Shown here: positions 1-64,000 of the stretch, one piece after another
How positions within the stretch are numbered: the stretch's first letter is position 1
Layout of the letters: every line of letters begins with the position of its first letter
From: Epithemia pelagica
Taxonomy: Eukaryota; Protista; Bacillariophyta
Reading direction: 5' to 3'
Assembly: GCA_946965045.2 (NCBI GenBank)
Contig: OX337239.1
Span: 2,666,001 to 2,730,000 of the forward strand
Length of the DNA: 64,000 nt
Notes under the pieces: generated by a model
What the model was told of the DNA's origin: nothing
The model's database searches: none
The model's input: the letters and a program-made list of their open reading frames with translations, nothing else
Program-made: the position numbers and the translations under genes

Positions 1-97
1 TGTTTGTGCTTGCGCCAATCTGAGTCGCCATTGTCTCAATATCCTGAAAAACACGATATAATGAAGACGTGGTGACATGCACAATGTGCATCTGTTC

Positions 98-355
98 TCA
101 TTTCTTTAGCAAGGCGTGACAGATGGGCCAAATGTTCAAAAGAGCATGTGTCCATAACGAATGATGGGTTACAACAACAATTCGTCCCACACCCTGACGG
201 ATCATGGAATACATTGTAGCCGCAAGGACAACTGCCTGAAGTTTATTCGATTGATCGTTGTTGCGCATTTTCGTGTGGGGAATTAAAGCCAAGGTGTTTC
301 TCATTGGGCTTGTATTTTTTTCCTTTAGCATAGAGAGAAGATCCTCAGTTGTTTC
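98..355 (-). pseudogene. 3' part of a host ORF interrupted by the copia insertion (unknown product)
   Basis: Removing 356-7151 and one GTTTC copy joins ...LWSVET to TEDLLSMLKEKNTSP...QAVVLAATMYSMIRQGVGRIVVV in frame. This gives an ORF of about 244 aa together with 7152-7633. Confidence 0.75.
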
Positions 356-552
356 TGATAGAATGCAGTGGGTAACGCAAACGGGAAAAGTGAAAGATTA
401 TAAGATCTTACTGTCTATGAGATCCTCGGACGATGTCAGCCCAACTGACTTTCTTGGTTTGGGTCTTTGGTCGTGTCATTGTTGCTTTGTGACTGGTTGT
501 GCGACCACGCCGGGCGACTTCGTCCTTGTCCATCACATTGTCAATTCCAACA
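356..552 (-). repeat. 3' LTR of copia element 1
   Basis: Direct repeat of 6955-7151, TGATAG...CCAACA. The only mismatch is T488 versus C7087, at a CpG. Confidence 0.97.
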
Positions 553-3500
553 CCCCCCACTCCAGCAAGCTCGGGTACGAGAATGTCCGGGAGTTCACGG
601 AAATGACTCACGTCACGATGTTCCTTCGTGAGCAGGTCGGCAGGATTCACGTTGCCGGGTATGTGGTAGACGGCAACTTCGCGGGCTTGGATGGCATCTC
701 GGATGGCGACTTGGCGCATGTTCAAGTGACGGAGGCGCTTGGTGATAGCCCCTGTACCACTCCAATCAACCGACCCTTTATTGTCATTGTATAGTGGAAT
801 GGGGTGGTGCGTATCTGTAACACCCAACTCGTTCATAAGGTAAACCAAGTGTTGCGCTTCCTTTGTCGCCAAGTCCATTGACTTGATTTCCGCTTCACAC
901 GAGCTACGGCTACACCGTTTCTCGCGTTCCACCTTCCACCAAATCGGACCACCACTCCAGATGAGTAGGGCGCCTTGCAAGGATTTGCATTCATCGTCAC
1001 TAACGGTCCTCGTTTCCTCGCCTTCGGGGAGAGGACGGGAGGCGTCTTGGGGTCCCCAGTTTGAATCGGTATAGGTGCTACTACCGTCGTGATCGGGAGG
1101 TGGGACCTTGTTCGGCCATGAGATGTAACCGTGAATAAGATTGTCTGCTGGGTTTTCCATGAAGGCGATACCGTTTTCGGTGGTCCCGCGTAAGTACCGA
1201 AGAACGTGTTTGGCGGCCTCCATATGACCGGGACTCAGATTTGTGATATGTCGACTGAGGAGTTTATGGGCCACAGCGATATCTGGTCTAGTGCTGATGG
1301 ACAGCCACGTTAGACCCCCCATAAGGGAACGATAAGAGGATGTTAGAGGGTTGTTTTCGGCCGTCGTCGTGGCCGTAGGGATGCGATCAATGGGGAGACC
1401 AGAACGGTACGGACTGGTGGCTGGTGTACATTTGTCCATATTGAATTTGGTCAGAAGTTGCTCAGTGAAGCCGGGTTGAGAAACATGTAGGCAAAGCCCC
1501 CCACTGGCGGTACGTGTCCATTGATAGCGGCACCCCAAGAAATAGGTGACCAGTCCCATGAAATCCACGGTGAGGATCTTTCCAAGGGCGGTCTCGAACC
1601 ATTTCTCACTCTCAGCCTCGCGACTAAAATAGATAAAGTCATCCACATAGACGCCCACGTAAATAGGAGGCCCATCCTCTCGCGCCTTACCGACAAGTAC
1701 ACACGGGTCATTCGCGCAGCGTTCAAAACCCAGGTCGTTCATGAGGACTTCAACAAATTTGTCGTACCAGTGGCGAGGACTACGGCGAAGGCCGTATAGA
1801 GTCTTCTTCAATCGCCAGTATGTGCCAGGTTTGCTGAGCGGGCATCCTTTGGGTGGTTGGCAAATCACTATTTCGTCTTCGGGTAACTCAGGCTGGCAGA
1901 ATGCATTCTTGCAATCTCCTTGCTTGGCCACTCGGCCCATTGCCACAGCCATCGATAGCAGCAGCCGACAGCTGGTTGATTGTAGTACCGGTGCATAACG
2001 GTCGGCGTTGGTCCACACTCTTTCCTCGAGATTCCCTAGAACAACGATTCGGCTCTTGGCTCGGTATGGGTTGCCCATTTCATCGGGCTTGATAGTAAAA
2101 ATATTCATCGTCGGTATGGCGGTGAACCCAGCCTCCTTATACCGGGCGTAGGTGGCCGCATCAATCTCATCAAACACATCCATTCCACACAAACTCCCAT
2201 GTTCCTCTCCGTATGCACCTGTCCAAATTCCGTTATCATTCGCACTGAGAGTGGGCAGACTCATCAACGAGGCGGGAGCCTTCTTACAATCGAGTCCACT
2301 GGCCGACACGAATCTACCAGAGGCCCTCTTCTGTTGGCTCAACGTCCATCCAGGAATCATGGTACCCAACTGTAGCCTTTCACGGTAATCTTGTGGCAGG
2401 TTGGATAGCGATAACACGAGTCGTTGATTGTTGTCGAGGGCGTCTCGGCTAACAAATTCCCATTCTCCAAATGGGTCGAGACGCAGTTCTCCCTGTACAT
2501 AACCATGTTCGTCCACTTGTATCGTCACCGCTTCACCGTCTCGTAGCCACGATGGTCGTAACGGATCGTTGTCAGATGGCTGTGCTTCTGTTGTAGGAGC
2601 ATCAATCGAAGCGGTAGTAGACTCGGCAATTGGGCGACCTAGTTTCAGGTCATTGACCCCCCAAACGGAGTCGCTGGAAATCTCCACAGGGTCGTCGGAT
2701 GCAGGATCGGTAGGTTTGATCTTATAAGTCGCAGTGGTAGCCGTTGGGACTTGGAGAACGTCGCCTTGGTGTCGTGTATGGGTACCAGGGGATCGCCAGT
2801 AGACTGGGGTTCCCGGCGGGTAAATTGCTTTTGTTTCACTGTCACGAGCCCACAACGAAAGTTGCAGCCCCCCATCGTACACCTGGGAAGGGAAAGCATC
2901 CTGGACGCTCCGGTTGGAGTCAAGAGAGTAGTCGGACGACACCGAAAAGGCACGGAGATCCGGATTGTAGAAAACAAGGCCATTACAGAAGTCACTGCGA
3001 CCAACGGCAATACCAACAAAACTATGGGCTTCGAAGGACTGGCGAGAACGACGACCATCGGAGGGGCGATGAAAATAACCAATCGAACCAAAAGGGAAAA
3101 GGACGCGATAGTCGGGTTTGCGAGAATAGAACAATTCAAGCGGAGTGGTCCATGAAGAGGGGGAAGTCTGGACGGGAAGGAGGTTCATCCGATGGAAAGA
3201 CTCACGGAGAGCCCAATACCAAAACGAACGGGGAAGCTTGGCTTCCGCAAGAAACGAGCGGGCCATCCGAACACCAGTGCGCCATGCACGTTCGACCAAA
3301 CCATTGGATGATTGTCGCCGAGGAGCGGCAGACCGAACCACAATGCGGAGACTCTTGAGAAACCCAGCCATACTCCCACCAAGGAACCGACTGTCGAAGT
3401 CGCACTGAACGGTCTTAGGGATGCCGCCGGCATCGATGAGAAACCGCCAGAACGCGTCTTGAAGGTCCCCACCGGTCAGTCGTTGAAGACCGTAACAGAA

Positions 3501-6500
3501 CACCATGCGGGTAGCACTATCGACTAGGGTAAGACAGTAGTTAAACCCCCCAGGTGACGTTCCGGAGCCGTAGCCAATATCCATTCCAACAAGGTCCAAC
3601 TTACTCCGCTCTCGGCGACGAGACGGACCACGGCGACGTTGGTCGATCGTAGTAAAATCGCCAACGGTAGGAACGGATTCCTGGGCGTCCACCACCTGGA
3701 CACCGCTACCGACCGCCTGAAGAAGCGTGAAATCGCCAACCGTGCGATTACCGAACAGTCGGTGCAATTCGAACGGCGTGTGGCGACGCTGCTTACCAAT
3801 GCCGGTATCGGCCACATAGCAAGAGGGTAGAGTCGGGGAGGCAGACGGTGAAGACTTGGCTTGGGTTTGAGCACGTGTGGCGACGCGACGACCAATCGCC
3901 CGACAGGCACGACCATAAAGAACGCTGCCATGGCCATCACTATAGGCCAATGTAGGAGTAGCCGAACAGGGACGGATGGGAATGAGCGGATCGGCATCGT
4001 CATCTACCGACACGACGAACGATGGGAACGTGGGGGACATCCCCTGACCATCAGCAAGGAAACTGCAACCGGCACCACGTCGACGGTGAACACGGATGGA
4101 GAGAAGATGGACATCAAGTTGCGGAACATGAAAACAATCAGCCAATCGAACTGAATGTCCCCCCAGGACGAATTGGACTGTGCCTTTGCCAACAATGGGG
4201 ACGCGACGACCATCACCCATTTCCACAAATTGATGGGAGACTGGTTCGTATTCCTCATCCACGAAGAGGGCCCGATCCCAAAACATGTCGGCAGTTGCGC
4301 CGGAATCGGGGCACAACAGAGAACGACGGGGAGAGGGAGAGGACGGGGGAATACTACGGCGACAAACAGAGGACGGAGAGTCGACCGGAAATATGGGTGA
4401 TTCATCTAGTAAGAGATTACTGTCACTACCTCGACTACCAAGTATCCAATGTTCAGCGAAACCATCCGAGCCTTCCGACGGAGCCTCGCTCCAATCATCA
4501 GCATCGTCAAAGTCACTCTGTGGAACAGGGCAGGAGGTGAGGGACAGTACATCACAGGGCAATCTTGAGGGACCCAACAACTTACATGTCGACAAGGCAG
4601 TGTCGCTACCAACCGTGTCCACCACAGGAGCTCGACTGACGGGAGGAGCGGAATCTTGAGCTCGACGACCGGCCACACTGGGAGTCTCGGCACTACCCGA
4701 CGAAGAACGACGACCAGCAGGGAAGGAAGATGGGCGCCCTTCAGGATTCAACACCGTATCCTTGGTGTAGTCGTAGTCAATGGTGAACCCACACTCCTTC
4801 AACAGTGGGCACTTCCAAGTAGGATGAATACCGCGGCCACCTTTCTTGTTCCCCTTTCGGAGAATTTTACACATCAGGCATTTGTACTCCTTATGTTGCT
4901 GTTTCGCTTCGGCCGACGTCAAACTCGGTCCAACGGGCGTAAAATCATCGTCGACATCACTCTCACCAGAGGTCACTCGTCTCCCTTTGATCACCTGGTT
5001 GCTACTGCTTTTACCATCCATGACTTCCATAGTGGACCTGGATTTGTAACAGTGTTCCCGAAACTCCTGATGCATTGAGATAAACAGTTCTTGTGTCGAC
5101 ATGTGGAACAAATCCAGACGATTGCATTTAAACTCTTCTTCTAAGGTACGCATGGCGTGCCCATAAGGCCCCTTAACGACCAAGTAGTAGAATCGTACGC
5201 GAAACTGCAAATCAGTCACTTCATACTTGTGCGTCTGCAATCGTGCCCGAGCTTCCTTGGCTCGACGATAAAAGGTTGTGAGGTCTTCCTTGTTTCGATG
5301 CGAGAGGCGATGCCACGTATCCAGATCGTGAAAGAAGGAACTGGTGGTAGTCGGATAGGCAATCGCACGCAGACGCTCCAGTAACACGATACCATCCCCA
5401 TAAGCGTCCTCAGACTGTAACTCCGACAAGACACCGAGAGCCACGGGATTCCGTTTACCTTGAATGGCGATGACTAAATGATAATGCAGCTGTTGTGAAA
5501 CCAGACGGTCATGCTCGTTGTCAGGGGTAGTAGTGTGACGCGGAATCGTCGACCCATCTTGTAGATGCCAGTGGGGCATGTGTAGGATGTTCCGGACCGC
5601 TTCGTAAAACTGATCAAAGTGTTCGCCTGTAAATGCTGTGGCTGGATATTCCGGGAACCCTTTCTGTTCGCGCCGCAACTTGCCACTTGGGGTTTCGGTA
5701 AAACCACTCCCCCCCAAACCGACAGCACCAAGAGGCCGCGCAGGAGAGGCGGCACCAGGAGCAGCATTGAGAGAACGCACAACGTGAGCCACAGTATCAG
5801 GAGGAACCGAAGCACCGAGGAGAGCGGACTCCAAACGACGAGCAAGAGACGTGGTATCCGAGGGAGCGGGCGAAGCAACGAGGGCAGGGGACGGGGCACC
5901 CGGGGAGAAAGCGGCCACGGGACGCGGCCAAGGACCCTGTGTATATGGGACGGTAGGAAGGGGAGGGAACGGACCCCGTGGCGGACACAAGCGAGGGTCC
6001 CAACCCAAATACCGAACGGCGGCATCATAGGTAGAGGCGCCTGCAAATTCGGGGCTGGACCCACTGAGGGACCGAAAATCGGCAATACGGGCCCACGCGT
6101 CGCCCCAGGAGGTGTAGATTCCGGGATTCCAACCTCTACGGACGGCGTAGAAGTTCTTGTGGGAATGTTGGGTAGACCGGTCAGGTCCTATATACCCTCG
6201 GAGGTAAGGGTGAGCAACGCCGTGGAAGTCCCCACGGACAACCAACTCGGACAAAATCTCGGATGAGGAGGATTGGTAACGGACGTAGACCTCCGCAGCC
6301 CCAAATGTCACAGTAGGAGGAGGCATGGGACCAGTAGGACTCGGTGGGGTAGGAGGAGGACTGAACGACGCCAAAGGCCCAGGAGTAACAATCTCGGTTG
6401 GCACTGGACGACCTTCTAGTAAGCTCCCGCCCGGAGAAAGGTCCGCATCATAAAGAGCTTCTTCTGCCGCTTCAATTGTGTCGGCAACGCTGAGAGAACG

Positions 6501-6884
6501 GGGACACACCGATTGATCACCGCCTTGAATGATGACCTCACGAGTGTAGGGACTGTACGCACTCAACGGGTCGGACGATAAGGAGGCATCTGGATCTGGA
6601 CGTTGGTAACGAGGAGGAGGAGGAGACTCCGTCACTCGAGGAAGGGAAACCACCACTTCGGGAACAATGGCATGAACCATGGTCGGTGGATCAGCTGAGA
6701 CGACTGTGTTGGCCACGTTATGGTTGGTGGACTCAGCATTGGACAGTGGATCATCCAACGAAGGAATGGTGGGGTTGATGTTGAGCTGTTGTAACATACG
6801 GCCAAACGGGGTCCGTAACAGTCTCGGATGGGAGAAGAAGCCTCCAGGAGGATCATCGGCAGATCCACCAGTTGTGGAGGACAT
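408..6884 (-). CDS. Gag-Pol polyprotein (Gag with RNase H1-N/Cauli_VI-like domain, aspartic protease, DDE integrase, RT, RNase H)
   Basis: First ATG at 6884 (MSSTTGG). Protease CPDSGAT; integrase GMDIG...CDFDS...NGLVERAW; RT AKSRIVVLG, GDCKNAF, LYGL, YVDD; RNase H YTDSNW, CEAE, DNKG, NPADLLTK. The stop lies inside the 3' LTR. Confidence 0.95.
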   Translation of the reverse strand: MSSTTGGSADDPPGGFFSHPRLLRTPFGRMLQQLNINPTIPSLDDPLSNAESTNHNVANTVVSADPPTMVHAIVPEVVVSLPRVTESPPPPRYQRPDPDASLSSDPLSAYSPYTREVIIQGGDQSVCPRSLSVADTIEAAEEALYDADLSPGGSLLEGRPVPTEIVTPGPLASFSPPPTPPSPTGPMPPPTVTFGAAEVYVRYQSSSSEILSELVVRGDFHGVAHPYLRGYIGPDRSTQHSHKNFYAVRRGWNPGIYTSWGDAWARIADFRSLSGSSPEFAGASTYDAAVRYLGWDPRLCPPRGPFPPLPTVPYTQGPWPRPVAAFSPGAPSPALVASPAPSDTTSLARRLESALLGASVPPDTVAHVVRSLNAAPGAASPARPLGAVGLGGSGFTETPSGKLRREQKGFPEYPATAFTGEHFDQFYEAVRNILHMPHWHLQDGSTIPRHTTTPDNEHDRLVSQQLHYHLVIAIQGKRNPVALGVLSELQSEDAYGDGIVLLERLRAIAYPTTTSSFFHDLDTWHRLSHRNKEDLTTFYRRAKEARARLQTHKYEVTDLQFRVRFYYLVVKGPYGHAMRTLEEEFKCNRLDLFHMSTQELFISMHQEFREHCYKSRSTMEVMDGKSSSNQVIKGRRVTSGESDVDDDFTPVGPSLTSAEAKQQHKEYKCLMCKILRKGNKKGGRGIHPTWKCPLLKECGFTIDYDYTKDTVLNPEGRPSSFPAGRRSSSGSAETPSVAGRRAQDSAPPVSRAPVVDTVGSDTALSTCKLLGPSRLPCDVLSLTSCPVPQSDFDDADDWSEAPSEGSDGFAEHWILGSRGSDSNLLLDESPIFPVDSPSSVCRRSIPPSSPSPRRSLLCPDSGATADMFWDRALFVDEEYEPVSHQFVEMGDGRRVPIVGKGTVQFVLGGHSVRLADCFHVPQLDVHLLSIRVHRRRGAGCSFLADGQGMSPTFPSFVVSVDDDADPLIPIRPCSATPTLAYSDGHGSVLYGRACRAIGRRVATRAQTQAKSSPSASPTLPSCYVADTGIGKQRRHTPFELHRLFGNRTVGDFTLLQAVGSGVQVVDAQESVPTVGDFTTIDQRRRGPSRRRERSKLDLVGMDIGYGSGTSPGGFNYCLTLVDSATRMVFCYGLQRLTGGDLQDAFWRFLIDAGGIPKTVQCDFDSRFLGGSMAGFLKSLRIVVRSAAPRRQSSNGLVERAWRTGVRMARSFLAEAKLPRSFWYWALRESFHRMNLLPVQTSPSSWTTPLELFYSRKPDYRVLFPFGSIGYFHRPSDGRRSRQSFEAHSFVGIAVGRSDFCNGLVFYNPDLRAFSVSSDYSLDSNRSVQDAFPSQVYDGGLQLSLWARDSETKAIYPPGTPVYWRSPGTHTRHQGDVLQVPTATTATYKIKPTDPASDDPVEISSDSVWGVNDLKLGRPIAESTTASIDAPTTEAQPSDNDPLRPSWLRDGEAVTIQVDEHGYVQGELRLDPFGEWEFVSRDALDNNQRLVLSLSNLPQDYRERLQLGTMIPGWTLSQQKRASGRFVSASGLDCKKAPASLMSLPTLSANDNGIWTGAYGEEHGSLCGMDVFDEIDAATYARYKEAGFTAIPTMNIFTIKPDEMGNPYRAKSRIVVLGNLEERVWTNADRYAPVLQSTSCRLLLSMAVAMGRVAKQGDCKNAFCQPELPEDEIVICQPPKGCPLSKPGTYWRLKKTLYGLRRSPRHWYDKFVEVLMNDLGFERCANDPCVLVGKAREDGPPIYVGVYVDDFIYFSREAESEKWFETALGKILTVDFMGLVTYFLGCRYQWTRTASGGLCLHVSQPGFTEQLLTKFNMDKCTPATSPYRSGLPIDRIPTATTTAENNPLTSSYRSLMGGLTWLSISTRPDIAVAHKLLSRHITNLSPGHMEAAKHVLRYLRGTTENGIAFMENPADNLIHGYISWPNKVPPPDHDGSSTYTDSNWGPQDASRPLPEGEETRTVSDDECKSLQGALLIWSGGPIWWKVEREKRCSRSSCEAEIKSMDLATKEAQHLVYLMNELGVTDTHHPIPLYNDNKGSVDWSGTGAITKRLRHLNMRQVAIRDAIQAREVAVYHIPGNVNPADLLTKEHRDVSHFRELPDILVPELAGVGGVGIDNVMDKDEVARRGRTTSHKATMTRPKTQTKKVSWADIVRGSHRQ
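553..566 (-). promoter_or_regulatory. Polypurine tract
   Basis: The minus strand reads GCTGGAGTGGGGGG immediately before the 3' LTR. Confidence 0.8.
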
Positions 6885-6940
6885 GGTAAAGGAAGGTCTC
6901 CCCGTGGGGGTTACCCAAACGCAAAGCAAGGCACCGCAGT

Positions 6941-6954
6941 TGGGCTCGATAACC
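6941..6954 (-). promoter_or_regulatory. Primer-binding site, half-tRNA type
   Basis: The minus strand reads GGTTATCGAGCCCA directly after the 5' LTR. It resembles the complement of the tRNAiMet anticodon arm (GGTTATGAGCCCA) with one extra C, and has no TGG start. Confidence 0.65.
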
Positions 6955-7151
6955 TGATAGAATGCAGTGGGTAACGCAAACGGGAAAAGTGAAAGATTAT
7001 AAGATCTTACTGTCTATGAGATCCTCGGACGATGTCAGCCCAACTGACTTTCTTGGTTTGGGTCTTTGGTCGTGTCATTGTTGCTTCGTGACTGGTTGTG
7101 CGACCACGCCGGGCGACTTCGTCCTTGTCCATCACATTGTCAATTCCAACA
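6955..7151 (-). repeat. 5' LTR of copia element 1
   Basis: Matches 356-552 at 196/197 positions. Confidence 0.97.
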
Positions 7152-7633
7152 GTTTCTACCGACCACAAAAAGTTTAGCAATATGCTCATGATACGTTCGA
7201 AGCTTTTTGGGTAGTCAGGTGAATGAGCATTAAGCCCTTTGTACCATTTGGACAAGTGTTCAGCACTAAAGTCCAGAAAGTCTTTTGTCATGCGGACATC
7301 CCTTCTATGATTGATACGAACTGCACTAAACACCGCACTCTCCAAATTGGAAAGTGACCCATTTGTAACATCCATGCGTTCGAATCGATCAACAGATTGC
7401 CACCAAGAGGCTGCGTAGGCATCAGAAATGGCTACAAAATTCTTGGAGTCAAAATATTCAATCGGTCGTTCAAGTGAAGTCGACATGGGCTCAATCAGTT
7501 GGGTTACATTTTGGGGTGGCCCCAAGTCATATGTATGGAACATCATCAAAAACTTATATTGGGCCACAATGAAACTCATCACCATGAATAGGGACATGCC
7601 CTCACGAATGCCAATTCGGCACGCAGAGTACAT
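7152..7633 (-). pseudogene. 5' part of the host ORF interrupted by the copia insertion
   Basis: The ORF from ATG 7633 runs into the LTR. It rejoins 350-98 in frame when the element is removed. Confidence 0.7.
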
Positions 7634-7831
7634 TGTGCTGGTATGATGGTATGACGGAAATGACAGAAAGCTCTCTATTCACTGCTTGTTTCATGGCAAT
7701 GAAAAAATGAGCTGTTCCCTCTTTGCGAAAACAGAAAACAGACACCTTTTGGCCGTTGTCGCGCGTCCCGCAATGACTTTAGTCGTCAGGGCGTGAAATG
7801 TGAAACCTCTTGGGCATGAGGGAGGATAATT

Positions 7832-8014
7832 TGAATTAACACTGACGGTCAGACGCAAAATAAGGCCAAACTATCAGAAATTATGGCAACTAAACTAGGG
7901 GGTGCTGTCCCCTAAGGAAAATATGATATGAAAATTATGAGGGAGTCAACCCAACTAGAGGACATCCGGGTCACTACCGTTTGCTTTGCGCAAACCCATA
8001 GGGGAATTTCTTCA
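7832..8014 (-). repeat. Diverged 3' LTR of a family related to the 240-bp CoDi LTR, with adjacent PPT remnant
   Basis: Starts TGAATTAACACTGACGGTCAGACGC and contains AAACTATCAGAAATTATGGCAACTAAACTAGGGG, as in 33737-33976. Ends TTCA, followed by GTCCCC like the other 3' LTRs. Confidence 0.7.
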
Positions 8015-8615
8015 GTCCCCTCAACATAGCATCCATAGCCCACATAGCTTGCTAGGATTGCTAGGTTGTTGCGAAATTTCGGGCAGGATCACATTTTCCG
8101 GAAAAAATCCAAAATCCGTGAGAAAATTTTGATCGGTCGCATGTTACACTGCACATCCAATAACAGCCTCAAGTACTGCGTGGTAACTGGTAACAGATGC
8201 TGTTAGATTTCTTGCTGCGTATTACAAGCTGAGTTCAGGGAGTATGTTCCTGACGTAGACCCCTCGTAGATTTAGTACCATTTAGTATAATCCTTAATAG
8301 CGTTCGGCCTTACTAGTGAATGAAAGTGTCCGACTCGAGACTTCCCAGTGTCTTAAGAAAATAAGTTATTTGTCTTGGTGTGTTGTGTGACAGCTTCCGA
8401 ACGCTAGAATTTCGTCCAAAATGATGAAGAAAACGGTTGTTGTCTAACGACCATGGTGGACGGCCATCCCAACCGTTCGAGATGTTGCCGAGCTGCATCC
8501 GGATGCTTTAGGGTTTACTTGAACCACCCCCAATGGGGCAACATCTCAAACGGTTGGCATCATCCTCAATAATTCGATCATCCAACTCATCCCACGCAAC
8601 ACGGTCTACAACAGG

Positions 8616-11600
8616 ATGGAACGAAATTTTTCTGGGAAAGATATTCTTGACGTCTTTAAGACGCGATGCACCCGATCCTCGTTCGGATTCTGCAACAAGT
8701 GGATCCAAGACACCGAGATTGTAGGATACCTGAGAACTTGGTTGCCAGGGCTGTCGACAATCAGATTGAATTCTCTTTTCTCTAGAGACATTGTCCTTAA
8801 ACCCATTTTCAAAAATGAGGTGTCGGAACCAAACAAGTTTGGCTGGTACCGCCACAAAATCACAATCAATAAACAAAGATACACATTCTTGTATATAAGC
8901 TCCGACACAACAAAACTGCCAGTGATGTTGAACGATCACCAAGAATGGCTGGAGGCTGCAGCCGAGAATGTGATTCGGCGGTCGGGACGAGAGAAGCCAA
9001 CGAAGCGAAGGAACGAAGACTCACCAGGGGTACATGAAGGCACGGCAACTGTATCCAAGCAAGCAAGGAACACTACAACACCACCAGCAATGAAGAGCAC
9101 TGCAACGCAGCAACATGGTCAACCGCCACAAATTGGAGACAGCCCTACCGAAATGCAAACGTCACCACCTCACGACAACACAAATCAGGTGCTTGTTGGA
9201 GCAATCCAACATCCTGAATTGGCCACAGACGAAATCGGCCATGACCATCCACAGAGTTTGCCGATTGGTTTTTCAGTTTTCGAGTGTGAGATGATCCAAG
9301 GTTTATCGCAACAAATGGAAAGTGCCTATTTTGATGAGCCAAGGAACCGTAGGCTCTTTGCCGGCAAATGTGATTCTCCAGATCGTCAAAACGAAATCTT
9401 GAGCGATGGATAGAAACCCTTGAAAGGGCCATTTCCAACGTGGAGGCACTTCCGAATGTGGTTAACAAGGGAGACATCTTCCCCCTCAACCAGGAACAGC
9501 AACAGAGGGTACTGCTCAAGGCAACGTATTTACAACTTTCTTATAAGATAGCGTTGCTTGATATGCCACACGGTCGTACATGGCTGAACTGCATAAGCGA
9601 AGCCATTAGCAAAATGGAACAGATTTATGGTGAAAAAGTAAAAAAAAACATCCCAAGACCATTGCTCGTTTTCACAGGTACTTTCGGGAAAACGACAGTT
9701 TCCCTCATCCCAACTACCACGTTCATATTGGGAAAGAGCCATCGCCCGTCTTATTCGTTCACATACCTGAAGCAAAGGTAAAGTTTGAATGCTGGGCAAA
9801 GGAAAACCTGAGCACTCTTACAACAGAGTCTGCTCTAATGTACCTGAGGACAACATTGCTTCCGGATATGCATACCATGATCGTACAAGAGTGCATGGAT
9901 ACGAATACAACGCCAGTATCGTACGAGGACTTCTTGGCATCGATGAAGCTTTCCACCATTTCGCAAAGCACAGCATGGCGATGTATTGCTGCTGCAGGGT
10001 TCGTGTTCAAGGAACACACAAAAACATACTTCACTGATCGACACGAAAATGCTGAGAATGTTGCCCACAGAGCTGCTTTTGTCAAGAAGTACTTTAAGTG
10101 GGAAGAGCTGTCGTATCGGTGGGTGCAGCTCCCTACCGAGGATGCAATCAAACTTGAAAACGAAGGGAATGCGGGCAAGGAGAAGCTCTTGCCAAACAGC
10201 TTTGTATTTGAGTACACTGATGTAACAACATGCAAGCAGATGCGGGAGTACCATGTTGATGCCTTCCCAAGCGAATTTGAACGGTACATCAAACCAGAAA
10301 ACACAATTCACAATGGAAACTTGTCACACAGGTTTCCCTCCGACCGCAAACCTGTCATCCTCATCGGCCAGGACGAATCGATCTACAAGCAGTTTTCCTT
10401 CTCGTCTAAGGCATGATACACTAAAGATGGTGCAACTAAAATGCTGCCAAAGGATGATGGACATGGGATGATGATCAGCGCTTTTGTAAGCCGATCATGG
10501 GGCTTCCTTATGAACGGAAACCCGTTGCTTGCTGCAAGTCTATTTCGGATTAATGAACTCCGTCTCCATGCGACACACAACAAATACGTCTCTACCGAGG
10601 CTGCAGTGAACCTCAATGGTCACACTGCCAAGACTCCAATTACCAATGCCCAACCGTTCACTCGCTTTTTTGAATACGGAGCAGATAAAGAGGGATATTG
10701 GAATTATGAATACATGGCCTTGCAGTTGGAGGATATTGTCGATTGCCTCGTGGTCATGTTCCCCGCCCATGACTTTGTCTTTTTGTTCGACCAAAGCAGT
10801 GGTCATGGAAAACAACAATCCGATGGGTTAAATGCTCTGAACATGAATAACGACTGGGGAGGAGCTGTTCCCAGCATGCGGGACACACAAATTATTGATC
10901 AAGCTTGCCTTGGCCCGTACAACCATGACAACAAACTACGAGTTGGTGACGTACAACACCTCGTCTATCAGGAGAACGATCGTGGTCCAGTTGCTAAAAA
11001 AGGCCATCGTCTCAATGACGCGCAGCGTGTCGCATCGAAGAATACACACCGAACTGGTAGAAAGAAAAAGCGCAACCTCACAAAGAAGGAGCTCATGGCA
11101 AAACTTGTCCGGGTCATGGGACCTGGAATGCAATGTTCATTTCAATCGAAAAATGCTGGTGAACTACAGGACCTTTGTAAACGCTCCAACATTGCAACGG
11201 TGATTGAAGATGATGTGATCGAGGAAGGCTGGATGAATGCTGCAAAAGGGCTCTTTCAAGTGTTATGGGAGCGGGGGTGGATAGACCCTAACAACATGAT
11301 CAAGTACGTCAAGACAACCAGAGATGCATGGTTGGAAGCGGATAAGAAGACTGTGAAAGAGGCCTATCAGGCGGACTACAAAAAGTACTCTATGGTTCAT
11401 CTGATGAGCGAATGCTCCGATTTCAAGAACGAAAAATCTGCAATGGAGAAGCTGGCGGAAGACTTGTCTGAACGACATCGTTGCAGGATCGAGATTCTCG
11501 TATCGACCAAGTATCACTGTGAAATGGCCGGTGAGGGGATCGAGTATGGCTGGGGTTACTCAAAAAAAGTCTTTCGTGCTTTCTCACTGAATGAGAAGAA

Positions 11601-11883
11601 AGACAAAGCTGCCTTTTTACGATGTTTGACAGCGAGCCTGAAGAAAACAACACCCGAAATCATGCGGAAAATGTCAGCAAAGGCACGTCGCTATATGCTC
11701 GCGTACTTGTTATACGATCAAAATTCCAACAACAGAGACTATGCAGCTGCGGGCCTCTCGTATACCGAAATTGAAAAGATGTCAAAAGCAATCAAGTGTC
11801 ACCGATCCGCTTTCGACCAAGATCATGGCTTCATCTCACGTCTCTGGAGAGAAACGCAAGGATCTGGTGCAGTAGAAACCTGA
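8616..11883 (+). pseudogene. Large IS630/Tc1-like DDE transposase, disrupted
   Basis: Motifs IGQDES (D), FLFDQSSGH (D), STKYHCEMAGEGIE (equivalent to PxLNPIE) and KGLFQVLWERGW. Broken by a frame change near 9375-9413, a frameshift at the A9 run 9640-9648, and an in-frame TGA at 10414-10416 (Trp expected). Confidence 0.8.
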
Positions 11884-12295
11884 TCTAATCTCCATTTATC
11901 ATCAAAATGCATGTAACTTAACTATTTATAACAGCAATCCATTTTATTGAATGTATTTCTTGTCAGTTATTGGTATCAATGATCACTTCCGTGTTGCGTG
12001 CTCGTGTTGCGTGTTGGATTATCAGTTTATAAGTACCTCGAAAATGTGAGAGAGCGAGAAAATGGACGATTTTCGGAGCAGACCTCGCGCGAAACACGCC
12101 TCCCTCTCCGAAAACGCGCACGCATCGCAAAACTGGCACGCAAATCCTTTAGTAACTCAGCCCACATACCAAAACTTTACCGTTTTTTAGTAAGTGAGCT
12201 CAAGATTTTTTTTTTGGAATGTGAACTGAGGGCTGAGGAGAATGCTGCGTTTCGTGTTTCTTGTGTTTCGTGTTTCGAGTTTTTGCGTTTCGACC

Positions 12296-15181
12296 ATGGG
12301 GAAACCAAGCCCTAAGAAACAGTATTCAAAAGCAGGCGCTCAAAAACGAGACAGCATGAGTGACAAAGGAAATCTTGACGCTCTTATACTTGCAATAGAT
12401 GCAGCGGAAGAGCAGTCAGCCAAAGCAGCAGCGGCGCCCAAAGCAGCAGCAGCCGCAGCACCCGAAGCAGCAGCAACAGACGAAGCGACAACAACAAAGC
12501 ACCATCGGTTTCTTTCGGATCAAGACTTTGCCGAAGTGAAGGATAAAAAGCTTGCAGATGTTCGGCGTGGCCATCCAGAGAAGGACCACAGCAAACAGTA
12601 TTCGGAAACTCAAATGCGGCAGCTCCTCACCGATACGCGCACAGCGGACTACAAGAAAGGCGTCGAGGAAGTGGAGAAACTCCCTTCTCGTTCTGGACGG
12701 GATCCAATCAGGACTTTCACCGAAGGCCTCAAGACGCTCTCCAAGATCAAAGACAGTGCTGTACTTGCCTGTGCTATGGGAGAGTATGTCTCACGGAAGA
12801 TTTCAGCCACTTTTTCGGTCCAAGAAGCTCCAATTCGGAAGCCCGGTTCAGGCTTGCAAAAGGGGAAGATTGTGCCACTTTCGGGTGGAATGGGTCTCCC
12901 TGTCAAGAAGAACAGAAAACATACCTTCCCGATCGGCAAGCATGTCGGTTACACATTTGCGAACAATCCGGTAGTCAAGATCTACCTTGGAAAAGTGCTT
13001 CTGTTTGAGGTGAAGGAGTCAAAACTCCCAGGCGCCGGGTTTGGCGTTTTTGCAGTTCGGACAATCAAAGATGGTGAAGTGATTGGCGCGTACACGGGAA
13101 ACGACGTCACGTCTCGGACAGTTGTACCCAACGAGTACGCGATTCAGTTCGGACGTGACAATCGAAGGCTTCAAGCAGACAACAACGATCACTTTGGCAT
13201 GGGGCTGCACTTAATCAACGACCACCTACACCATCGGTACGGTACAGACAATCCACCGGATGAATCGGATGATCAATACAACGTGAGAATCATGCCGAAT
13301 CTTCTAGTCAAGGCAATCAAGCCGATCGAAAAGGGCAACGAGCTGTCTTTGTTTTATAACCTTTCGGACGAATCGCCGACGTCCTCCGAACAGGTTATCC
13401 GACCGTCGACGAGAGGTGACGACGACGAAGACGAGGGAAAGAAACGCGGTCGACCCAGTGATGAAAATGAAGACGACGAGAAAAAAACAAAGAAGGCTTT
13501 CGTTACCTCTTCTACTACTGTTTTCCGCCCAGTTGCTGCTGTTGCTCGTCCTCCTGCTCTTCCTTCTCCGCCTCCTCCGCAAGACGTTTCTGGGCACTAC
13601 AATTCGCCCCCTCAGCTGCCACCACATCATCCTCCGCCGTATCATCCTCATCCTCCGCCGTATTATGATCCACCGCATCATCCTCATCCTCCGCCATATT
13701 ATGATCCACCGCATCGTCATCATCCTCCTTCGTATCATTCTCCGCCGCATCATCATCATCATCCTCCTTCGTATCATCCTCCGCCGTATCATCATCATCC
13801 TCCTTCGTATCATCCTCCGCCGCATCATCCTCCGCCGCCGCATCATCCTCAGCCGCATTACCATGGGCATCCCCCGTCCTATATTCAACCCCATTATGGA
13901 GGAGGTTACCAGGGGGCTCTGCCTTTATCGCAGCAACAACAACGCACGACCCAGCCGGTCGTAGGTTCACCGGAGCGTCCGAGCAATCCCGTCCCACCTG
14001 CAGCACAAGCTCAACCCGCCTCTCGACCCGATCGCTCCCTTTCTGGAATGTTAGTACGAGTAATTGCCTTGCCAGAATTTTCAGAAAGTGACACCACGGA
14101 TGACAATTCTTTTGATCAGGAGATGTCGGATGACAATTCTTTTGCTCCGGAGATGAATGCGATCGACGAGTTAATGCAGGAGGGTGAATGGCAAAAGCAA
14201 CAGATGTTGCAAAATAGAGAATTGCGCAAGAAGTATTTCAAATCGCTATACGATAGTGAAAACAAAATCTATCGAGGCTGTTTTTTTACAACGCCGCCAG
14301 ACCTCCTCCAGTTGTTGGAGCAAGTGTGGAAAGGCAAACACCTGAACAGTAAAGGAAAGGGCACCTTTTTCAAATCTGTTCAAGACTACACCCCAAATTT
14401 GTTGATGGCGATGATGGAACATGAGGGCATGATGGCCAACACTCGGTACTTCAACGACTGCGACCCAGAACATGTCCAAAAAGTCACAACAGATTTCAAG
14501 CAATTTCTTGCCTCAGCTCTCCATGGAATGAACTACGCAAAAGATGAATCATTTGCGGACCAAATGAGCATTCACCTTTCGCTTATGAAGACCACTCGGG
14601 AAGAAGTGCAAGAACCTCACATCGACTTCTTGTTCCCGGCCGTAACAGGAAACATGTCCGAGAGTCCAAAAACGCCATCCGGGAAGCAACAAAAAAGCAA
14701 AAGGATGACTCGGCAATCGTTCTCAGATCTACCACTCCGGGAACGCATCCCCTTCATTGTTTTTATGCCCCTGACGGAGGAGGGTATGTCCATTGAATTG
14801 TGGAGCTACCGTGCTGAGAAGCACGAGAACTATACCCATGAGTTGGGTAACGTGGTACAAATCCCGTACGGCAAGTTTCTCCTCGTTCGAGGGGATACTG
14901 TCCATGCTGGTGGCTTTAAGACTGGAGAGCTGGGAAATCCACGTGCACATTTTTACGTGTACCAAGGAAAAGATGGGACCGTCCACGATCCCATGCCAAA
15001 GAACAGCTACAATCTACCTTCTGGACAAAGGCTTTCAGAGTGCTACTTCCATCAAAAGGACATTCCTGGTGATCGCCCACGTGGGATCATTCGGGTTAAC
15101 CTTACGCTCGATGGCCATCGCGTTGCCGTCCAGGGTGATTATCGTAGAGTGCTTCCGGCTACGAAAAAACCTCGTATTTAG
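12296..15181 (+). CDS. Cargo: SET-domain + Pro/His/Tyr-rich linker + C-terminal 2OG-Fe(II) dioxygenase-like fusion protein (about 960 aa, intact)
   Basis: SET at about 13000-13360: SKLPGAGFGVFAVRTIKDGEVIGAYTG...HLINDH...AIKPIEKGNELSLFYN. Dioxygenase at about 14560-14960: QEPHID...FMPLTEEG...VRGDTVHAGG...NPRAHFY (HxD...H...R). The ORF track starts at 12242; the second ATG at 12296 is also plausible. Confidence 0.75.
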   Translation: MGKPSPKKQYSKAGAQKRDSMSDKGNLDALILAIDAAEEQSAKAAAAPKAAAAAAPEAAATDEATTTKHHRFLSDQDFAEVKDKKLADVRRGHPEKDHSKQYSETQMRQLLTDTRTADYKKGVEEVEKLPSRSGRDPIRTFTEGLKTLSKIKDSAVLACAMGEYVSRKISATFSVQEAPIRKPGSGLQKGKIVPLSGGMGLPVKKNRKHTFPIGKHVGYTFANNPVVKIYLGKVLLFEVKESKLPGAGFGVFAVRTIKDGEVIGAYTGNDVTSRTVVPNEYAIQFGRDNRRLQADNNDHFGMGLHLINDHLHHRYGTDNPPDESDDQYNVRIMPNLLVKAIKPIEKGNELSLFYNLSDESPTSSEQVIRPSTRGDDDEDEGKKRGRPSDENEDDEKKTKKAFVTSSTTVFRPVAAVARPPALPSPPPPQDVSGHYNSPPQLPPHHPPPYHPHPPPYYDPPHHPHPPPYYDPPHRHHPPSYHSPPHHHHHPPSYHPPPYHHHPPSYHPPPHHPPPPHHPQPHYHGHPPSYIQPHYGGGYQGALPLSQQQQRTTQPVVGSPERPSNPVPPAAQAQPASRPDRSLSGMLVRVIALPEFSESDTTDDNSFDQEMSDDNSFAPEMNAIDELMQEGEWQKQQMLQNRELRKKYFKSLYDSENKIYRGCFFTTPPDLLQLLEQVWKGKHLNSKGKGTFFKSVQDYTPNLLMAMMEHEGMMANTRYFNDCDPEHVQKVTTDFKQFLASALHGMNYAKDESFADQMSIHLSLMKTTREEVQEPHIDFLFPAVTGNMSESPKTPSGKQQKSKRMTRQSFSDLPLRERIPFIVFMPLTEEGMSIELWSYRAEKHENYTHELGNVVQIPYGKFLLVRGDTVHAGGFKTGELGNPRAHFYVYQGKDGTVHDPMPKNSYNLPSGQRLSECYFHQKDIPGDRPRGIIRVNLTLDGHRVAVQGDYRRVLPATKKPRI
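13600..13880 (+). repeat. Coding low-complexity repeat (CATCCTCCGCCG-like units; HPPPY/HHHPPSY)
   Basis: Visible tandem degenerate repeats inside the SET-2OG ORF. Confidence 0.9.
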
Positions 15182-15932
15182 ATCGCGAACAAAGAAGCCG
15201 ATCAAACTTAGATCTTTCCTTGTGGTGAAAGTGTGTTATTGTTGAAAAAGAATACCATGGTACGTTGAGTTGCAGTATGACATTAAGATTTACTAGTTTA
15301 TTCCTTCATATTATACTTTAGTACATTGTCGTGTTGTGTCGAAAACGCAAAATATGAGATAAGAATCATAGCTCGTCTGGGACCAATCACAAACTCCCTC
15401 GTACATCCATACGAGGCGTGCCCGCAAACCGGGACCCAACTACCGACACTGGCAAGCTGGATAACGACGATGACGATGATGACGAAGAGGACAAACAGGA
15501 TGAGCGATGATAGCTACAACAAGGACGACTACAATACAACGACGACAATAATAGCCACGACAATGACGAGGACTTGGACGACGACAATGATGATAATCAC
15601 AACAAGAATGACTGTAGAAGCACTACCATGATGACAAATCGATTCATATTTAGTGATTAAGGATACCTAAAACGTCCATCAGTAGATATCTAGTACGCCT
15701 CGTCCTCATGATCCAAGTAATCGGGACCAAAAAGCCCGTTTTGCTGCATACCGATGAAGTCTTCTTGGGTCTCGAGAAATCCATCATCGGCATACGAATC
15801 AATGGATGTCCGGTATGCACGGGAAGGATTGCTAAAGAAAAAGGAGGAGACGACGGGATGTTTTCTCCCAATGCCAGCGACTCATTCAAAGTCTGGCGAG
15901 GGTCTGTCGCTCCACTTTCCTTCACCTGTTCC

Positions 15933-16595
15933 TCAGCAATCCGACGCTGGAAAGCATGCTTCTGGGAGGGGGTCAGTGCGAAAGCTCGAGACGCCACCTT
16001 CGGGGAAGAAGTTACTTTCTTCGGGGTCACATAAGACTCTGGAGTCTTGTTCTCGACGTCGTCCTCCTTCTTGATCTCCTTCTCGGGCTTGCTGTCGGGC
16101 TTGTTGTCGGGCTTGCTGTTGGGTTTGGTGTCTGTGGCAGCAGAGGGCGCGTCGTGAGAAAGGGAGACTCAAAACCAACAATGAACAATCAAACTTACCT
16201 TCTTTGCCGACAGCCTCGATCGCAAGGAGCTCGGCCGCGATATCCGACAGGTTAGCGCATTCGACGTCCTTGTTGCTGACGAAGAACACTGGGATACCAT
16301 CTTCATCCCCAATGGTGAGTTGCCACTGTTTTGCGCGCTCGTGCCACGACGAAGGACCCTCAAGGTTGAAGGTCACATGCTTCTTTGTCGAAGCGGGAGA
16401 CTTTGTCGTCGTCGTCTTCTTCTTCTTCGACGTTTTGTTGTCCACGGCCGTCTTTGTCTTCATTTTCTTGTTTGCCTTGTTTCCCTTGTTTCCCTTGTCG
16501 GAGGGAAATGCGGTTGTGGAGGGAGCTGCGGCGGAGTCCTCCTGCTCCTTCTTCGCAGACTCAGCTCGTTTGGTAGCACTACGCGTCTGGCGCAT
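15933..16595 (-). CDS. Cargo ORF of unknown function (Lys/Thr-rich N-terminus), possibly continuing into 15650-16030
   Basis: 220-aa ATG-initiated ORF inside the TIRs; no recognised domain. Confidence 0.4.
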   Translation of the reverse strand: MRQTRSATKRAESAKKEQEDSAAAPSTTAFPSDKGNKGNKANKKMKTKTAVDNKTSKKKKTTTTKSPASTKKHVTFNLEGPSSWHERAKQWQLTIGDEDGIPVFFVSNKDVECANLSDIAAELLAIEAVGKEGKFDCSLLVLSLPFSRRALCCHRHQTQQQARQQARQQAREGDQEGGRRREQDSRVLCDPEESNFFPEGGVSSFRTDPLPEACFPASDC

Positions 16596-16747
16596 CGTTG
16601 GGATTCGTTCGTTTGATTGTTGTGTTTGTTTGTTTGATTGTTGCCCGCTCTCCGTTCTTGTGTCTTCTAGGGAATCCCCCCGCGCTCATTCGTGAACAAT
16701 ATCGGCGCGCGGCACAAAATCAACTTGCAGCATGAAGCAACTTCCGA

Positions 16748-17320
16748 ATGACCCGCCGTGCAATGGAACAATCAAACAGAGACGACAGGAAGAGGCAAGG
16801 AAGAAGAAACAAGATGACCAACATGAGGACGAAGTTCGAGTTCAACGAAGAGGATGGCCGTGAGGGTGGTGCTGGTCTCCCGTTGAAGTCGTGCTTTTAT
16901 GCCAGCGATGTTTGCGCGCTCATCGGGCCCATGTCGAGAAACAAGGACACTGGCCACAACATCGTCGACCGTGGCCATCTGCTTGTGCAGCGGGAGCTTG
17001 CGACCGACTACCTACGGATTGCAGTCTTTGACCGGGATGCAACAAGCGAGCATGAGGAACCAGCGTTGGTTGTTCCAGTTGGGTTCATTGCTCTGTCGCA
17101 CCTGGACCAGGTCTCTGGAAAGACGAGCAAGAACGGACCTCCCATGGGACGCATCCGCCTCTACACACGCTGCTCCATCAACCCTAAAGCCTGCATGGAA
17201 CCCCAGGTCGTTACAATCTACATGGGCAGAAAGGATATGGATCGCTTCAACATTTCCCTTGGTGCGATGATGCTCAAGCACCCGCTTCAAAATCTCTTCT
17301 TTAATCATCAACAAGCCTAG
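16748..17320 (+). CDS. Cargo ORF of unknown function (190 aa)
   Basis: ATG-initiated ORF with globular-looking composition inside the TIRs, divergent from 15933-16595. Confidence 0.45.
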   Translation: MTRRAMEQSNRDDRKRQGRRNKMTNMRTKFEFNEEDGREGGAGLPLKSCFYASDVCALIGPMSRNKDTGHNIVDRGHLLVQRELATDYLRIAVFDRDATSEHEEPALVVPVGFIALSHLDQVSGKTSKNGPPMGRIRLYTRCSINPKACMEPQVVTIYMGRKDMDRFNISLGAMMLKHPLQNLFFNHQQA

Positions 17321-17950
17321 ATAGTGAACAATGTAGCAGCGTTTTATGATTATCATTTGAGTAGGATCTTCATTCTCTATGAATACGATCTAATTCTATA
17401 GTTGTGTTACGTTTACCGTACAATACATTGCGTTCAGGTACGGCTGTGTGAGTCACAACAACGAAAAGAACATCAATCTTTGTTGTGAACGACGCAACTT
17501 CTAGTCTAAGTTCCATATATCTAACGAGAAGAATATCAATTTTTGACGTGAACAACGCTACAAGTGTTCATAGTCTTTGTTCTATCTTCTATCATTCGAT
17601 TCTACAATAGAGGTGCATTGGTTGCACCAAGTTTTGCCGTTAGTCGCCGTAGTAAATCGCGCGGCGACCACCTTCAACTAGATAAAACGACACCTACAAA
17701 ACGAATGCAGCACCGACATCGTTCTCCATGCTCAACCCATGAATGGAGAAGAGGTTCAGAGCATGGGATCATGGAGCCGTCTCCTATTTGGCAAGAGATC
17801 GGTCAAAAGGACCGTTCACCATGGTCAATTTTTGGTAGAACGGTAGAGGCATAAAAAGAAGGGCTATATTAAGGGGATGGCTCGCGCGGATTACGTAGAT
17901 TTCCTACTGGAGCGCTACGTCAGGAACATTCTGTCTGAACTCAGCTTGTA

Positions 17951-19840
17951 TGGATTACACTCATGTTATCTCCATAAATGCGAAACGTGGTGCCGGTATA
18001 GACAAACAGTCTAGAACTGGTAAGGCAAAGGTAGGAGTGCCATTTTCGGTGAGTGTTGCTACCCGTCTTAATCCAGGGGCCAAGGGGTTGAGCAAGTCGA
18101 CGAGTCGGACGACCACCAGAAGCAAAAAGACAGTCCAAGAAGCGGCGCCAAGAATTCCACGCTTTGATACTGGGACGTTCTTGATAAGGGTTCAAGTCTC
18201 GCAAAGAAGATGTAGTAGATTGAATACCCTGGTAACTCTCATTAGTAATCGTCGTCCCGTTGCAGGTAGAGGCGGCAAGCATTAATCATGAGTAACTCTG
18301 TGTCGGATTCGGTGAAGGAAAGAGCGTGATCCATGATGAAGGAGTCGTTAATACGCTGAAGGGATGGAATGAAGGTTTGTTCCAGTTCAATCCGACATTG
18401 AATAGACGACAAGTATTGGCGAACTTGTGGAAGCCACTGCATGGGTACCAAATGCGGCAATGGGATTATCACATTGTCCAATATAGAAAAACTAGTGCCT
18501 GCGAGACACTGACCCCACGAAATCATGATGTGTGCTAATTGACGGTGTATGCCTTCTGAGCGTAAGCATGCGAGAAACATATAGACCTGAGAAACGCCTC
18601 GTTCCGTAGAAAGTGCGCGCAGCCCAATCCCACCATAAGCTGATGAACCATACACCACTGCGTTGGGGGTACATCTGTTGTAGCCGGCTTTAGGAAGCAG
18701 GACCTTTTTGAACTGTCGCTGTAGTGCGTTGCAGTGCCGATCAGAGAGGCAAGACGACGGCATCGGGTACGTAATACTAGGGAGGTATACGGCGTGGTAA
18801 TAGGCCCACGCGTCCATGCGGGTGAACGGACTGCGGGCCATCACCTGCGTATGTGTTGTATTTTTCTTCAGCATGGCCTGAAATAAGCTGCGGTCGGTCG
18901 AGGACGGTGCCTTTTGGACGCCAAGGGTTTTGTGGCTTTCATATGCAGACAATTGCCTTAGGGGGCAAGGTGGCTCATGCGGATGAAACTGGATAGTAAT
19001 TTGAGGACCAACTCGGCCACTGTTGAGGTAAGGAGTCCCATCAACTGTGAACGAGAAGTAGAGAAAGTGGTAGGAACACTTTGTCGTCTCGAGAGCTCCA
19101 CCTGAGGTACGGAGGATATCATGCCATCGTTGAGCGTCAGACTGTGCGCGATTGATGTAATGTTCCATTGATGCTTGGCGTGGGAGGTCAAAATCGTTGA
19201 CGCTCCCGCTTGTATCGTCGACAAAACCCACCATAAAAATTCGTGCTTGCACTGTGCCATCCGGTGATTGGAAGGTCGCTCCATTAGCTTTCTCGTCATA
19301 AGCGTCAAACAATATTGTGCTTATGACGCACCAGATTGCTGGAGAGTTCCCGGCACCTTGGCCGGAGCCGTAAATAGGAAAGATTCAACAATGCTTGTAG
19401 GATCGATCAGAGACACCGAGTTGTGTCTTCAGATAATATTTCGCGTCTTCTAAAGTCTTGGCATTAATGAAAACAATCGATCGATGTTGTCCAAAAGAGC
19501 GAGAAGCCAAACTGCCAAACGACATGACAATCCTGTCATAACACGCCGTGGCATCGTAGTCGAGATGAACCAATGGACGACGGCTTGCGCGGCAAATTTC
19601 ATATTGAAATTCTTCAATCAGAGTAGGTAAAATTGCATCTTTTCCGGGGACAGCGCCGAATTGGCCTGGATGAAGAAGTTGATTGTTTGAACCGTTTTGA
19701 ATCAACTGAGGCCACTTGATAGCTAAGATTAGATTGTAATCTTGCTCATACAAGTGTATCACTCGTAACCGGTGGATGCGATGATTGTTAAGTTCTTTCA
19801 AAATCATAACGTTGACGATGCTTTTCCATCGCTCCATGCA
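17951..19840 (-). mobile_element. 5'-truncated non-LTR retrotransposon (LINE) RT fragment, frameshifted
   Basis: RLRVIHLYEQDYNLIL, GQFG, LDYDATACYDRI, GFVDD and SYESHKTLGV in ORFs 19385-19837, 18242-19312 and 17941-18282. Cut at 17950 by the mariner-like element. Confidence 0.85.
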
Positions 19841-20029
19841 GTACTACAAAAATGGCCGGGACCAATCGGCTAAGTAATCCAGAAAAATCGCCAGCCCGCA
19901 TCGTACCGCCCCCGGTCAAGAAGGGACCGACGGACGAACGAGGAACGGACATTGCACCCAGGGTCTGGAATTCAAAAAGTGGGACTTTAATGACTTAAGG
20001 GAATGTAACTTAAATTTAGCTTGAATTAA

Positions 20030-20290
20030 GCCATTCAATTGAAATCCTCCTCCTTTACTTTCATTGAATTTCACAATCCACTCAACTCAATACCGATTTT
20101 TTCTTGGATTCACTATTCCGATTCAAGTCTCATCATCTCAGACGGGGAATGTCAATTCCCTAATTCAATTCCCAATTCACTAAAATAGACACTTCCCAAT
20201 TCCATTCAATTCACTTTATCAGACGATATCAATTCCCAATCCAATCCAATTCCTTCTTACTCACTACAAGAATTTGAGAATCCAATCAAT
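20030..20290. repeat. Left subterminal array of CAATTC/CCAAT motifs of the hAT
   Basis: Many short repeats, mirrored in inverted orientation at 26620-26830. This is typical of hAT transposase-binding arrays (inference). Confidence 0.6.
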
Positions 20291-20562
20291 TTTCTCCTAC
20301 GCACAGATGGAATTACCATTCTCCCCCCAATGTGTCATGTGAATTACGTTTCTATACAATATCACACAGTGACCCTACCTTCAACCGCCTCATCTTTGTG
20401 ACTTGTGACACTCTCTTACCTCTCACCTCTACCGTCCATCCACCAATCCTTCAACAGTTCATTGTCTGTTGCAGCTTGCAACACATGTTGTCTGGCTTGA
20501 TTGTGCGTCTTAATCATCTTCAAAGCCCAGCATCCTTGTCCACCCTGTCTGGATCTACCATC

Positions 20563-23500
20563 ATGTCAACACAACCGACGATGGCAGAACAAGAGGAGAC
20601 ACCCCCGGCTCATCCCACACAAGCAGAGAACCCAGACCCTCCACCTGCACAGCAAGACGAGAACCCACCCGCTGCTTTAGCCCCCCAAGGGAACAACAAT
20701 CAACAGAATAGGCAACACCCTACCCAAGCCCAACGAACCGAAGCAATTCATCAAGAAATCAAGAAAGAGAAAGACTATGTCCCCTTCCTCAAAAGTCCAC
20801 CGAGAGAGCATTTCAAGAATCTGAATACCTACTGGGGAACAGTGAGACACTTGGACTTTTGCCAGTTAACAGAATTACAAGCAAGACTTGACACCAAAGA
20901 AGTTAGCAAAATGGAAGGTATTTCTCGATGCTTTGCTGTACTCAACCAAGCATCAAAAGAGGACCAAACAGCACCCAAAAAGTCATGGGGATCCATATGT
21001 AAGCGTCTTGTGGTGTGCCCGATTTGCTTTGAAGACCCAGACAAGTCTTTTTTCGCCTCTACCATCCTCTGTGGTGTCAGCAAGCAGAAGAAAAGTGGCT
21101 CCTCTTCGAATGTTAGCCAACATATGGATTCTTTCCATCCGCATGTGAAAGAAGAAATGGAACGAAAAAAAAATTGGACCGAAGTCCAATGTAGAAAGCA
21201 ACCAACCACTTATGACATCCTACAAGGGTTCCATGATGTCAAAGGACGAGGCTAGAATCAAGTTTCAACAATCAATCTACCAGTTTGTCAACGACAACGG
21301 CTTACCCACTTCAACAGTGGAAAAGAAGTCCTTCCGAGCTATGCTGGAATTCGCCATTCTTAACGCCCAGAAGCTGTCGACAAAAGATTGTGTCATGAGC
21401 AACAAAGCCATCATACGCAAGCAACTTGATTCCTACAACAATTTTCTCCAAACTGTTTCCTCCCTATGCCTGAATGTCCGGATGGCCTACAAGCTAATTT
21501 GTGGCAAAACAATTCCCTTCGCCACAATTTGTCATGACATATGGCAAGGCCATCGAAAAGACATCCTTGGATTGTGCCTAATGCTGATTGACCCCAGGAA
21601 TTGCGTGTTTTACAAGATTCCCGTAGGTCTCTGCGAAACAGACGGCCACACAGCAGCCCAAGTGGCGACCCATACACTAAAAATCCTCACAACCATTGGA
21701 ATTACGCAGTCTGACCTCTCCTCTTCCGTAAACGACAATACAAATTCGGCAGTCCTTGCCGGAAAGTACATTGTGGGAAATCAGACTGGAGGAAAGTGCG
21801 ATATGCATCGTGCGGAATTAATTCTTAAGCACGCCACCGGCTTGGCTGTACGACGAAGGGGGGGAAGGGTAATCGACCAGTTTCCCGGATTTGTGGACAC
21901 ATACAAGAAAGCCTTGAAGTTAGCTTCAATCCTGATGACGAAGAGAAAGAAGAGATTCCAGGCATTGAGGGACTACGCAACAAAAAATCACCAAGTTGTA
22001 GTGGAGATCCGTATGCCGAACACAACCAGGGTTCTCGGATGCGCTCTCACATTCCATGATCTCCTACGTGATAAGTACGTCATGGATGACTACAATTCAC
22101 AAGAGTTTTCTGTAGACAAAGACTTCCGCGAGAATTATCTGTCCAAGGAGGACTGGCAGGCCATAGCAGAATTCGAAGGAATTCTTTCTCCACTCAAGAA
22201 ATGCGCCATGTCCTTACAAGCAGACGATCCTTCCTCTGCTGCAGGCTCTTTGCTGGAAATCTTTGGTTGCCATCATGGAATCAAATACACAAAGACAACG
22301 GTGTCTCTGTTCTGCTTGTGAACCCCACAGAACTAGACACAGAGTTCCAACGTTGGGATGCCAGGTTAACCATAGAGAAACTCCGTTCAAAAAGGAAAAA
22401 TATCAAGTTTGCAGATTTACTGCCCGCCTCACGGATGCTTATTAACCGGCTTCTACGTGAATTTCGCACCTACATGATGAATGGTGACGACGTCCATGCA
22501 GAGAATGCTATCTGCGGTCATCCGTTTCTCTGCTACATGGCACCGTACATCCTGAAAAAAATCAAGATCTACGACGACTACGACGTCTCCAGAATCCAAA
22601 AACAATTTGTTGATGACATGGTAGCAAAGTTTTCCACTCCTGAAAGGTTGGCAATGAATGGACCAGCCCCAATGGCCGGGACAGCCAATGAGGAGGTTGT
22701 AGATATAGAAGACGACGACTCGGATGATGACGATGTGTTCAATATTTTTTGGAATCATGGAGAGAATGAAGACAGCACGTCCGTGGAAAACAACAATCTT
22801 AACACGTTGGACGAGCAGAAGAAGAGCTTTAGAGAACAATGTAACAACGAATTCAAGGGGTTCAAGGATTACTGTCAGCGCATTATCCACAGTTCCTGGG
22901 AATCGTTGATTAGGGAGTATCCCACCGTTCTTTTTTCTGAAAAGTCACCAAAATGGACGCCTCAAGAAAAGAAAAAGTTCAGACGGGCATGTAATGATCA
23001 AGATTTCAACAGTGCGGGCAAGTATTTTGATGTCTTACAGTGGTGGCAGGCGAACAAGAGTAATTTCAGGATGATTTTCCCAAGTGCCCTCGTGTGGCTC
23101 TCGAAGCCTTCTACAAACGCTTTCCAAGAGAGGATATTTTCTTTCTCCTCATGGTTTGATAGCAATAGATTGATGAGGAACGAGCTCAAGAAACATTTCG
23201 AGATTCGCACCATGGAGATGGTAACAAGAAAGGTTCGTGGAGAGATTGAGGTTAATGAAATGACCCTGAAAAAGAAATCTCAACACACCACAGAGAACGA
23301 GGACGAACCGCAAACCAGGGGTAAGGCCGAGGAGCAAGCTAGGAGTAATGCCACACAGCGCCAGATAAGTCAACAGGAGCAACTGCAGAATCAACAAAGA
23401 ACAGCTTCAAGCCAAGAGAGAGACGAGGCCCAGGCCGAAATAGAGGCGGAAGTAATCTCCGTGGTTGATGACGATGACGATGAAGACAACAATGGAACTG

Positions 23501-24327
23501 ACAACGGCAGTGGCGAAGATAATGAAGAACAAAATGAAGCTGTTGAGGAACATGAGCAGGGAACCGATGAAGTCTCGGTATGGGGTTCCATTGCTGAAGG
23601 GACCACTTAAGGTCATATGAAACGTCTGAAAACCATTTTGAAGGGTGTAAAAGATATGCAGAAGCACCACAAGGCCCGGGAACAAATTGAACTTGATGAA
23701 GACGAAGGGAACAATGGGATTGTTGGTTCAGAATACGAATACAAATGCAGTGATTCTAATCTGGATTTGGTACAAAAATTCGATGACGTAGTGCTCATTG
23801 ATATAGTGGACGAAGGGGACAAGGAACAAATGGAATGCATGGGTCGTCTTGGGAAAGACAAGGACCCATTTCAGTCAGATAGTGATGCTTGCATCATTGA
23901 GGCGGTCAAACTACAACAAATGAACTTGATGGCTGGTTCTAGTATTTCTGCATCTTCAAATCGAACAATGAATCCCACTACATCGACGACAGATCAAGGC
24001 AACAGTACCAGTGCAAGTGTTCAAGGAAGTGTGACAGGAATCGTTTCGACGACAACTCCTGCTACACACAGTACCACACCAACAACCCAAAGATCCACCA
24101 CCTCATCAAAAAGGAAGGCAACAACTCAAACGAGTGCATCTTCCAAAAGAGTGCGCCAACAATCCATTCAAGAATCGGCATCTCGAACAAAGTCCAAGTC
24201 CAAATCGTCGAGAGCAAAGAAACCACCTCCTGCAGAACACATCGGAGAGCAGCAAGAAGAACAACGACAACGACAACGATGGACAAGTCCGCGACGCCGC
24301 ACCAATAACAGTAATGAAGACCACTGA
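20563..24327 (+). pseudogene. hAT transposase (BED-like Zn finger, DDE core, dimerisation region), disrupted
   Basis: CPIC...SNVSQHMDSFH (BED-like); CHDIWQ; DNTNSA; CDMHRAEL; FDVLQWWQ...PSTNAFQERIFS. Frameshift at the A9 run near 21165-21173, a second frameshift near 22290, and an in-frame TAA at 23608-23610 before 23617-24327. Confidence 0.85.
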
Positions 24328-24470
24328 TAAATACAGAACATGACGGAACAGAAAACGAAAAAGACTACATACGACTACATACGAGAACGACTACATACAA
24401 GATACATGCGAGAACCAAAAAGAAAAAGAACAAACAAGGAAAAAGAGATAGTAACTAATAAGAAATTGAC

Positions 24471-25322
24471 TCATGAGGAACTGCAATAGGACCGATACAA
24501 ATGAAGGAAATTGTTGTGTAGGTTGTAGATCTCTTTGCTGTCTAAGAGTTTCTTCTTATGGTCTTTGTCAAGACGACGGACTGTGAAATCCATCTGGATT
24601 TCTGAACATTGGTGACGTGTCTTTGGGTCTTGTATTAGTTGCCCGAGCGCTCCAAACATTGGGTTGACCCATTCCCAGTACTCCTTTGGAATCCAAGACT
24701 CCAACAAAGCCGAGCACATGTCTGGGTCGTTGCATGATTTGGGGATCCATCCCAGGGCTCGAGAGCAGCGATGTACATGCACATCAGTTGGAATTCCGTC
24801 AATTCTTTGAAATGCAAATGCCAAGACAATTGTGGCAGTCTTGTACCCAACCCCATGCAGACACGTTAGTTCTTGCACCGTAATGGTTTCTGGTATAATT
24901 CCAGAATGCCGTTGGATGAAGTAGTCTGCTGCGTTGACGATAGCCTCAGCATTCTTATAATATAGACCAGTCTCTGCCAATAGGGAACATACAGCGTCCA
25001 TCCCATAGTTGAGTGCAATGTCACTGGTTGCCCGACTAGAGACAAACCCACATTGGAACAAAGTGGGTACCACTTTAGCTAATTGTTTGTCGCTTGTGCT
25101 GGAACTCATAAGAATCACAACCAAGCACATGAAGGCTCGGTCGGATTCTGGTGAGAGATGGTCGTTAATCCAGTCTTCCCAACTGTCTCTTGGAGCTTCC
25201 AGACCTTTGGAAAGGAAATGTTCATGAAGCTTTTTCAAATACTGCAAGTCAACAACCCTCTTTCTCAAAGTCTGTTCAGATATTGTGGGGGGCAACTTTT
25301 TGTTTTGTTGTACAAGGAGAGA
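24471..25322 (-). CDS. Cargo: endonuclease III (Nth)-like HhH-GPD DNA glycosylase/AP lyase lacking the 4Fe-4S motif
   Basis: LVVILMSSSTSD, GLYYKNAEAI, HhH LHGVGYKTA (catalytic Lys), IPTDVHVHRCSRALGW (catalytic Asp), WIPKEYWEWVN. No C-terminal Cys cluster. The frame opens at 25322 with no ATG, so the true start is upstream (frameshift or intron from 25265-26527). Confidence 0.85.
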   Translation of the reverse strand, partial: SLLVQQNKKLPPTISEQTLRKRVVDLQYLKKLHEHFLSKGLEAPRDSWEDWINDHLSPESDRAFMCLVVILMSSSTSDKQLAKVVPTLFQCGFVSSRATSDIALNYGMDAVCSLLAETGLYYKNAEAIVNAADYFIQRHSGIIPETITVQELTCLHGVGYKTATIVLAFAFQRIDGIPTDVHVHRCSRALGWIPKSCNDPDMCSALLESWIPKEYWEWVNPMFGALGQLIQDPKTRHQCSEIQMDFTVRRLDKDHKKKLLDSKEIYNLHNNFLHLYRSYCSSS

Positions 25323-26527
25323 TCATTGGGTTTCAAACGAACAGGTTGACCAGGCATGTGTCGAATATTGTTCTTATCTTTGTAGCAGATTTGTCGCCTT
25401 GCTCTGGATGCTTTAATGATGAGTTTGGCGGCGGTGGCATATTGTTTGCGAGTCATAATCTGAGAATATGGTGGGTTGCTGTGTTTGGCAACAGAAGATC
25501 GCTTTGTCGGAGTGTCAGGCTTTGGCTTTGCAACAGCGATTTCTTGTGATGATGAGTTGTGTTTTGCATTGACTGGAGATGGTTTTGTCGATTGAGATGG
25601 TGATGTGGGTGGAGATGGTCCATCAATGGGGAAGGAATCAGCAGGTACAATCAAATCTGGAGGAGTAGTTACTGGAGTAGACAGAATGGTTGGATCTCCT
25701 TGGGATATAATCTTGTTGGATATTTGGGACAACATTGATGTAGCAATGCATTGTAAGAGAGGATCGATAGAGACTGGGTGAATTGTTCTGTTGTGTGATG
25801 TAGAAACAGAAATGAGTGCATCACGATGTATCATCCACTCCAGAGTATAGTCTTCCATCGATTGAACATTGAGGTCTTCTTGAGTATCAATTTGCCCATT
25901 CAACAATACATATTCAATTGCTTCTTTGTATCCAATGTCTTTGGTGCCGACTTCATACATAGGTTGACAGCTGCAGTGGAGGTGCAATACTGGGAAATCA
26001 TCTTTAGGCCGGCTCATTTTGAACTTGGGGTTGCTCAACAGGAAGTTGGTGGGAATTTCTTGCGAGGTATATAAACCATGGTGAACCAGTAATGAGATAA
26101 GGTAGATGGATTGGTCCATAGAAAGAGATGGCTTGATCTGACATGGATGGCTTGTCAGAATATCAAGAGAGCACGAAGTGTAGCGAATTGAAGCATCTTC
26201 TCGAATGAGCCAAACAAGAATGGTGTCTTGTATTGCTTCCATTCTCAAATCAAAAGACATGGTTGACAAGTCTGGGAGTTCTTCTCGAATGAATTTGAAA
26301 AATGAGTGTGGAGCTTGAGAGAGAGAAACAACAGGAGAGCATATGCTTGACAAAGATATTGTTGGGCGACAACTACTTGGGTATTGTTGGGAGCTCATTG
26401 AGACAATAGGTACGATAAAATGTGACGACTGAGAGTATACGATGTACAATGGTGTAAGATGGAAGACATCAGGAATATGGACAAGCTCCACAAAGGAGTG
26501 TGTTGCTGTTTGTCGATACTGAAACAT
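25265..26527 (-). CDS. Cargo ORF of unknown function, probably the N-terminal part of the glycosylase gene
   Basis: 420-aa ORF overlapping the start of the glycosylase frame by about 58 nt; a G6 run lies at 25287-25292. Confidence 0.5.
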   Translation of the reverse strand: MFQYRQTATHSFVELVHIPDVFHLTPLYIVYSQSSHFIVPIVSMSSQQYPSSCRPTISLSSICSPVVSLSQAPHSFFKFIREELPDLSTMSFDLRMEAIQDTILVWLIREDASIRYTSCSLDILTSHPCQIKPSLSMDQSIYLISLLVHHGLYTSQEIPTNFLLSNPKFKMSRPKDDFPVLHLHCSCQPMYEVGTKDIGYKEAIEYVLLNGQIDTQEDLNVQSMEDYTLEWMIHRDALISVSTSHNRTIHPVSIDPLLQCIATSMLSQISNKIISQGDPTILSTPVTTPPDLIVPADSFPIDGPSPPTSPSQSTKPSPVNAKHNSSSQEIAVAKPKPDTPTKRSSVAKHSNPPYSQIMTRKQYATAAKLIIKASRARRQICYKDKNNIRHMPGQPVRLKPNDLSLYNKTKSCPPQYLNRL

Positions 26528-26619
26528 ACAGGCGTACCTAACATCTTCTTAGTTGTATGTTGTACGACTATAATGGTGGAGAAAGGATAAGGAGTACAGT
26601 GTGTGACTGTGAGTCATAA

Positions 26620-26830
26620 TTCAGAGAATGAATGGAATTTGTGAATGTGTAATTCATTTGTTCTGAATGGTGGTGTGAATTGGGAATGATTCATTCAATT
26701 CAAATTCGTTCGAAAAGGGAATTGGGATTGGAATTTAATTCCAATTGGTTCGAAAAGGGAATTGGGGATTGAATTCAATTCAAAGGGTATGAAATAGGGG
26801 AATAGTAAAGTTAAGTGAATTTATTGATTG
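26620..26830. repeat. Right subterminal GAATTG/GGGAATT array of the hAT
   Basis: Inverted counterpart of 20030-20290, including a duplicated TTCGAAAAGGGAATTGGG. Confidence 0.6.
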
Positions 26831-27246
26831 TAAACATAATTGACTTTGGTAATTAAGTTCATTTACTATCCGTAAATTTGTACACTTTCAAGATTATTTC
26901 AATTGTGTATATGTCGTGAAGTGAATCGTTAATTCTTAATTTAATTCTAAACTGATTGGAAAAGTGAATAATCAATCTACATTCAAGTTTAGATGGCACA
27001 TAAAATGACTTCCAGACCCTGATTGCACCCAAAGAAGATCCCAAGAGGTTTGCAAGGCTACGTCGACGTTTGTTGAGATAGTCAGAATGACTACTCCCAA
27101 CAAACAAACTTGGACGATTCGGCCAAATTCCAACCACCGCGAGAAATTGTGCGCACAAAATGGTCTACGAGCACATTTCCCAGACGCGAGGAACTTTTCC
27201 AACACACACAAACATACATCATTTCTCGATAGAAGAAAGAGAAAAA

Positions 27247-28865
27247 ATGACTGGGCGTTACTCCTCCTCCAAAGGTAGAACCACCCTGTTTGTGTGTTTG
27301 GCATTGGTTGCCAGCGCAACGTTGGTATGGCAGTTCCAACTGGGGCTGGAATTGTCCCTCCCGGTGGCGGATTCTTCCTCCTTGTCCAGTAACCTTGTTG
27401 CGCTAGAGTGGGACCGTCCTGTTCGGGTGGACCCCAACGATCCCACAACCCCTGCCGTCGTCCAAATCGAGCATCCTGCCGCAGCCAACAGCAACACACA
27501 CAACAACAACAAACACAAGAACAACAAGACAGTGTGGTGGCCCCGTTCCTTGATTCACGATGAGACCTTGGAGTGGGATTCGCATGTGTACCGTCCCTGG
27601 TTGGATCTGAATGCACCATCTCCTCCCGCCGTAATTTTGCTCACGAGTTTTGGATGGAATCATGTCAATCAAAAATGGGCCTTGACCATTCCTCGCAGTA
27701 TTCGGGAAACCGAACTGCTTACGGGTGTCATTAACCACCCTTGGTTCCATCCAACGCTATGGGAGGAATTGGACCAGGCCCAAGGAAACCTTACATCAAC
27801 AACAACAAAGCTACCTCCCAATACACGCATCTACATTTTTCTTGATCGACAACAATGTGGCGACTCCAATTATCCTGTCTATGGTAAGGGTCAGGAACCA
27901 AATATGGATGTCCAATTTGGTCGACCCTGGAAGCCTTATTCTGGACGTACTCCCTTTGATAATCCTCTCCTTTCAAGTCTGACTTTCAAAGAGCTCCGAT
28001 CCCGTCATCACTCATTCCAAGCTACGGCCATTTTGTTCAATTGCAATGGTGGGGGTATTCCGGGTGTTTGGAATCCTTACAATCGCATTACAGGATCCCT
28101 CGCGAATGCTTCTTACCTTTCCATTGCCACACTCTCGTCCCTCATTTCTCGTGTCAAGGAAGATCGAGATCAGGGATTGGCACCGCCGATACCCAAACCA
28201 GTGAATTTGACCGATACACAAGTCCAAGATATACACACATGTGCGGCCGAAAACAAGCGGCCATTTTACTTTGTCTACGCTGGCAATTTTCGTTCTGGTG
28301 ACAATGCCGACTTTAATCGCCGTCATGGTGGAGCGCGTGGTTCCTATCGACGCTTTAATGACAATCGACGCATTTTTGTGTCACGGTATTTCAACCGTCA
28401 AGAATTCAACCAATCGGCCTTGTCGAATTACTCGTATCAAGATTTCATGGCCCGGGCCGTCTTTGCCTTGGCGGCACGGGGGGATAACAAGTTTTCGTAT
28501 CGCTTTTCCGAAGTTTTGTCGGCCGGTGCCATACCCGTGGTGCATGCCGATGATTGGGTGTGGCCCTTTCGACCGGAAGTGATCAATTGGACCGAGTGTG
28601 CCGTGATTCTTCCCGAAAAGGATGCCGGCAACACTACCTTGGCGTATTTGGACACGATTTCTCTGGAACAACGCTGTCGCATGCGACAGGCGTGTTATCG
28701 CATTTACAAGGACTACGTCGAAACCACGGTAGGAACCATCAACGGGTTGGTCCAAGGACTCGAGCGTGTGCAGACGCAACAGCAAGGAGGAGGATCGTTG
28801 CTGAAATTACAAGGTGTCCGGTGCGATGAATTTGCTAACGCCAGCCGTGACTGCAATCTCCAACG

Positions 28866-28869
<4 letters not shown>
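27247..28869 (+). CDS. Exostosin-family (GT47-like) glycosyltransferase, type II membrane protein, intronless
   Basis: N-terminal TM segment TTLFVCLALVASATLVW. C-terminal SYQDFMARAVFALAARGDNKFSYRFSEVLSAGAIPVVHADDWVWPF...WTECAVILPEK. ATG at 27247 is the first in-frame ATG preceding the TM segment apart from 27160. Confidence 0.85.
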
Positions 28870-28897
<28 letters not shown>

Positions 28898-29053
28898 AAG
28901 AAGAAGAAGAAGAAGAAGAAGAAGAAGAAGAAGAAGAAGAAGAAGAAGAAGAAGAAGAAGAAGAAGAAGAAGAAGAAGAAGAAGAAGAAGAAGAAGAAGA
29001 AGAAGAAGAAGAAGAAGAAGAAGAAGAAGAAGAAGAAGAAGAAGAAGAAGAAG
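28868..29053 (+). repeat. Perfect (AAG)62 microsatellite
   Basis: 186 bp of uninterrupted AAG, starting within the TAA stop of the GT47 gene. Confidence 0.97.
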
Positions 29054-30267
29054 GAGGACGAGGCGACGGATGAACCCAATCTACCCTATTTTCCTCCATG
29101 TCTACTAGAGGATCATAAAATTTGCTACACAAGAATAACTGGAACGGCGGCAAAAGAAGAACGAGGGGACGGCGGACCCCGATTGTATACAGGAGTTGGG
29201 CATCGACAGGACCAATTTTTGTTTCGTAGAATGACACGAAGAAAATGAGGAATACCCCTTAGCTAAGGTACTTGTAGTATTTGAATTAAATTATTGAAAA
29301 TCTCTACAAAGAGTCAAGCACGCGGAGCTGAAAACTAGTTTGTCGTAGATGTGTGCGTCAACCATTGGTTTTTCAAGAAATCATCCTGCATCCATCACGG
29401 ATGACGCAGACATCAGACCTTGTTTGAGCATGTCAGATACCGATACCATCCTCATCCAATGGCTGATGACGTTAAGAGACCTTTCTGATGAGAATATGGA
29501 GGGGAACACAGCACTGAGACCTAGTTCTGTCTCGTAGGCAACCAAGACAACAGTCAATCAAACACTCTAAAAAATCAAATGGAGAGGATCTCTTGGATGA
29601 TTTCACTCCCAGTAGACTAAACTTCACTCGATCTAACATTCGCTATTCTTGGCTGTGCACAACATATCATGAATCAAAGAGTACGGGTAGCATCCAAACT
29701 CCAAACCTAGCTAGGCAGGCGACTTGTAGCAAAGGGATGGAGAGCCGACGGGCGTGTTGTCCTGTTTAAGACCAAATAACAAAAAATGAAAAAATATAGC
29801 CCCTCAGCAAAGTGGGTCCCATTCCCATGTCCCATTTCCATTTAGGACTTCTACTATTGCATAGAGAGTGACTTGATGCGAGAAGGACTGACTGACTGAC
29901 TGTAACAGTCAGTAGTAAGCTCACTTACGGTTTACTTGTACAATACGATGTTTCCTGCAAAATCTACAACTGACAAGTAAAAAATCCGACAAGACAAAAA
30001 CGGACATAACCACGGAAAAACAGACACTTTGAAACAGTCAGTCTTCCTGACGGCACGACTTAATCTCATTAATCATCACTAGCAACGGCGAGTTCTGCCG
30101 CGAGAGCGAAAGAGCTCATTGCTAATGGATCGGGACGAGAGTTGATGAGCAACGTTGACCAAGCGTTGGATTGCTAACGTGTTGATGCATTCTATCTTAT
30201 TTCTTTCGCGTTTTGTTGTTTGCAGGACCATTTCCTAGCAACAGCATATCTCGATTACAACATCAAA

Positions 30268-31870
30268 ATGCCCTTGTTCAGAATCATGGGCGGCCAACAG
30301 AGCCGGCGAAACAAGAGTAGCGAAAACTCTTCACGTCAATCACAGACGTCTCCTTATCCAACGCAAAGGGCTGCCGCAGCCAATGGCCGGAATACGTACC
30401 TGTGAAACAGAACTGGAGCAACTACTCAGTCTTTGAATAGCGCTCCTTTCAATAGCAATTCTGCCTCTCGACGTTCAACTGGACAGTTCTCACACTCCGC
30501 TGCCCCATCCACAAGTACACACCAGGACGGTTCGAGATCTCAACCAGGTACTGGTGCCCCCACAGATGCAGGAGGCCGAACGCAAACCACAACTAGCGCC
30601 ACAGACGCTACTACTTGCCCTGGAGCCTATCAAGTCACACGAATAACAACCGGTGTAAGTTCAAAAGATGTTCGTCGCCCGCTGCTGGAAAATACGTGTC
30701 TCACCTGTCCCTAGCCTTCCATTGTGTATAGGGTACCTATCCCAAATGGAGTGTCACCAGGGAGCGAGTTTTATGCTCATGTTGGGAATCGCCGTGTTCG
30801 TATTCGATACCCTCAATCTCTCCAAATCACATTACCACCCGCACCCCAAAACCAACACACCATATTGAAAATTGCACCACTTACTGCCGCTCCCGAGGTT
30901 GGAGCAGGAGGAGGTGCAGTTGCCATGACTCCAGAAGTTCGCAAGCTGAACCAACAAGCAGAGGAGAATGGAGGCTCAGCGAAATGTTTTCTTGTTGACA
31001 TTCCACCCAACGTTTTTCCCGGAAGGACGTTCGCGGCAAATGTAGCTGGACAGAGATTTATGGTTACATGTCCGTCAAACGCCGCTCCCAACATGAAAAT
31101 CAGGTTTGTTCCACCGACAGTCGGCGAGGAGCCTCAAGCAGCACCGAAGACACAGGTATTTGAAGTTGCCGTACCAGCGGGAGTATCTCCAGGCCAGACA
31201 TTCACCTTGTTTGCTAATGGGCAGCCTGTTCTTGTTACCTGTCCACCAAATGTCTCCCCAGGACAGAAGACCCGTTTCCAGCTTCCTGTTTCACAGATAG
31301 TTAGCAATATTCAGCTTTCATACGAATCAAACGTTGGGTGGAGACGAATTATACGAGCTACCGACATGAAGTTCCTATGGGTATGTCTCGATAACAAAGA
31401 GGATGATTCCGAAAATGGAGAAGTGGACTTTGCTGGAATGGAGAACGTCGATTTCAGTAGGTTTGCATTCATTCGCAAGCTGTCTTTCTTGGAAGGAAAT
31501 GATGCCCGCGTGTTTCACAGATAGTTAGCAATATTCAGCTTTCATACGAATCAAACGTTGGGTGGAGACGAATTATACGAGCTACCGACATGAAGTTCCT
31601 ATGGGTATGTCTCGATAACAAAGAGGATGATTCCGAAAATGGAGAAGTGGACTTTGCTGGAATGGAGAACGTCGATTTCAGTAGGTTCGCATTCATTCGC
31701 AAGCTGTCTTTCTTGGAAGGAAATGATGCCCGCATGCGTAGGGGGAGACTATCCCTTGTACCAGCCAAAGAAGCAGTTGTGGATTCTCGTCTAGTTGTTA
31801 GAAATGGGACTTTACTGTCTTACGCCGACATTGCTGAACATCAAGGCAAGGCACTTGAAGAAAAAACGAT
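30268..31870 (+). pseudogene. Decayed host-gene fragment with repeated V-x-VP-x-GV-x-PG-x-x-F...CP-x-N-x-x-PG modules (resembles the N-terminus of diatom HECT E3 ligases)
   Basis: YRVPIPNGVSPGSEF, VDIPPNVFPGRTF and EVAVPAGVSPGQTF modules. Stops upstream, a frameshifting tandem duplication, and truncation after GKALEEKT; no HECT domain is present. The family assignment is from recollection and needs a search. Confidence 0.45.
31287..31734 (+). repeat. 224-bp tandem duplication
   Basis: 31287-31510 is repeated at 31511-31734. One internal difference (TTTGCA versus TTCGCA) plus the last base. Confidence 0.95.
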
Positions 31871-32095
31871 CATACCGACCTTGTCAAAATTGCAACAGAA
31901 GTATCTTATTCGTTGTGGTCTTCAGCACCAAGAAAGTTGGAATATGGAAGCTTAACATGATTGTTCGAAAAGAATTATTATACACCCATCAATTTGAAAT
32001 GGAATATAAGTATGCTGAGCAGTATGCCCGTTCCATGTTTCTTGTTTTAATGATCTCACCATGTTTCGTCGAATTGTCTTCCATAATTTCTCGAG

Positions 32096-32443
32096 ATGAT
32101 AAGTACAAGAGGCGCCACACAGCAAAGCCGATGCCTGTTGCCTTCAGAGAGGAATTGTCACTATAAAGACACTCAGGAGACCTTGGAAAGGAAGAGGGAA
32201 CAGCGATTGAAAGAGATAAATCGTCAAAACAGGGATCGGAATAAAGAAAACAAAGACATCAATGGGAGTACAGAATCAAAAGAAGAGGAAGAGAGATTGA
32301 ATCCTAGTGCGAAGAGTGATGATATCCATCCACTGTCTGTAACGACGGGGTCAGGGATTGAAATTCGAGAAATTCGAGTATGGATAGGACGCGCCATTTG
32401 GGAGCTGGAACTGAGAAAGGTAACCAATGGACCTTTGTTTTGA
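32096..32443 (+). pseudogene. Orphan fragment homologous to the accessory ORF at 58871-59305
   Basis: TRGATQ...PSERNCHYK...RLKEINRQNRDRNKEN versus TRGTTQ...PSERNIHYK...KLKEINRQNKERNKEN. Confidence 0.6.
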
Positions 32444-33099
32444 CAAACGAACAAATCCTGAAAGACACAACGTGCCCAAGTAGGAGACCTGGACCACCTC
32501 TACCACAACTTGTGGAAGCGAATCCAACACCGAAGGCCCGGCTTGATATCGGACAACATCAAGATCGAAGAAGTGCTGTAGGCGCTCGTTCAGTCGAGGA
32601 TCGACCGCCACCGCCCAGATCAGAAAGATAAAACCGAAATCATTGAGATGAACAATCGATGCTGAACGCACATTCGGAGCCGAGGTGTTTTACTTGGTAT
32701 GAGAATGTTGGCAAGTTACTCCGATGCCAAGACGGCATTGGAAGCGTTGGTGCAATTTTTGGCTGGTCTGTAGAGGTGAAGGGAAGAAGCAGCGACAACA
32801 AGAGGCCGTGAAGCAAGAGAGTTGAGAATGGAAAAGGAAAATACATGCATGACCAAAATGGGGGAATGGGCTTGTCACAACTGTCAAGAGTTCTGATCAA
32901 CTCGCTTGCCGTTGTCAGCTTGCCTGATGATAAGCAAAAATGAAATCCTCCAAGCATTGACCAAGGCTTGACAGCCTGACAAGCTTGAAGGAAGGGAAGT
33001 TAGAAAGGGTGCAACAAAACACACAGATACGTCTATGAGAAAGTTACGATAGGAAATAGGTTTGCATATACTTGATGATAAAATATTGTGATTACATGA

Positions 33100-33736
33100 A
33101 GTGGTTATCTAGGTTGGATCCTTTCGATCCCAGGTTCCCATTGAGGTGATCCTGGATCTTGGATCGGGGTGTAAAAGGCTTCTAGACGGAAAGGATCGTC
33201 ATCTAGGGTCATCGGCATAGGCCTATATCACCTTGAGGTGCATATGTAAGTTAGCGCCGTAGACTATCCATTGCGAATCTTTACGCGCGATTGATATGGT
33301 TAGGTCCAGCAGATCTTGAGATGATAGAAATATAACATAGCCTATGAGACAAAGAACTAGTTCGATCGTGGAGTATACATAAATTAGGAGTGATTCAATC
33401 GTGTCTAAGCTAGATTCATATAGGAATCTAGGATATGTGCGATTGATCGGCCGCGTACTTTCCACGACTCTTCATGACTATAGAACTACCTATTGGATAA
33501 TATAGCCAATATAGGTATTCTAGGTATTACTCCCCTTCGGGGAAATGTCGGCAGTATTACCCATCCAAAACAACAAAGGCTCAAGATGAGGCCAAGCTTG
33601 TTCATATCCAAGTAACTTTGTAAGAACATCAGATGGGAGCCCCTGGAATGTGATACAACCTGAGGATCCCACTAGCGAGGGCTTCATGGACTCGATGGAA
33701 TGCTAGGGCGTTCCAACGTTTTGTCAGTTGTGATTG
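33100..33736 (-). mobile_element. 3' end (RNase H C-terminus, PPT, eroded 3' LTR) of an older copia that hosts the CoDi element
   Basis: The minus strand encodes QSQLTKRWNALAFHRVHEALASGILRLYHIPG...SDVLTKLLGY...LFW. PPT GAAGGGGAG at 33530-33538. The left LTR boundary is approximate. Confidence 0.65.
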
Positions 33737-33976
33737 TGAATAAAAACTGACGGCCAGACGCAATATACGGCTTGCAACAATCAAACTATCAGAAATTATG
33801 GTAACTAAACTAGGGGTGCCCTTTGGGGGCAAATCGCTCACGTAGGGGCCAAACAGCGACCACGGTACCCACTAGCGAACACGCAACTAGGGGCCGGGCG
33901 ATGCCAGGCAATGCGTAGCGAGGCATAGCGAGGCCCTTCGTAGGTTACAAAGGGGGCGCCCGTGATTATTTATTCA
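33737..33976 (-). repeat. 3' LTR (240 bp)
   Basis: Near-identical to 46690-46929, 52661-52900 and 55231-55470; adjacent PPT-side sequence GTCCCCGCGAAC. Confidence 0.95.
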
Positions 33977-34101
33977 GTCCCCGCGAACAAAATCGGGGTG
34001 GGCAACTTCGTTTAGTTCGTCATGTCAGCAGAGGCCGGTCCAGTACGTTGGACTATTCTTCAAAAGGGGCGATCCCATTTTGGATCTAAAAAGGGGGTCT
34101 G

Positions 34102-35084
34102 CTACCACATGATACGTTGGGCCAGGAATCGCAATCGAGGTCCGGGTAGCAGTTTGGTTAGGATATCGGCAAGATTCGTTTCACCTTCTTCCCATGCAAT
34201 GCGCACAAGTCCAGCAGCTTGCGCTTCACGAGTCCGATGATAAGCAATTGCGTTGTGCTTCTTCTTTAGGACTGATTCCGGCTGCGTCGAGTTCTTAAAC
34301 ACAGATTCATTGTCGCAAAACACATTCGTCTCTCCATCCAACGGGATACCCATCATTCGCAACTTATAACGAAATGCTTCAATCATTTCAATGGCAGTTT
34401 TCATTGCCACGAACTCACTGCCAAATGTAGACGTCTCAACAGTGTTTTGTTGTTTTGAATACCACATGATCGGTGCTCGTTGCAAGAACAGTAGGACTCC
34501 TATTTGAGAGCGCCGTGTGACACGACATCCAGCATGATCAGCATCGACAAAGCAAGTCGTGGTGACAGCGTTTCCACGCGGTGCTGGTGCGTTTGGCGGA
34601 ATCGGCTCGGCAGCATCAGGATAATACTCAGACCAATCCGGTCGGGTAAAACGTGACTTGTCGAAGTCAGGGGTTGTGTCGTCGAACACAATGGCGGATT
34701 TATCGTACTTCTTCAGATACGCGAAGATGTGCAACGTTTGCTCGAGATGTCCTTCTCGTGGATTCGCCATAAAACGGGACATATGGGAGACTGCGGTTGT
34801 AATATCGATACGACCGAGTTCAACAATCCAACGGAGAATACCGATTAGTCCTTGGTAATAGTTCGCACGTCTTGCGTGGAGTTCAGGAGTCGCATCCAAT
34901 TCTGGGCGATATCCATCGGCGATCGGCGTCATCACTTTTGACTTCAGCTTTTCTCCGGATTTCTCCAGTTCCGTCTCGACTTCGGCAAGAGCACGCTTAC
35001 AATACTTGTCAGCGGACATGGCCCAACGATCACAGTTTGACGGATCTTGCGTGTCGGGTATGGTATAACGCCGAATTTTGGATC
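34102..35084 (-). pseudogene. 3' part of CoDi pol (RT C-terminus + RNase H), separated by the nested insertion
   Basis: YYQGLIG, FVDADHAG, SEFVA, CDN, NLADILTK. Rejoins 40920+ in frame (DEYLGS-KIRRY) when 35085-40919 and one GATC are removed. Confidence 0.92.
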
Positions 35085-35971
35085 TGTTACTCAATATTTC
35101 AACGCAAAGGTTATTTCGCGCATGAAAAAAAAACAGATTAATATGCAGTTCGGCAAATCCTAGCATTATTTTTCCGTACTGTAAAACCTAACGTTTTTTC
35201 AATACCTATCGTTCATTTTCATTTCTAAAAAATATTTGGAGCTGCCCACAAATCGTCTGTTTTCTTGCTCCATGAACAATGAATATCCATGAAACTCACG
35301 TGTTTGATGGTTCTGATAGTTCTCTTGAAGATGTTACCGGTAGGTTCGTGAGTAATCAACAATCTTTCCCAAATCTCCCTTTCAGAATATTTGACCGCCA
35401 TTGTCAGTTTTTGCTTTGTGTCGTCTCATTTTTCCCCCAAGTCATTCACATATGACTTGTCTCGCCAGAGATTTGTATTTTTTTGATTTGTTGAAGCTAT
35501 TTTCTGAAATATCCTAATATGGACCCATCAAATCGGCACAAAAATCCAACAGATTAATATTTTTTCATCCTGACTTCTAACATATTCGAATTTTTGTTTC
35601 GATTTGTTTCCGATACAAACAAATCAACGCATTTGTGACATTCCATACATTTATGCCCCAAGTATTTCAAATTGGGGCGTCGTTTTGGCGTGACACTGGT
35701 CCTCTGTCTGTTGGTGTTGCACACCTCTTTTGCACATTGGCTGTTCAACTCTCTCTTTCTCCTCTTTCAACTGTCGTGTTTGACACTGAGACACTTTCAT
35801 TGGTACCTCCGTTTGTTTCATATTCTTCCAAGTTGATACGGAATTCGTTCGGCGCAAAAGACATTGTGGTAGCTTGGCTGACTTGTGGTTGGAGCAGAAA
35901 CTGTAGTAGCTCAACCAACGAATTCCGTTCCTCAAGAGCTCTCCAAGAAGTGGTACCTTGTAAGTTGTATC

Positions 35972-38530
35972 ATGTCTGGCCGACAGAACAAGAAAAGAAA
36001 AGAGACCGAAGACCATGACTTGGAGGAGGTGGTAATTACCAAAGAAGACATGAAATTGCTTCGACCCTTGCTCAACAAACTTAAGCGACAGAAGAAGACC
36101 AAGGAAACTAGCCTATCTGACATTGAGGAAGAAGGCAGCACTTATGAGGAGGAGAAATCCAACATCTCATCCGACTCCTCTCTTACAAATGTTGCATCAA
36201 AACAACATTCTTCTACGTCAAAGCAACGTTCCCCTACTGCTTCAAATAAGGCTGCCACTGTGACTACTGATGGCACAAAAAAGAAAAGAGGGAGACAGAA
36301 AAAGAGTCCTCCAAAAAAAGATATTTCCAAAAGAAACAGACATCATTCACGGCAGTCATCATCTCCTGAAAAGAATGTATCTTCAAAAGACCAAACCGAA
36401 GAGACGGCCAAAGATTCCCCCAACCCCCAACCTGGTCATGATACGGAAGTAGTACCTGACAATTTTGATGGTAATCTCAACGAAGAACATAGACTTCGTT
36501 TCAACCTTGCTGTCTTTGGCAACTCTTTTACGGACCCTTCCTCGATGGAACCAGTCTCTGCAGGATCAACATCAAGGAATTCCCAAGAAATGTCTCGGTA
36601 TCGTCTGCAGCAAGAGATTTACATTCGTCGGCATTGGGAATCTGGAGACCCTAACGCTGCTCCACCAGAAGATGACAGTGCACCAGATCCGAGAACGGGC
36701 ATTGGCTTTAGAAAGTTGCATCCAATTGGGCGTAACACAAAATATCAAAAACGGGAAGTTAGGACAATTCCTTTGGAGAACAACAAAGTGGAATATGCCT
36801 TGTTCCATGAAGGTCGTCGTGTTTGTTCTGCAGAGCAAGTTTTCGATGTCATCCAGGAAAGACACGGACGAACCGGTCATGCTCTAAACGAAGAAACGAC
36901 ATATAATTTCATCAAAGACGATTATCAAAATATTACTATGAGACAGGTGAAACAGTTTATCAATGGATGCCCTCAATGTGTCTTACGAAAAAAAAAACAG
37001 GTGCCTCACAAGGGGGCTTCAAAACCAATACGGTCTTTCGGTTTTAGAGACCGTTTCCAAGCTGATCTTATAACAATGACTCAGGAAGGAAAAGAAGGGG
37101 ATAAAGATGTGTACGGAATTGAAATGAAGTTTATCCTCTCCTGCAAAGATCATTTCACCCAGTTCGTCATGTTGGCGGCCATTCCGAGTAAAAGCACGAA
37201 AATAATAGCCAATCACTTGGGTATTATGTATGGAATCATGGGCTTTCCCACGATTTATCAAACTGATAATGGGAACGAAGTCTGTGGCAATGAGGTAGTG
37301 AGGCTTGTGATGGAAAATAATCCACACATTGACACAATTACAGGACGTCCTCGTACTCCTCGAGAACAAGGTTCCGTGGAGAATGCAAACAACGGCATTC
37401 GGAATACTGTCCAATCGATTGTTTCGGAGGAATGGGCTCGTGGGAATACGGAGTTCAACTGGACAATGGCACTGGGAAGAGCAATGGGAACATTGAACGG
37501 TGCTTTTCGACGGACAACAGCAAATGCCATTTCGTCATACGAAACTGTCTTTGGAACCAAATTCTACTCTCCCAATTCAGAAGCTGTGAAAGGATTATCT
37601 TCAACAGAATTGAGAATAGCCGGGACCACAGCGGTTGAACGGTGTCTCCGTACCCGCAGTAGCGCCCTCACAGAAAAATATGCGATTTGTGGTGAGATTA
37701 CTGAAGCCGACATTGAAGACCTTGGAGACCTTGCATCGCCGAGAGTGCAATACCTAATGCACAACTATAAACAAACACATAAAGAAGCGGCAGATGAAGA
37801 CTTCATGCTGATACAAAATTCCGATTGGTCACTGGTACCTGAAGGTCTTAGACCTATATCAGTTCCAGATGAACATGATATGGTCAGAGAAAGTGAAGAA
37901 ACTGTGGGCGACTTAGATTCTAAACCAAAAGCTGTTGATTTGGCCCGAAAACAAAAACAAACGGCTACGGCGAATCAAGACAGTGAAGTACCTGACGATG
38001 ACCTTGATTGCAAACCCAAAGCAGTGGACAATCAGACATTCCGAAAGGAGATCGAGAGTCAGAAGACACAGGAACTAGTAAGTTCCTCAGATCTGGCGGG
38101 TCTGTTGTATTGCCAACCCGTATTGGCAACCCAAAAAGCAGCCCAACAAGAGATTTCAAAACAGGATACCAATAAGTCATCAAATGTCGACAACAAGCCA
38201 GATGATACCAAGAAATCATCAAATGTCGATAACAAGCCAGATGCAAGTTTTGACGCGTCGGACGGGAAACAAAATGTTTTGAAACAAGGTGTCGACATAT
38301 CAAAACACAAGGTTTATTTATCAAAACTTCGTTCCGACAAGAAGCCAGATGCAAGTTTTGACGCGTCGGACGGGAAACAAAATGTTTTGAAACAAGGTGT
38401 CGATATATCAAAACATGATACGGACATACTGGAACAAAATTCTGATCTGTCAAAACAAGATCATAACATGTCAAAAGAAGAGAATGACAGCAGATCAAAA
38501 CACCAGATTTTACGAAACAATAATTCCTGA
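35972..38530 (+). CDS. Integrase-like transposase (HHCC + DDE; KRBA2/SCAND3/GingerRoot-like)
   Basis: HGRTGH...CPQC; FQADLITM (D); YQTDNGNE (D); GRPRTPREQGSVENAN (E, spacing DD37E). First ATG at 35972. Confidence 0.88.
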   Translation: MSGRQNKKRKETEDHDLEEVVITKEDMKLLRPLLNKLKRQKKTKETSLSDIEEEGSTYEEEKSNISSDSSLTNVASKQHSSTSKQRSPTASNKAATVTTDGTKKKRGRQKKSPPKKDISKRNRHHSRQSSSPEKNVSSKDQTEETAKDSPNPQPGHDTEVVPDNFDGNLNEEHRLRFNLAVFGNSFTDPSSMEPVSAGSTSRNSQEMSRYRLQQEIYIRRHWESGDPNAAPPEDDSAPDPRTGIGFRKLHPIGRNTKYQKREVRTIPLENNKVEYALFHEGRRVCSAEQVFDVIQERHGRTGHALNEETTYNFIKDDYQNITMRQVKQFINGCPQCVLRKKKQVPHKGASKPIRSFGFRDRFQADLITMTQEGKEGDKDVYGIEMKFILSCKDHFTQFVMLAAIPSKSTKIIANHLGIMYGIMGFPTIYQTDNGNEVCGNEVVRLVMENNPHIDTITGRPRTPREQGSVENANNGIRNTVQSIVSEEWARGNTEFNWTMALGRAMGTLNGAFRRTTANAISSYETVFGTKFYSPNSEAVKGLSSTELRIAGTTAVERCLRTRSSALTEKYAICGEITEADIEDLGDLASPRVQYLMHNYKQTHKEAADEDFMLIQNSDWSLVPEGLRPISVPDEHDMVRESEETVGDLDSKPKAVDLARKQKQTATANQDSEVPDDDLDCKPKAVDNQTFRKEIESQKTQELVSSSDLAGLLYCQPVLATQKAAQQEISKQDTNKSSNVDNKPDDTKKSSNVDNKPDASFDASDGKQNVLKQGVDISKHKVYLSKLRSDKKPDASFDASDGKQNVLKQGVDISKHDTDILEQNSDLSKQDHNMSKEENDSRSKHQILRNNNS
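38234..38415 (+). repeat. 74-bp direct repeat (period 108, in frame) in the transposase tail
   Basis: 38234-38307 versus 38342-38415, one mismatch. Confidence 0.9.
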
Positions 38531-38963
38531 AGGCATCATTGGAGATAAACAGTCAAAAACATCCATTTGGTTTACACATGATAAATACAACTTACTTGAT
38601 GCCTCATCGCCTCTTGGACCAGAACGGCGTTTGTTACGGCAACAGATTTTGGATAAAAGTTTCGATCAAACCAAGTATAAAATCATTTCTGTTCGAGAAG
38701 CACATCCTGTTACCTACAGCAAGCATCATTCTATCAAGAAACAAAAGACAACTTTTGAAAGAAGGAAAATAAAGTGCAATTGCAAACGACTATGGCTTCA
38801 ATGCAAGACTAATACTTGTGGATGTCGAAAAGCTGGAATTGTCTGTACGCATCTGTGTAAATGCAACAAAAGTGATTGCATGAACAGGCATATTCACGGG
38901 GTAGTACTGGAAGATGAAGTCAAGGCCGGAAATGAGGTACCGAAAAACCAACCCACTGTGTGA
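38397..38963 (+). CDS. Cys-rich CXC/tesmin-like module, probably the frameshifted or spliced C-terminus of the transposase
   Basis: CNCKRLWLQCKTNTCGCRKAGIVCTHLCKCNKSDC in the +1 frame overlapping the end of the transposase ORF. Confidence 0.6.
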   Translation: MSIYQNMIRTYWNKILICQNKIITCQKKRMTADQNTRFYETIIPEGIIGDKQSKTSIWFTHDKYNLLDASSPLGPERRLLRQQILDKSFDQTKYKIISVREAHPVTYSKHHSIKKQKTTFERRKIKCNCKRLWLQCKTNTCGCRKAGIVCTHLCKCNKSDCMNRHIHGVVLEDEVKAGNEVPKNQPTV

Positions 38964-40726
38964 CCAATTGTTCCATCGGAACCAAAGGCACACTCATGTT
39001 TGGAAGTGCAATGACGGATGACACGACCGTCGAATAGAATTGTCACGCCATGTGATAATTCAATCACCAGTCCATTATAAGTACGGCCATCTCTTTTCAG
39101 CAGAACATCTGGAAAAATGAAAAACCAGTTCTTTGTAGTATGTGGCATGGTTTCGGAAAATACAACGAAGCAAACACTAGCGTCGTTGACATCAATATGG
39201 GATGAGTTTTCCAAATCAACACTTACTGCGATGTTGGAACAAAATCCGTCTGTCCCACCCAAATCTTGAGGGACATCAATATCTGCCTATTTACGCAAAG
39301 ATGTAAACAAAGGCAATATTCCCGGATAGAGTTGTTGAATTCTTGTCCCAACCGTGGAGCATAACTGCCCTACATTATTGTTGAGTGATGTATTGTCCAT
39401 GGAGATTGGTATTGATTTTAATTGTTGCTGATAACGGTTGAACGTGATTCCATACCCACTCATTTGTCCGTTGTCTCCTGTGTTTCTCCTGGAGTTCCCA
39501 CAGCTTGAAACGTTCTTGTCTGAGACGTATAAGTTTGCCACAGAAGCAAAGTCATGATACAGCTTCTCAGACGATGATACATAGGACACAACAATGTAGG
39601 ATTGTCCAACTGGCCGTTTGTTGCTGTCCAAAATAGTAGTCTGGAATGCGTGGATTTGTCTTTCTTCAGATCTTGGGTTTAAAACATAGGCCGAGGAACC
39701 ACGGATGGAACGATACAGTGCACCAGTGACATATCTGCGACAGCCAATTTTATTGGATCCTGACTTTTCAAATAAAGCACGGTAAAATGTACGGCAATCT
39801 TGGATTTTGTTAACAATGTTGTCACCGATACAGTCAGGTGGTAGAAGAGGAGTATCAACATCACCGTCGTCAAATTGAATGCTGTGAATAACTTTGGGCA
39901 ATTCGTTGGAAACAACATAATTGATTGTCCATACTTTGTTTATAGACTTGATGAAGCTTCCCAACGCTGGTTCACCAGTTGTATAAACAAGACGTTACCA
40001 GGAAAGTGGTAATGGAGTAAGTGACGAAGTGGTGATAGATTTGCCAATGCCACACTGTAGTTCACAAAGAAATTTGGAATTGTCCAAGGTAAAGGCAGTT
40101 GTCCAAAATACTGATGCATAGGGGAAAATAATTATGACGGTGCAAAAAATGTGGTCAAATTCAGTAGAACAGAGTTCCCTGGAGGTTCGTGTACGGTGTA
40201 TCACTTCGTAGTAGGGTTGGTTGTACGGAATTCTTGGTTTACGGTGTGTCCTGGACAATGTACAGTCAAGCATGAATGCACCATGCAATTCATGCGTCAG
40301 CTGTAAAGGAATGGCTTCCTGTATTTGTAGGTCATGATGTGATATTGATGAACGTGTCAACTGTAGTTCTTTAAATCCCCGCTTGATTTCTTTGATGAAA
40401 ATAGGAATATGAGGGACACTTGGCCTTTGGAAAGGACGAAGAACAGATTTAAGGTACGGCAAACTGTGTTGGATGAAGGCTTGTTGAACATCATCCCCTG
40501 GTAGACACAGGGAGAACATTTCACAGAGAAGTAATGTGAAGTCGTCAGTATCAAAGCAGTATGGCTCATGTCGGATAGAAGTCTGAGCGGATTGATACAC
40601 ATGAATGATTCCTGGAGGTCGGTTGCGACGAGAAGAGTTGCTCTTATGCTTGGATGAATTCTTTGTCTTCTTCATGATGGACGTATGAAGGGAGGCTGTC
40701 AACGATTCGATGAAGCGAAAGAACAA
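38894..40726 (-). pseudogene. Cargo: TET/JBP-like 2OG-Fe(II) dioxygenase; one reading frame with two in-frame stops
   Basis: ORFs 39995-40726, 39287-39964 and 38894-39262 are in the same frame, separated only by TAA (39995-39997) and TAG (39287-39289). Motifs RRNTGDNGQMSGYG, SVDLENSSHIDVND (HxD), WFFIFP and HGVTILFDGRVIRHCTS (distal His). No obvious distal 2OG-binding Arg. Confidence 0.6.
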
Positions 40727-40919
40727 CGAGTATGACGGTGCTGTGAGGTAAGAAAATCAGTGGTCGTAAACGATGAAAAATGATAGAAAAAATATGGGGA
40801 TTTTGTTTTAATTTGATATGCCGGCGAACAACAAATCAAAACATGACGACGTTTCAATAATTTTCAACAAATCAGCGCAAAGTTTTGATTTGTCGTTTGC
40901 GTCGAAATCTCGGGTAACA

Positions 40920-43900
40920 GATCCCAAGTATTCGTCTGGCGGTTTGATACTGTCGGGCTTGATCGTATAGAGCCTCTGCAGGTCCTGCATCACGGTTTTG
41001 GGATCATGACTAACAATCAGCAGATCATCAATATAGACCAAAACATACTCGTAATACTGGAACCCATCAGATGGTCGAGTGTTCGCTCGAAGCCATACAT
41101 CCGGATCAGCTTGACACATCTTAAATCCCATATCGCGGAGCGTTGCGGCGATGTGATCACGCCACCTTGCGGCAGAACTTTTGAGACCATATAATGCACG
41201 CACTATCAGTGCAGGTTGTCCAACCTTATCTGGTCCAAATTCGAGTCCCGCGGTGGTAGAGGTCTTCTCTTTAGTCGGTGCGTTTAGATATGCGTTTTGC
41301 ACGTACCCGACGAGAACATCTAGACCATTTAGTGCAGCGATAGTAAAAGCAATGCGTACGCTATCGCGGGATACCACACTAGAATAGGTCGATTCTTTGG
41401 GTGGATCAGTTTTGTGGCCTCCGGCCACTAACCGTGCTTTTTGTCGCAGGTCTGATTTGATATCAAAAACCATATGACAGGGAATATGCTTGTATCCAGA
41501 AGGCACTTCGCCATCAGCTGGAAATTCGAAAGCAATACCAACGTTCTTCATTTCTTTCTCAATAGCCTTGCGCCAGAAGTCAGTCCCCGTTTGGCGGTCA
41601 ATCGCCAGGGCCTCTTCTACAGAGTGGGGCAGCTCAATGCCATACTTGTGCGTTCGCTTCCAATAACGTGACTTTACCTTTTCGATAATGCGGTCTCGTT
41701 TGCGAAGTGCACGTGGCACCCACCATGCGAAAGCAGGCTCTTTTGCGATGCCAGTGGATACTACGTATTCGGCGGCTTCAATCATATTTCCATTCTTGAC
41801 GTCTTTGAGCGGCAGCCAAACAGTTGATTGATCGGACAGTTCACATTGCAATTCCCAGCCTTTCGTTGTGTGGTGTGATGTGCCGTCAAGGAACGATGCG
41901 TCTGTTTGCTTAACTGCGGTCTCATCATTGCGGTGACCCACAATGGCTTTCAATGTGTTGAACGCATTGCCCTCCGGGTCAACTTGCGAATACAGATTCT
42001 CTGCGATCATATTGGTTGCATACGACTTGACCGATCCATCCGGAAACTGTACGTCGTAGTACCGGGTATCAAGGATTGGGTTTGAGTCGCGCTCACCAAT
42101 AGGTCGCCCATGAGCATCTTTCGTGCGTCCAATGATTTTCGCTCGAGCGCTTTCACCTCCTCGCGGCAGCATGACTTCAGTGGTGAGATATTTATCTAGT
42201 TCCTCCGGCGTGTACGCGTCGGATTCCAGGGCTTCGGCCTCTGGGAACAAGGGCTCTAGAAGTTCACCTTCGTCAAAGAGGTCTGGGGGTGGATCGCTCC
42301 CAGTTGTACCATCAGATGGCGGCTCGTTCATTTGCGTTTGAATAGCGGCATCATAGTCCAACAACTGCTGATGAATTGTCGGATTCCTCAGGTCGTCTTC
42401 CGGAATGGCCCACACATCTTTTCGTGTGACATGATTGCCCTCTTGCGTTAGGATTTCATAGGCCATATCATCGGTGCAATCATTGGCTAAGCCCAACCAT
42501 CGGCCAATCAGTCTTCTTTCGAAGGGAAACTGTGCCATGGGCATGCGATAATACACCGACTGATAGAATTGGAACATGGCTAATGGAGAGATGTCTGGCG
42601 TTGAGCCAATTGCATGCTCAAACGGTGTACGTCCATCTAATTCAGGGATATCGGATGCCGTGAGTTGCCGTACGTGTGAGCACCATTTAAGAGCATAGCT
42701 CCATAAACGTCGTGGTGCGCCGGTCGTCCTCATAATTTTGACAACTCCCTTCTTTAGTTCACGAATGCTCGCTTCGGCGGCAGTCTGCCATGGACTATAA
42801 GGAACCGTTTTCTCCATCTTTATGCGGTACTCGTTGCATATTTCACGGGACTTCCCTAGGAACAATTCTCGGGCACCATCAGATACCATTGTTTGGGGAA
42901 TCCCTACATTGTGAATCAAAGACATCAATCCTTCGGGATGTTGCTTTTTCGACTTCCAGGGATAAACGTGGTCGAATCTTTTGCCGTCTGTAAAGATCGA
43001 GGCGCCCGTGTCCCCGTTCAGTGATACTTCCTTGGCAAACATCTCGTCCGAGAACCAACGGCCTTTCACATTAGGGAACTTGAGCCACGGTGCCTTCTTA
43101 CGGACCTTACGCTCAGATGGGATTAATACGTTTCGTACTCCAGCCTGCGTCGTCACTTTAAGCGTATTCTTTGCTTTGGGTAAACCAATGCCCCAACGTT
43201 GTGACAGTACGGCTGCGTCAAGCAGCCGACGTTCACGTTTGTCCTCCGGGACTACATCAGGCTCCTCCTTCTCTGGATGAACAGTGACCGTCGCGATCAA
43301 GCGTTCGTCCAGGTCGTCGCCATGTGCGTCGGCGTCCAGATCTGGTGATAGATGGGCAAAAGCATGCTGGTACGTTCGCACTGCTTTGATGAGTCGTGGA
43401 ATGGAGGATGCGGCAATCGAATTCGGATCGCCATTGCGAACGACAGTAGCGGCAGCTACACCCAGTTTCTCCTCCGCGTCCGCAAAGGCGGCAGAACGAG
43501 GTTGCCATGGGCTATCGGCAGTTAGCACAACTTGTGGTAAGTGTTCCAGCTCGTCAGAAGTGGGTTTGCGAGTGGCGAAACCACTTATCACACCAGCCAT
43601 GGTGAGCGGGATGGTGAGATCGGCATCCGGTACGTGGATACTATGCGTGCTGTGCGGGTCAAACTGTTTAGGTACGTCGTTGACAACGATGCCATGGGCA
43701 CGCATCTGGTTCGGACAGAGTAACGAACTGCCCATACGGTCCCCTAAAAACAATGCTTGGTGGATGACAAGCAAGTAAGACTGGTTTTCGCTGTCAGTCC
43801 AGACAGTAGCAACAGTCGCAAGAGGGACATTGGTTAGCGGATTATATTCCTCCGCGAACGGATGCACACTGATATAGCGGTGGGCTTTGGAGAGCATTCC

Positions 43901-44113
43901 GAAGTCTCTTCCCACGGCACAGGTGTCCGCATGTGAGTCCAACTCACAGGTGAGCTCAATGGTCTCAACACCATATTCGTCGGTGTTCATGGCACATAGA
44001 CGATGTGCGAAACGTTTAGAATAACTATAATGGGTGCCTACATGTGCATTCGATTGAACAATAAGATTCGTTTTATCAATTTTTACTGCTTCGGCAGCGG
44101 ATACACAGGGCAC
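40920..44113 (-). pseudogene. 5' part of CoDi pol (protease, integrase, chromo-like segment, RT N-terminus)
   Basis: ELDSHADTC (protease), WFSDEM/MVSDGA/AEASIRE (integrase), KARLVAGGH, NAYLNA, LYGL, YIDD. First ATG at 43990. Confidence 0.92.
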
Positions 44114-44119
44114 ACTCCA

Positions 44120-46194
44120 TCAGGAGGAAGGAGACAGGTCGGCAGACTTGTCAGAGACATTCGGGTCACGGACATCGAATTCAAGATCGGCGGAATAACG
44201 ACCGCATCCATTACGCCTTCGCTCTGCGGCAGCCAATTGTCCATTGGCAAGCATAGTGTATTTTAAAGCTTCGTCGAACACTTCCGTGTGCTCGGCTAAG
44301 CGTTTGCACACATGGTACATTTGGCGCTCTTCACGTTCATAGCCTGACATTTTAGACCAGCGCCAAGACCAAATTGGACTTTTGTGGACAATAGTGTCGA
44401 TCTCTTCGCGGAAGCTTCCTTTCAGCATGCTTTGGTCATGCTTGGTAAGTGAGCGGACGTTGCGAGTCCCTTCAGCATACTTGCCTTTGACCGGTAGCGA
44501 CAGCTTCACAAAGATGTCGCCGTGTTCCGGGACTGGCGGGATGGTCATATGACTCATATCAGGACGTCCGTCCTCTTCCCATTGCCACATCGGTGGATAG
44601 GTCTCGTATTCCCCCATGGGGCGAGTACGTACGGATTTGACGGACGCAGATCCGGGTTCGTTCGGTTGTGCTTTAGCCTTATGCGCGAAAAGTCCAAAGC
44701 TGTTGCCAGCTGAGGACTTTGTCGGCTGCGAATCGTCTTCGGATGATTTCGCAGGTGAGGCGGAAGCGCGGAACTTAGCGTGCTTGTCTGGCGACGGTAC
44801 GTTGTCAACAGAGGAGTCAAGCAAGCTCTCGTCTACTTCCATAATGACCGATACGTTGGTCTTAGCCTCCGGCTTAGCGTCGTCTTCGTCAATATCTACT
44901 GAGATTGCATCCTCAGCAGTACTCCCATGCGACGTTTTCGATCTCTTCGACGATGCGTTGGAAGAGTCGTCGGTGGTGACGGATCCAAGCTTCCGCTTTT
45001 CTTTGCGCTCTTTGCGAAGAGCCAGGACTTGTTTGCGTTCGTCCTCTGTCAGGTCTGCCCATTCGTTGGCATTGTAGTGACCAGCATGAACGCGGTCCTT
45101 CTTCTTCTTGCTCTTTTTCTGATTGCGCCCTTTTCCCTTTCCTTTGCTTGGGGTGGTACCAGCAGCGGCGATCTTGCGAGAGTCGTCCTGCGTTTCGGTT
45201 TTGGCGGCACTGTGCACAGTCAAGAAGTTTTGCTGGCACGCTTCGAAGTTCTCCAACTTCTCCTGGTCACCGTTAACGACGGTCTTGGCTTGGACGAGCG
45301 TCGGATCGGTGATCCCATTCATGAAATTGGTCACCTTTTTCGTTTCCGCAACCGTTTCGCCAAGCTCTTCCAGGGTGTTGTGCGCATGTTGGTGACGGTG
45401 GATGTAGTCATGGAAGCGGTACTTCCCTCGTCCTGTAAACTTAGCGTTTGCGATCTGCGCATAAGCTTGTTTCTTGCGCAGGATGCTCGCGGCCTGTCCA
45501 GTGGCTTGCCGCTTGACGGTTAGGTAGGCCTCACGGCCGTCCTTTGATTTCGCATGCGTTTTAGCAAACGTCCATGCCGGGCCATCATAGATAAGAGGGT
45601 AGTACAGCTCAGACACTCTGCGTCGGTCGGCTTTGTACTGATCCCCCTCATGACGAGTGGTCGCGACTAGGTCGTCGTCAATACAGTCGTAATCGGCGGT
45701 TAGTGCGTCGTCCGGTACGTCGGACTCCTCACGCAATACGTAGGTGACACTCCCGTTGTCGGATCGCGGTGCTGACCCAAGTACGTGCGCCACATTCCGT
45801 CGTGACGTTCCCAATCGGCGAGGTTCGTTAGCCTTTTGGGTGGTACTGGGTCATCCTGACCATCAGTGGTGGTGGCATTCAGGAGTTCCGTTACGCGTTT
45901 CATCCACTTGGTGATTACGTCACCAGTATAAGCACCAGCATCAAGGTCCTGACCACGGACAGAACGGTACTCCAACCACATTCGGAAGCCAAGGAACTTC
46001 AGGTTGAACTGGTAGGGTAGAGTCACACCGTCGGGTAGGTTCTTGGCTAATGTCTTCAGCATGGGCTTGACTTCGTTGATGGGAAACTCCAGGAACTGAT
46101 CCGTTGTTGTGAAGCCCTGTTGCGTTAGGTGCTCAACGGTGTCATTGTCGTAGCCACAGCGGCCCAGTGCAGTACGGAAGGCCTTTGCGGCCAT
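44120..46194 (-). pseudogene. CoDi gag, one frameshift near 45745
   Basis: ATG at 46194 (MAAKAFRTALGRCG); ORFs 45700-46194 and 44120-45814 overlap in different frames; KSKDGREAY and KYRFHDYIHRHQHAHNTL are gag-like. Confidence 0.75.
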
Positions 46195-46319
46195 GGTTCA
46201 AGGGTCGGATGAAGGGTAGGAGGGTAGCAGAAGGTCAAACGGATGGCAAGGGAAGGCTTGTTCTTGTGCAGAAATTTGCAATTGTGATGGGAAGAGCGAA
46301 TTTCTGTGAGCCAACAATC

Positions 46320-46420
46320 TGCGAGTGAATCGGCGAGTAGTCGTCCGGCGATTCCGCGAGCGAGCGAGTTGGCGATCGGCGAATCCGCGAGTCGGCGAAC
46401 CGGCGATTCCGCGAGCAAGC
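46320..46420. repeat. Short GC-rich repeats (GGCGA[T/A]TCCGCGAG) in the CoDi 5' leader
   Basis: Three to four imperfect copies are visible. Confidence 0.7.
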
Positions 46421-46675
46421 AGGCACGTGTCAAAAGCCAGCAGGCTTATATAATTGAGTCGTACGGAGCGCGTGGATGGACGGTCCACGTGTACGAGCAC
46501 GTGCACGGTACGTTGTGCAGTCGCAAGTCACAAATTAGCGAGTGGGTCCCACAGTGACAAAAACAAGTCACAGAGATGACGCAGGCGAGCGAGTGACGAA
46601 GCTGCTTAGCGCGAACACCTCTCGAGTTTTGATCAGGCGCTTGCCGTCCGGCGAACAGTGGGGAATAACAGACGA

Positions 46676-46689
46676 TGGGTCTGATAAAC
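46676..46689 (-). promoter_or_regulatory. Primer-binding site of the CoDi element
   Basis: The minus strand reads GTTTATCAGACCCA directly after the 5' LTR; the same sequence is at 55217-55230. Confidence 0.65.
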
Positions 46690-46929
46690 TGAATAAAAAC
46701 TGACGGCCAGACGCAATATACGGCTTGCAACAATCAAACTATCAGAAATTATGGTAACTAAACTAGGGGTGCCCTTTGGGGGCAAATCGCTCACGAAGGG
46801 GCCAAACAGCGACCACGGTACCCACTAGCGAACACGCAACTAGGGGCCGGGCGATGCCAGGCAATGCGTAGCGAGGCATAGCGAGGCCCTTCGTAGTTTT
46901 CAAAGGGGGCGCCCGTGATTATTTATTCA
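46690..46929 (-). repeat. 5' LTR (240 bp)
   Basis: 237/240 identical to 33737-33976. Confidence 0.95.
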
Positions 46930-47434
46930 ATTGGGGCACTGTCAACTGGGTGACAATAGACTTGTTGTCTCCAAATGCATAGGTGTGGTAAGCTAGAGGG
47001 ACTCCCAACATCCTAAGCGTGTATCGAAGATCCATTACTTGATCGGTCATAGTACGACCTGCGATGAACTCTGAGGTTCACGTTGCAGTAGCAACAGTAC
47101 TTTGTTTTTGGAATACCAATCTACAGGGGTCTTGATAACAAACATAAGCACGCCAGTCATTCCACGTTCGGTAATAAGGTCATGATACAGATTCGCATCA
47201 AAGATCGCATCAAAGATCGCAGAAATCCTGACCATTTGTCCTAACGGCGTCGGTATGTCTTGATGAAGTTCCTCATCAATGTTTTCATATATGGAATTCA
47301 ACCAATCATGTTCTTCTCCCTTGAGTTCACTATCATCAGGAATTCCTGTCCTAACTTTTATAGCTCCATCTTGAAAGTGCTTGGCGTATCCATAGAGATG
47401 TTTCATGCGATCCATGTGTTCAATTCTTGGGGCA

Positions 47435-48724
47435 GCACGATCAGGTATGTGTGAGTTGTCCAGAATGCGGGCTGGCGCGCGCCCGCGCGCAAGAAGAAAA
47501 TTCGTCGGATGCAACACGGGGTATCGTGGAAAACCATGGTGCTTCAGAGGTCGGTCCGAAACCCTAAACATGTACCTTTTTCCATTCGAAACCTTACAAT
47601 CGTCCCTATGACCATGGTTTGACTGGTTGTTACCTTTCGAATGGAAAAAGGTACATGTTCTGACCTTCATTTTCTACTTGACATTGTGTACAAGGTGTAA
47701 TGCGTTGCGTGGGATGGTTGGGTGGAGTGTCGCGTCCCGTCCCATCCCATCGTATCGATTGAAACACAGAAGTAATAAAATTATGCATACGCTATAGTGT
47801 TGTATTTCTAGCCATTAGACCAGTCGTCGTGATTGTTCAGCTCCTGCTGCTGCGTTTCCGCAAAGTCGGCTGGGACGACTCCAATAGGGCAAGCCAGTCT
47901 CTTCGTCGTCGTCGTCGGGCACAAAGTCACGGGCCTGGTAGACAAAGGGCGACGAGGTTGATTAAAAGACACGGATATCGAAGCTGACACATTGCTGACA
48001 CGCCGGTCACTGGTGAGGTACCTTCCAACGAATGACGCATTGATGGGCAATTTGTGATCCGCGTTGTTGCTCTCGTTCGTCTACTTGGTCTTGTTACTCT
48101 CGTGCCCTTGTTCGTCGTGTCGCTCTCGTTGCCCTTGTTGCTCTCATTGGTCGTGGTACCTCTCGTTGGTCGTGTTGCCCTTGTTGCTCTCGTTGGTAGT
48201 GTTGCACTCGTTGCTCTCGTTGGTCTCATTGCGCTTGCTCGTATTGGTGATTGCTGGAAGAAAGAGAGGTTGTTTGGTTGCCTTGCTTTTCACCTCAGCC
48301 AGCCCTTCCCCAGCATGCAACTTGTTGCCTAGGATGCAAGTACTGCGAGGGCAATTGTTGATGTACGTCAACATGTTTGGTTGTTGGTTTTGTGTTTGCA
48401 CTTAGCACATCGGTGCTTTGTCATCACTGGAGAGAGAGAGAGCGGGTGCTGCAAGTCCTTCCAACAAGCGGGGTCGACGATCGTGTACCACATCTTGTTG
48501 GTCCATGGCAAGCAAGGTAGGATCATTGGGTCGTCGAGTATCCAGAAGAGGAAAGGGGCACGGAGGTACGGCATTGATTGTGATGGAGTGTCCCCTCCCG
48601 ACGCGGGTTGTTGTTACAAGTACGCTGTGACTTTCTCTCTTGACTGACTAATTGCCAGTAAACTGAGAATGTAAGCGTAACACTCTAATTAAGCCCCACC
48701 ACATACCTGATCGTGCGCTGTGTC
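47435..48724. mobile_element. Non-autonomous 1.29-kb insertion bounded by a 17-bp perfect inverted repeat
   Basis: GCACGATCAGGTATGTG at 47435-47451 and its reverse complement at 48700-48716. CACG direct repeat at 47436-47439 and 48725-48728. The flanking RT rejoins in frame (LSSYR-AAPRIEH). Confidence 0.6.
48055..48250. repeat. Degenerate minisatellite (TTGTTGCTCTCGTTGGT-like units)
   Basis: Visible imperfect tandem units inside the 1.29-kb insertion. Confidence 0.75.
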
Positions 48725-50399
48725 CACGGTAGGAAGATAATGCGTTTACAGCGACTGCGACATCGAATCGACCAAGTGTGATCAACCACTGTGCAGCGCC
48801 GACCACATCTACTTTGCAATGCCCTCTTCGTCCAGGAAGTCAGTGTCATCAAATTCAGGATGATCACCGCTCGGGAAAGGGCGCCAACCATTTACATATA
48901 TTTTGCTATGCCCTCTTCATCCAAGAAATCTGTTTCATCAAGTTCAGGATGATCACCACTTGGTAATGGAGATGATTGTTTCTTTCAAGGTCTCCCCTGG
49001 AAACATCTTCTCATAAGTACTGACCATCTTCTGGATGTACTTCTTGGGCTTATAAAATAGTGTACCATTTGAGCTTGTACTTATGGACATGGACAAGTCT
49101 GTCAAGATATTCTTTTGGATTCTTCATGATCAACAGCAGGTCATCTACATACACATCAATGTATTCATAAACATTACCATTACGTCTCATCCAAACGTCC
49201 TTATCGGCGCGACATGGGGTGAATCCGTCATTACACATTGTGTCGGCAAAGCGTTCATGATAACGTTTCCCAGATGTCTTGAGACCGTAGAGTGCCTTGT
49301 TTATAACCATAGTGTACCCTTCAAGACCAAATACTCTAAATTCTGAACCAGCTTCAAAGTATACCTTTTCTTTTGTATCAGCTTGATAAGCCTGTAAGCC
49401 AATGAGCTCACCGATCAGGAGGATAAGCTTGATACTTCTGAGAGATACTACTCCAGAGTACACGCTTTCCCCTGGATGGTCTGTCAGGTGTCACCCTGCC
49501 ACAAGTCGGGACTTAATCAGCAGCCATGTAGACGTTAGTTCCCTTCACTATGAAGGTCTGGTAATCCATTAACTGCTGTATCTCTATTTTCATACAATCA
49601 AGCCATTTCGTGTTGTCGTTTTCTTCATCAAAGCAAAGTTCTACGAAGCTTCACGTGAACGATTGTGCGTCATCATGGAGATCTTCATTGGTGACAGGGG
49701 TGAAGATCACATCCCACTGAACCACCTGCTCTTCACACTGAAAAGGAAGAGGAACCTCAAACGGCTCAGACCAGATGTGTTTCTTACCTGGCAATGTCTT
49801 CGTAATTATTCCCACCTCGGCTTCAAATGCGTTCTTCAGGGCTGAGAGTTTGTGCAAGATCCTGAATGCATTAAGGATTGCCTCTTTGGCCGACAGAGAC
49901 TATGAAAACGGACAGTCGTATGATCACGACCGCTATTCACCTTGTAGTTGAAGCAGAACCACGGAAAAGTGAACATATTTGACTCCGTCAGCTTCTTTTT
50001 CATCGACATTGGACTCATCTGGTTTGTCAAGTCATCCAAGGCTAGAGGTGCATCAGCTGCGGCCGTCGCTTTCTTGGGCGGAGCCTTCTTCTTGTGGACT
50101 GGGGTCGTATCGAGGCGACCAACAGGCATCGTGGCGGCGATCAGCTCTTTGTCGTCTTCTTCTTTTGTTTCGTCGAGGTCTTCTCTGAACACGAACTCGT
50201 CGTCATTGCCGCTGTTGTCCGAAATGTCTTCAAGACAACGATCCTTCTTTGCTGCTTTTGAACCTGCGAACATAAAGGCGATGAGAAGACAATATGAGAA
50301 ACCAATTAGAAAGTAAAATATGCACGATGGCCATCTTGTGTTCGGCTGAAACAATGGTCTCTCGCTTTCTCGCGAAAGCGATTGCCGAAGGTCTTCTAC

Positions 50400-52140
50400 T
50401 TCATGGCCGGCCAGTGAGCGACTCGGACAGCTTCAATGTCCGAGCGGGCTCCTTTGCGATGCCGGCGGACACTGCATATTCGGCGGCTTCATCCATATTG
50501 CCATTCTTGACGTCTTTCAGCGGCAGCCAAACAGTTGATTGATCGGACAGTTCACATTGTAGTTTCCAGCCTTTCTTTGTGTGACGTGACGTACCATCAA
50601 GAAACGATGCGTCGGTTCTCTCAACAGCGGTAAAATCACTACGATGTCCCACAATGGCTTTAAATGTGTTGAATGCGTTGCCCTCCTGGTCAACTTGCGC
50701 ATAAAGATTCTCAGCGATCATATTAGTGGCGTATGACTCAACCGATCCATCCGGAAACTGTACATTGTAGTACCGGGTATCAAGGATTGGATTAGGGTCA
50801 CGGTCACCTATTGGTCGTCCATGAGCGTCCTTAGTGCGTCCAATGATGGTCACTCGAGCACTTTCACCTCCTCGCGGCAGCATGACTTCAGCAGTTAGAT
50901 ATTCATTAAGCTCCTCCGGTGTGTACGCATCGGATTTAAGTGCTTCGGCTTCTGGAAATAAGGGCTCAACTATCTCGCCTTCGTCAAAGAGTTCTGGGGG
51001 TGGATCACTCCCAGGTGTACCATCAGATGGTGGCTCTTTCAGTTTCCTCTGAATAGCGGCATCATAGTCTGTCATCTGTTGTCGAATCGTCGGATTCTTG
51101 AGATCGTCATCCGGAATGGCCTACACATCTTTCCGTGTGACATGATTGCCCTCTTGCGTTAGGATTTCATAGGCCATATCATCGGTGCAATCATCGGCAA
51201 GGCCCAGCCATTGTCCAATCAACTTTTTCTCGAAGGGAAACTGAGACGTGGGCGTGCGATAATACACCGGCTGATAGAATTGGAACATGGCTAATGGAGA
51301 AATGTCTGGTGTGGAGCCAACCACATGTTCGAACGGTTTGCGTTCATCTCATTCAGAGATGTCGGATGCCGTGAGTTGCCGTACGTGTGTGCACAATTTA
51401 AGAGCAAAGCTTCATTCACGTTGTGGTGCTCCGGTTACTCTCATGACTTTGACTACTCCCTTCTTTAGCTCACGAATGCTTGCTTCGGCGGCGTTCTGCC
51501 ATGGACTGTAGGGAACCGTTTTCTCCATCTTGATGCGACATTCGTTGGATATTTCACCGGACTTCCCTTGGAACAATTCACTGGCACCATCAGATACCAT
51601 TGTCTGCGGAATCCCTATATTCTGATCACACCAGTCCGGGTAAGTGGTATGACAAGGTTGGCATCCGACACAGGGATGCTATGCGTACTTTGTGGGTCAA
51701 ATTATTTCGGTACGTCATTGACCACAACATCATTGGTACGCATTTGGTTCGGACAGAGTAACGAACTGTCCATACGGTCCCATAAGAACAATGCTTGGTG
51801 AATGACAAGCAAGTATGACTGGTTGTCGCTGTCGGTCCAGACAGTAGCAGAAGTCGCAATAGGAACATTGGACAACGGAGTATATTCCTCCGAAAATGGG
51901 TGCACAGTGATATAGCAGTGGGGTTCGGAGAGCATGACAAAGTGTCTTCCCACGGCACATGTGTCCGCATGTGAGTCTAATTCACAGGTTAACTCAATGG
52001 TCTCACCATGTTCGTCGGTGTTCATTGCATAGAGACGACATGCAAAACGTTTCGAAAAACTAAATTAGGTGCCTAAAGTGCATTTTGAACAATAAGATGC
52101 GTTTTATCATTATTCACTGTAGCAGCAGATGCACATGGCA
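50400..52140 (-). mobile_element. Decayed, internally deleted relative of the CoDi pol (protease-integrase-chromo-like region)
   Basis: MNTDEHGETIELTCELDSHADTC, MVSDGASE and YTPEEL...MLPRGGE align with 41750-44100, with many substitutions and deletions. Confidence 0.85.
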
Positions 52141-52600
52141 GTGTAAGGCCAAGTGTTTCCAACCGTGCTTTCAAATAGTCATACCACAGTCGTGGCGCTC
52201 GATGGTCACCGTACAGACTCTTGTTGACTTCAAGAACTTTATCGCTGTGATCTTTACCGTAGCCCGTTGGTAAGTTGACGGAGATGGGCTCGGGCAAACT
52301 TGATTGAACGAAAGCATTCTCGAAGTAGATTGAGGCTGTAACCAAGTTGTGTTGCACCGACAGAATCAACAATTACAAAATTGATGGCCAGTCGATTACG
52401 GGTGCGAATGTATCCTCCTTGTCAAATATGGCCTTCTGTCGGTTGCCACGAACCACCAAACGTGCTTTGTAGCGAGAGACGGTACCATCGGAAAGACGCT
52501 TTGTTTCCCCCACGACGTGGAATTGTGGGCTGATGTCGTTGGTGGTGAGATTACAAATCAGTCCCACTGTCGTTGAATGAGGACTCGAGAAACCCAATTA
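52141..52600 (-). mobile_element. Fragments of RT from a different copia lineage
   Basis: SRYKARLVVRGNRQ, FENAFVQ and KSLYGDHRAPRLWY. Confidence 0.7.
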
Positions 52601-52660
52601 TTGTCCTTGACGTGCCCGAGAGTTTCACTTTGGAAGTTTCTTGAACATAAGAGGGGCAAC

Positions 52661-55470
52661 TGAATAAAAACTGACGGCCAGACGCAATATACGGCTTGCA
52701 ACAATCAAACTATCAGAAATTATGGTAACTAAACTAGGGGTGCCCTTTGGGGGCAAATCGCTCACGTAGGGGCCAAACAGCGACCACGGTACCCACTAGC
52801 GAACACGCAACTAGGGGCCGGGCGATGCCAGGCAATGCGTAGCGAGGCATAGCGAGGCCCTTTGTAGGTTACAAAGGGGGCGCCCGTGATTATTTATTCA
52901 GTCCCCGCGAACAAAATCGGGGTGGGCAACTTCGTTTAGTTCGTCATGTCAGCAGAGGCCGGTCCAGTACGTCGGACTATTCTTCAAAAGGGGCGATCCC
53001 ATTTTGGATCTAAAAGGGGTGCTACCACATGATACGTTGGGCCAGGAATCGCAATCGAGGTCCGGGTAGCAGTTTGGTTAGGATATCGGCAAGATTCATT
53101 TCACCTTCTTCCCATGCAATGCGCACAAGTCCAGCAGCTTGCGCTTCACGAGTCCGATGATAAGCAATTGCGTTGTGCTTCTTCTTTAGGACTGATTCCG
53201 GCTGCGTCGAGTTCTTAAACACAGATTCACTGTCGCAAAACACATTCGTCTCTCCATCCAACGGGATACCCATCATTCGCAACTTATAACGAAATGCTTC
53301 AATCATTTCAATGGCAGTTTTCATTGCCACGAACTCACTGCCAAATGTAGACGTCTCAACAGTGTTTTGTCGTTTTGAATACCACATGATCGGTGCTCGT
53401 TGCAAGAACAGTAGGACTCCTGTTTGAGAGCGCCGTGTGACACGACATCCAGCATGATCAGCATCGACAAAGCAAGTCGTGGTGACAGCGTTTCCACGCG
53501 GTGCTGGTGCGTTTGGCGGAATCGGCTCGGCAGCATCAGGATAATACTCAGACCAATCCGGTCGGGTAAAACGTGACTCGTCGAAGTCAGGGGTTGTGTC
53601 GTCGAACACAATGGCGGATTTATCGTACTTCTTCAGATACGCGAAGATGTGCAACGTTTGCTCGAGATGTCCTTCTCGTGGATTCGCCATAAAACGGGAC
53701 ATATGGGAGACTGCGGTTGTAATATCGATACGACCGAATTCAACAATCCAACGGAGAATACCGATTAGTCCTTGGTAATAGTTTGCACGTCTTGCGTGGA
53801 GTTCAGGAGTCGCATCCAATTCCGGGCGATATCCATCGGCGATCGGCGTCGTCACTTTTGACTTCAGCTTTTCTCCGGATTTCTCCACTTCCGTTTCGAC
53901 TTCGGCAAGAGCACGCTTACAATACTTGTCAGCGGACATGGCCCAACGATCACGGTTCGACGGATCTTGCGTGTCGGGTATGGTATAACGCCGAATTTCG
54001 GATCCCAAGTATTCGTCTGGCGGTTTGATACTGTCGGGCTTGATCGTATAGCGCCTCTGCAGGTCCTGCATCACGGTTTTGGGATCATGACTAACAATCA
54101 GCAGATCATCAATATAGACCAAAACATACTCGTAATACTGGAACCCATCAGATGGTCGAGTGTTCGCTCGAAGCCATACATCAGGATCAGCTTGACACAT
54201 CTTAAATCCCATATCGCGGAGCGTTGCGGCGATGTGATCACGCCACCTTGCGGCAGAACTTTTGAGACCATATAATGCACGCACTATCAGTGCAGGTTGT
54301 CCAACCTTATCTGGTCCAAATTCGAGTCCCGCGGTGGTAGAGGTCTTCTCTTTAGTCGGTGCGTTTAGATATGCGTTTTGCACGTACCCGACGAGAACAT
54401 CTAGACCATTTAGTACAGCGATAGTAAAAGCAATGCGTACGCTATCGCGGGATACCACACTAGAATAGGTCGATTCTTTGGGTGGATCAGTTTTGTGGCC
54501 TCCGGCCACTAACCGTGCTTTTTGTCGCAGGTCTGATTTGATATCAAAAACCATATGACAGGGAATATGCTTGTATCCAGAAGGCACTTCGCCATCAGCT
54601 GGAAATTCGAAAGCAATGCCAACGTTCTTCATTTCTTTCTCAATAGCCTTGCGCCAGAAGTCAGTCCCCGTCCGGCGGTCAATCGCCAGGGCCTCTTCTA
54701 CAGAGTGGGGCAGCTCAATGCCATACTTGTGCGTTCGCTTCCAATAACGTGACTTTACCTTTCTGATAATGCGGTCTCGTTTGCGAAGTGCACGTGGCAC
54801 CCACCATGCGAACGCAGGCTCTTTTGCGATGCCAGTGGATACTGCGTATTCGGCGGCTTCAATCATATTTCCATTCTTGACGTCTTTAAGCGGCAGCCAA
54901 ACAGTCGATTGATCGGACAGTTCACATTGCAATTCCCAGCCTTTCGTTGTGTGGTGTGATGTGCCGTCAAGGAACGATGCGTCTGTTCGCTTAACTGCGG
55001 TCTCATCATTGCGGTGACCCACAATGGCTTTCAATGTGTTGAACGCATTGCCCTCCGGGTCAACTAAGTCACAAATTAGCGAGTGGGTCCCACAGTGACA
55101 AAAACAAGTCACAGAGATGACTCAAGCGAGCGAGTGACGAAGCCGCTTAGCGCGAACACCTCTCGAGTTTTGATCAGGCGCTTGCCGTCCGTCGAACAGT
55201 GGGGAATAACAGACGATGGGTCTGATAAACTGAATAAAAACTGACGGCCAGACGCAATATACGGCTTGCAACAATCAAACTATCAGAAATTATGGTAACT
55301 AAACTAGGGGTGCCCTTTGGGGGCAAATCGCTCACGTAGGGGCCAAACAGCGACCACGGTACCCACTAGCGAACACGCAACTAGGGGCCGGGCGATGCCA
55401 GGCGATGCGTAGCGAGGCATAGCGAGGCCCTTCGTAGGTTACAAAGGGGGCGCCCGTGATTATTTATTCA
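52661..55470 (-). mobile_element. Internally deleted CoDi derivative (LTR-PBS-leader fused to RT/RNase H-LTR)
   Basis: LTRs at 52661-52900 and 55231-55470. At about 55063/55064 the pol sequence (GGGTCAACT) joins the 5' leader (AAGTCACAAATT), removing gag, PR and the IN core. No TSD. Confidence 0.92.
53022..55063 (-). CDS. Uninterrupted chromo-like + RT + RNase H ORF of the deleted derivative
   Basis: The frame is open through YIDD and the RNase H motifs to RIMW-stop. The annotated start (55112) is a GTG in the leader. Confidence 0.7.
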
Positions 55471-56819
55471 CAAAATCGGGGTGGATCACTTCGTTTAGTT
55501 CGTCATGTCAGCAGAAGCGGACTATTATGAAAAGGGGCGATCCCATTTTGGATCTGAAAAGGGGTTGCTACCACATGATACGTTGGGCTAAGAACCGTTG
55601 CCGTGGTCCGAGTAGCAATTTGGTTAGGATATCGGCAAGATTCGTTTCACCTTGCCAGCAGCTTTTGCTTCACAAGTCCGATGATAAGCAATTGCGTTGT
55701 GCTTCTTCTTTAGGACTGATTCCGGCTGCGTCAAGTTCTTAAACACAGATTCATTGTCACAAAACACATTCGTCTCTTCATCCAACGGGATACCCATCAT
55801 TCGCGACTTATAACGAAATGCTTCAATCATTTCAATGGCAGTTTTCATTGCCACGAACTCACTGCCAAATGTAGACGTCTCAACAGTGTTTTGTCGTTTT
55901 GAATACCACATGATCGGTGCTCGTTGCAAGAACAGTAGGACTCCTGTTTGAGAGCGCCGTGTGACACGACATCCAGCATGATCAGCATCGACAAAGCAAG
56001 TCGTGGTGACAGCGTTTCCACGCGGTGCTGGTGCGTTTGGCGGAATCGGCTCGGCAGCATCAGGATAATACTCAGACCAATCCGGTCGGGTAAAACGTGA
56101 CTCGTCGAAGTCAGGGGTTGTGTTGTCGAACACAATGGCGGATTTATCGTACTTCTTCAGATACGCGAAGATGTGCAACGTTTGCTCGAGATGTCCTTCT
56201 CGTGGATTCGCCATAAAACGGGACATATGGGAGACTGCGGTTGTAATATCGATACGACCGAGTTCAACAATCCAACGGAGAATACCGATTAGTCCTTGGT
56301 AATAGTTCGCACGTCTTGCGTGGAGTTCAGGAGTCGCATCCAATTCCGGGCGATATCCATCGGCGATCGGCGTCGTCACTTTTGACTTCAGCTTTTCTCC
56401 GGATTTCTCCACTTCCGTTTCGACTTCGGCAAGAGCACGCTTACAATACTTGTCAGCGGACATGGCCCAACGATCACGGTTCGACGGATCTTGCGTGTCG
56501 GGTATGGTATAACGCCGAATTTCGGATCCCAAGTATTCGTCTGGCGGTTTGATACTGTCGGGCTTGATCGTATAGCGCCTCTGCAGGTCCTGCATCACGG
56601 TTTTGGGATCATGACTAACAATCAGCAGATCATCAATATAGACCTAAACATACTCGTAATACTGGAACCCATCAGATGGTCGAGTGTTTGCTCGAAGCCA
56701 TACATCAGGATCAGCTTGACACATCTTAAATCCCATATCGCGGAGCGTTGCAGCGATGTGATCACGCCACCTTGCGGCAGAACTTTTGAGACCATATAGT
56801 GCGCGCACTATCAGTGCAG
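55471..56819 (-). mobile_element. Third, truncated CoDi unit sharing LTR 55231-55470 in tandem
   Basis: RNase H/RT sequence follows the LTR directly (the 11-nt PPT-side GTCCCCGCGAA is missing). Homology ends abruptly at 56819. Confidence 0.88.
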
Positions 56820-56851
56820 CATCTAAGGGCGTCATTATTCGCAACTCAATG

Positions 56852-56973
56852 ATCGAAAGTCGGCGCGGTGTCATGCACCCCCAAGGTGCATGCAGCTCCT
56901 ACATTATCTAGATAAAATTTGCACAGCAAATATCGAAAGTCGGCGGGGGGTCATGTACCTTCTAGGTGCATGC
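56852..56973. repeat. Two 42-bp imperfect direct repeats (ATCGAAAGTCGGCG...GGTGCATGC), period 80, near the probable end of the next element
   Basis: 56852-56893 versus 56932-56973. Confidence 0.75.
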
Positions 56974-57186
56974 GCCCAGTGCATTATCTACAATTCATGC
57001 GCGCATGACACATCGAAATCATGCGCATGAGTGTCCGACTCAGGTGCCCCCCAAGATGCACATTACCAACATCCAATCATGCACACATGGTAATCAGTGT
57101 CACGCACATACACCACATTTTGCAAATCGTGCATTACATTCACTAGTATTTTTCGAAGTACTGTTTCAATCATTTGCTTCATGAGT

Positions 57187-59305
57187 CTAGTCTATTTCAT
57201 ATGCCTCTTTCGCGGCTTTCTTGGACAGAAGGTTCAACCTTGAACGATAAGATCTACACAAAAACTCCATGAACTTGTCACTCCGATCTCCAGCTCTTTC
57301 GACCTTTAGTATCTTCTCCTCCACATTCTCAAAATAATCAAGTCCTTCCTCAGACATTCCTCTCGACGAGTTCAAACCACCAGAGTAAACATGTTGTGCC
57401 ACAAATGTTGTATCAATCTGAGTATCAATATCATGTTCATCATACCAGATTCCTCTACTGGATTCCCAGAGTTTTCTCTAGAACTCTTTCCTCGCCTTCT
57501 TAACCCATACATCCCAACAGTCTTTCAGTATTGTTAAGATGAATGCCTCATCATTGACAGTGAACCTGGTCATTGCCTCTTGCCAGCGTTCTTTCTTCTT
57601 GATCTCCGGAGCCGTGTCAAGGAGATTGTAGTCTACAACATCCTTGAATATAATTTCACCATACACAGCAGCACCAAACACCTCGACCAGGAAAACATAT
57701 GCCGCATTATTGCATCCAGGACCTCTCAATTGAGCCATGTCAGCAAGCGAAGGCATAGGCCCGAAGCCTTTGTTATCATTCAACAAGTTAGGAAACGCCT
57801 GTCGGAGAATCCCACCGTCATGATTGCGCCAGAGGTCAAGAAAAATATGCTCTAACAACGGCAAGCAACATAATGTTTCAGTGTCGAGAGATGGAATTCA
57901 TTAATCACAAGTTGGATAGAGCAACTTACTCCGGAACTTTCTGTACATGGCAGCAAGAATATTTGACCGCTTTTGTCTGAAGCGATCTGCCATGTAAGGC
58001 GAATGAGTTAACCACCAGTTCTCACGATCTTCATCAGACATGATCTTTTTCGGGACAAAATATTTGTTTGTGAAATATTCCTTTCCCAACGTCGTCCATA
58101 GGTTTCCTGTTACTGGACAGTCATCTTCTTTAGAAAAGTACTTGATAAATCACCACGCATGGTCGTTCACAAATTCAATAAAAATCGGATCGGAACATGC
58201 CTCTGGCATCTTTTTGTACTTGGTTGAGCTCGACACAACAGTAGCCGGTGCAGTAGCAGCCATTGTATTACCACCATTGGAAGTGTTAGGCTGTGATCCT
58301 CCCGTTGTCGTGTCAGATTCTTGTGAAGGCTGATGATGCTGTTCCTCGTTCATGAACGCTTGATTCATGATTTCATGGTCATCTGCTGTTCCTGCTGCAA
58401 TAGTAGATGACATGTCCGAAATTGAAGAAACGTCAGTAGCCATACAATCAGCTATTGTAACCATCCCATGAGTACCCATATTAGAGTCGTCCTCCATTGG
58501 TACATGTTCAAACTTTTTGTTGCATTTTTGTGAACTTACTAAGCAGAGATCCAACCGGAAAATGGGATTCATTGCGATCAAAACCGAATTCGTTCTGGTG
58601 TCCATTTACACTTCCAGTGGCATATGGAGTGCTGATGTTTTGAAGTGCCCTATCCCTTTCCGTCCCAGTCAAGACATTCAATCCTGCATCATTGTTTGCA
58701 TTATCCTCATCCGATGGTTGTGTTCGCAGAGCTTCCTCAGTCCTGTTGTTGTTAGAGTTACAATTTGATTCTCTTTCAGACGTCGTCGTCTCAATCAATA
58801 AATTACCACTTCCTTCGGAATTGACGTTCATCTGTTCGTCTGTGTTTTCGTCGTTGCATTGGCCCGACAGTTAACCTTCCACGGGGACACTCGCACCAAA
58901 AATGTTACCTACTTCCTCATCATCGTCCGATTCGAGGACATCGCTTGATCTTTTCCGTCCACTTGTCTTTGCTCGCTGTTCTTCCCCCCGTTGATTCGAA
59001 GTTTTCCTTTGGTTCTCGTTCTCTTTATTTCGTTCCTTGTTTTGACGATTAATCTCCTTCAGCTTTTGTCGTCTGGCCTGTTTGGCTTTGTAGTGGATAT
59101 TCCTTTCCGAAGGTGCTAATCTCTGTCCTGGTTGTGTTGTCCCTCTCGTACCTGTCATCTTTCGAATTTGTGAAAAAAGTATGTTATGAAGTATACTGAG
59201 AATGATTCTCAAACAAATTAACACGAGAAAAACGCATTCGTGGGTAATACTCATCTCAAATTCAAACCATCCAAACCGATAACGACACCTGTGTTGTCCA
59301 AACAA
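57187..59305 (-). pseudogene. Fragmented accessory gene(s) of the Plavaka-like element
   Basis: A chain of minus-strand ORF pieces (58871-59305, 58508-58831, 57901-58089, 57478-57864, 57187-57402). The motif FTVNDEAFILTILKDCWDVW is of a type I recall from transposon-associated hypothetical proteins. Confidence 0.4.
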
Positions 59306-59614
59306 ATAATCGATCGATCGATCATTGGCTTTTGTTTAGGAAAAGGCGCTATTTCGACGGACTCGGTACGACAACCAAATTCAAACCATACAGTTCCAAC
59401 TGTTGGTAAGGGGACGCGCGCATACAACAACATGGCATGCTCGATACTTTGAAACAAGGACGAAGCCCGGCTCGGTAATTGGTCGCAGATACGCCAGCCG
59501 AGTCGTGTTCTGGGTAGAATTAGACGTCGTCACAAGATTGAGACATGTCATTGAGATTTGCATTCTTTATTTTCGACGAGAGTGCATGTTACTTGTCATT
59601 TTGTATTCGTTGCC

Positions 59615-62600
59615 ATGGGTCGAGTGAGAACAATACGAAAAAGATCAGCTTTCGATCCAAAAAACGATTCAACTGATAGAACAAACAGAGTCTTCCCACG
59701 ATCACACCAGGAACACGAAACTCGGGTTTGTCGCTATTGTCAACGACCATTTGATTTGAGAGGCATCACTCGACATGAGAAGTCCTGTTCTGTAGATCAA
59801 CGTGTCCCTCAGCAGTGTATACCAATAACGATTGCCAATCAAGAAAACGACAGTGATATGGATATTGATTCTTTGGCAGGTGCAATGGATTACTTTTTGG
59901 ACGAGGAGGACGAAGAAGAGGAGAATATACAAACATACACCGAACCATATTACGTTCCTGGTGAGACACAAAAGAAAATTGATCGAAACTCCAAAGAATG
60001 CCCTCTGGACTTTCCAAAATTCCTTGTCGGGGCTAGTGACATGAACCTGGATGATGATGAAGCAGCCCTTATGTCTCTGATGATCATCCTTTGCCAGGCA
60101 GGGTGTCCCAAGTACTTGTTCAACTCGATTCTTGCTTGGACTAGAGACACGTATTCGAGGTGTTGTTCCTCGTTCTTTGAACAGAACCATCGCACAAGAA
60201 ATTCATTTATCAAGCGATTCACTAAAAAGGGGTTCGTTTTCCCGAAACCAACTGTACAACCTGTTGCCCTGGAATATACAAAGAAACGTGGTATTGTGGT
60301 TCCTGAAAGCGAAAAGACTATCAATACTGTTGTCTTTGATTTCATCAGTCAATTACAGAGAGTCGTACAAGACGAAAAAGCAACACGACAAGAGAATACT
60401 ATCCTCGCCAAAGAGGATCCATACAAACCATATACTCCCAACCACAAGATCCAAAATATAGAGGACGGAGATGTTTTCCGTAGGACCGTTCATGAATACA
60501 AAGATGATCTGGATGCATTTGTTGTAGGGTTGATATTTTATATGGACAAAACTCATGCAACTGGTGACGGGAGATTCACGGCCGAAACGGTGGTAATGGT
60601 ACCATCTTTCTTCAAGGAAGGAGAGATGAGGAAACCTCAACGTCAAATAATCCTCGGGATGATTACAGATATGGAAAGGAAGTCGTCTGCAGCCAAATAC
60701 ATTCTTGATAAAGGATCTCCTTGCCGGAATTATCATGCTCAGCTTTCTGTAATATTACAAGCGCTTACATCGATCAGTGAACGTGGAGGATTGTGGATGA
60801 AATAACGACTCCATGGGATTGTTAAAGTCGTTCGTTTGATCTTGCCAATGATAGTATTGAAAGGAGATGGGAAATCAAAGGATAACCTTGTTGGTCGGTA
60901 CGCGTCTCATCACAAGAATGTGGGACGGCTATCTTGGTGTTGTGATATTAAACCCAAAGATGCAAGGTATCCATGGCATGAGTGTCGATATATAGAAACA
61001 AGCAAGGTTCATTCGTGGAGTTTACAGGCTCTTGGGCTCAATCGATATGGAGAACCACTTCGTGAACAGGAATTGACTTGGAGAAATGACCAGGACAATA
61101 CGTCTGTATTGACTGGTCCTGGTGCTCGGGATGATGAAATTGATGATGACTACACCCTTTAAGGTGATGCACTACACACCGTTGAATCAGTTATGGCAGC
61201 CGCTGCTACGAAGCTGCATGGTATCAGACAGTATGCTGTGGATAGCTCGTTCGCACATATTTACATGGGCGAGGGTATGAATAAAGAACATGGAACATTC
61301 TCCGCCACTTGTTGTGATATCCTCCATACTTTGAAATTGATTTCTTTGCCTTGATGACCAAAACCGAACGAGCGATGTTTGACTATCTTCGCAAAAAATA
61401 TGATGACAAAATGGGAAAAGGTTGTCAATGAATGGAAGACACGTCAGCAAGAGGCTAATCAGTCCGAAAACCAGACTAGTCATACTGAACCAACACATTC
61501 TTCAACACAGGAAACAACATCAGATGAGCCGCCTCAAGATAATGAATATGATCGAGATGGAAATGATGATGATAGTGTTGATGCAGAAATTACAGCGGAG
61601 ACAGTCTTTGAAGATGATCCAGTTGCCTACGCATCGGTGTGGGATGTTGGTGATCGGGAGCCATACATCGACTTCCTATTTCTATTTGAAACACTGTTGT
61701 GTTTCAATAGCTGGGTTCGAGTGGTCTCTTTCTGGGAAAGTAATCCCGAATCTCCTGAAGCAAAAGCTACCTCGACAGCCTCCCTCGAATCCGTCCGTAT
61801 CATGATGGATGGTATTAGAAGATACGCACCAAGGCTAGATAAAAAGGGAAAGTTGATGACCAACGGCTGGATGATACCCAAGTTCCATAACCTGGTACAT
61901 ATTGTGTAACAGATTCAAAATTTTGGACCCGCAAGACTTCTTGATGTTGAATCTGAAGAAAGTAACCACAAGGAAATAGTCAAATTAAATGCCAGAACTT
62001 GCCAAAAACGTGGAAATAAGAAATTCGACGCCCAGCTAGCAGAGAACATTTGGTGGATGCAGAGCTTGGATCTGCCTCGAGAGTTGGCTGGTATTCCAGA
62101 GGATCGTATTGCACAACTCAAAGAGGGCAAGTCTCCATATGCTTTAGAACAACACCAGAGGACACAGACTGTCGACCGATCTGAGGAAGGCCCGCTTGGG
62201 ATCAAAATGAACGGGACTTCCGTATATATCAATCTACACAAGTCGTATCAGTTGCTCTCGACTGATGAGGAACATACAGAAACAGATGGCACGTCAGACA
62301 CAAACCATTTACCATTTCCTCTGGGCGTTATGGTAGAGGTTCCCGGTGGTAACAACCAAAGAAAACGACATCGAACAGCAGGTCCATCGACCCCATCAGT
62401 TGGTGACGATAGCCTTGGACAACGTCGATACACTGAAGTAGTCCAGGTTATCGTGAAGTATAAATCAAAGACGAATCATGGTATGACATTACCTGGATTT
62501 TGTCTCCACTTTTTCAAGATCCATCATCAACGTTTCTATATGCACATGCACAGTGACCAACAGGGCACTAACCAACTTAGAACAACAGAAAATCCATATG

Positions 62601-63241
62601 TATTGTTGACTGGATGCACAGAAATAAAGATCAACGATCCACCCTTTGGGACTATCCGGACACATCCCAACTAACAAAGTGAAGGCCCATGGCGGGATTG
62701 GGTCATGGCCAAGGTACCTCGTAATAAACGGAAACCTTTGGACGAGATTTACAATCTTCCTTTGGGAGACATGGATACCCTACTGTGTCAGACTATATGC
62801 TTTCTTTGTATTCCCTTCGCACAACAGACAGGAGATACATATCAACCAGAGAGTACCGATCATACAGCAACTCATGTTCTGCTTCGAACAACATATGTTC
62901 AGTCCCAAACAGACCTGAAAAAAGCTTCTGTTCTTTTCAACAGATGGAGAAAACGTTTCGACATGGAGAGAATAGCCGAAGTCGTTATGGTTCCAGTCCA
63001 GAATATCATACGACTAGTTGGTGTTGTCGACGAGAACCCAGAAATGATTGAAGAACGAGATGCAGTCCCTCAATTTCTTCATTCTTCAACAGAATGTGAG
63101 CTATTGCAAGAAGATAACCGTAATTGAGAGAATTTCTCAGATATTGTTTGGGCTGTTCGTGATATAAAAGAATGGGCAGTGGAATTCAATAAATCTGCTA
63201 CTCCAAAATTGAAAGACAGGTATAAGGATCAACAGTCCTGA
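59615..63241 (+). pseudogene. Plavaka/CMC(EnSpm)-like transposase with N-terminal C2H2-like finger, multiple nonsense codons
   Basis: CRYC...RHEKSC; IFYMDKTH; NYHAQLSVIL; KGDGKSKDNLVGRY; PKFHNLVH...FGP...D...ESNHK. ORFs 59558, 60836, 61379, 62057 and 62705 are all in one frame. Stops at 60803, 61160, 61352/61355, 61907, 62672 and 63125. The right terminus was not found in the window. Confidence 0.65.
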
Positions 63242-64000
63242 GGGATCACGTGAAGATCTCGATTGGTAGAGGGACGCGTTGGTCCATGCTCGCCCCACTT
63301 GTAACGCCAGACGACCTTTTCATGTTGTATTTATCTCTTGTCACTCATTTTTTCTAAAGAAGTAGAATCTTTCACACTCCGATTAACTCGATACTCGAAA
63401 CAAGTCATATATTCTGCTCTTGTTGAATATCATGGTTGTAAATCCGTACATCTCCCAAAAGAAGTCTAAGCCAATTGGTAGTAGCAAGGCCGGAAACGAA
63501 AGTCAAGTTCTTCTCATTGATAGTACAAACCAGAAATCAAAAGAGAACAGCAAACGGCCTCTATGTGAACACCACCCGATAAATCCATATACAGCCAAGA
63601 AAGTAAAAGACGAACCGTCACACGATCCCTCCAAGTCCAAACCAGACGATGCCACTGCTAACAACACAAATTCTGGTCTCTCAACATTTGTTCAAATGAT
63701 CGAAAACCAAGAAGAAGCAACCACAAGTACACACAAACTGCCGTCACCATTCCAAACTGCTTTAACAGCAACTAAGGAAACCGTAGGTGTGAACATAAAA
63801 CCGATGAATACGACAGAGAAAGCTGAGGAGTCCAAGAGGTCTAGCATCACCAACCCATACAACAAGAAGATAACAAACCCATACAAAACGAATCCGAAAA
63901 TAAACACCAATCATGGAAAGAAAATCCCAGTACTATGTGATTCACCACCGATGTACAAGCCTCGACCAAATCGCGAGAAACTCCACCCTGAGGTTGTTCA

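Follow-up and report, generated by a model that had tools for sequence, protein, structure and literature searches.

Three neighbouring transposons

The window, meaning the whole 64,000-nucleotide stretch of Epithemia pelagica DNA that was analysed, contains three DNA transposons, here called elements 1, 2 and 3 (8225-17948, 19959-27021 and 35085-40919). They have inverted ends and are flanked by target-site duplications of TA, 8 bp and 4 bp respectively, and homology to copies in the same assembly ends precisely at the inverted ends of all three. The original prediction had placed three bounded elements here, each with an enzyme-like cargo gene inside; ends, duplications and copies agree with it. 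The cargo is present in every copy examined, matched end to end (n = 7 for element 1, n = 3 for the hAT element 2 and n = 2 for the Ginger-like element 3), and travels with the element in all of them, as the prediction had proposed should be checked; no cargo is single-copy. The three elements, lying side by side, are unrelated and recently mobile, and the second gene is a fixed part of each. Two of the cargos belong to families of nucleic-acid enzymes (TET/JBP and Nth) and one to the SET family, rather than to metabolic families.

The window copies are partly broken, in the transposases of elements 1 and 2 and in the TET-like gene of element 3.

Element 1 and its SET protein

8223-8224, unstranded: left TA target-site duplication; TA is found at both ends in 7/7 copies (window, L001 and L012-L016)
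8225-8258, plus strand: left terminal inverted repeat, 34 nt, 5'-CA...TG-3' termini; 31/34 complementary to 17915-17948; homology to L001 begins here
8616-11883, plus strand: putative transposase gene, defective in the window copy; spread over three frames (tblastn)
12242-15181, plus strand: cargo, intact 979-aa ORF; SET domain at ~13037-13360, Pro/His-rich linker, uncharacterised C-terminal domain at ~14240-15178
14618-14944, plus strand: HID...H...R pattern in the cargo, a candidate 2OG-Fe(II) facial triad read by eye; kept in 12 paralogues
15936-16685, minus strand: conserved 250-aa ORF, function unassigned; every copy has it, and identity with that of L012 is 93%
17915-17948, minus strand: right terminal inverted repeat; right TA duplication next to it at 17949-17950

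Five copies are 9,724 bp long (one 9,721 bp), those of equal length differing by 1-3 bases; their flanks are unrelated and the TA duplication is present in all. In the window copy the transposase reading frame is shifted twice, once near 9380 and once near 9640-9750, and a TGA at 10414-10416 interrupts it; L012-L016 have an intact 1088-aa ORF. A putative D...D...E triad can be read by eye from QDES, FDQSSGH and CEMAGEGIEYGWG, with spacings of ~139 and ~248 residues. Profile searches with the transposase gave no match, mariner included. The label "mariner-like" given to this element had only the TA duplication behind it and is not retained here: the element is an unclassified family with TA duplications.

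The predicted SET domain of the cargo is confirmed by Pfam (1.5e-6; 29 bits, cut-off 22.4). The protein falls in a 90%-identity cluster of 14 members, and dN/dS is 0.42 for the SET domain and 0.44 for the C-terminal domain, the latter at a dS of 0.36. Read by eye, the SET domain shows ND in place of the usual NH motif. Relatives of the protein outside this genome were not found in the searches run. A second domain had been annotated as a 2OG-Fe(II) dioxygenase; Pfam, NCBIfam, PDB and hhalign gave no support for it, and the structure model (pLDDT 27) was unusable, so that what is left of this assignment is the by-eye HxD...H...R motif.

Fusions of SET and other chromatin domains to transposable elements have been surveyed (bioRxiv 10.1101/2021.11.30.470311). 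Element 1 resembles SETMAR in that a SET-type domain is physically tied to a TA-duplicating DNA transposon (bioRxiv 10.1101/2021.11.30.470311). It differs in that the SET protein is a separate gene in an active multicopy element, being neither a host fusion gene nor a transposase fusion, and in that the transposase is not detectably mariner.

Element 2 and its glycosylase

19951-19958, unstranded: left 8-bp target-site duplication, ATTGCACC; right copy at 27022-27029
19959-19974, plus strand: left inverted repeat, 16 nt, starting CAGGGT; 15/16 complementary to its partner at 27006-27021
20485-24324, plus strand: hAT transposase gene, defective in the window copy; dimerisation domain at ~23002-23145
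24474-26527, minus strand: cargo glycosylase gene in two overlapping frames (26527-25283 and 25307-24474); HhH-GPD domain at ~24687-25118

The three copies of this element are 97-99% identical, and homology to L003 and L004 begins and ends exactly at the inverted repeats. L003 has an 8-bp duplication of its own, TTCGGAAC, and CAGGGT also opens the L002 element. A frameshift near 22290 and, further on, a TAA stop (23608-23610) disrupt the transposase of the window copy; intact ORFs of 256 aa and 1032 aa are found in L003. Both assignments of the original prediction, hAT and HhH-GPD, exceed their Pfam cut-offs (Dimer_Tnp_hAT, 23.1 bits against 21.4; HhH-GPD, 33.2 bits against 26.2).

DEMETER and ROS1 form the 5mC-excising branch of the endonuclease III / NTHL1 superfamily. 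A DEMETER/ROS1-like identity is rejected for the element 2 glycosylase, which matches ROS1 at 0.08 only and NTHL1 at 8.6e-20, and is thus Nth-like instead; it also matches TIGR01083 nth at 1.2e-23, which is below the NCBIfam cut-off for nth. Like endonuclease III / NTHL1, it has the HhH-GPD signature, with the catalytic Lys in a GVGxKT hairpin and the Asp ~20 residues later, both invariant. Unlike them, it lacks the C-terminal 4Fe-4S cluster, the four cysteines of which are absent, is encoded in a hAT, and has an N-terminal extension of ~400 aa, function unassigned, which is homologous to P0016. A 51%-identical homologue comes from another organism (sediment metagenome), where it lies inside a hAT that has CAGGGT ends and whose transposase is 40% identical.

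Element 3 and its TET/JBP-like gene

35081-35084, unstranded: left 4-bp target-site duplication, GATC; right copy at 40920-40923
35085-35108, plus strand: left inverted repeat, 24 nt, starting TGTTA (TGTNR pattern); 20/24 complementary to its partner at 40896-40919
35885-38530, plus strand: integrase-type transposase, intact 881-aa ORF; HHCC at ~36839-36994, DDE core at ~37049-37411
38391-38960, plus strand: conserved Cys-rich ORF or exon, overlapping the TET-like gene tail to tail
38897-40675, minus strand: cargo TET/JBP-like dioxygenase gene, a pseudogene in the window copy; TAA stop at 39995-39997 and TAG stop at 39287-39289

Removal of element 3 together with exactly 4 bp restores the 1392-aa reading frame of a Copia pol; of the lengths from 0 to 8 bp, 4 bp alone has this effect. 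Two copies are known at ~98% identity, homology to L005 covering 35087-40926, and a diverged family in L006 keeps the gene order. The integrase matches Integrase_H2C2 (0.0014) and the IS481-family core (2.2e-7), and its relatives carry rve and Integrase_H2C2, in agreement with the predicted transposase type. The Cys-rich ORF is 60% identical to L006:11952-12665 (E 2e-67).

Element 3 is a Ginger-superfamily element, sharing with Ginger1 and Ginger2/TDD the TGTNR termini, the 4-bp duplication and a Gypsy-like integrase with HHCC finger and DDE core (PMC2836005). Its inverted ends are ~24 nt long as against 40-270 nt, and its target is GATC as against CCGG in Ginger1 and RTATAY in Ginger2 (PMC2836005). 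Unlike in Ginger1, an OTU or Ulp1 domain was not detected (PMC2836005), and unlike both groups it has the TET-like gene and the conserved Cys-rich ORF.

The TET-like gene is intact in L005 (593 aa) and L006 (600 aa). A Pfam search found no match, Tet_JBP included. The predicted TET/JBP-like identity is nevertheless borne out by the fold: the structure model has a pLDDT of 86.6, and its 26 best PDB matches are all TET-family, with TET2, CMD1, CcTet and NgTet1 first, in a search that cannot tell whether the substrate is 5mC or thymine. All 87 relatives keep the HxD motif, and H493, D495, D498 and H555 are invariant residues. Between L005 and L006, two Ginger-like families, the TET-like gene is 60% identical (dN 0.33, dS saturated) and the integrases just 45% (dN 0.54). 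A 35%-identical relative adjoins a Plavaka transposase.

CpG decay

Repeats in the window had been described as decaying mainly at CpG. CpG sites do differ between repeat copies 2.4-8.2 times more often than other sites; "mainly" was an overstatement, as they make up 20-37% of the differences. The faster change at CpG, together with a CpG observed/expected ratio of 0.65 in the hAT, suggests that these repeats are methylated by the host. CpG decay is strongest in the hAT among the three elements, and its glycosylase therefore gives no visible protection.

Possible functions of the carried enzymes

Judged by their sequences, the cargos are conserved across diverged families and retain catalytic residues (HxD and a downstream His in the TET-like protein, Lys and Asp in the Nth-like one). 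We hypothesise, with a probability of roughly 0.55, that these are three autonomous cut-and-paste families, in each of which a second gene has been fixed and selectively maintained for a putative anti-silencing role. Such a role is plausible from the enzyme families concerned. The enzymes would act, to the benefit of the element, on marks or lesions placed on repeats by a CpG-methylating host: the TET-like protein would be an oxidase of 5mC (or thymine) in DNA; the Nth-like enzyme, as a bifunctional glycosylase/lyase, would excise a modified or damaged pyrimidine; and the SET protein would be a lysine methyltransferase, probably acting on chromatin. The net outcome would be a delay in transcriptional silencing. 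The original prediction added that the TET-like enzyme and the glycosylase could in principle work together in trans; like the anti-silencing role itself, this is conjecture. The window copies would be ageing relics, with the activities provided by intact sister copies elsewhere in the genome. The missing Fe-S cluster, present in Nth and DME, speaks against an anti-silencing function of the glycosylase, as does the strong CpG decay of the hAT; for the SET protein, the ND in place of NH and the lack of relatives outside this genome in the searches run count in the same direction.

That the cargos are instead pieces of host genes picked up by passive transduplication, or adjacent genes, evolving neutrally, is very improbable and largely refuted. 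The two stop codons in the window TET-like gene would fit, as would dN/dS near 1 between recent copies; these values (0.5-1.3) are uninformative, however, because they are expected after insertion. Sister copies have intact full-length ORFs, homology between copies spans the cargo from one inverted end to the other, catalytic residues are invariant among the 87 relatives, and cargos are conserved across organisms and families with saturated synonymous sites. Conservation of the TET-like gene and the glycosylase across such deep divergence speaks against neutral evolution.

A more serious competitor, though still an unlikely one, is a part for the cargos in transposition itself or in DNA repair, instead of in silencing. 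Here the glycosylase/AP-lyase would work on donor and target DNA, either processing or repairing it; the SET protein would attach the element to particular chromatin or pick such chromatin for insertion; and the TET-like enzyme would place marks on the DNA of the element that encodes it. DNA transposons often have accessory enzymes, such as the OTU and Ulp1 proteases of Ginger1 (PMC2836005), and readers that transposable elements have captured are proposed to direct targeting (bioRxiv 10.1101/2021.11.30.470311); the retained lyase Lys and the unprotected hAT also fit. However, a different helper would be needed for each of three superfamilies with different chemistries, whose relatives transpose without such genes, and cut-and-paste chemistry has no known role for TET/JBP enzymes. 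Rather improbable is the opposite function, in which the cargos bring about repression or hypermodification, or steer it elsewhere, as self-restraint or in competition with other repeats, for example by JBP-like thymine hydroxylation to 5hmU or by repressive lysine methylation like that of viral SET proteins. A dinoflagellate TET/JBP enzyme is described as making 5hmU and contributing to transposable-element silencing (PMC11572971), thymine is also acted on by NgTet1 (PMC12344493), and the fold search is blind to this choice of substrate. Possible thymine hydroxylation by the element 3 enzyme counts against anti-silencing to that extent, since by that description it can silence. Yet a glycosyltransferase or other hypermodification partner was not found in the elements, and the benefit to the element would be less direct.

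Relation to fungal TET-carrying transposons

With these three elements, the carriage of genes for DNA and chromatin enzymes reaches new transposon types; earlier documentation of this strategy concerns chiefly TET genes of fungal transposons. The claim to novelty in the original prediction has to be narrowed, since TET cargo in fungi and SET fusions were already known. For the pairing of a glycosylase with a hAT, no report was found in the literature searched. TET/JBP cargo is documented in at least 10 lineages of fungal DNA transposons, hAT included, among them Kyakuja/Dileera/Zisupton, Plavaka, hAT7, PHISTA, ESTA, IS3EU, EnSpm and Helitron (PMC12730594). As there, a DDE element has within its ends a TET/JBP gene that is separate and intact, and several cargo-bearing families occur within one genome (PMC12730594); the Plavaka neighbour of the element 3 relative is a further likeness, Plavaka transposons being TET/JBP carriers in fungi (PMC12730594). 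The differences are that the carrier here is of the Ginger superfamily, which is absent from the lineages listed (PMC12730594), that the TET-like protein is too diverged for Pfam Tet_JBP, and that the same genome also has glycosylase- and SET-carrying transposons.

Structure and copies of the elements

The three elements are mobile, and their cargo is integral, conserved and retains its catalytic residues. Each element has inverted ends and a target-site duplication, and homology to further copies, which were taken from other contigs of ENA assembly ERZ21939226 (the window itself lies on a 662-kb contig of this assembly), ends at the element termini. The original prediction, which placed three real transposons at these positions with a second, enzyme-like gene (the cargo or passenger) inside the ends, holds: the cargo is integral in the copies compared.

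Elements and passenger genes in the window
8225-17948: element 1, inverted ends of 34 nt (31/34 matching), flanked by TA
12242-15181: SET protein gene of element 1, intact 979-aa ORF
19959-27021: element 2, inverted ends of 16 nt (15/16 matching), flanked by the 8-bp repeat ATTGCACC
26527-24474, minus strand: glycosylase gene of element 2, HhH-GPD by Pfam
35085-40919: element 3, inverted ends of 24 nt (20/24 matching) that start TGTTA, flanked by GATC
40675-38897, minus strand: TET-like gene of element 3, interrupted in the window copy by TAA and TAG stops

Element 1 has one full copy in contig L001 and five more in L012-L016, with unrelated flanks. Of these five, four share a length of 9,724 bp and differ by just 1-3 bases, while the fifth measures 9,721 bp; the family was thus active very recently. 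TA flanks the element in 7/7 copies. In L012-L016, where the element lies at about 1932-11655, the right flank is TAG in 5/5, which hints at a target site wider than TA. Element 2 has copies in L004 and in L003, the latter 98.8% identical and flanked by an 8-bp duplication of its own, TTCGGAAC, and element 3 has a copy in L005, about 98% identical to that in the window.

The GATC flanking element 3 might alternatively belong to a longer inverted repeat, and the insertion was therefore tested directly by in-silico deletion. When the element and exactly 4 bp are deleted, two fragments of a Copia pol gene join as one frame of 1392 aa; of the lengths tried, 0 to 8 bp, 4 bp alone has this effect. 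Element 3 is nested in this Copia-type retrotransposon pol (34105-35084 and 40924-44119, minus strand), and Pfam identifies RVT_2 on the right-hand fragment. A diverged Ginger-like family is present in contig L006, where inverted ends were looked for and not located.

Classification of the carriers

The 8-bp duplication and short inverted ends of element 2 identify it as a hAT, as does a hAT C-terminal dimerisation domain above the Pfam threshold in its transposase (PF05699, 23.1 bits against a cut-off of 21.4), which is also found in L003 and in the sediment-metagenome contig L002.

Element 3 is a member of the Ginger superfamily, which is characterised by TGTNR termini, a 4-bp (or 4-5-bp) duplication and an integrase-like transposase with HHCC and DDE motifs (PMC2836005). 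Both ends of element 3 are TGTTA, fitting TGTNR, and the duplication in the window copy is the 4-bp GATC. The integrase has 881 aa, and its HHCC finger is visible as HGRTGH...CPQC. It matches Integrase_H2C2 at 0.0014, which is under the Pfam cut-off, and an IS481-type core at 2.2e-7; its relatives carry PF00665 (rve) and PF17921. The Ginger1 subgroup has inverted ends of 40-270 bp and a CCGG/CCGT target, whereas element 3 has ends of about 24 nt and a GATC target, and no match to the C-terminal OTU or Ulp1 protease domain of Ginger1 was found in it. With short ends, a GATC target and neither OTU nor Ulp1, it fits neither Ginger subgroup cleanly.

Element 1 had been labelled mariner-like, which could not be demonstrated. 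The TA duplication fits Tc1/mariner (ITm) elements, for which the criterion is a match to a Tc1/mariner/pogo/IS630 profile and a third catalytic residue that follows the second at a short distance, about 34-39 residues. The putative transposase is 1088 aa when intact; a 985-aa version within it gave no match in Pfam, NCBIfam or PDB, and the D...D...E candidates picked out by eye have spacings of about 139 and 248 residues. TA duplications are also made by the PHISTA and ESTA lineages, and CMCT/ESTA are EnSpm-like elements with TA duplications, CA...TG termini and a 2-5-bp duplication (PMC12730594). The termini of element 1, CAAGCTG...CAGCTTG with TA, agree with this description. CMCT/ESTA was nevertheless rejected, as the zinc motifs of the EnSpm-like clade, C(2)C and H(3-4)H, are missing: there is no CxxC in the entire 1088-aa protein, and no Hx3-4H past D725. 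By blastp, the transposase resembles neither a Plavaka transposase nor the large ORFs that adjoin other TET-like genes, and no relatives were found in metagenome scans. Element 1 is here left unclassified.

The TET-like dioxygenase of element 3

The TET-like gene is intact in L005 (593 aa) and in the diverged L006 family (600 aa), whose integrase is 45% identical to that of element 3 over the full length and 67% in the core. The protein has no match in Pfam, including Tet_JBP and 2OG-FeII_Oxy_6. An exhaustive search with it returned 556 cluster representatives, of which 87 were aligned; the two profiles each match 1/87 of these, weakly. Within the alignment H493 and D495 (87/87) and D498 are invariant, and H555 is found in 85/85, H542 in 75/86 and R554 in 74/85. 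This pattern points to an HxD...H iron triad and a 2-oxoglutarate-binding Arg, with the third iron-ligand His as a putative assignment.

AlphaFold generated a model with pLDDT 86.6 and pTM 0.89. A fold search of the PDB placed human TET2, Chlamydomonas CMD1, Coprinopsis CcTet and Naegleria Tet1 at ranks 1-26 (6.5e-11 to 8.7e-6), followed by AlkB; the predicted fold is a double-stranded β-helix closest to the TET-family structures. In a fold search of viral models, the named best matches include JBP1/TET oxygenase proteins, at ranks 2 and 8. A profile search of the PDB with the alignment found nothing, and only the fold search succeeded. On the basis of the fold match and the conservation of the active site, the TET/JBP-like identity originally predicted for this cargo is right.

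One TET-like relative, 35% identical, has a Plavaka transposase (Pfam 3.5e-12) as its tail-to-tail neighbour. In three metagenomic contigs (L009:681-4106, L010:2896-6414 and L011:4799-8365), TET-like relatives adjoin large ORFs, 1141-1188 aa in length. One of these ORFs is the Plavaka transposase; neither of the two others has a Pfam match, and they resemble neither one another nor the transposases in the window. Since these neighbouring ORFs are mutually dissimilar, the TET-like family may travel with several types of transposase. In L007, a short neighbouring ORF was considered as an integrase tail and is not recognisable as such.

A Cys-rich ORF at 38391-38960 (plus strand), perhaps a third gene or else the final exon of the integrase, is 60% identical to L006:11952-12665; in both families it lies tail to tail with the TET gene and overlaps its 3' end. 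Copies of element 3 differ in the number of units of a tandem repeat within the C-terminal tail of the integrase (window 38227-38524; L005:9152-9557). The L005 copy has an intact TET gene and an integrase divided between two ORFs, while the window copy shows the reverse.

The glycosylase of element 2

The HhH-GPD glycosylase predicted inside the hAT is present (PF00730, 33.2 bits against a cut-off of 26.2). The catalytic K161, in the hairpin, and D180 are invariant in the alignment, and for this reason the protein is probably a bifunctional glycosylase/lyase. The best solved relative is human NTHL1 (8.6e-20). The NCBIfam nth family TIGR01083 matches at 1.2e-23, its 83.7 bits being below the equivalog level (cut-off 211.7). 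The Cys-x6-Cys-x2-Cys-x5-Cys motif of the 4Fe-4S cluster is absent from the transposon-borne clade in the alignment but kept in P0018, a bacterial-type relative. A 5mC glycosylase of the DEMETER/ROS1 type was considered and rejected, as ROS1 matches only at 0.08 and the Fe-S cysteine cluster is missing.

The gene spans two overlapping frames in 3/3 copies (window, L003 and L004). The frame change occurs at an A-rich stretch (window 25283-25307, minus strand), at the same site in L003 and L004. The upstream frame is homologous to the N-terminus of the glycosylase homologue P0016, in which both parts form one ORF. The change could be a short intron, a family-wide frameshift, programmed frameshifting or a homopolymer assembly error.

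P0016 is 51% identical to the element 2 glycosylase and is encoded on L002, which is 7.3 kb long. Its gene is convergent with that of a 1363-aa hAT transposase, 40% identical to the transposase of element 2, and both genes lie between 21-nt inverted repeats (104-124 and 7259-7279, 90% matching) that also start CAGGGT. As this homologue sits inside so divergent a hAT with CAGGGT ends, the partnership of hAT and glycosylase must be old. No matching 8-bp duplication was found flanking the L002 hAT, which may reflect an assembly chimera across copies, or decayed flanks.

The SET protein of element 1

The predicted SET domain is borne out by its Pfam score (PF00856, 29 bits against a cut-off of 22.4). 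The nearest relevant sequences in the PDB are the PR/SET domains of MECOM, PRDM16 and PRDM12, and EZH2, all of them weak matches; two designed repeat proteins that outscore the PR/SET matches look spurious. Of the cofactor and catalytic motifs of SET enzymes, NH-S/C and ELxF/Y, the first has by eye LINDH in place of the usual NH, and ELSLFY is present. The protein belongs to a cluster of 14 members at 90% identity or above, and a cluster look-up and metagenome scans found no relatives outside this genome.

The C-terminal domain had been described as a 2OG-Fe(II) dioxygenase. It does have a conserved HID...H...R pattern, but no match was obtained in Pfam (full ORF and sub-fragments), NCBIfam or a PDB sequence search, or by hhalign against the 87-member TET-like alignment, and the assignment is unproven. 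AlphaFold, run with 12 near-identical paralogues, gave an unusable model (pLDDT 27).

Mosaic structure and decay

Outside 13224-15150, element 1 of the window shows about 99% identity to the young family; within this stretch, which corresponds to the linker and C-domain of the SET protein, identity is 80-89%. The window element looks like a mosaic, in which recombination has brought in this module from a diverged subfamily.

The window copies are partly defective. The element 1 transposase has two frameshifts and a TGA stop, the hAT transposase one frameshift and a TAA, and two stops interrupt the TET gene. The SET gene, both frames of the glycosylase and the Ginger-type integrase are uninterrupted. 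Decay of repeats had been proposed to occur mainly at CpG. CpG sites do differ between copies 2.4-8.2-fold more often than other sites, but they account for 20-37% of the differences, so that "mainly" was an overstatement. CpG observed/expected is 0.65 for the hAT, 0.83 for element 3 and 0.99 for element 1, and the fastest CpG decay is that of the glycosylase-bearing hAT. The pattern is consistent with CpG methylation of repeats.

Possible functions of the passengers

We propose that the passenger enzymes benefit the element by acting on marks of DNA or chromatin, most likely so as to delay silencing. The proposal draws on the established activities of TET/JBP, Nth and SET enzymes, and delayed silencing is also the role suggested for fungal TET+ transposons (PMC12730594). 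In a more far-reaching reading, the genome would host an active, mobile DNA-demethylation pathway whose steps are shared out between two transposon families of unrelated type. In repeats, 5mC (or thymine) would be oxidised by the TET-like enzyme that the Ginger-type element encodes, and the oxidised bases would be excised by the hAT-encoded Nth-like glycosylase/lyase, an enzyme without Fe-S. By cooperating in trans, the two families would erase the silencing marks of the host, with a third family contributing a SET-domain chromatin writer. Cooperation of the two enzymes in trans is possible; for the complete scheme we estimate a probability of roughly 0.1.

The cargos might instead serve the mechanics of transposition or repair, which is a rather unlikely alternative, or they might be repressive or hypermodifying, which we regard as improbable. 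Neutral capture of the cargo genes is a further alternative. Between recent copies dN/dS is 0.5-1.3, from a handful of changes, and is uninformative. Across the Ginger-like families the TET gene has dN 0.33 with saturated dS, and the integrase has dN 0.54; the glycosylases are about 50% identical across hATs whose transposases are 40% identical; and the C-domain of the SET protein has dS 0.36 and dN 0.16, a ratio of 0.44. This cross-family conservation, together with the C-domain ratio, makes neutral transduplication very unlikely, and the cargos do not behave as neutrally evolving captures.

Relation to known transposon cargo

The novelty originally claimed stands in part. TET/JBP genes are carried by at least 10 lineages of fungal transposons, including hAT (PMC12730594), and fusions of transposable elements with chromatin domains, SET included, have already been surveyed (bioRxiv 10.1101/2021.11.30.470311). 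What is new is that a Ginger-superfamily element carries a TET-like gene, that a hAT and an Nth-like glycosylase form a conserved pair, and that a single genome holds three different enzyme passengers, all within 33 kb. In the literature searched, no description was found of TET in diatom transposons or of a hAT with HhH-GPD.

Transposons with their own epigenetic enzymes would wage the silencing arms race using the chemistry of the host itself, for which the well-documented precedent so far is the TET/JBP genes of fungal DNA transposons. It is of interest that the SET passenger rides a very young family, with five near-identical 9.7-kb copies. Because intact copies have been identified, the locus is a concrete, testable system, in which one can address the removal of methylation by transposon oxidases and glycosylases, specificity for their own family, and complementation among unrelated elements.

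Neighbouring sequences

More Copia-type pol ORFs are present in the window, at 408-6929 and 53022-55112. In L001, a 476-aa ORF (17052-18482, minus strand) that lies about 1.3 kb beyond the right end of the element 1 copy matches DUF7769 and a transposase-type helix-turn-helix, and is probably another DNA transposon. An ORF of the exostosin GT47 family (window 27160-28869, plus strand), beginning about 140 bp beyond the right end of the hAT, was the sole clearly host-like gene observed in the region.

Follow-up and report, generated by a model that had tools for sequence, protein, structure and literature searches.

The interval from 8,225 to 17,948 of the window (the whole 64,000-nucleotide stretch of Epithemia pelagica DNA analysed here) is very likely a recently disabled copy of a cut-and-paste DNA transposon that occurs in multiple copies, carries several genes and encodes a SET-dioxygenase protein. 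The element spans 9,724 bp between its ends, or 9,728 bp when both flanking TA dinucleotides are counted, and comprises the following features (window positions; L004 is the closest paralogue):

8223..8224, unstranded: TA flanking the left end, putative target-site duplication
8225..8258, plus strand: left terminal inverted repeat (TIR), 34 bp, continuing imperfectly to 8269
8466..8560, unstranded: subterminal hairpin, 24-nt arms, 92% complementary, 5' of the transposase start
8616..11883, plus strand: transposase pseudogene; its undamaged orthologue, L004 6377-9643, encodes 1088 aa
12242..15181, plus strand: accessory gene, 979 codons, open, in which a Pro/His-rich linker joins a SET domain to a dioxygenase-like domain
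13037..13360, plus strand: SET domain, aa 266-373 of the ORF (Pfam PF00856, 29.0 bits, cut-off 22.4)
13308..15476, plus strand: segment diverging from L004 (75-89% identity), recombinant module
14220..15060, plus strand: Fe(II)/2-oxoglutarate-dioxygenase-like domain, with HxD at 14618-14626, H at 14903-14905 and R at 14942-14944
15933..16595, minus strand: ORF3, 220 aa, Lys-rich, coding status uncertain
16748..17320, plus strand: ORF4, 190 aa, conserved element gene, 40% identical to a 179-aa ORF of subfamily B (E 2e-43)
17915..17948, minus strand: right TIR, 34 bp, same as the right end of L004
17949..17950, unstranded: TA flanking the right end

The initial annotation had described one large element of 9.7 kb with 34-bp TIRs and TA flanks, and the ends, size and TAs were all found. 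The two TIRs match at 31 of 34 positions, and the extended inverted repeat covers 47 nt at 83% (8223-8269 / 17904-17950), one TA on each side included. A 34-nt end pattern with 3 free positions matched the window twice, at the two ends, and had 0 matches in 100 shuffles. Both TIRs are identical to the corresponding ends of L004, and the terminal CAAGCTG(A/G)(G/T)TTCA of the left end is common to the paralogues L001 and L002 and to a divergent subfamily B. The TIRs are predicted to be recognised by the element's own transposase, given that ends across the family are 31-36 bp long with termini conserved between subfamilies. The subterminal hairpin is also retained in L002. TA lies outside both ends in 6/6 complete insertions with unrelated flanks (the window copy, L004, L002, L005, L006 and L007), and TA likewise precedes the left end in L001 and in L003. 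The inverted repeat of some distant relatives extends 1-5 nt past the TA, and a search for an empty insertion site found none; the flanking TA is a putative target-site duplication but may instead form the outermost bases of the ends.

The assembly ENA ERZ21939226 contains L004 (5985-15711), a full copy that is 93% identical overall, with TA flanks in different flanking DNA and intact ORFs for a 1088-aa transposase and a 967-aa SET-dioxygenase protein. Outside the one divergent segment it is 98-100% identical to the window copy, which suggests that the two belong to the same genome. L002 (9654-19494), also full-length, is 70-78% identical and has related ends flanked by TA; its transposase and cargo are both broken. 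L001 begins at the same base, is cut off at its 3' side past the position matching window 16689, and has Copia-type genes on both sides; its transposase is broken and its cargo ORF open. Full-length paralogues with different flanks terminate at exactly the same bases as the window copy. Subfamily B comprises three 6.97-kb copies with 99.5-99.9% mutual identity, 31-bp ends and TA flanks, whose transposase is 39% identical to that of the window type. The gene order transposase, SET protein, ORF4 is common to the 70-78% copy, the truncated copy and subfamily B. A homologous SET gene adjoins the transposase in L009, and a SET gene 3' of the transposase is present in another assembly too. More distantly related elements measure 3.4-4.5 kb, have ends of the TA-CAGCTG type and lack SET.

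The window copy is an ordinary copy that was inactivated recently. Relatives align to its transposase in frame 3 (8610-9380), then frame 2 (9383-9649) and then frame 1 (9643-11880), where there is one in-frame stop at a position occupied by W in relatives. Comparison with intact L004 resolves these breaks into the loss of one G (GG>G at 9380/9381), the gain of two nucleotides in a run of A (A7>A9, 9640-9649) and a nonsense change, TGG>TGA, at 10414-10416, the same two frame breaks and one nonsense codon that had been reported from the window. In total the two transposase genes differ by 28 substitutions and two indels, of which one substitution and both indels are disabling.

The adjacent accessory ORF, recognised from the outset as an uninterrupted cargo of about 2.9 kb, probably starts at its second ATG (12296), where the other copies begin. 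Pfam SET scores of 29.0, 26.2 and 25.7 bits all exceed the gathering cut-off, and the SET part has weak PDB matches to PR/SET domains and EZH2. The motifs H..ND and EL...Y, assigned by eye, are invariant in three lineages; relative to the canonical NHxC and ELxF/YDY, the Asn and Tyr are retained, whereas all three have Asp in place of the His of NH. The C-terminal part had no Pfam match. Its HxD...H iron triad and basic residue (H173, D175, H268 and R281), together with H283, are kept in all 6 aligned sequences, which range down to 32% identity. In a Foldseek search of the PDB with a model of pLDDT 52.6, nearly all listed matches were 2OG oxygenases (E 5e-3 to 3e-2, probability <=0.98), the nearest folds being FtmOx1-, AndA- and prolyl-hydroxylase-type enzymes. 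On this low-confidence AF2 model the domain resembles Fe(II)/2-oxoglutarate dioxygenases. The two further ORFs originally noted were located as ORF3 and ORF4. ORF3 has a dN/dS of 0.5-0.9 and contains stops in L002; ORF4, which had no Pfam or PDB match, has a dN/dS of 0.26 (CI 0.16-0.38, against L002).

Both transposase indels fall in a GG dinucleotide or the A7/A9 homopolymer, and for this reason they could be assembly errors, which would leave the copy nearly functional; the nonsense change, however, is a substitution independent of homopolymers that by itself truncates the transposase ahead of the second catalytic D, and 2-nt homopolymer errors would be uncommon at this contig quality, so that we consider this account very unlikely. 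The initial annotation had suggested selection on the cargo: on this reading it would be kept, through a benefit to host or element, while the transposase decays, with the intact 2.9-kb ORF as the signature. A broken transposase does accompany an open cargo ORF in both the window copy and L001, and a comparison of the two module types gives a dN/dS of 0.48 (CI 0.32-0.67) for the dioxygenase part. If both genes were hit at equal rates, however, a split of three lesions in the 3,268-bp transposase gene and none in the 2,940-bp cargo would arise by chance with a probability of about 0.15. Both genes are intact in L004 and both are broken in L002, and across the family full-length sequences make up comparable shares of the cargo and transposase sets. 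The dN/dS of the transposase (0.28-0.37, CI well below 1) is also lower than that of the SET part (0.57-0.84, CI reaching 1). Selective retention of the cargo is therefore an improbable explanation of the window copy. The term cargo could also mean a captured passenger, and a recent Pack-type capture of a host gene by a single element would be compatible with the dioxygenase module, which is confined to the window-type lineage and has standalone homologues elsewhere (P0238, P0239). Only the fusion of that module is lineage-specific, however: the SET gene lies downstream of the transposase in three lineages whose transposases are 39-62% identical and whose SET proteins are 30-36% identical, and ORF4 is similarly conserved, the reverse of the recent, lineage-restricted, host-derived cargo of Pack-type elements. 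Because the gene order is shared by copies as distant as subfamily B, the cargo is an old element gene and recent capture is highly improbable; in this element clade SET and ORF4 are ancestral, and they belong to the element and not to the host.

Classical Tc1/mariner elements are 1.3-2.5 kb long and carry one gene, for a transposase of about 340 aa with a spacing of 34-41 residues from the second D to the E. In an alignment of 48 relatives the invariant catalytic residues are D586, D725 and E969 (L004 numbering), and the spacings of 139 (D586-D725) and about 244 residues (D725-E969) lie outside DD(34-41)D/E. The order of strands and helices in an AF2 model fits an RNase-H-like core, with 220-245 additional residues separating strands 4 and 5. 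As in IS630/Tc1/mariner elements, there are TIRs, a TA at both junctions, a weak IS630-type N-terminal helix-turn-helix and a D...D...E set in a predicted RNase-H-like core, and a motif identified by eye, HCE-MAGEG-IE..W, resembles the D/E-L-N-P-I-E..W block of Tc1. A Foldseek search of BFVD matched the giant-virus protein A0A3G5AK55 (E 1.2e-12, probability 1.00, 634 columns), whose name, 'Tc1-like transposase DDE domain-containing protein', was assigned automatically. HTH_33 (3/48 relatives) and NCBIfam transpos_IS630 (2/48, E 0.021) are the only families that recur among the weak matches. Unlike the classical elements, this one is 9.7 kb long with up to three accessory genes (6.97 kb in subfamily B), and its transposases range from 750 to 1100 residues. 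These departures would also be expected of a separate DDE superfamily outside Tc1/mariner/IS630 that happens to use TA. In that direction point the Pfam catalytic models for Tc1/mariner, pogo and IS630 (DDE_3, DDE_1 and Transposase_1), none of which matched at E<=1-5 in 58 family members; a PDB fold search with nothing significant (Mos1 at probability 0.20); negative profile comparisons with two transposase-like ORFs of the neighbouring DNA, one pogo-type with DDE_1 and one with Tc3-type HTH matches; and the size of the protein family, 12,053 50%-identity clusters at E<=1e-3 in environmental data. Against it stand the fold match to a protein named Tc1-like, the recurrence of HTH_33 and IS630, and the TA flanks throughout. 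A separate superfamily is possible but the less favoured reading. The best available placement is as a long, divergent relative of the IS630/Tc1/mariner enzymes. The original assignment as mariner/IS630-type thus agrees with the TA flanks, the fold match and the weak HTH_33 and IS630 hits, and disagrees with the Pfam models and the D-to-E spacing.

An intact master form exists and encodes the 1088-aa transposase, the 967-aa SET-dioxygenase protein and ORF4. Its transposase, predicted to combine a winged-helix DNA-binding part with an RNase-H-like D...D...E core carrying an insertion of about 245 residues before the E, would bind the conserved CAAGCTG..TTCA termini, excise the element and insert it at TA. 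The window copy would now be mobile only if a copy such as L004 supplied transposase in trans. Such mobilisation had been proposed at the outset and is plausible, given copies with identical ends and an intact transposase (P0253, 1088 aa) that is unchanged on 5 contigs and belongs to a 90% cluster of 43 members; the corresponding cargo cluster holds 14 sequences, 9 of them of 948-970 aa. The existence of intact, identical copies suggests that the transposon system is probably active. By analogy with other transposons, the SET-dioxygenase protein most likely modifies chromatin or another protein target in the element's favour, for example by countering silencing. Recombination or gene conversion swaps modules between copies.

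Associations of SET domains with transposases have precedents. In SETMAR (Metnase), a primate host fusion gene that arose by exon capture of an inactivated mariner, a SET domain is likewise associated with a mariner-type transposase, whereas here SET is a separate gene within a mobile element. HarbingerS and MuDR transposons of Phytophthora, cited in PMC12730594, carry SET genes (histone methyltransferase) and are, like the present element, stramenopile DNA transposons with SET as an element gene that presumably acts on chromatin. The diatom element differs from them in transposase superfamily, with no DDE_Tnp_4, Plant_tran or MULE match for its transposase; its SET domain is fused to a 2OG-dioxygenase-like domain, and ORF4 is additional. 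Fungal DNA transposons (KDZ and others) encode TET/JBP dioxygenases proposed to counter epigenetic silencing (PMC12730594). Those elements also bear an Fe(II)/2OG dioxygenase domain, but the domain found here is not recognisably TET/JBP, and host and transposase type differ. The giant KDZ, EnSpm and Sola-1 transposons of Ectocarpus are 15-30 kb long with transcribed accessory genes, and many have pseudogenised transposases, the copies being presumed to have moved in trans (PMC12477816). They resemble the window element as large stramenopile DNA transposons with accessory genes, a pseudogenised transposase and presumed movement in trans, but belong to other superfamilies, while the elements described here are 7-10 kb and Tc1-like. 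In the literature we found no published case of a SET and a dioxygenase domain occurring together on one element, or joined in a single protein, within this transposase type, or among diatoms.

SET genes and dioxygenases on transposons were each already known, from other superfamilies. Tc1/mariner is the textbook minimal transposon, with one gene and two ends; in the Tc1-like lineage described here the transposase is three times the usual length, and one clade has three extra genes, including a SET-dioxygenase fusion. Tentatively, diatoms may host a clade of very long Tc1-like transposons with a long-held chromatin toolkit (ORF4 and SET, the latter fused in one lineage to an Fe(II)/2OG dioxygenase, the two domains possibly acting as a writer and an eraser or hydroxylase) that would serve to escape or shape silencing and whose modules are swapped between copies, with a transposase that may represent an undescribed deep branch or sister superfamily of more than 12,000 clusters. 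This raises the questions of whether the SET-dioxygenase protein affects histone marks or silencing at the element's own copies, and of the role of ORF4. For annotation, it means that a very large protein family without a Pfam model will appear as 'hypothetical' when diatom genomes and metagenomes are annotated.

The element occupies positions 8225-17948 of the window, and its 2 ends match a single 34-nt pattern that occurs twice in the 64-kb window, once at each end, and not once in 100 shuffles. The inverted repeat extends imperfectly to 47 nt, TA included at each side. Its features are as follows.

8225-8258, + strand, left terminal inverted repeat
8616-11883, + strand, broken transposase gene in 4 ORF pieces
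12242-15181, + strand, cargo ORF, 979 codons with no stop
15933-16595, - strand, ORF3, downstream of the cargo ORF
16748-17320, + strand, ORF4, downstream of the cargo ORF
17915-17948, - strand, right terminal inverted repeat

The 4 ORF pieces represent one gene: along it the alignment to relatives shifts from frame 3 (8610-9380) to frame 2 (9383-9649) and on to frame 1 (9643-11880), where the lone stop falls at a site occupied by Trp in the relatives. Comparison with an intact paralogue shows 3 lesions: the loss of 1 nt (GG>G, 9380/9381), 2 extra nt in a run of A (A7>A9, 9640-9649), and a TGG>TGA change at 10414-10416. The broken gene was queried as separate pieces or through this paralogue, and domain coordinates within ORFs were calculated from residue numbers. 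The ends, frame mapping, and lesion comparison confirm the initial annotation of a giant element with 34-bp ends and TA, a broken transposase, an open cargo, and 2 more ORFs. Only 28 substitutions separate the window copy from the intact paralogue across 3,266 transposase positions, and the lesions are therefore recent. The window copy is an ordinary decayed member of its family.

Several repeats lie within the element. A hairpin with 24-nt arms (8466-8489/8537-8560) sits 5' of the transposase start and is kept in a copy only 70%-78% identical (L002), and a subterminal inverted repeat containing GACCATGGTG lies close to both ends (8449-8478/17797-17826); both may serve transposase binding or regulation. 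Another hairpin, of 19-21 nt (CTCAGCCCA.ATACCAAAA / TTTTGG.ATGTGGGCTGAG), is found in the spacer between the stop of the transposase and the start of SET. Three copies retain it (L004 9916-9989, L001 11921-11996, and L002 13654-13730), and its right arm is broken up in the window (12157-12235). The window is rich in transposable elements, with 3 pol ORFs of Copia type (RVT_2, rve) and a further ORF that contains a hAT dimerisation domain (408-6929, 40808-44113, and 53022-55112 on the - strand; 22201-23610 on the + strand); a Copia polyprotein lies about 1.3 kb from the element.

A 480-aa piece of the transposase retrieved 62 proteins, the named ones all from the diatom Fragilaria crotonensis, and look-ups of the nearest relatives led to paralogous loci in one assembly, ENA ERZ21939226. 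The full copy at L004 (5985-15711) is 93% identical overall to the window element, with the same ends, TA on either side, and other DNA around it; none of its ORFs is interrupted (transposase 1088 aa, cargo 967 aa, ORF4 190 aa). A second full copy, at L002 (9654-19494), has 70%-78% identity to the window element, related ends (TACTAGCTGGTTTCAG... / ...CTGAAACCAGCTTGTA), and TA flanks, and both its transposase and cargo genes are broken. The copy at L001, with Copia-type genes at both sides, starts at exactly the same base as the window element and has lost its 3' side after the match to window position 16689. Locus L003 (1-18625 of ctg1231l) is a threefold tandem array of a chimeric, rearranged unit with a period of 5,689 bp, comprising the left end, an internally deleted transposase (P0004, fusing window 8223-9461 to 10375-11076), and a WW-domain ORF of 723 aa; the right end is absent. 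The exact 1088-aa transposase sequence of the L004 type occurs on 5 contigs, within a 90% cluster of 43 members, and of the 14 distinct sequences in the cargo cluster, 9 are 948-970 aa long.

No match was found to the exact end sequence in metagenome contigs or to the intact transposase in plasmids (tblastn), and no relatives were found in viral contigs. No empty site was recovered, leaving TA as a putative target-site duplication. Flank-to-flank BLAST among all DNA analysed gave no contiguous empty site, a look-up of a host protein in the flank returned the same contig alone, and the duplication around L007, which holds a copy of a second subfamily (subfamily B), stops short of the insertion point. 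That segmental duplication (L007 1-5660 and 16882-21917; about 5.6 kb, 94%-98% identical, with a TLD-domain gene) brackets the insertion together with 4 kb of unique DNA. Genes from other transposons occur close to the copies at L004 (17052-18482, -), L008 (12618-14849, -), and L011 (1378-2184 and 17578-19543), including a 476-aa DUF7769/HTH protein with a weak Tc3-type HTH, a Plavaka-type transposase, and fragments of pogo-type DDE_1 and Harbinger DDE_Tnp_4.

The initial annotation described the element as mariner/IS630-type. Pfam searches with every element ORF and 58 relatives returned no transposase family. Neither the 480-aa piece nor a profile had a sequence match in PDB, and a PDB fold search with a whole 798-aa model gave nothing significant (Mos1 at probability 0.20). 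Profile comparisons with a neighbouring HTH/Tc3-like ORF and with a DDE_1 ORF were also negative. A profile of 19 relatives drew 12,053 clusters (E<=1e-3) from 1.84 billion representatives, which marks the family as large and unmodelled. Across 48 sequences, residues D586, D725, and E969 (numbered as in L004) show no or almost no variation. In an AlphaFold2 model of one relative (P0007, pLDDT 76), the order strand-strand-strand-helix-strand is that of an RNase-H-like core: strand 1 carries the first D and strand 4 ends with the second, about 220 residues forming a domain come next, and strand 5 and then the E follow. A SAP motif was found in 3 of 48 family proteins in a Pfam scan, and the one located falls in this inserted domain.

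The evidence for a Tc1/IS630 affinity is convergent, each item being modest: TA flanks are found everywhere among the family insertions, HTH_33 matches 3 of the 48 relatives, NCBIfam IS630 is the sole family recurring among weak matches (2 of 48), and a single strong BFVD fold match (E 1.2e-12 over 634 columns) is to a Sylvanvirus protein of 805 aa that bears the name "Tc1-like transposase DDE domain-containing protein". Because classical Tc1/IS630 spacing, size, and sequence models do not fit, the transposase is probably best placed as a long, divergent Tc1-like lineage and not as mariner in the narrow sense.

In the cargo protein, residues 266-373 match Pfam SET at 29.0 bits, with an acidic tail after them. 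The motifs L-F, G-x-F-A, Y-x-G, H..ND, and EL...Y are invariant in 3 SET lineages; the classical Asn and Tyr are retained, and the His of "NH" is replaced by Asp in all three. In the window lineage a Pro/His-rich linker connects the SET part to a C-terminal domain of about 320 residues, which has 4 homologues in 5.8 billion proteins, 2 of them standalone proteins from elsewhere. An HxD, a distal His, and, 13 residues further on, an Arg are invariant down to 32% identity and make up the iron and 2-oxoglutarate signature. The AlphaFold2 model of this domain is poor (pLDDT 52.6); nearly all Foldseek matches listed for it are Fe(II)/2OG dioxygenases (probability <=0.98, E 5e-3 to 3e-2), including FtmOx1, AndA, SptF, and prolyl hydroxylases, and we call the domain dioxygenase-like. 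A search with the whole cargo protein was dominated by low-complexity words and gave 1 match, and ORF4 had no match in Pfam or PDB.

Subfamily B, from the same assembly as L004, encodes a 1049-aa transposase 39% identical to the window type. Three copies were recovered, each 6.97 kb and 99.5%-99.9% identical to one another, with 31-bp ends (CAAGCTGGTTCACG...) bordered by TA and set in unrelated DNA. Both subfamilies share the gene order of transposase, SET protein, minus-strand Lys-rich ORFs, and an ORF4-like ORF. The subfamily B SET protein (387-408 aa; Pfam SET at 26.2 and 25.7 bits, cut-off 22.4) is 30% identical to the window SET region (E 2e-18), and the 179-aa ORF of the subfamily, unchanged in sequence on 14 contigs, is 40% identical to ORF4 (E 2e-43). 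ORF3 is a possible conserved gene, its similarity between subfamilies reaching E 0.006 only and its L002 version containing stops. In a third lineage from another assembly (L009), a transposase piece is 62% identical and a SET gene lies downstream.

Distant metagenome relatives with recognisable inverted ends, of type TA-CAGCTG or TA-CAAGCT, are 3.4-4.5 kb long, with a single one of 7.1 kb, and tblastn found neither SET nor ORF4 in them; the accessory genes therefore define one clade in a family of otherwise simple elements. The metagenome contigs bearing relatives (L012-L091) are mostly 3.3-4.3 kb, about as long as a complete simple element or a transcript of one. On 6 of them (L014, L021, L041, L078, L025, and L040) an inverted repeat runs 1-5 nt past the TA, e.g., CGG-TA...TA-CCG or ACAAC-TA...TA-GTTGT, reflecting either TA-centred palindromic targets or true ends further out.

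The copies are mosaic. The window element and L004 are 98%-100% identical outside 2 stretches: the first 400 bp (93%) and the linker and dioxygenase segment at 13308-15476 (75%-89%), over which L004 equals L001 at 99%-100%. The identity over most of the element suggests that the window copy belongs to the same genome or species as L004. All copies, L002 included, are 91%-98% identical over the 5' part of the SET gene (12110-13307), whereas the transposase and ORF4 of L002 are only 60%-80% identical; L004 and L002 have a synonymous divergence of 0.12 within SET and of 0.87-0.90 in the genes on either side. The simplest account of this apparent module exchange would be recombination or gene conversion between copies, with template-directed repair after excision as its expected source.

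dN/dS by the Nei-Gojobori method, read in the L004 frame, intervals from bootstrap
Transposase: 0.28-0.37 (dS 0.37 against L001, 0.87 against L002)
ORF4: 0.26 (interval 0.16-0.38)
SET part: 0.57-0.84 (intervals up to 1)
Dioxygenase part: 0.48-0.76

An intact cargo beside a damaged transposase had been taken to suggest selection on the cargo or mobilisation in trans. Three lesions in the transposase and none in a cargo of similar length have a chance probability of about 0.15, and across the family cargo and transposase are intact at similar rates; the asymmetry in this copy therefore does not speak for selection on the cargo. Retention of SET and ORF4 across deeply diverged subfamilies does show long-term constraint on both. 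Mobilisation of the window element in trans is plausible, since its ends match exactly those of copies whose transposase is intact.

Giant transposons with accessory genes and dead transposases, moved in trans, are described from the stramenopile Ectocarpus (PMC12477816), and DNA transposons with SET genes from the HarbingerS and MuDR families of Phytophthora, as are fungal transposons carrying dioxygenases (PMC12730594). The SET gene is common to the Phytophthora families and the elements studied here, but the carrier here has a very long Tc1-like transposase. New here are this carrier, the SET-dioxygenase fusion accompanied by ORF4, and the host group. Sequence comparison across the subfamilies indicates that SET and ORF4, termed cargo, are old equipment of the element.

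What the first reader, a model, noticed from the sequence alone, without database searches (positions are those of the whole stretch)
12296..15181. SET domain fused to a 2OG-Fe(II) dioxygenase: a possible writer plus eraser in one polypeptide
The N-terminal half has the SET signatures (GxG-xGVFA, IND-H, ELxxxY with the terminal Tyr). After a His/Pro/Tyr repeat linker comes a DSBH-like domain with an intact HxD...H...R set (EPHID, VHAGG, NPR). A methyltransferase-like and a demethylase/hydroxylase-like domain together on a TE would be an unusual architecture. The substrate is unknown.
Basis: partly seen in the sequence, partly recalled or inferred. Interest (0 to 1): 0.8.

Follow-up and report, generated by a model that had tools for sequence, protein, structure and literature searches.

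The report
Transposon-borne methyltransferase-oxygenase fusion gene
A many-copy DNA transposon, probably of a diatom, carries one unbroken gene joining a lysine-methyltransferase-like (SET) domain to a domain predicted to fold as an iron/2-oxoglutarate oxygenase, which likely helps the element alter its own chromatin, but nothing shows that the oxygenase erases the mark the SET domain would write.

Summary

'Eraser' is not supported: JmjC and AlkB signatures are missing, TET/JBP is unproven, and the substrate is unknown. SET has ND for the usual NH, so its activity is open. No RNA data.

SET plus a PhyH-like oxygenase as separate transposon genes is published for red-algal Plavaka elements, and this scan noted similar unfused pairs on other diatom-like DNA. 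The in-frame fusion, and its carriage on this transposon type, were not found in print or among relatives. New variant of a known kind.

The parts
8223..8224 (.). TA outside the left end (likely target-site duplication)
   Evidence: Sequence. No empty site was seen.
8225..8269 (+). Left terminal inverted repeat (first 14 bp perfect, 37 of 45 alike)
   Evidence: (I1)
8616..11883 (+). DDE-type transposase-like gene, IS630/Tc1/mariner-like by recalled motifs; broken in this copy (indels near 9380 and 9640, stop at 10414-10416)
   Evidence: A 1053-aa relative (96% identical over the queried part, 43-member cluster) and 130 longer relatives. D586, D725, E976 invariant in 42 of 42. No Pfam or PDB transposase hit.
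12296..15181 (+). Fused SET-linker-oxygenase ORF, 961 aa (an in-frame ATG 18 codons upstream is an alternative start)
13007..13366 (+). SET domain (aa 238-357), PR/viral-like, ND in place of NH
13367..13500 (+). Acidic/basic stretch with KKRGRP (AT-hook-like or nuclear signal; recalled motif, no library hit)
13595..13909 (+). Pro/His/Tyr tandem-repeat linker
   Evidence: (D2)
14156..15055 (+). 2OG-Fe(II) oxygenase domain (aa 621-920): H775, D777, H870, R883; basic low-confidence loop after HxD
15650..16595 (-). Third ORF of the element, Lys-rich, with a predicted 67-nt GT-AG intron (16198-16132); function unknown
   Evidence: no Pfam hit above cut-off
16736..17320 (+). Fourth ORF of the element (194 codons stop to stop); function unknown
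17904..17948 (-). Right terminal inverted repeat
17949..17950 (.). TA outside the right end
   Evidence: several run contigs end exactly at 17950, with different sequence behind 17950-17955

Best explanation
The ORF is a cargo gene of a many-copy cut-and-paste DNA transposon and encodes one frame joining a SET domain to a predicted 2OG-Fe(II) oxygenase, which likely work together as an anti-silencing tool: the SET domain would methylate a lysine on a histone or other chromatin protein, and the oxygenase would hydroxylate a different nearby target (a DNA base or a protein residue) rather than remove that methyl group. Shown: the ORF, the SET match, the element's ends, many copies, two versions of the linker-oxygenase half, conserved metal and 2OG residues. 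Predicted: the fold. Inferred: expression as one protein, nuclear location, activity of both domains, the targets, and the benefit to the element.
For: One stop-free ORF. 13 of 35 listed family proteins carry all six SET and oxygenase motifs in one chain. The fusion is kept in two versions, with N-half 95-97%, linker about 45% and oxygenase 73% identical. Between the versions, family-conserved oxygenase columns are kept more often than others (62 of 68 against 131 of 182, Fisher p 0.001). Truncated copies end at scattered positions (aa 142, 248, 294, 354, 368, 382, 402, 428, 804, 894, 930), as random decay would give. H775 107/107, D777 106/107, H870 108/108, R883 106/107. Distant relatives of the oxygenase lie beside Helitron Rep/helicase ORFs (L006, L007, L015) or a Plavaka transposase (L011), 4 of 16 loci by Pfam, and L009 also holds a DOT1-type methyltransferase (E 1.5e-9). 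Published parallels: SET and PhyH-like oxygenase genes on red-algal Plavaka, SET on oomycete HarbingerS, MuDR and proto-Helentron, TET/JBP on fungal transposons. Diatom TEs carry H3K9me2/3 and H3K27me3 (PMC4504042). The loop after HxD is net basic in 41 of 50 long-loop members.
Confidence: 0.5

Rival explanations
1. True writer plus eraser: the oxygenase is a non-JmjC lysine demethylase that removes repressive methyl marks (or the SET product) while the SET domain writes another mark.
For: N-demethylation is one outcome of hydroxylation by this fold (own knowledge). Fusion to SET puts it at methyl-lysines. Catalytic set intact. One relative carries a TFIIS N-terminal domain (P0038, E 3e-12).
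Against: No JmjC Pfam hit in the window protein or 90 relatives. Invariant Arg on the last core strand and no conserved Lys in the columns shown. Best fold matches are PhyH-like and prolyl hydroxylases.
Confidence: 0.1
2. Passenger cargo: the element picked up a host oxygenase gene and a SET gene, which fused by chance; one or both domains are inactive or of no use to the element.
For: The oxygenase nests among stand-alone, probably host proteins. SET lacks the canonical NH. 22 of 35 listed proteins are partial. The conservation pattern between versions could date from before capture.
Against: The frame is kept across two versions with a reshuffled linker. A third, 86%-identical subfamily also has SET followed by the same type of linker, though frameshifted (P0182). 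The same oxygenase family recurs on unrelated transposon types.
Confidence: 0.2
3. Two-step writer: the SET domain methylates a lysine and the oxygenase then hydroxylates the same residue or peptide, making a compound mark that host silencing readers do not recognise.
Against: Most relatives of the oxygenase have no SET partner. The linker of about 250 residues is low-complexity. No direct evidence.
Confidence: 0.1
4. The two halves are made as separate products (splicing, early polyadenylation or an internal start), so the fusion exists only in DNA.
For: The repeat linker is open in several frames, so its openness alone is weak evidence. The linker-oxygenase half is swapped as a block between element versions. 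No RNA was available.
Against: SET and oxygenase stay in one frame in 13 proteins with different linker lengths, and breaks do not cluster at one site.
Confidence: 0.1

Closest known systems
Red-algal Plavaka accessory genes PAG2 and PAG3 (Bostrychia moritziana; bioRxiv 10.1101/2025.02.11.637652; section 8 read whole plus method passages; supplements closed, so sequences could not be compared)
   Same: DNA transposon carrying a SET domain and a 2OG oxygenase with no Pfam hit, whose best HHpred hit there was 2OPW (recalled as human PHYHD1, PhyH-like); cassette moves between transposon types; proposed self-modification.
   Different: There SET is fused to an N6-adenine methylase and the oxygenase to a ParB-like domain, in two genes. 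Here SET and oxygenase share one ORF, no methylase or ParB domain was detected, the transposase is not Plavaka, and no array of inverted repeats was seen beside the gene. Homology of the two oxygenases is untested.
SET-carrying transposons of oomycetes: HarbingerS, MuDR (PMC12730594, passages), proto-Helentron-Pi (PMC4067079, passages)
   Same: SET domain as cargo of a stramenopile DNA transposon.
   Different: No oxygenase partner is mentioned in the passages read; different transposon superfamilies.
TET/JBP-carrying fungal DNA transposons (PMC12730594, passages)
   Same: 2OG-Fe(II) oxygenase as cargo of many transposon types; anti-silencing is the proposed role.
   Different: Our domain has no Tet_JBP Pfam hit and its best fold matches are PhyH-like; 'mariner' and 'Tc1' do not occur in that paper's main text.
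PhyH-like 2OG oxygenases (FtmOx1, AsqJ, AndA) and prolyl hydroxylases (PHD2, P4H)
   Different: Identity 5-17%; no PhyH Pfam hit; basic insert after HxD; family-specific Q772, W836, H885, Y887, N903, Y905.
SETMAR/Metnase (PMC9062482, PMC8704517; search listing and start of abstract only)
   Same: SET domain tied to a mariner-type transposon sequence.
   Different: SETMAR is a host gene with SET fused to the transposase; here SET is separate cargo, fused to an oxygenase, in a recently multiplied element.

Membership tests
SET domain | Profile match above curated cut-off | tested here: met
   PF00856 29 bits against 22.4, positions 1-105 of 105; Atlas 0.95 to SET/PR clusters
SET domain | GxG, YxG and ELxxxY motifs (recalled) | tested here: met
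   GAGFGVFA, AYTG, ELSLFY
SET domain | Canonical NH of the NHS/NHxC motif (recalled) | tested here: not met
   INDH here; ND or NN in the copies aligned. Active PR-type domains also lack it (own knowledge), so this does not show inactivity.
SET domain | SAM-dependent lysine methylation | not testable with these tools
2OG-Fe(II) oxygenase superfamily | DSBH fold | tested here: met
2OG-Fe(II) oxygenase superfamily | HxD...H triad and 2OG-binding Arg | tested here: met
   107/107, 106/107, 108/108, 106/107
PhyH-like clade | Pfam PhyH match | tested here: not met
   No hit in the window protein at E<=0.1 or in 90 relatives at E<=0.01
PhyH-like clade | Closest fold and profile neighbours are PhyH-like | tested here: inconclusive
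   They rank first but prolyl hydroxylases are within 1 Z unit; Atlas PhyH row 0.93, family on 51% of members
JmjC histone demethylases | JmjC profile match; Lys rather than Arg binds 2OG (recalled) | tested here: not met
   No JmjC Pfam hit; R883 invariant, no conserved Lys in the core columns shown
AlkB demethylases | RxxxxxR motif (recalled) | tested here: not met
TET/JBP | Tet_JBP profile match | tested here: not met
   No hit
TET/JBP | HxD, Hx-small, R-x5-aromatic motifs (recalled) and TET-like fold rank | tested here: inconclusive
   The window protein has HAG and R883-x5-Y889, but the aligned FtmOx1 stretch has the same spacing; no direct structural comparison with a TET protein could be made
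IS630/Tc1/mariner superfamily | Terminal inverted repeats with TA target duplication | tested here: met
   an empty site was not seen
IS630/Tc1/mariner superfamily | DDE/D triad in the family's motif context | tested here: inconclusive
   GxDE, FDxS and PKxHxE...IE invariant or nearly so in 42 relatives, resembling recalled motifs; second D to E is about 250 aa instead of about 34; no Pfam or PDB transposase hit; one relative has HTH_33 at E 3.7e-6
Plavaka PAG cassette | Plavaka transposase; PAG2 adenine methylase; PAG3 ParB-like domain | tested here: not met
   No Plavaka or methylase Pfam hit in the element's ORFs; the ParB-like domain was found there by HHpred only and could not be tested the same way

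The most novel reading that the evidence does not exclude
A diatom transposon encodes a single-chain chromatin enzyme in which a SET domain writes a lysine methyl mark and an oxygenase of an unannotated, repeatedly transposon-captured family then oxidises methyl-lysine or a methylated base, so the family is a new class of epigenetic eraser or mark-modifier, separate from JmjC, AlkB and TET/JBP.
Probability: 0.2. Interest if true: 0.85.

Novelty: new variant of a known kind. Interest (0 to 1): 0.56.

Why it matters
Transposon cargo of SET domains and 2OG oxygenases recurs in red algae, oomycetes, fungi and diatom-like genomes, but no substrate is known for the PhyH-like type in the papers read. 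A natural in-frame fusion is the strongest hint so far that the two activities work at the same place, and it gives one intron-free ORF, with two natural oxygenase variants, that can be expressed and assayed. It also points to a family of at least 228 clusters with no Pfam model. If that family acts on histones or DNA, it would add an enzyme class to chromatin biology. If it acts on a metabolite, the finding is a modest case of gene capture.

Tried and rejected
No whole genome is held, so copies could not be read in their settings and no dN/dS was computed. Single-sequence AlphaFold failed (pLDDT 34.8). Single-sequence PDB search of the C-terminal domain gave nothing useful; the Kelch-type hits to the SET region are repeat artefacts. 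No RNA holder listed. Run contigs are short, and no listed piece joins SET to oxygenase. In those runs 17955-17972 is almost uncovered and no empty site appeared, so this copy's right junction is not confirmed there; the left-junction contig reaches only 26 bases into the element. No relatives of the oxygenase in viral contigs, prokaryote genomes or phages (best E 3); none of the SET region in viral contigs. NCBIfam gave nothing for the domain. No JmjC or TET/JBP structure is among the 50 rows listed or the rows shown; unlisted families are not excluded by that. A suspected JmjC tail on relatives P0049/P0055/P0063 got no support. TpA depletion is not specific to the element (o/e 0.50 in the ORF, 0.49 in the GT47 gene). 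Short SET-only or oxygenase-only database proteins were considered as a designed split and rejected because their breaks are scattered. An assembly artefact was rejected because 13 distinct sequences on many contigs have the fusion. Complex prediction was not used: no binding is claimed. Nine paper searches for such a fusion or element listed no paper that describes one; Repbase Reports and most subscription journals are not covered, and the Bostrychia supplements could bear on this.

Full report
OBSERVATION. 12296-15181 (+) translates to 961 residues with only the terminal stop. Pfam finds SET at aa 248-355 (E 1.5e-6, 29 bits, cut-off 22.4, whole profile) and a weak PR-type match. The ESM Atlas also puts aa 65-365 next to SET/PR clusters, score 0.95, from haptophytes and giant viruses. 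The SET motif reads INDH where the canonical one (recalled) has NH. A Pro/His/Tyr repeat follows (84 of 103 residues).

THE ELEMENT. Inverted repeats bound 8225-17948 (14 bp perfect, 37 of 45 alike), with TA outside both ends. Upstream lies a transposase-like gene, broken here by two indels and a stop that contigs of three DNA-like runs read differently. A 1053-aa relative with a 43-member cluster exists, and 130 longer relatives were found, the named ones from the diatom Fragilaria crotonensis. D586, D725 and E976 are invariant in 42 aligned in contexts that resemble IS630/Tc1/mariner motifs (recalled), with an unusually long gap before the Glu. No library confirms the superfamily. Copia elements fill the window, so a diatom host is likely, not shown. 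Contig depth in run X1 is 1,600-5,900 in the bins over the element against 377 and 779 in the two outer bins (the tool warns this is no copy number). Several contigs end exactly after the right repeat plus TA, with different sequence behind. This copy's own junctions were not confirmed in the runs. Two more unannotated ORFs lie inside the element.

THE FUSION IS A FAMILY TRAIT. Four database clusters plus one singleton gave 34 listed proteins (4 more members were not listed). With the window protein, 13 of 35 hold all six motifs in one chain. They come in two versions: type A (window, P0168, P0169) and type B (P0002 and nine more). The N-half is 95-97% identical, the linker about 45%, the oxygenase 73%. 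Run contigs fit this: a type-A oxygenase contig has about half the depth of an N-half contig (1,444 against 2,846 in X1; 1,673 against 3,223 in X2). The simplest reading is an in-frame swap of the linker-oxygenase block between subfamilies (inferred). A third subfamily (P0167, P0182; 86%) has SET and, in P0182, a B-like linker out of frame. Family-conserved columns are kept more often between A and B (62 of 68 against 131 of 182, p 0.001), which points to purifying selection but does not date it. The 22 partial proteins include the stand-alone P0017; ends of truncated copies are scattered from aa 142 to 930. All these proteins come from one source type and share contig lengths, so they are probably one organism and not independent support across species.

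RELATIVES ELSEWHERE. None of 90 scanned relatives has a SET match; one has a TFIIS N-terminal domain. A metagenome scan gave 16 loci, several near-duplicates; none holds a relative of our SET or transposase. By Pfam, L006, L007 and L015 have the oxygenase beside Helitron Rep/helicase ORFs, L011 beside a Plavaka transposase (E 7e-24), L009 near a DOT1-type methyltransferase (E 1.5e-9); in L004, L009, L011 and L012 it follows a weak viral-Rep-like domain in the same ORF (below cut-off); L003 lies beside RPN7, a host gene (29 ORFs scanned, not all). Trees (IQ-TREE quick, 99 rows; FastTree, 140 rows; rows not covering the core were left out) put the window's versions with P0017 (support 97-99) inside a group that also holds L001-L003, and the transposon-linked loci in a separate clade with long-branch warnings. 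This suggests separate captures of one family by unrelated transposons; direction was not tested.

HOW IT LIKELY WORKS. Diatom TEs are marked by H3K9me2/3 and H3K27me3 (PMC4504042, abstract and section 8) and by CG methylation (PMC9998398, passages). An element that keeps a SET domain and an oxygenase in one frame would most plausibly use them on its own chromatin. I give 0.5 to 'SET methylates a lysine, the oxygenase hydroxylates a different chromatin target', 0.2 to passenger cargo, and 0.1 each to a true demethylase, a two-step mark and separate products. Every step past the sequence and the fold is inferred.

WHAT IS KNOWN. Red-algal Plavaka elements carry PAG2 (adenine methylase plus SET) and PAG3 (ParB-like plus a 2OG oxygenase, HHpred best hit 2OPW), and the cassette moves among transposon types; the same section says Helitrons have captured 2OG oxygenases and SET proteins (bioRxiv 10.1101/2025.02.11.637652; supplements closed). 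SET rides on oomycete HarbingerS, MuDR and proto-Helentron elements, TET/JBP on 11 fungal lineages (PMC12730594 and PMC4067079, passages). PMC4738411 (passages) showed no such fusion. Nine searches listed no paper on a SET-oxygenase fusion on a transposon. Earlier AI notes of this scan report unfused SET plus TET-like or PhyH-like pairs on other diatom-like DNA and a TET-carrying Mutator in this genome; a look-up by sequence found nothing like this protein. These notes are unchecked.

VERDICT. The architecture is real, multicopy and apparently undescribed as a fusion; the pairing is known; 'eraser' is a possibility, not a result. New variant of a known kind, interest 0.56.

Noticed in passing
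window 19959-27021: hAT-like element with inverted ends and a perfect 8-bp target duplication (19951-19958 and 27022-27029). Besides the broken hAT transposase it holds an HhH-GPD DNA glycosylase ORF on the minus strand (24471-25322, E 7.8e-8): a second transposon here with possible DNA-modifying cargo.
   Followed up: partly
L004:721-2034, L009:1-1158, L011:624-1775, L012:4694-5890: The oxygenase family fused behind a weak viral Rep (HUH)-like domain; L009 also has a DOT1-type methyltransferase and L011 a Plavaka transposase, each with clustered inverted repeats nearby, recalling the red-algal PAG layout.
   Followed up: partly
L006, L007, L015: Helitron-type ORFs with added GIY-YIG and Ulp1 protease domains (L006, L007) or an OTU domain (L015), lying tail to tail with the oxygenase gene in L006 and L007 and head to head in L015.
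   Followed up: partly
window 8616-11883: Large unannotated family of about 1000-aa transposase-like proteins, with diatom members, and about 250 residues between the second Asp and the Glu; no Pfam model.
   Followed up: partly
proteins P0046, P0110, P0124, P0132 and others: Many oxygenase relatives have an N-terminal Cys-rich stretch (CxC...C.N), seen by eye, possibly a zinc-binding domain; absent from the window protein.
   Followed up: no
proteins P0049, P0055, P0063: Three relatives share a conserved C-terminal domain after the oxygenase; it looked JmjC-like by eye but got no Pfam or PDB support.
   Followed up: partly
window 8466-8560: 24-nt inverted arms 47 nt apart just upstream of the transposase start (I21).
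   Followed up: no
window 17951-19843: The element's right flank reads as the end of a LINE-like reverse transcriptase (recalled motifs, no Pfam hit); in the three runs a contig matching it from 17974 is joined to other sequence, so that site may differ between isolates.
   Followed up: partly
window 59555-63127: Broken ORFs that look by eye like a Plavaka/EnSpm-type transposase; no Pfam hit above cut-off for the three of four scanned.
   Followed up: no
window 408-7013, 34102-56643: A long open copia polyprotein with a Cauli_VI (RNase H1 N-terminal) domain, and nested copia and other repeats.
   Followed up: no
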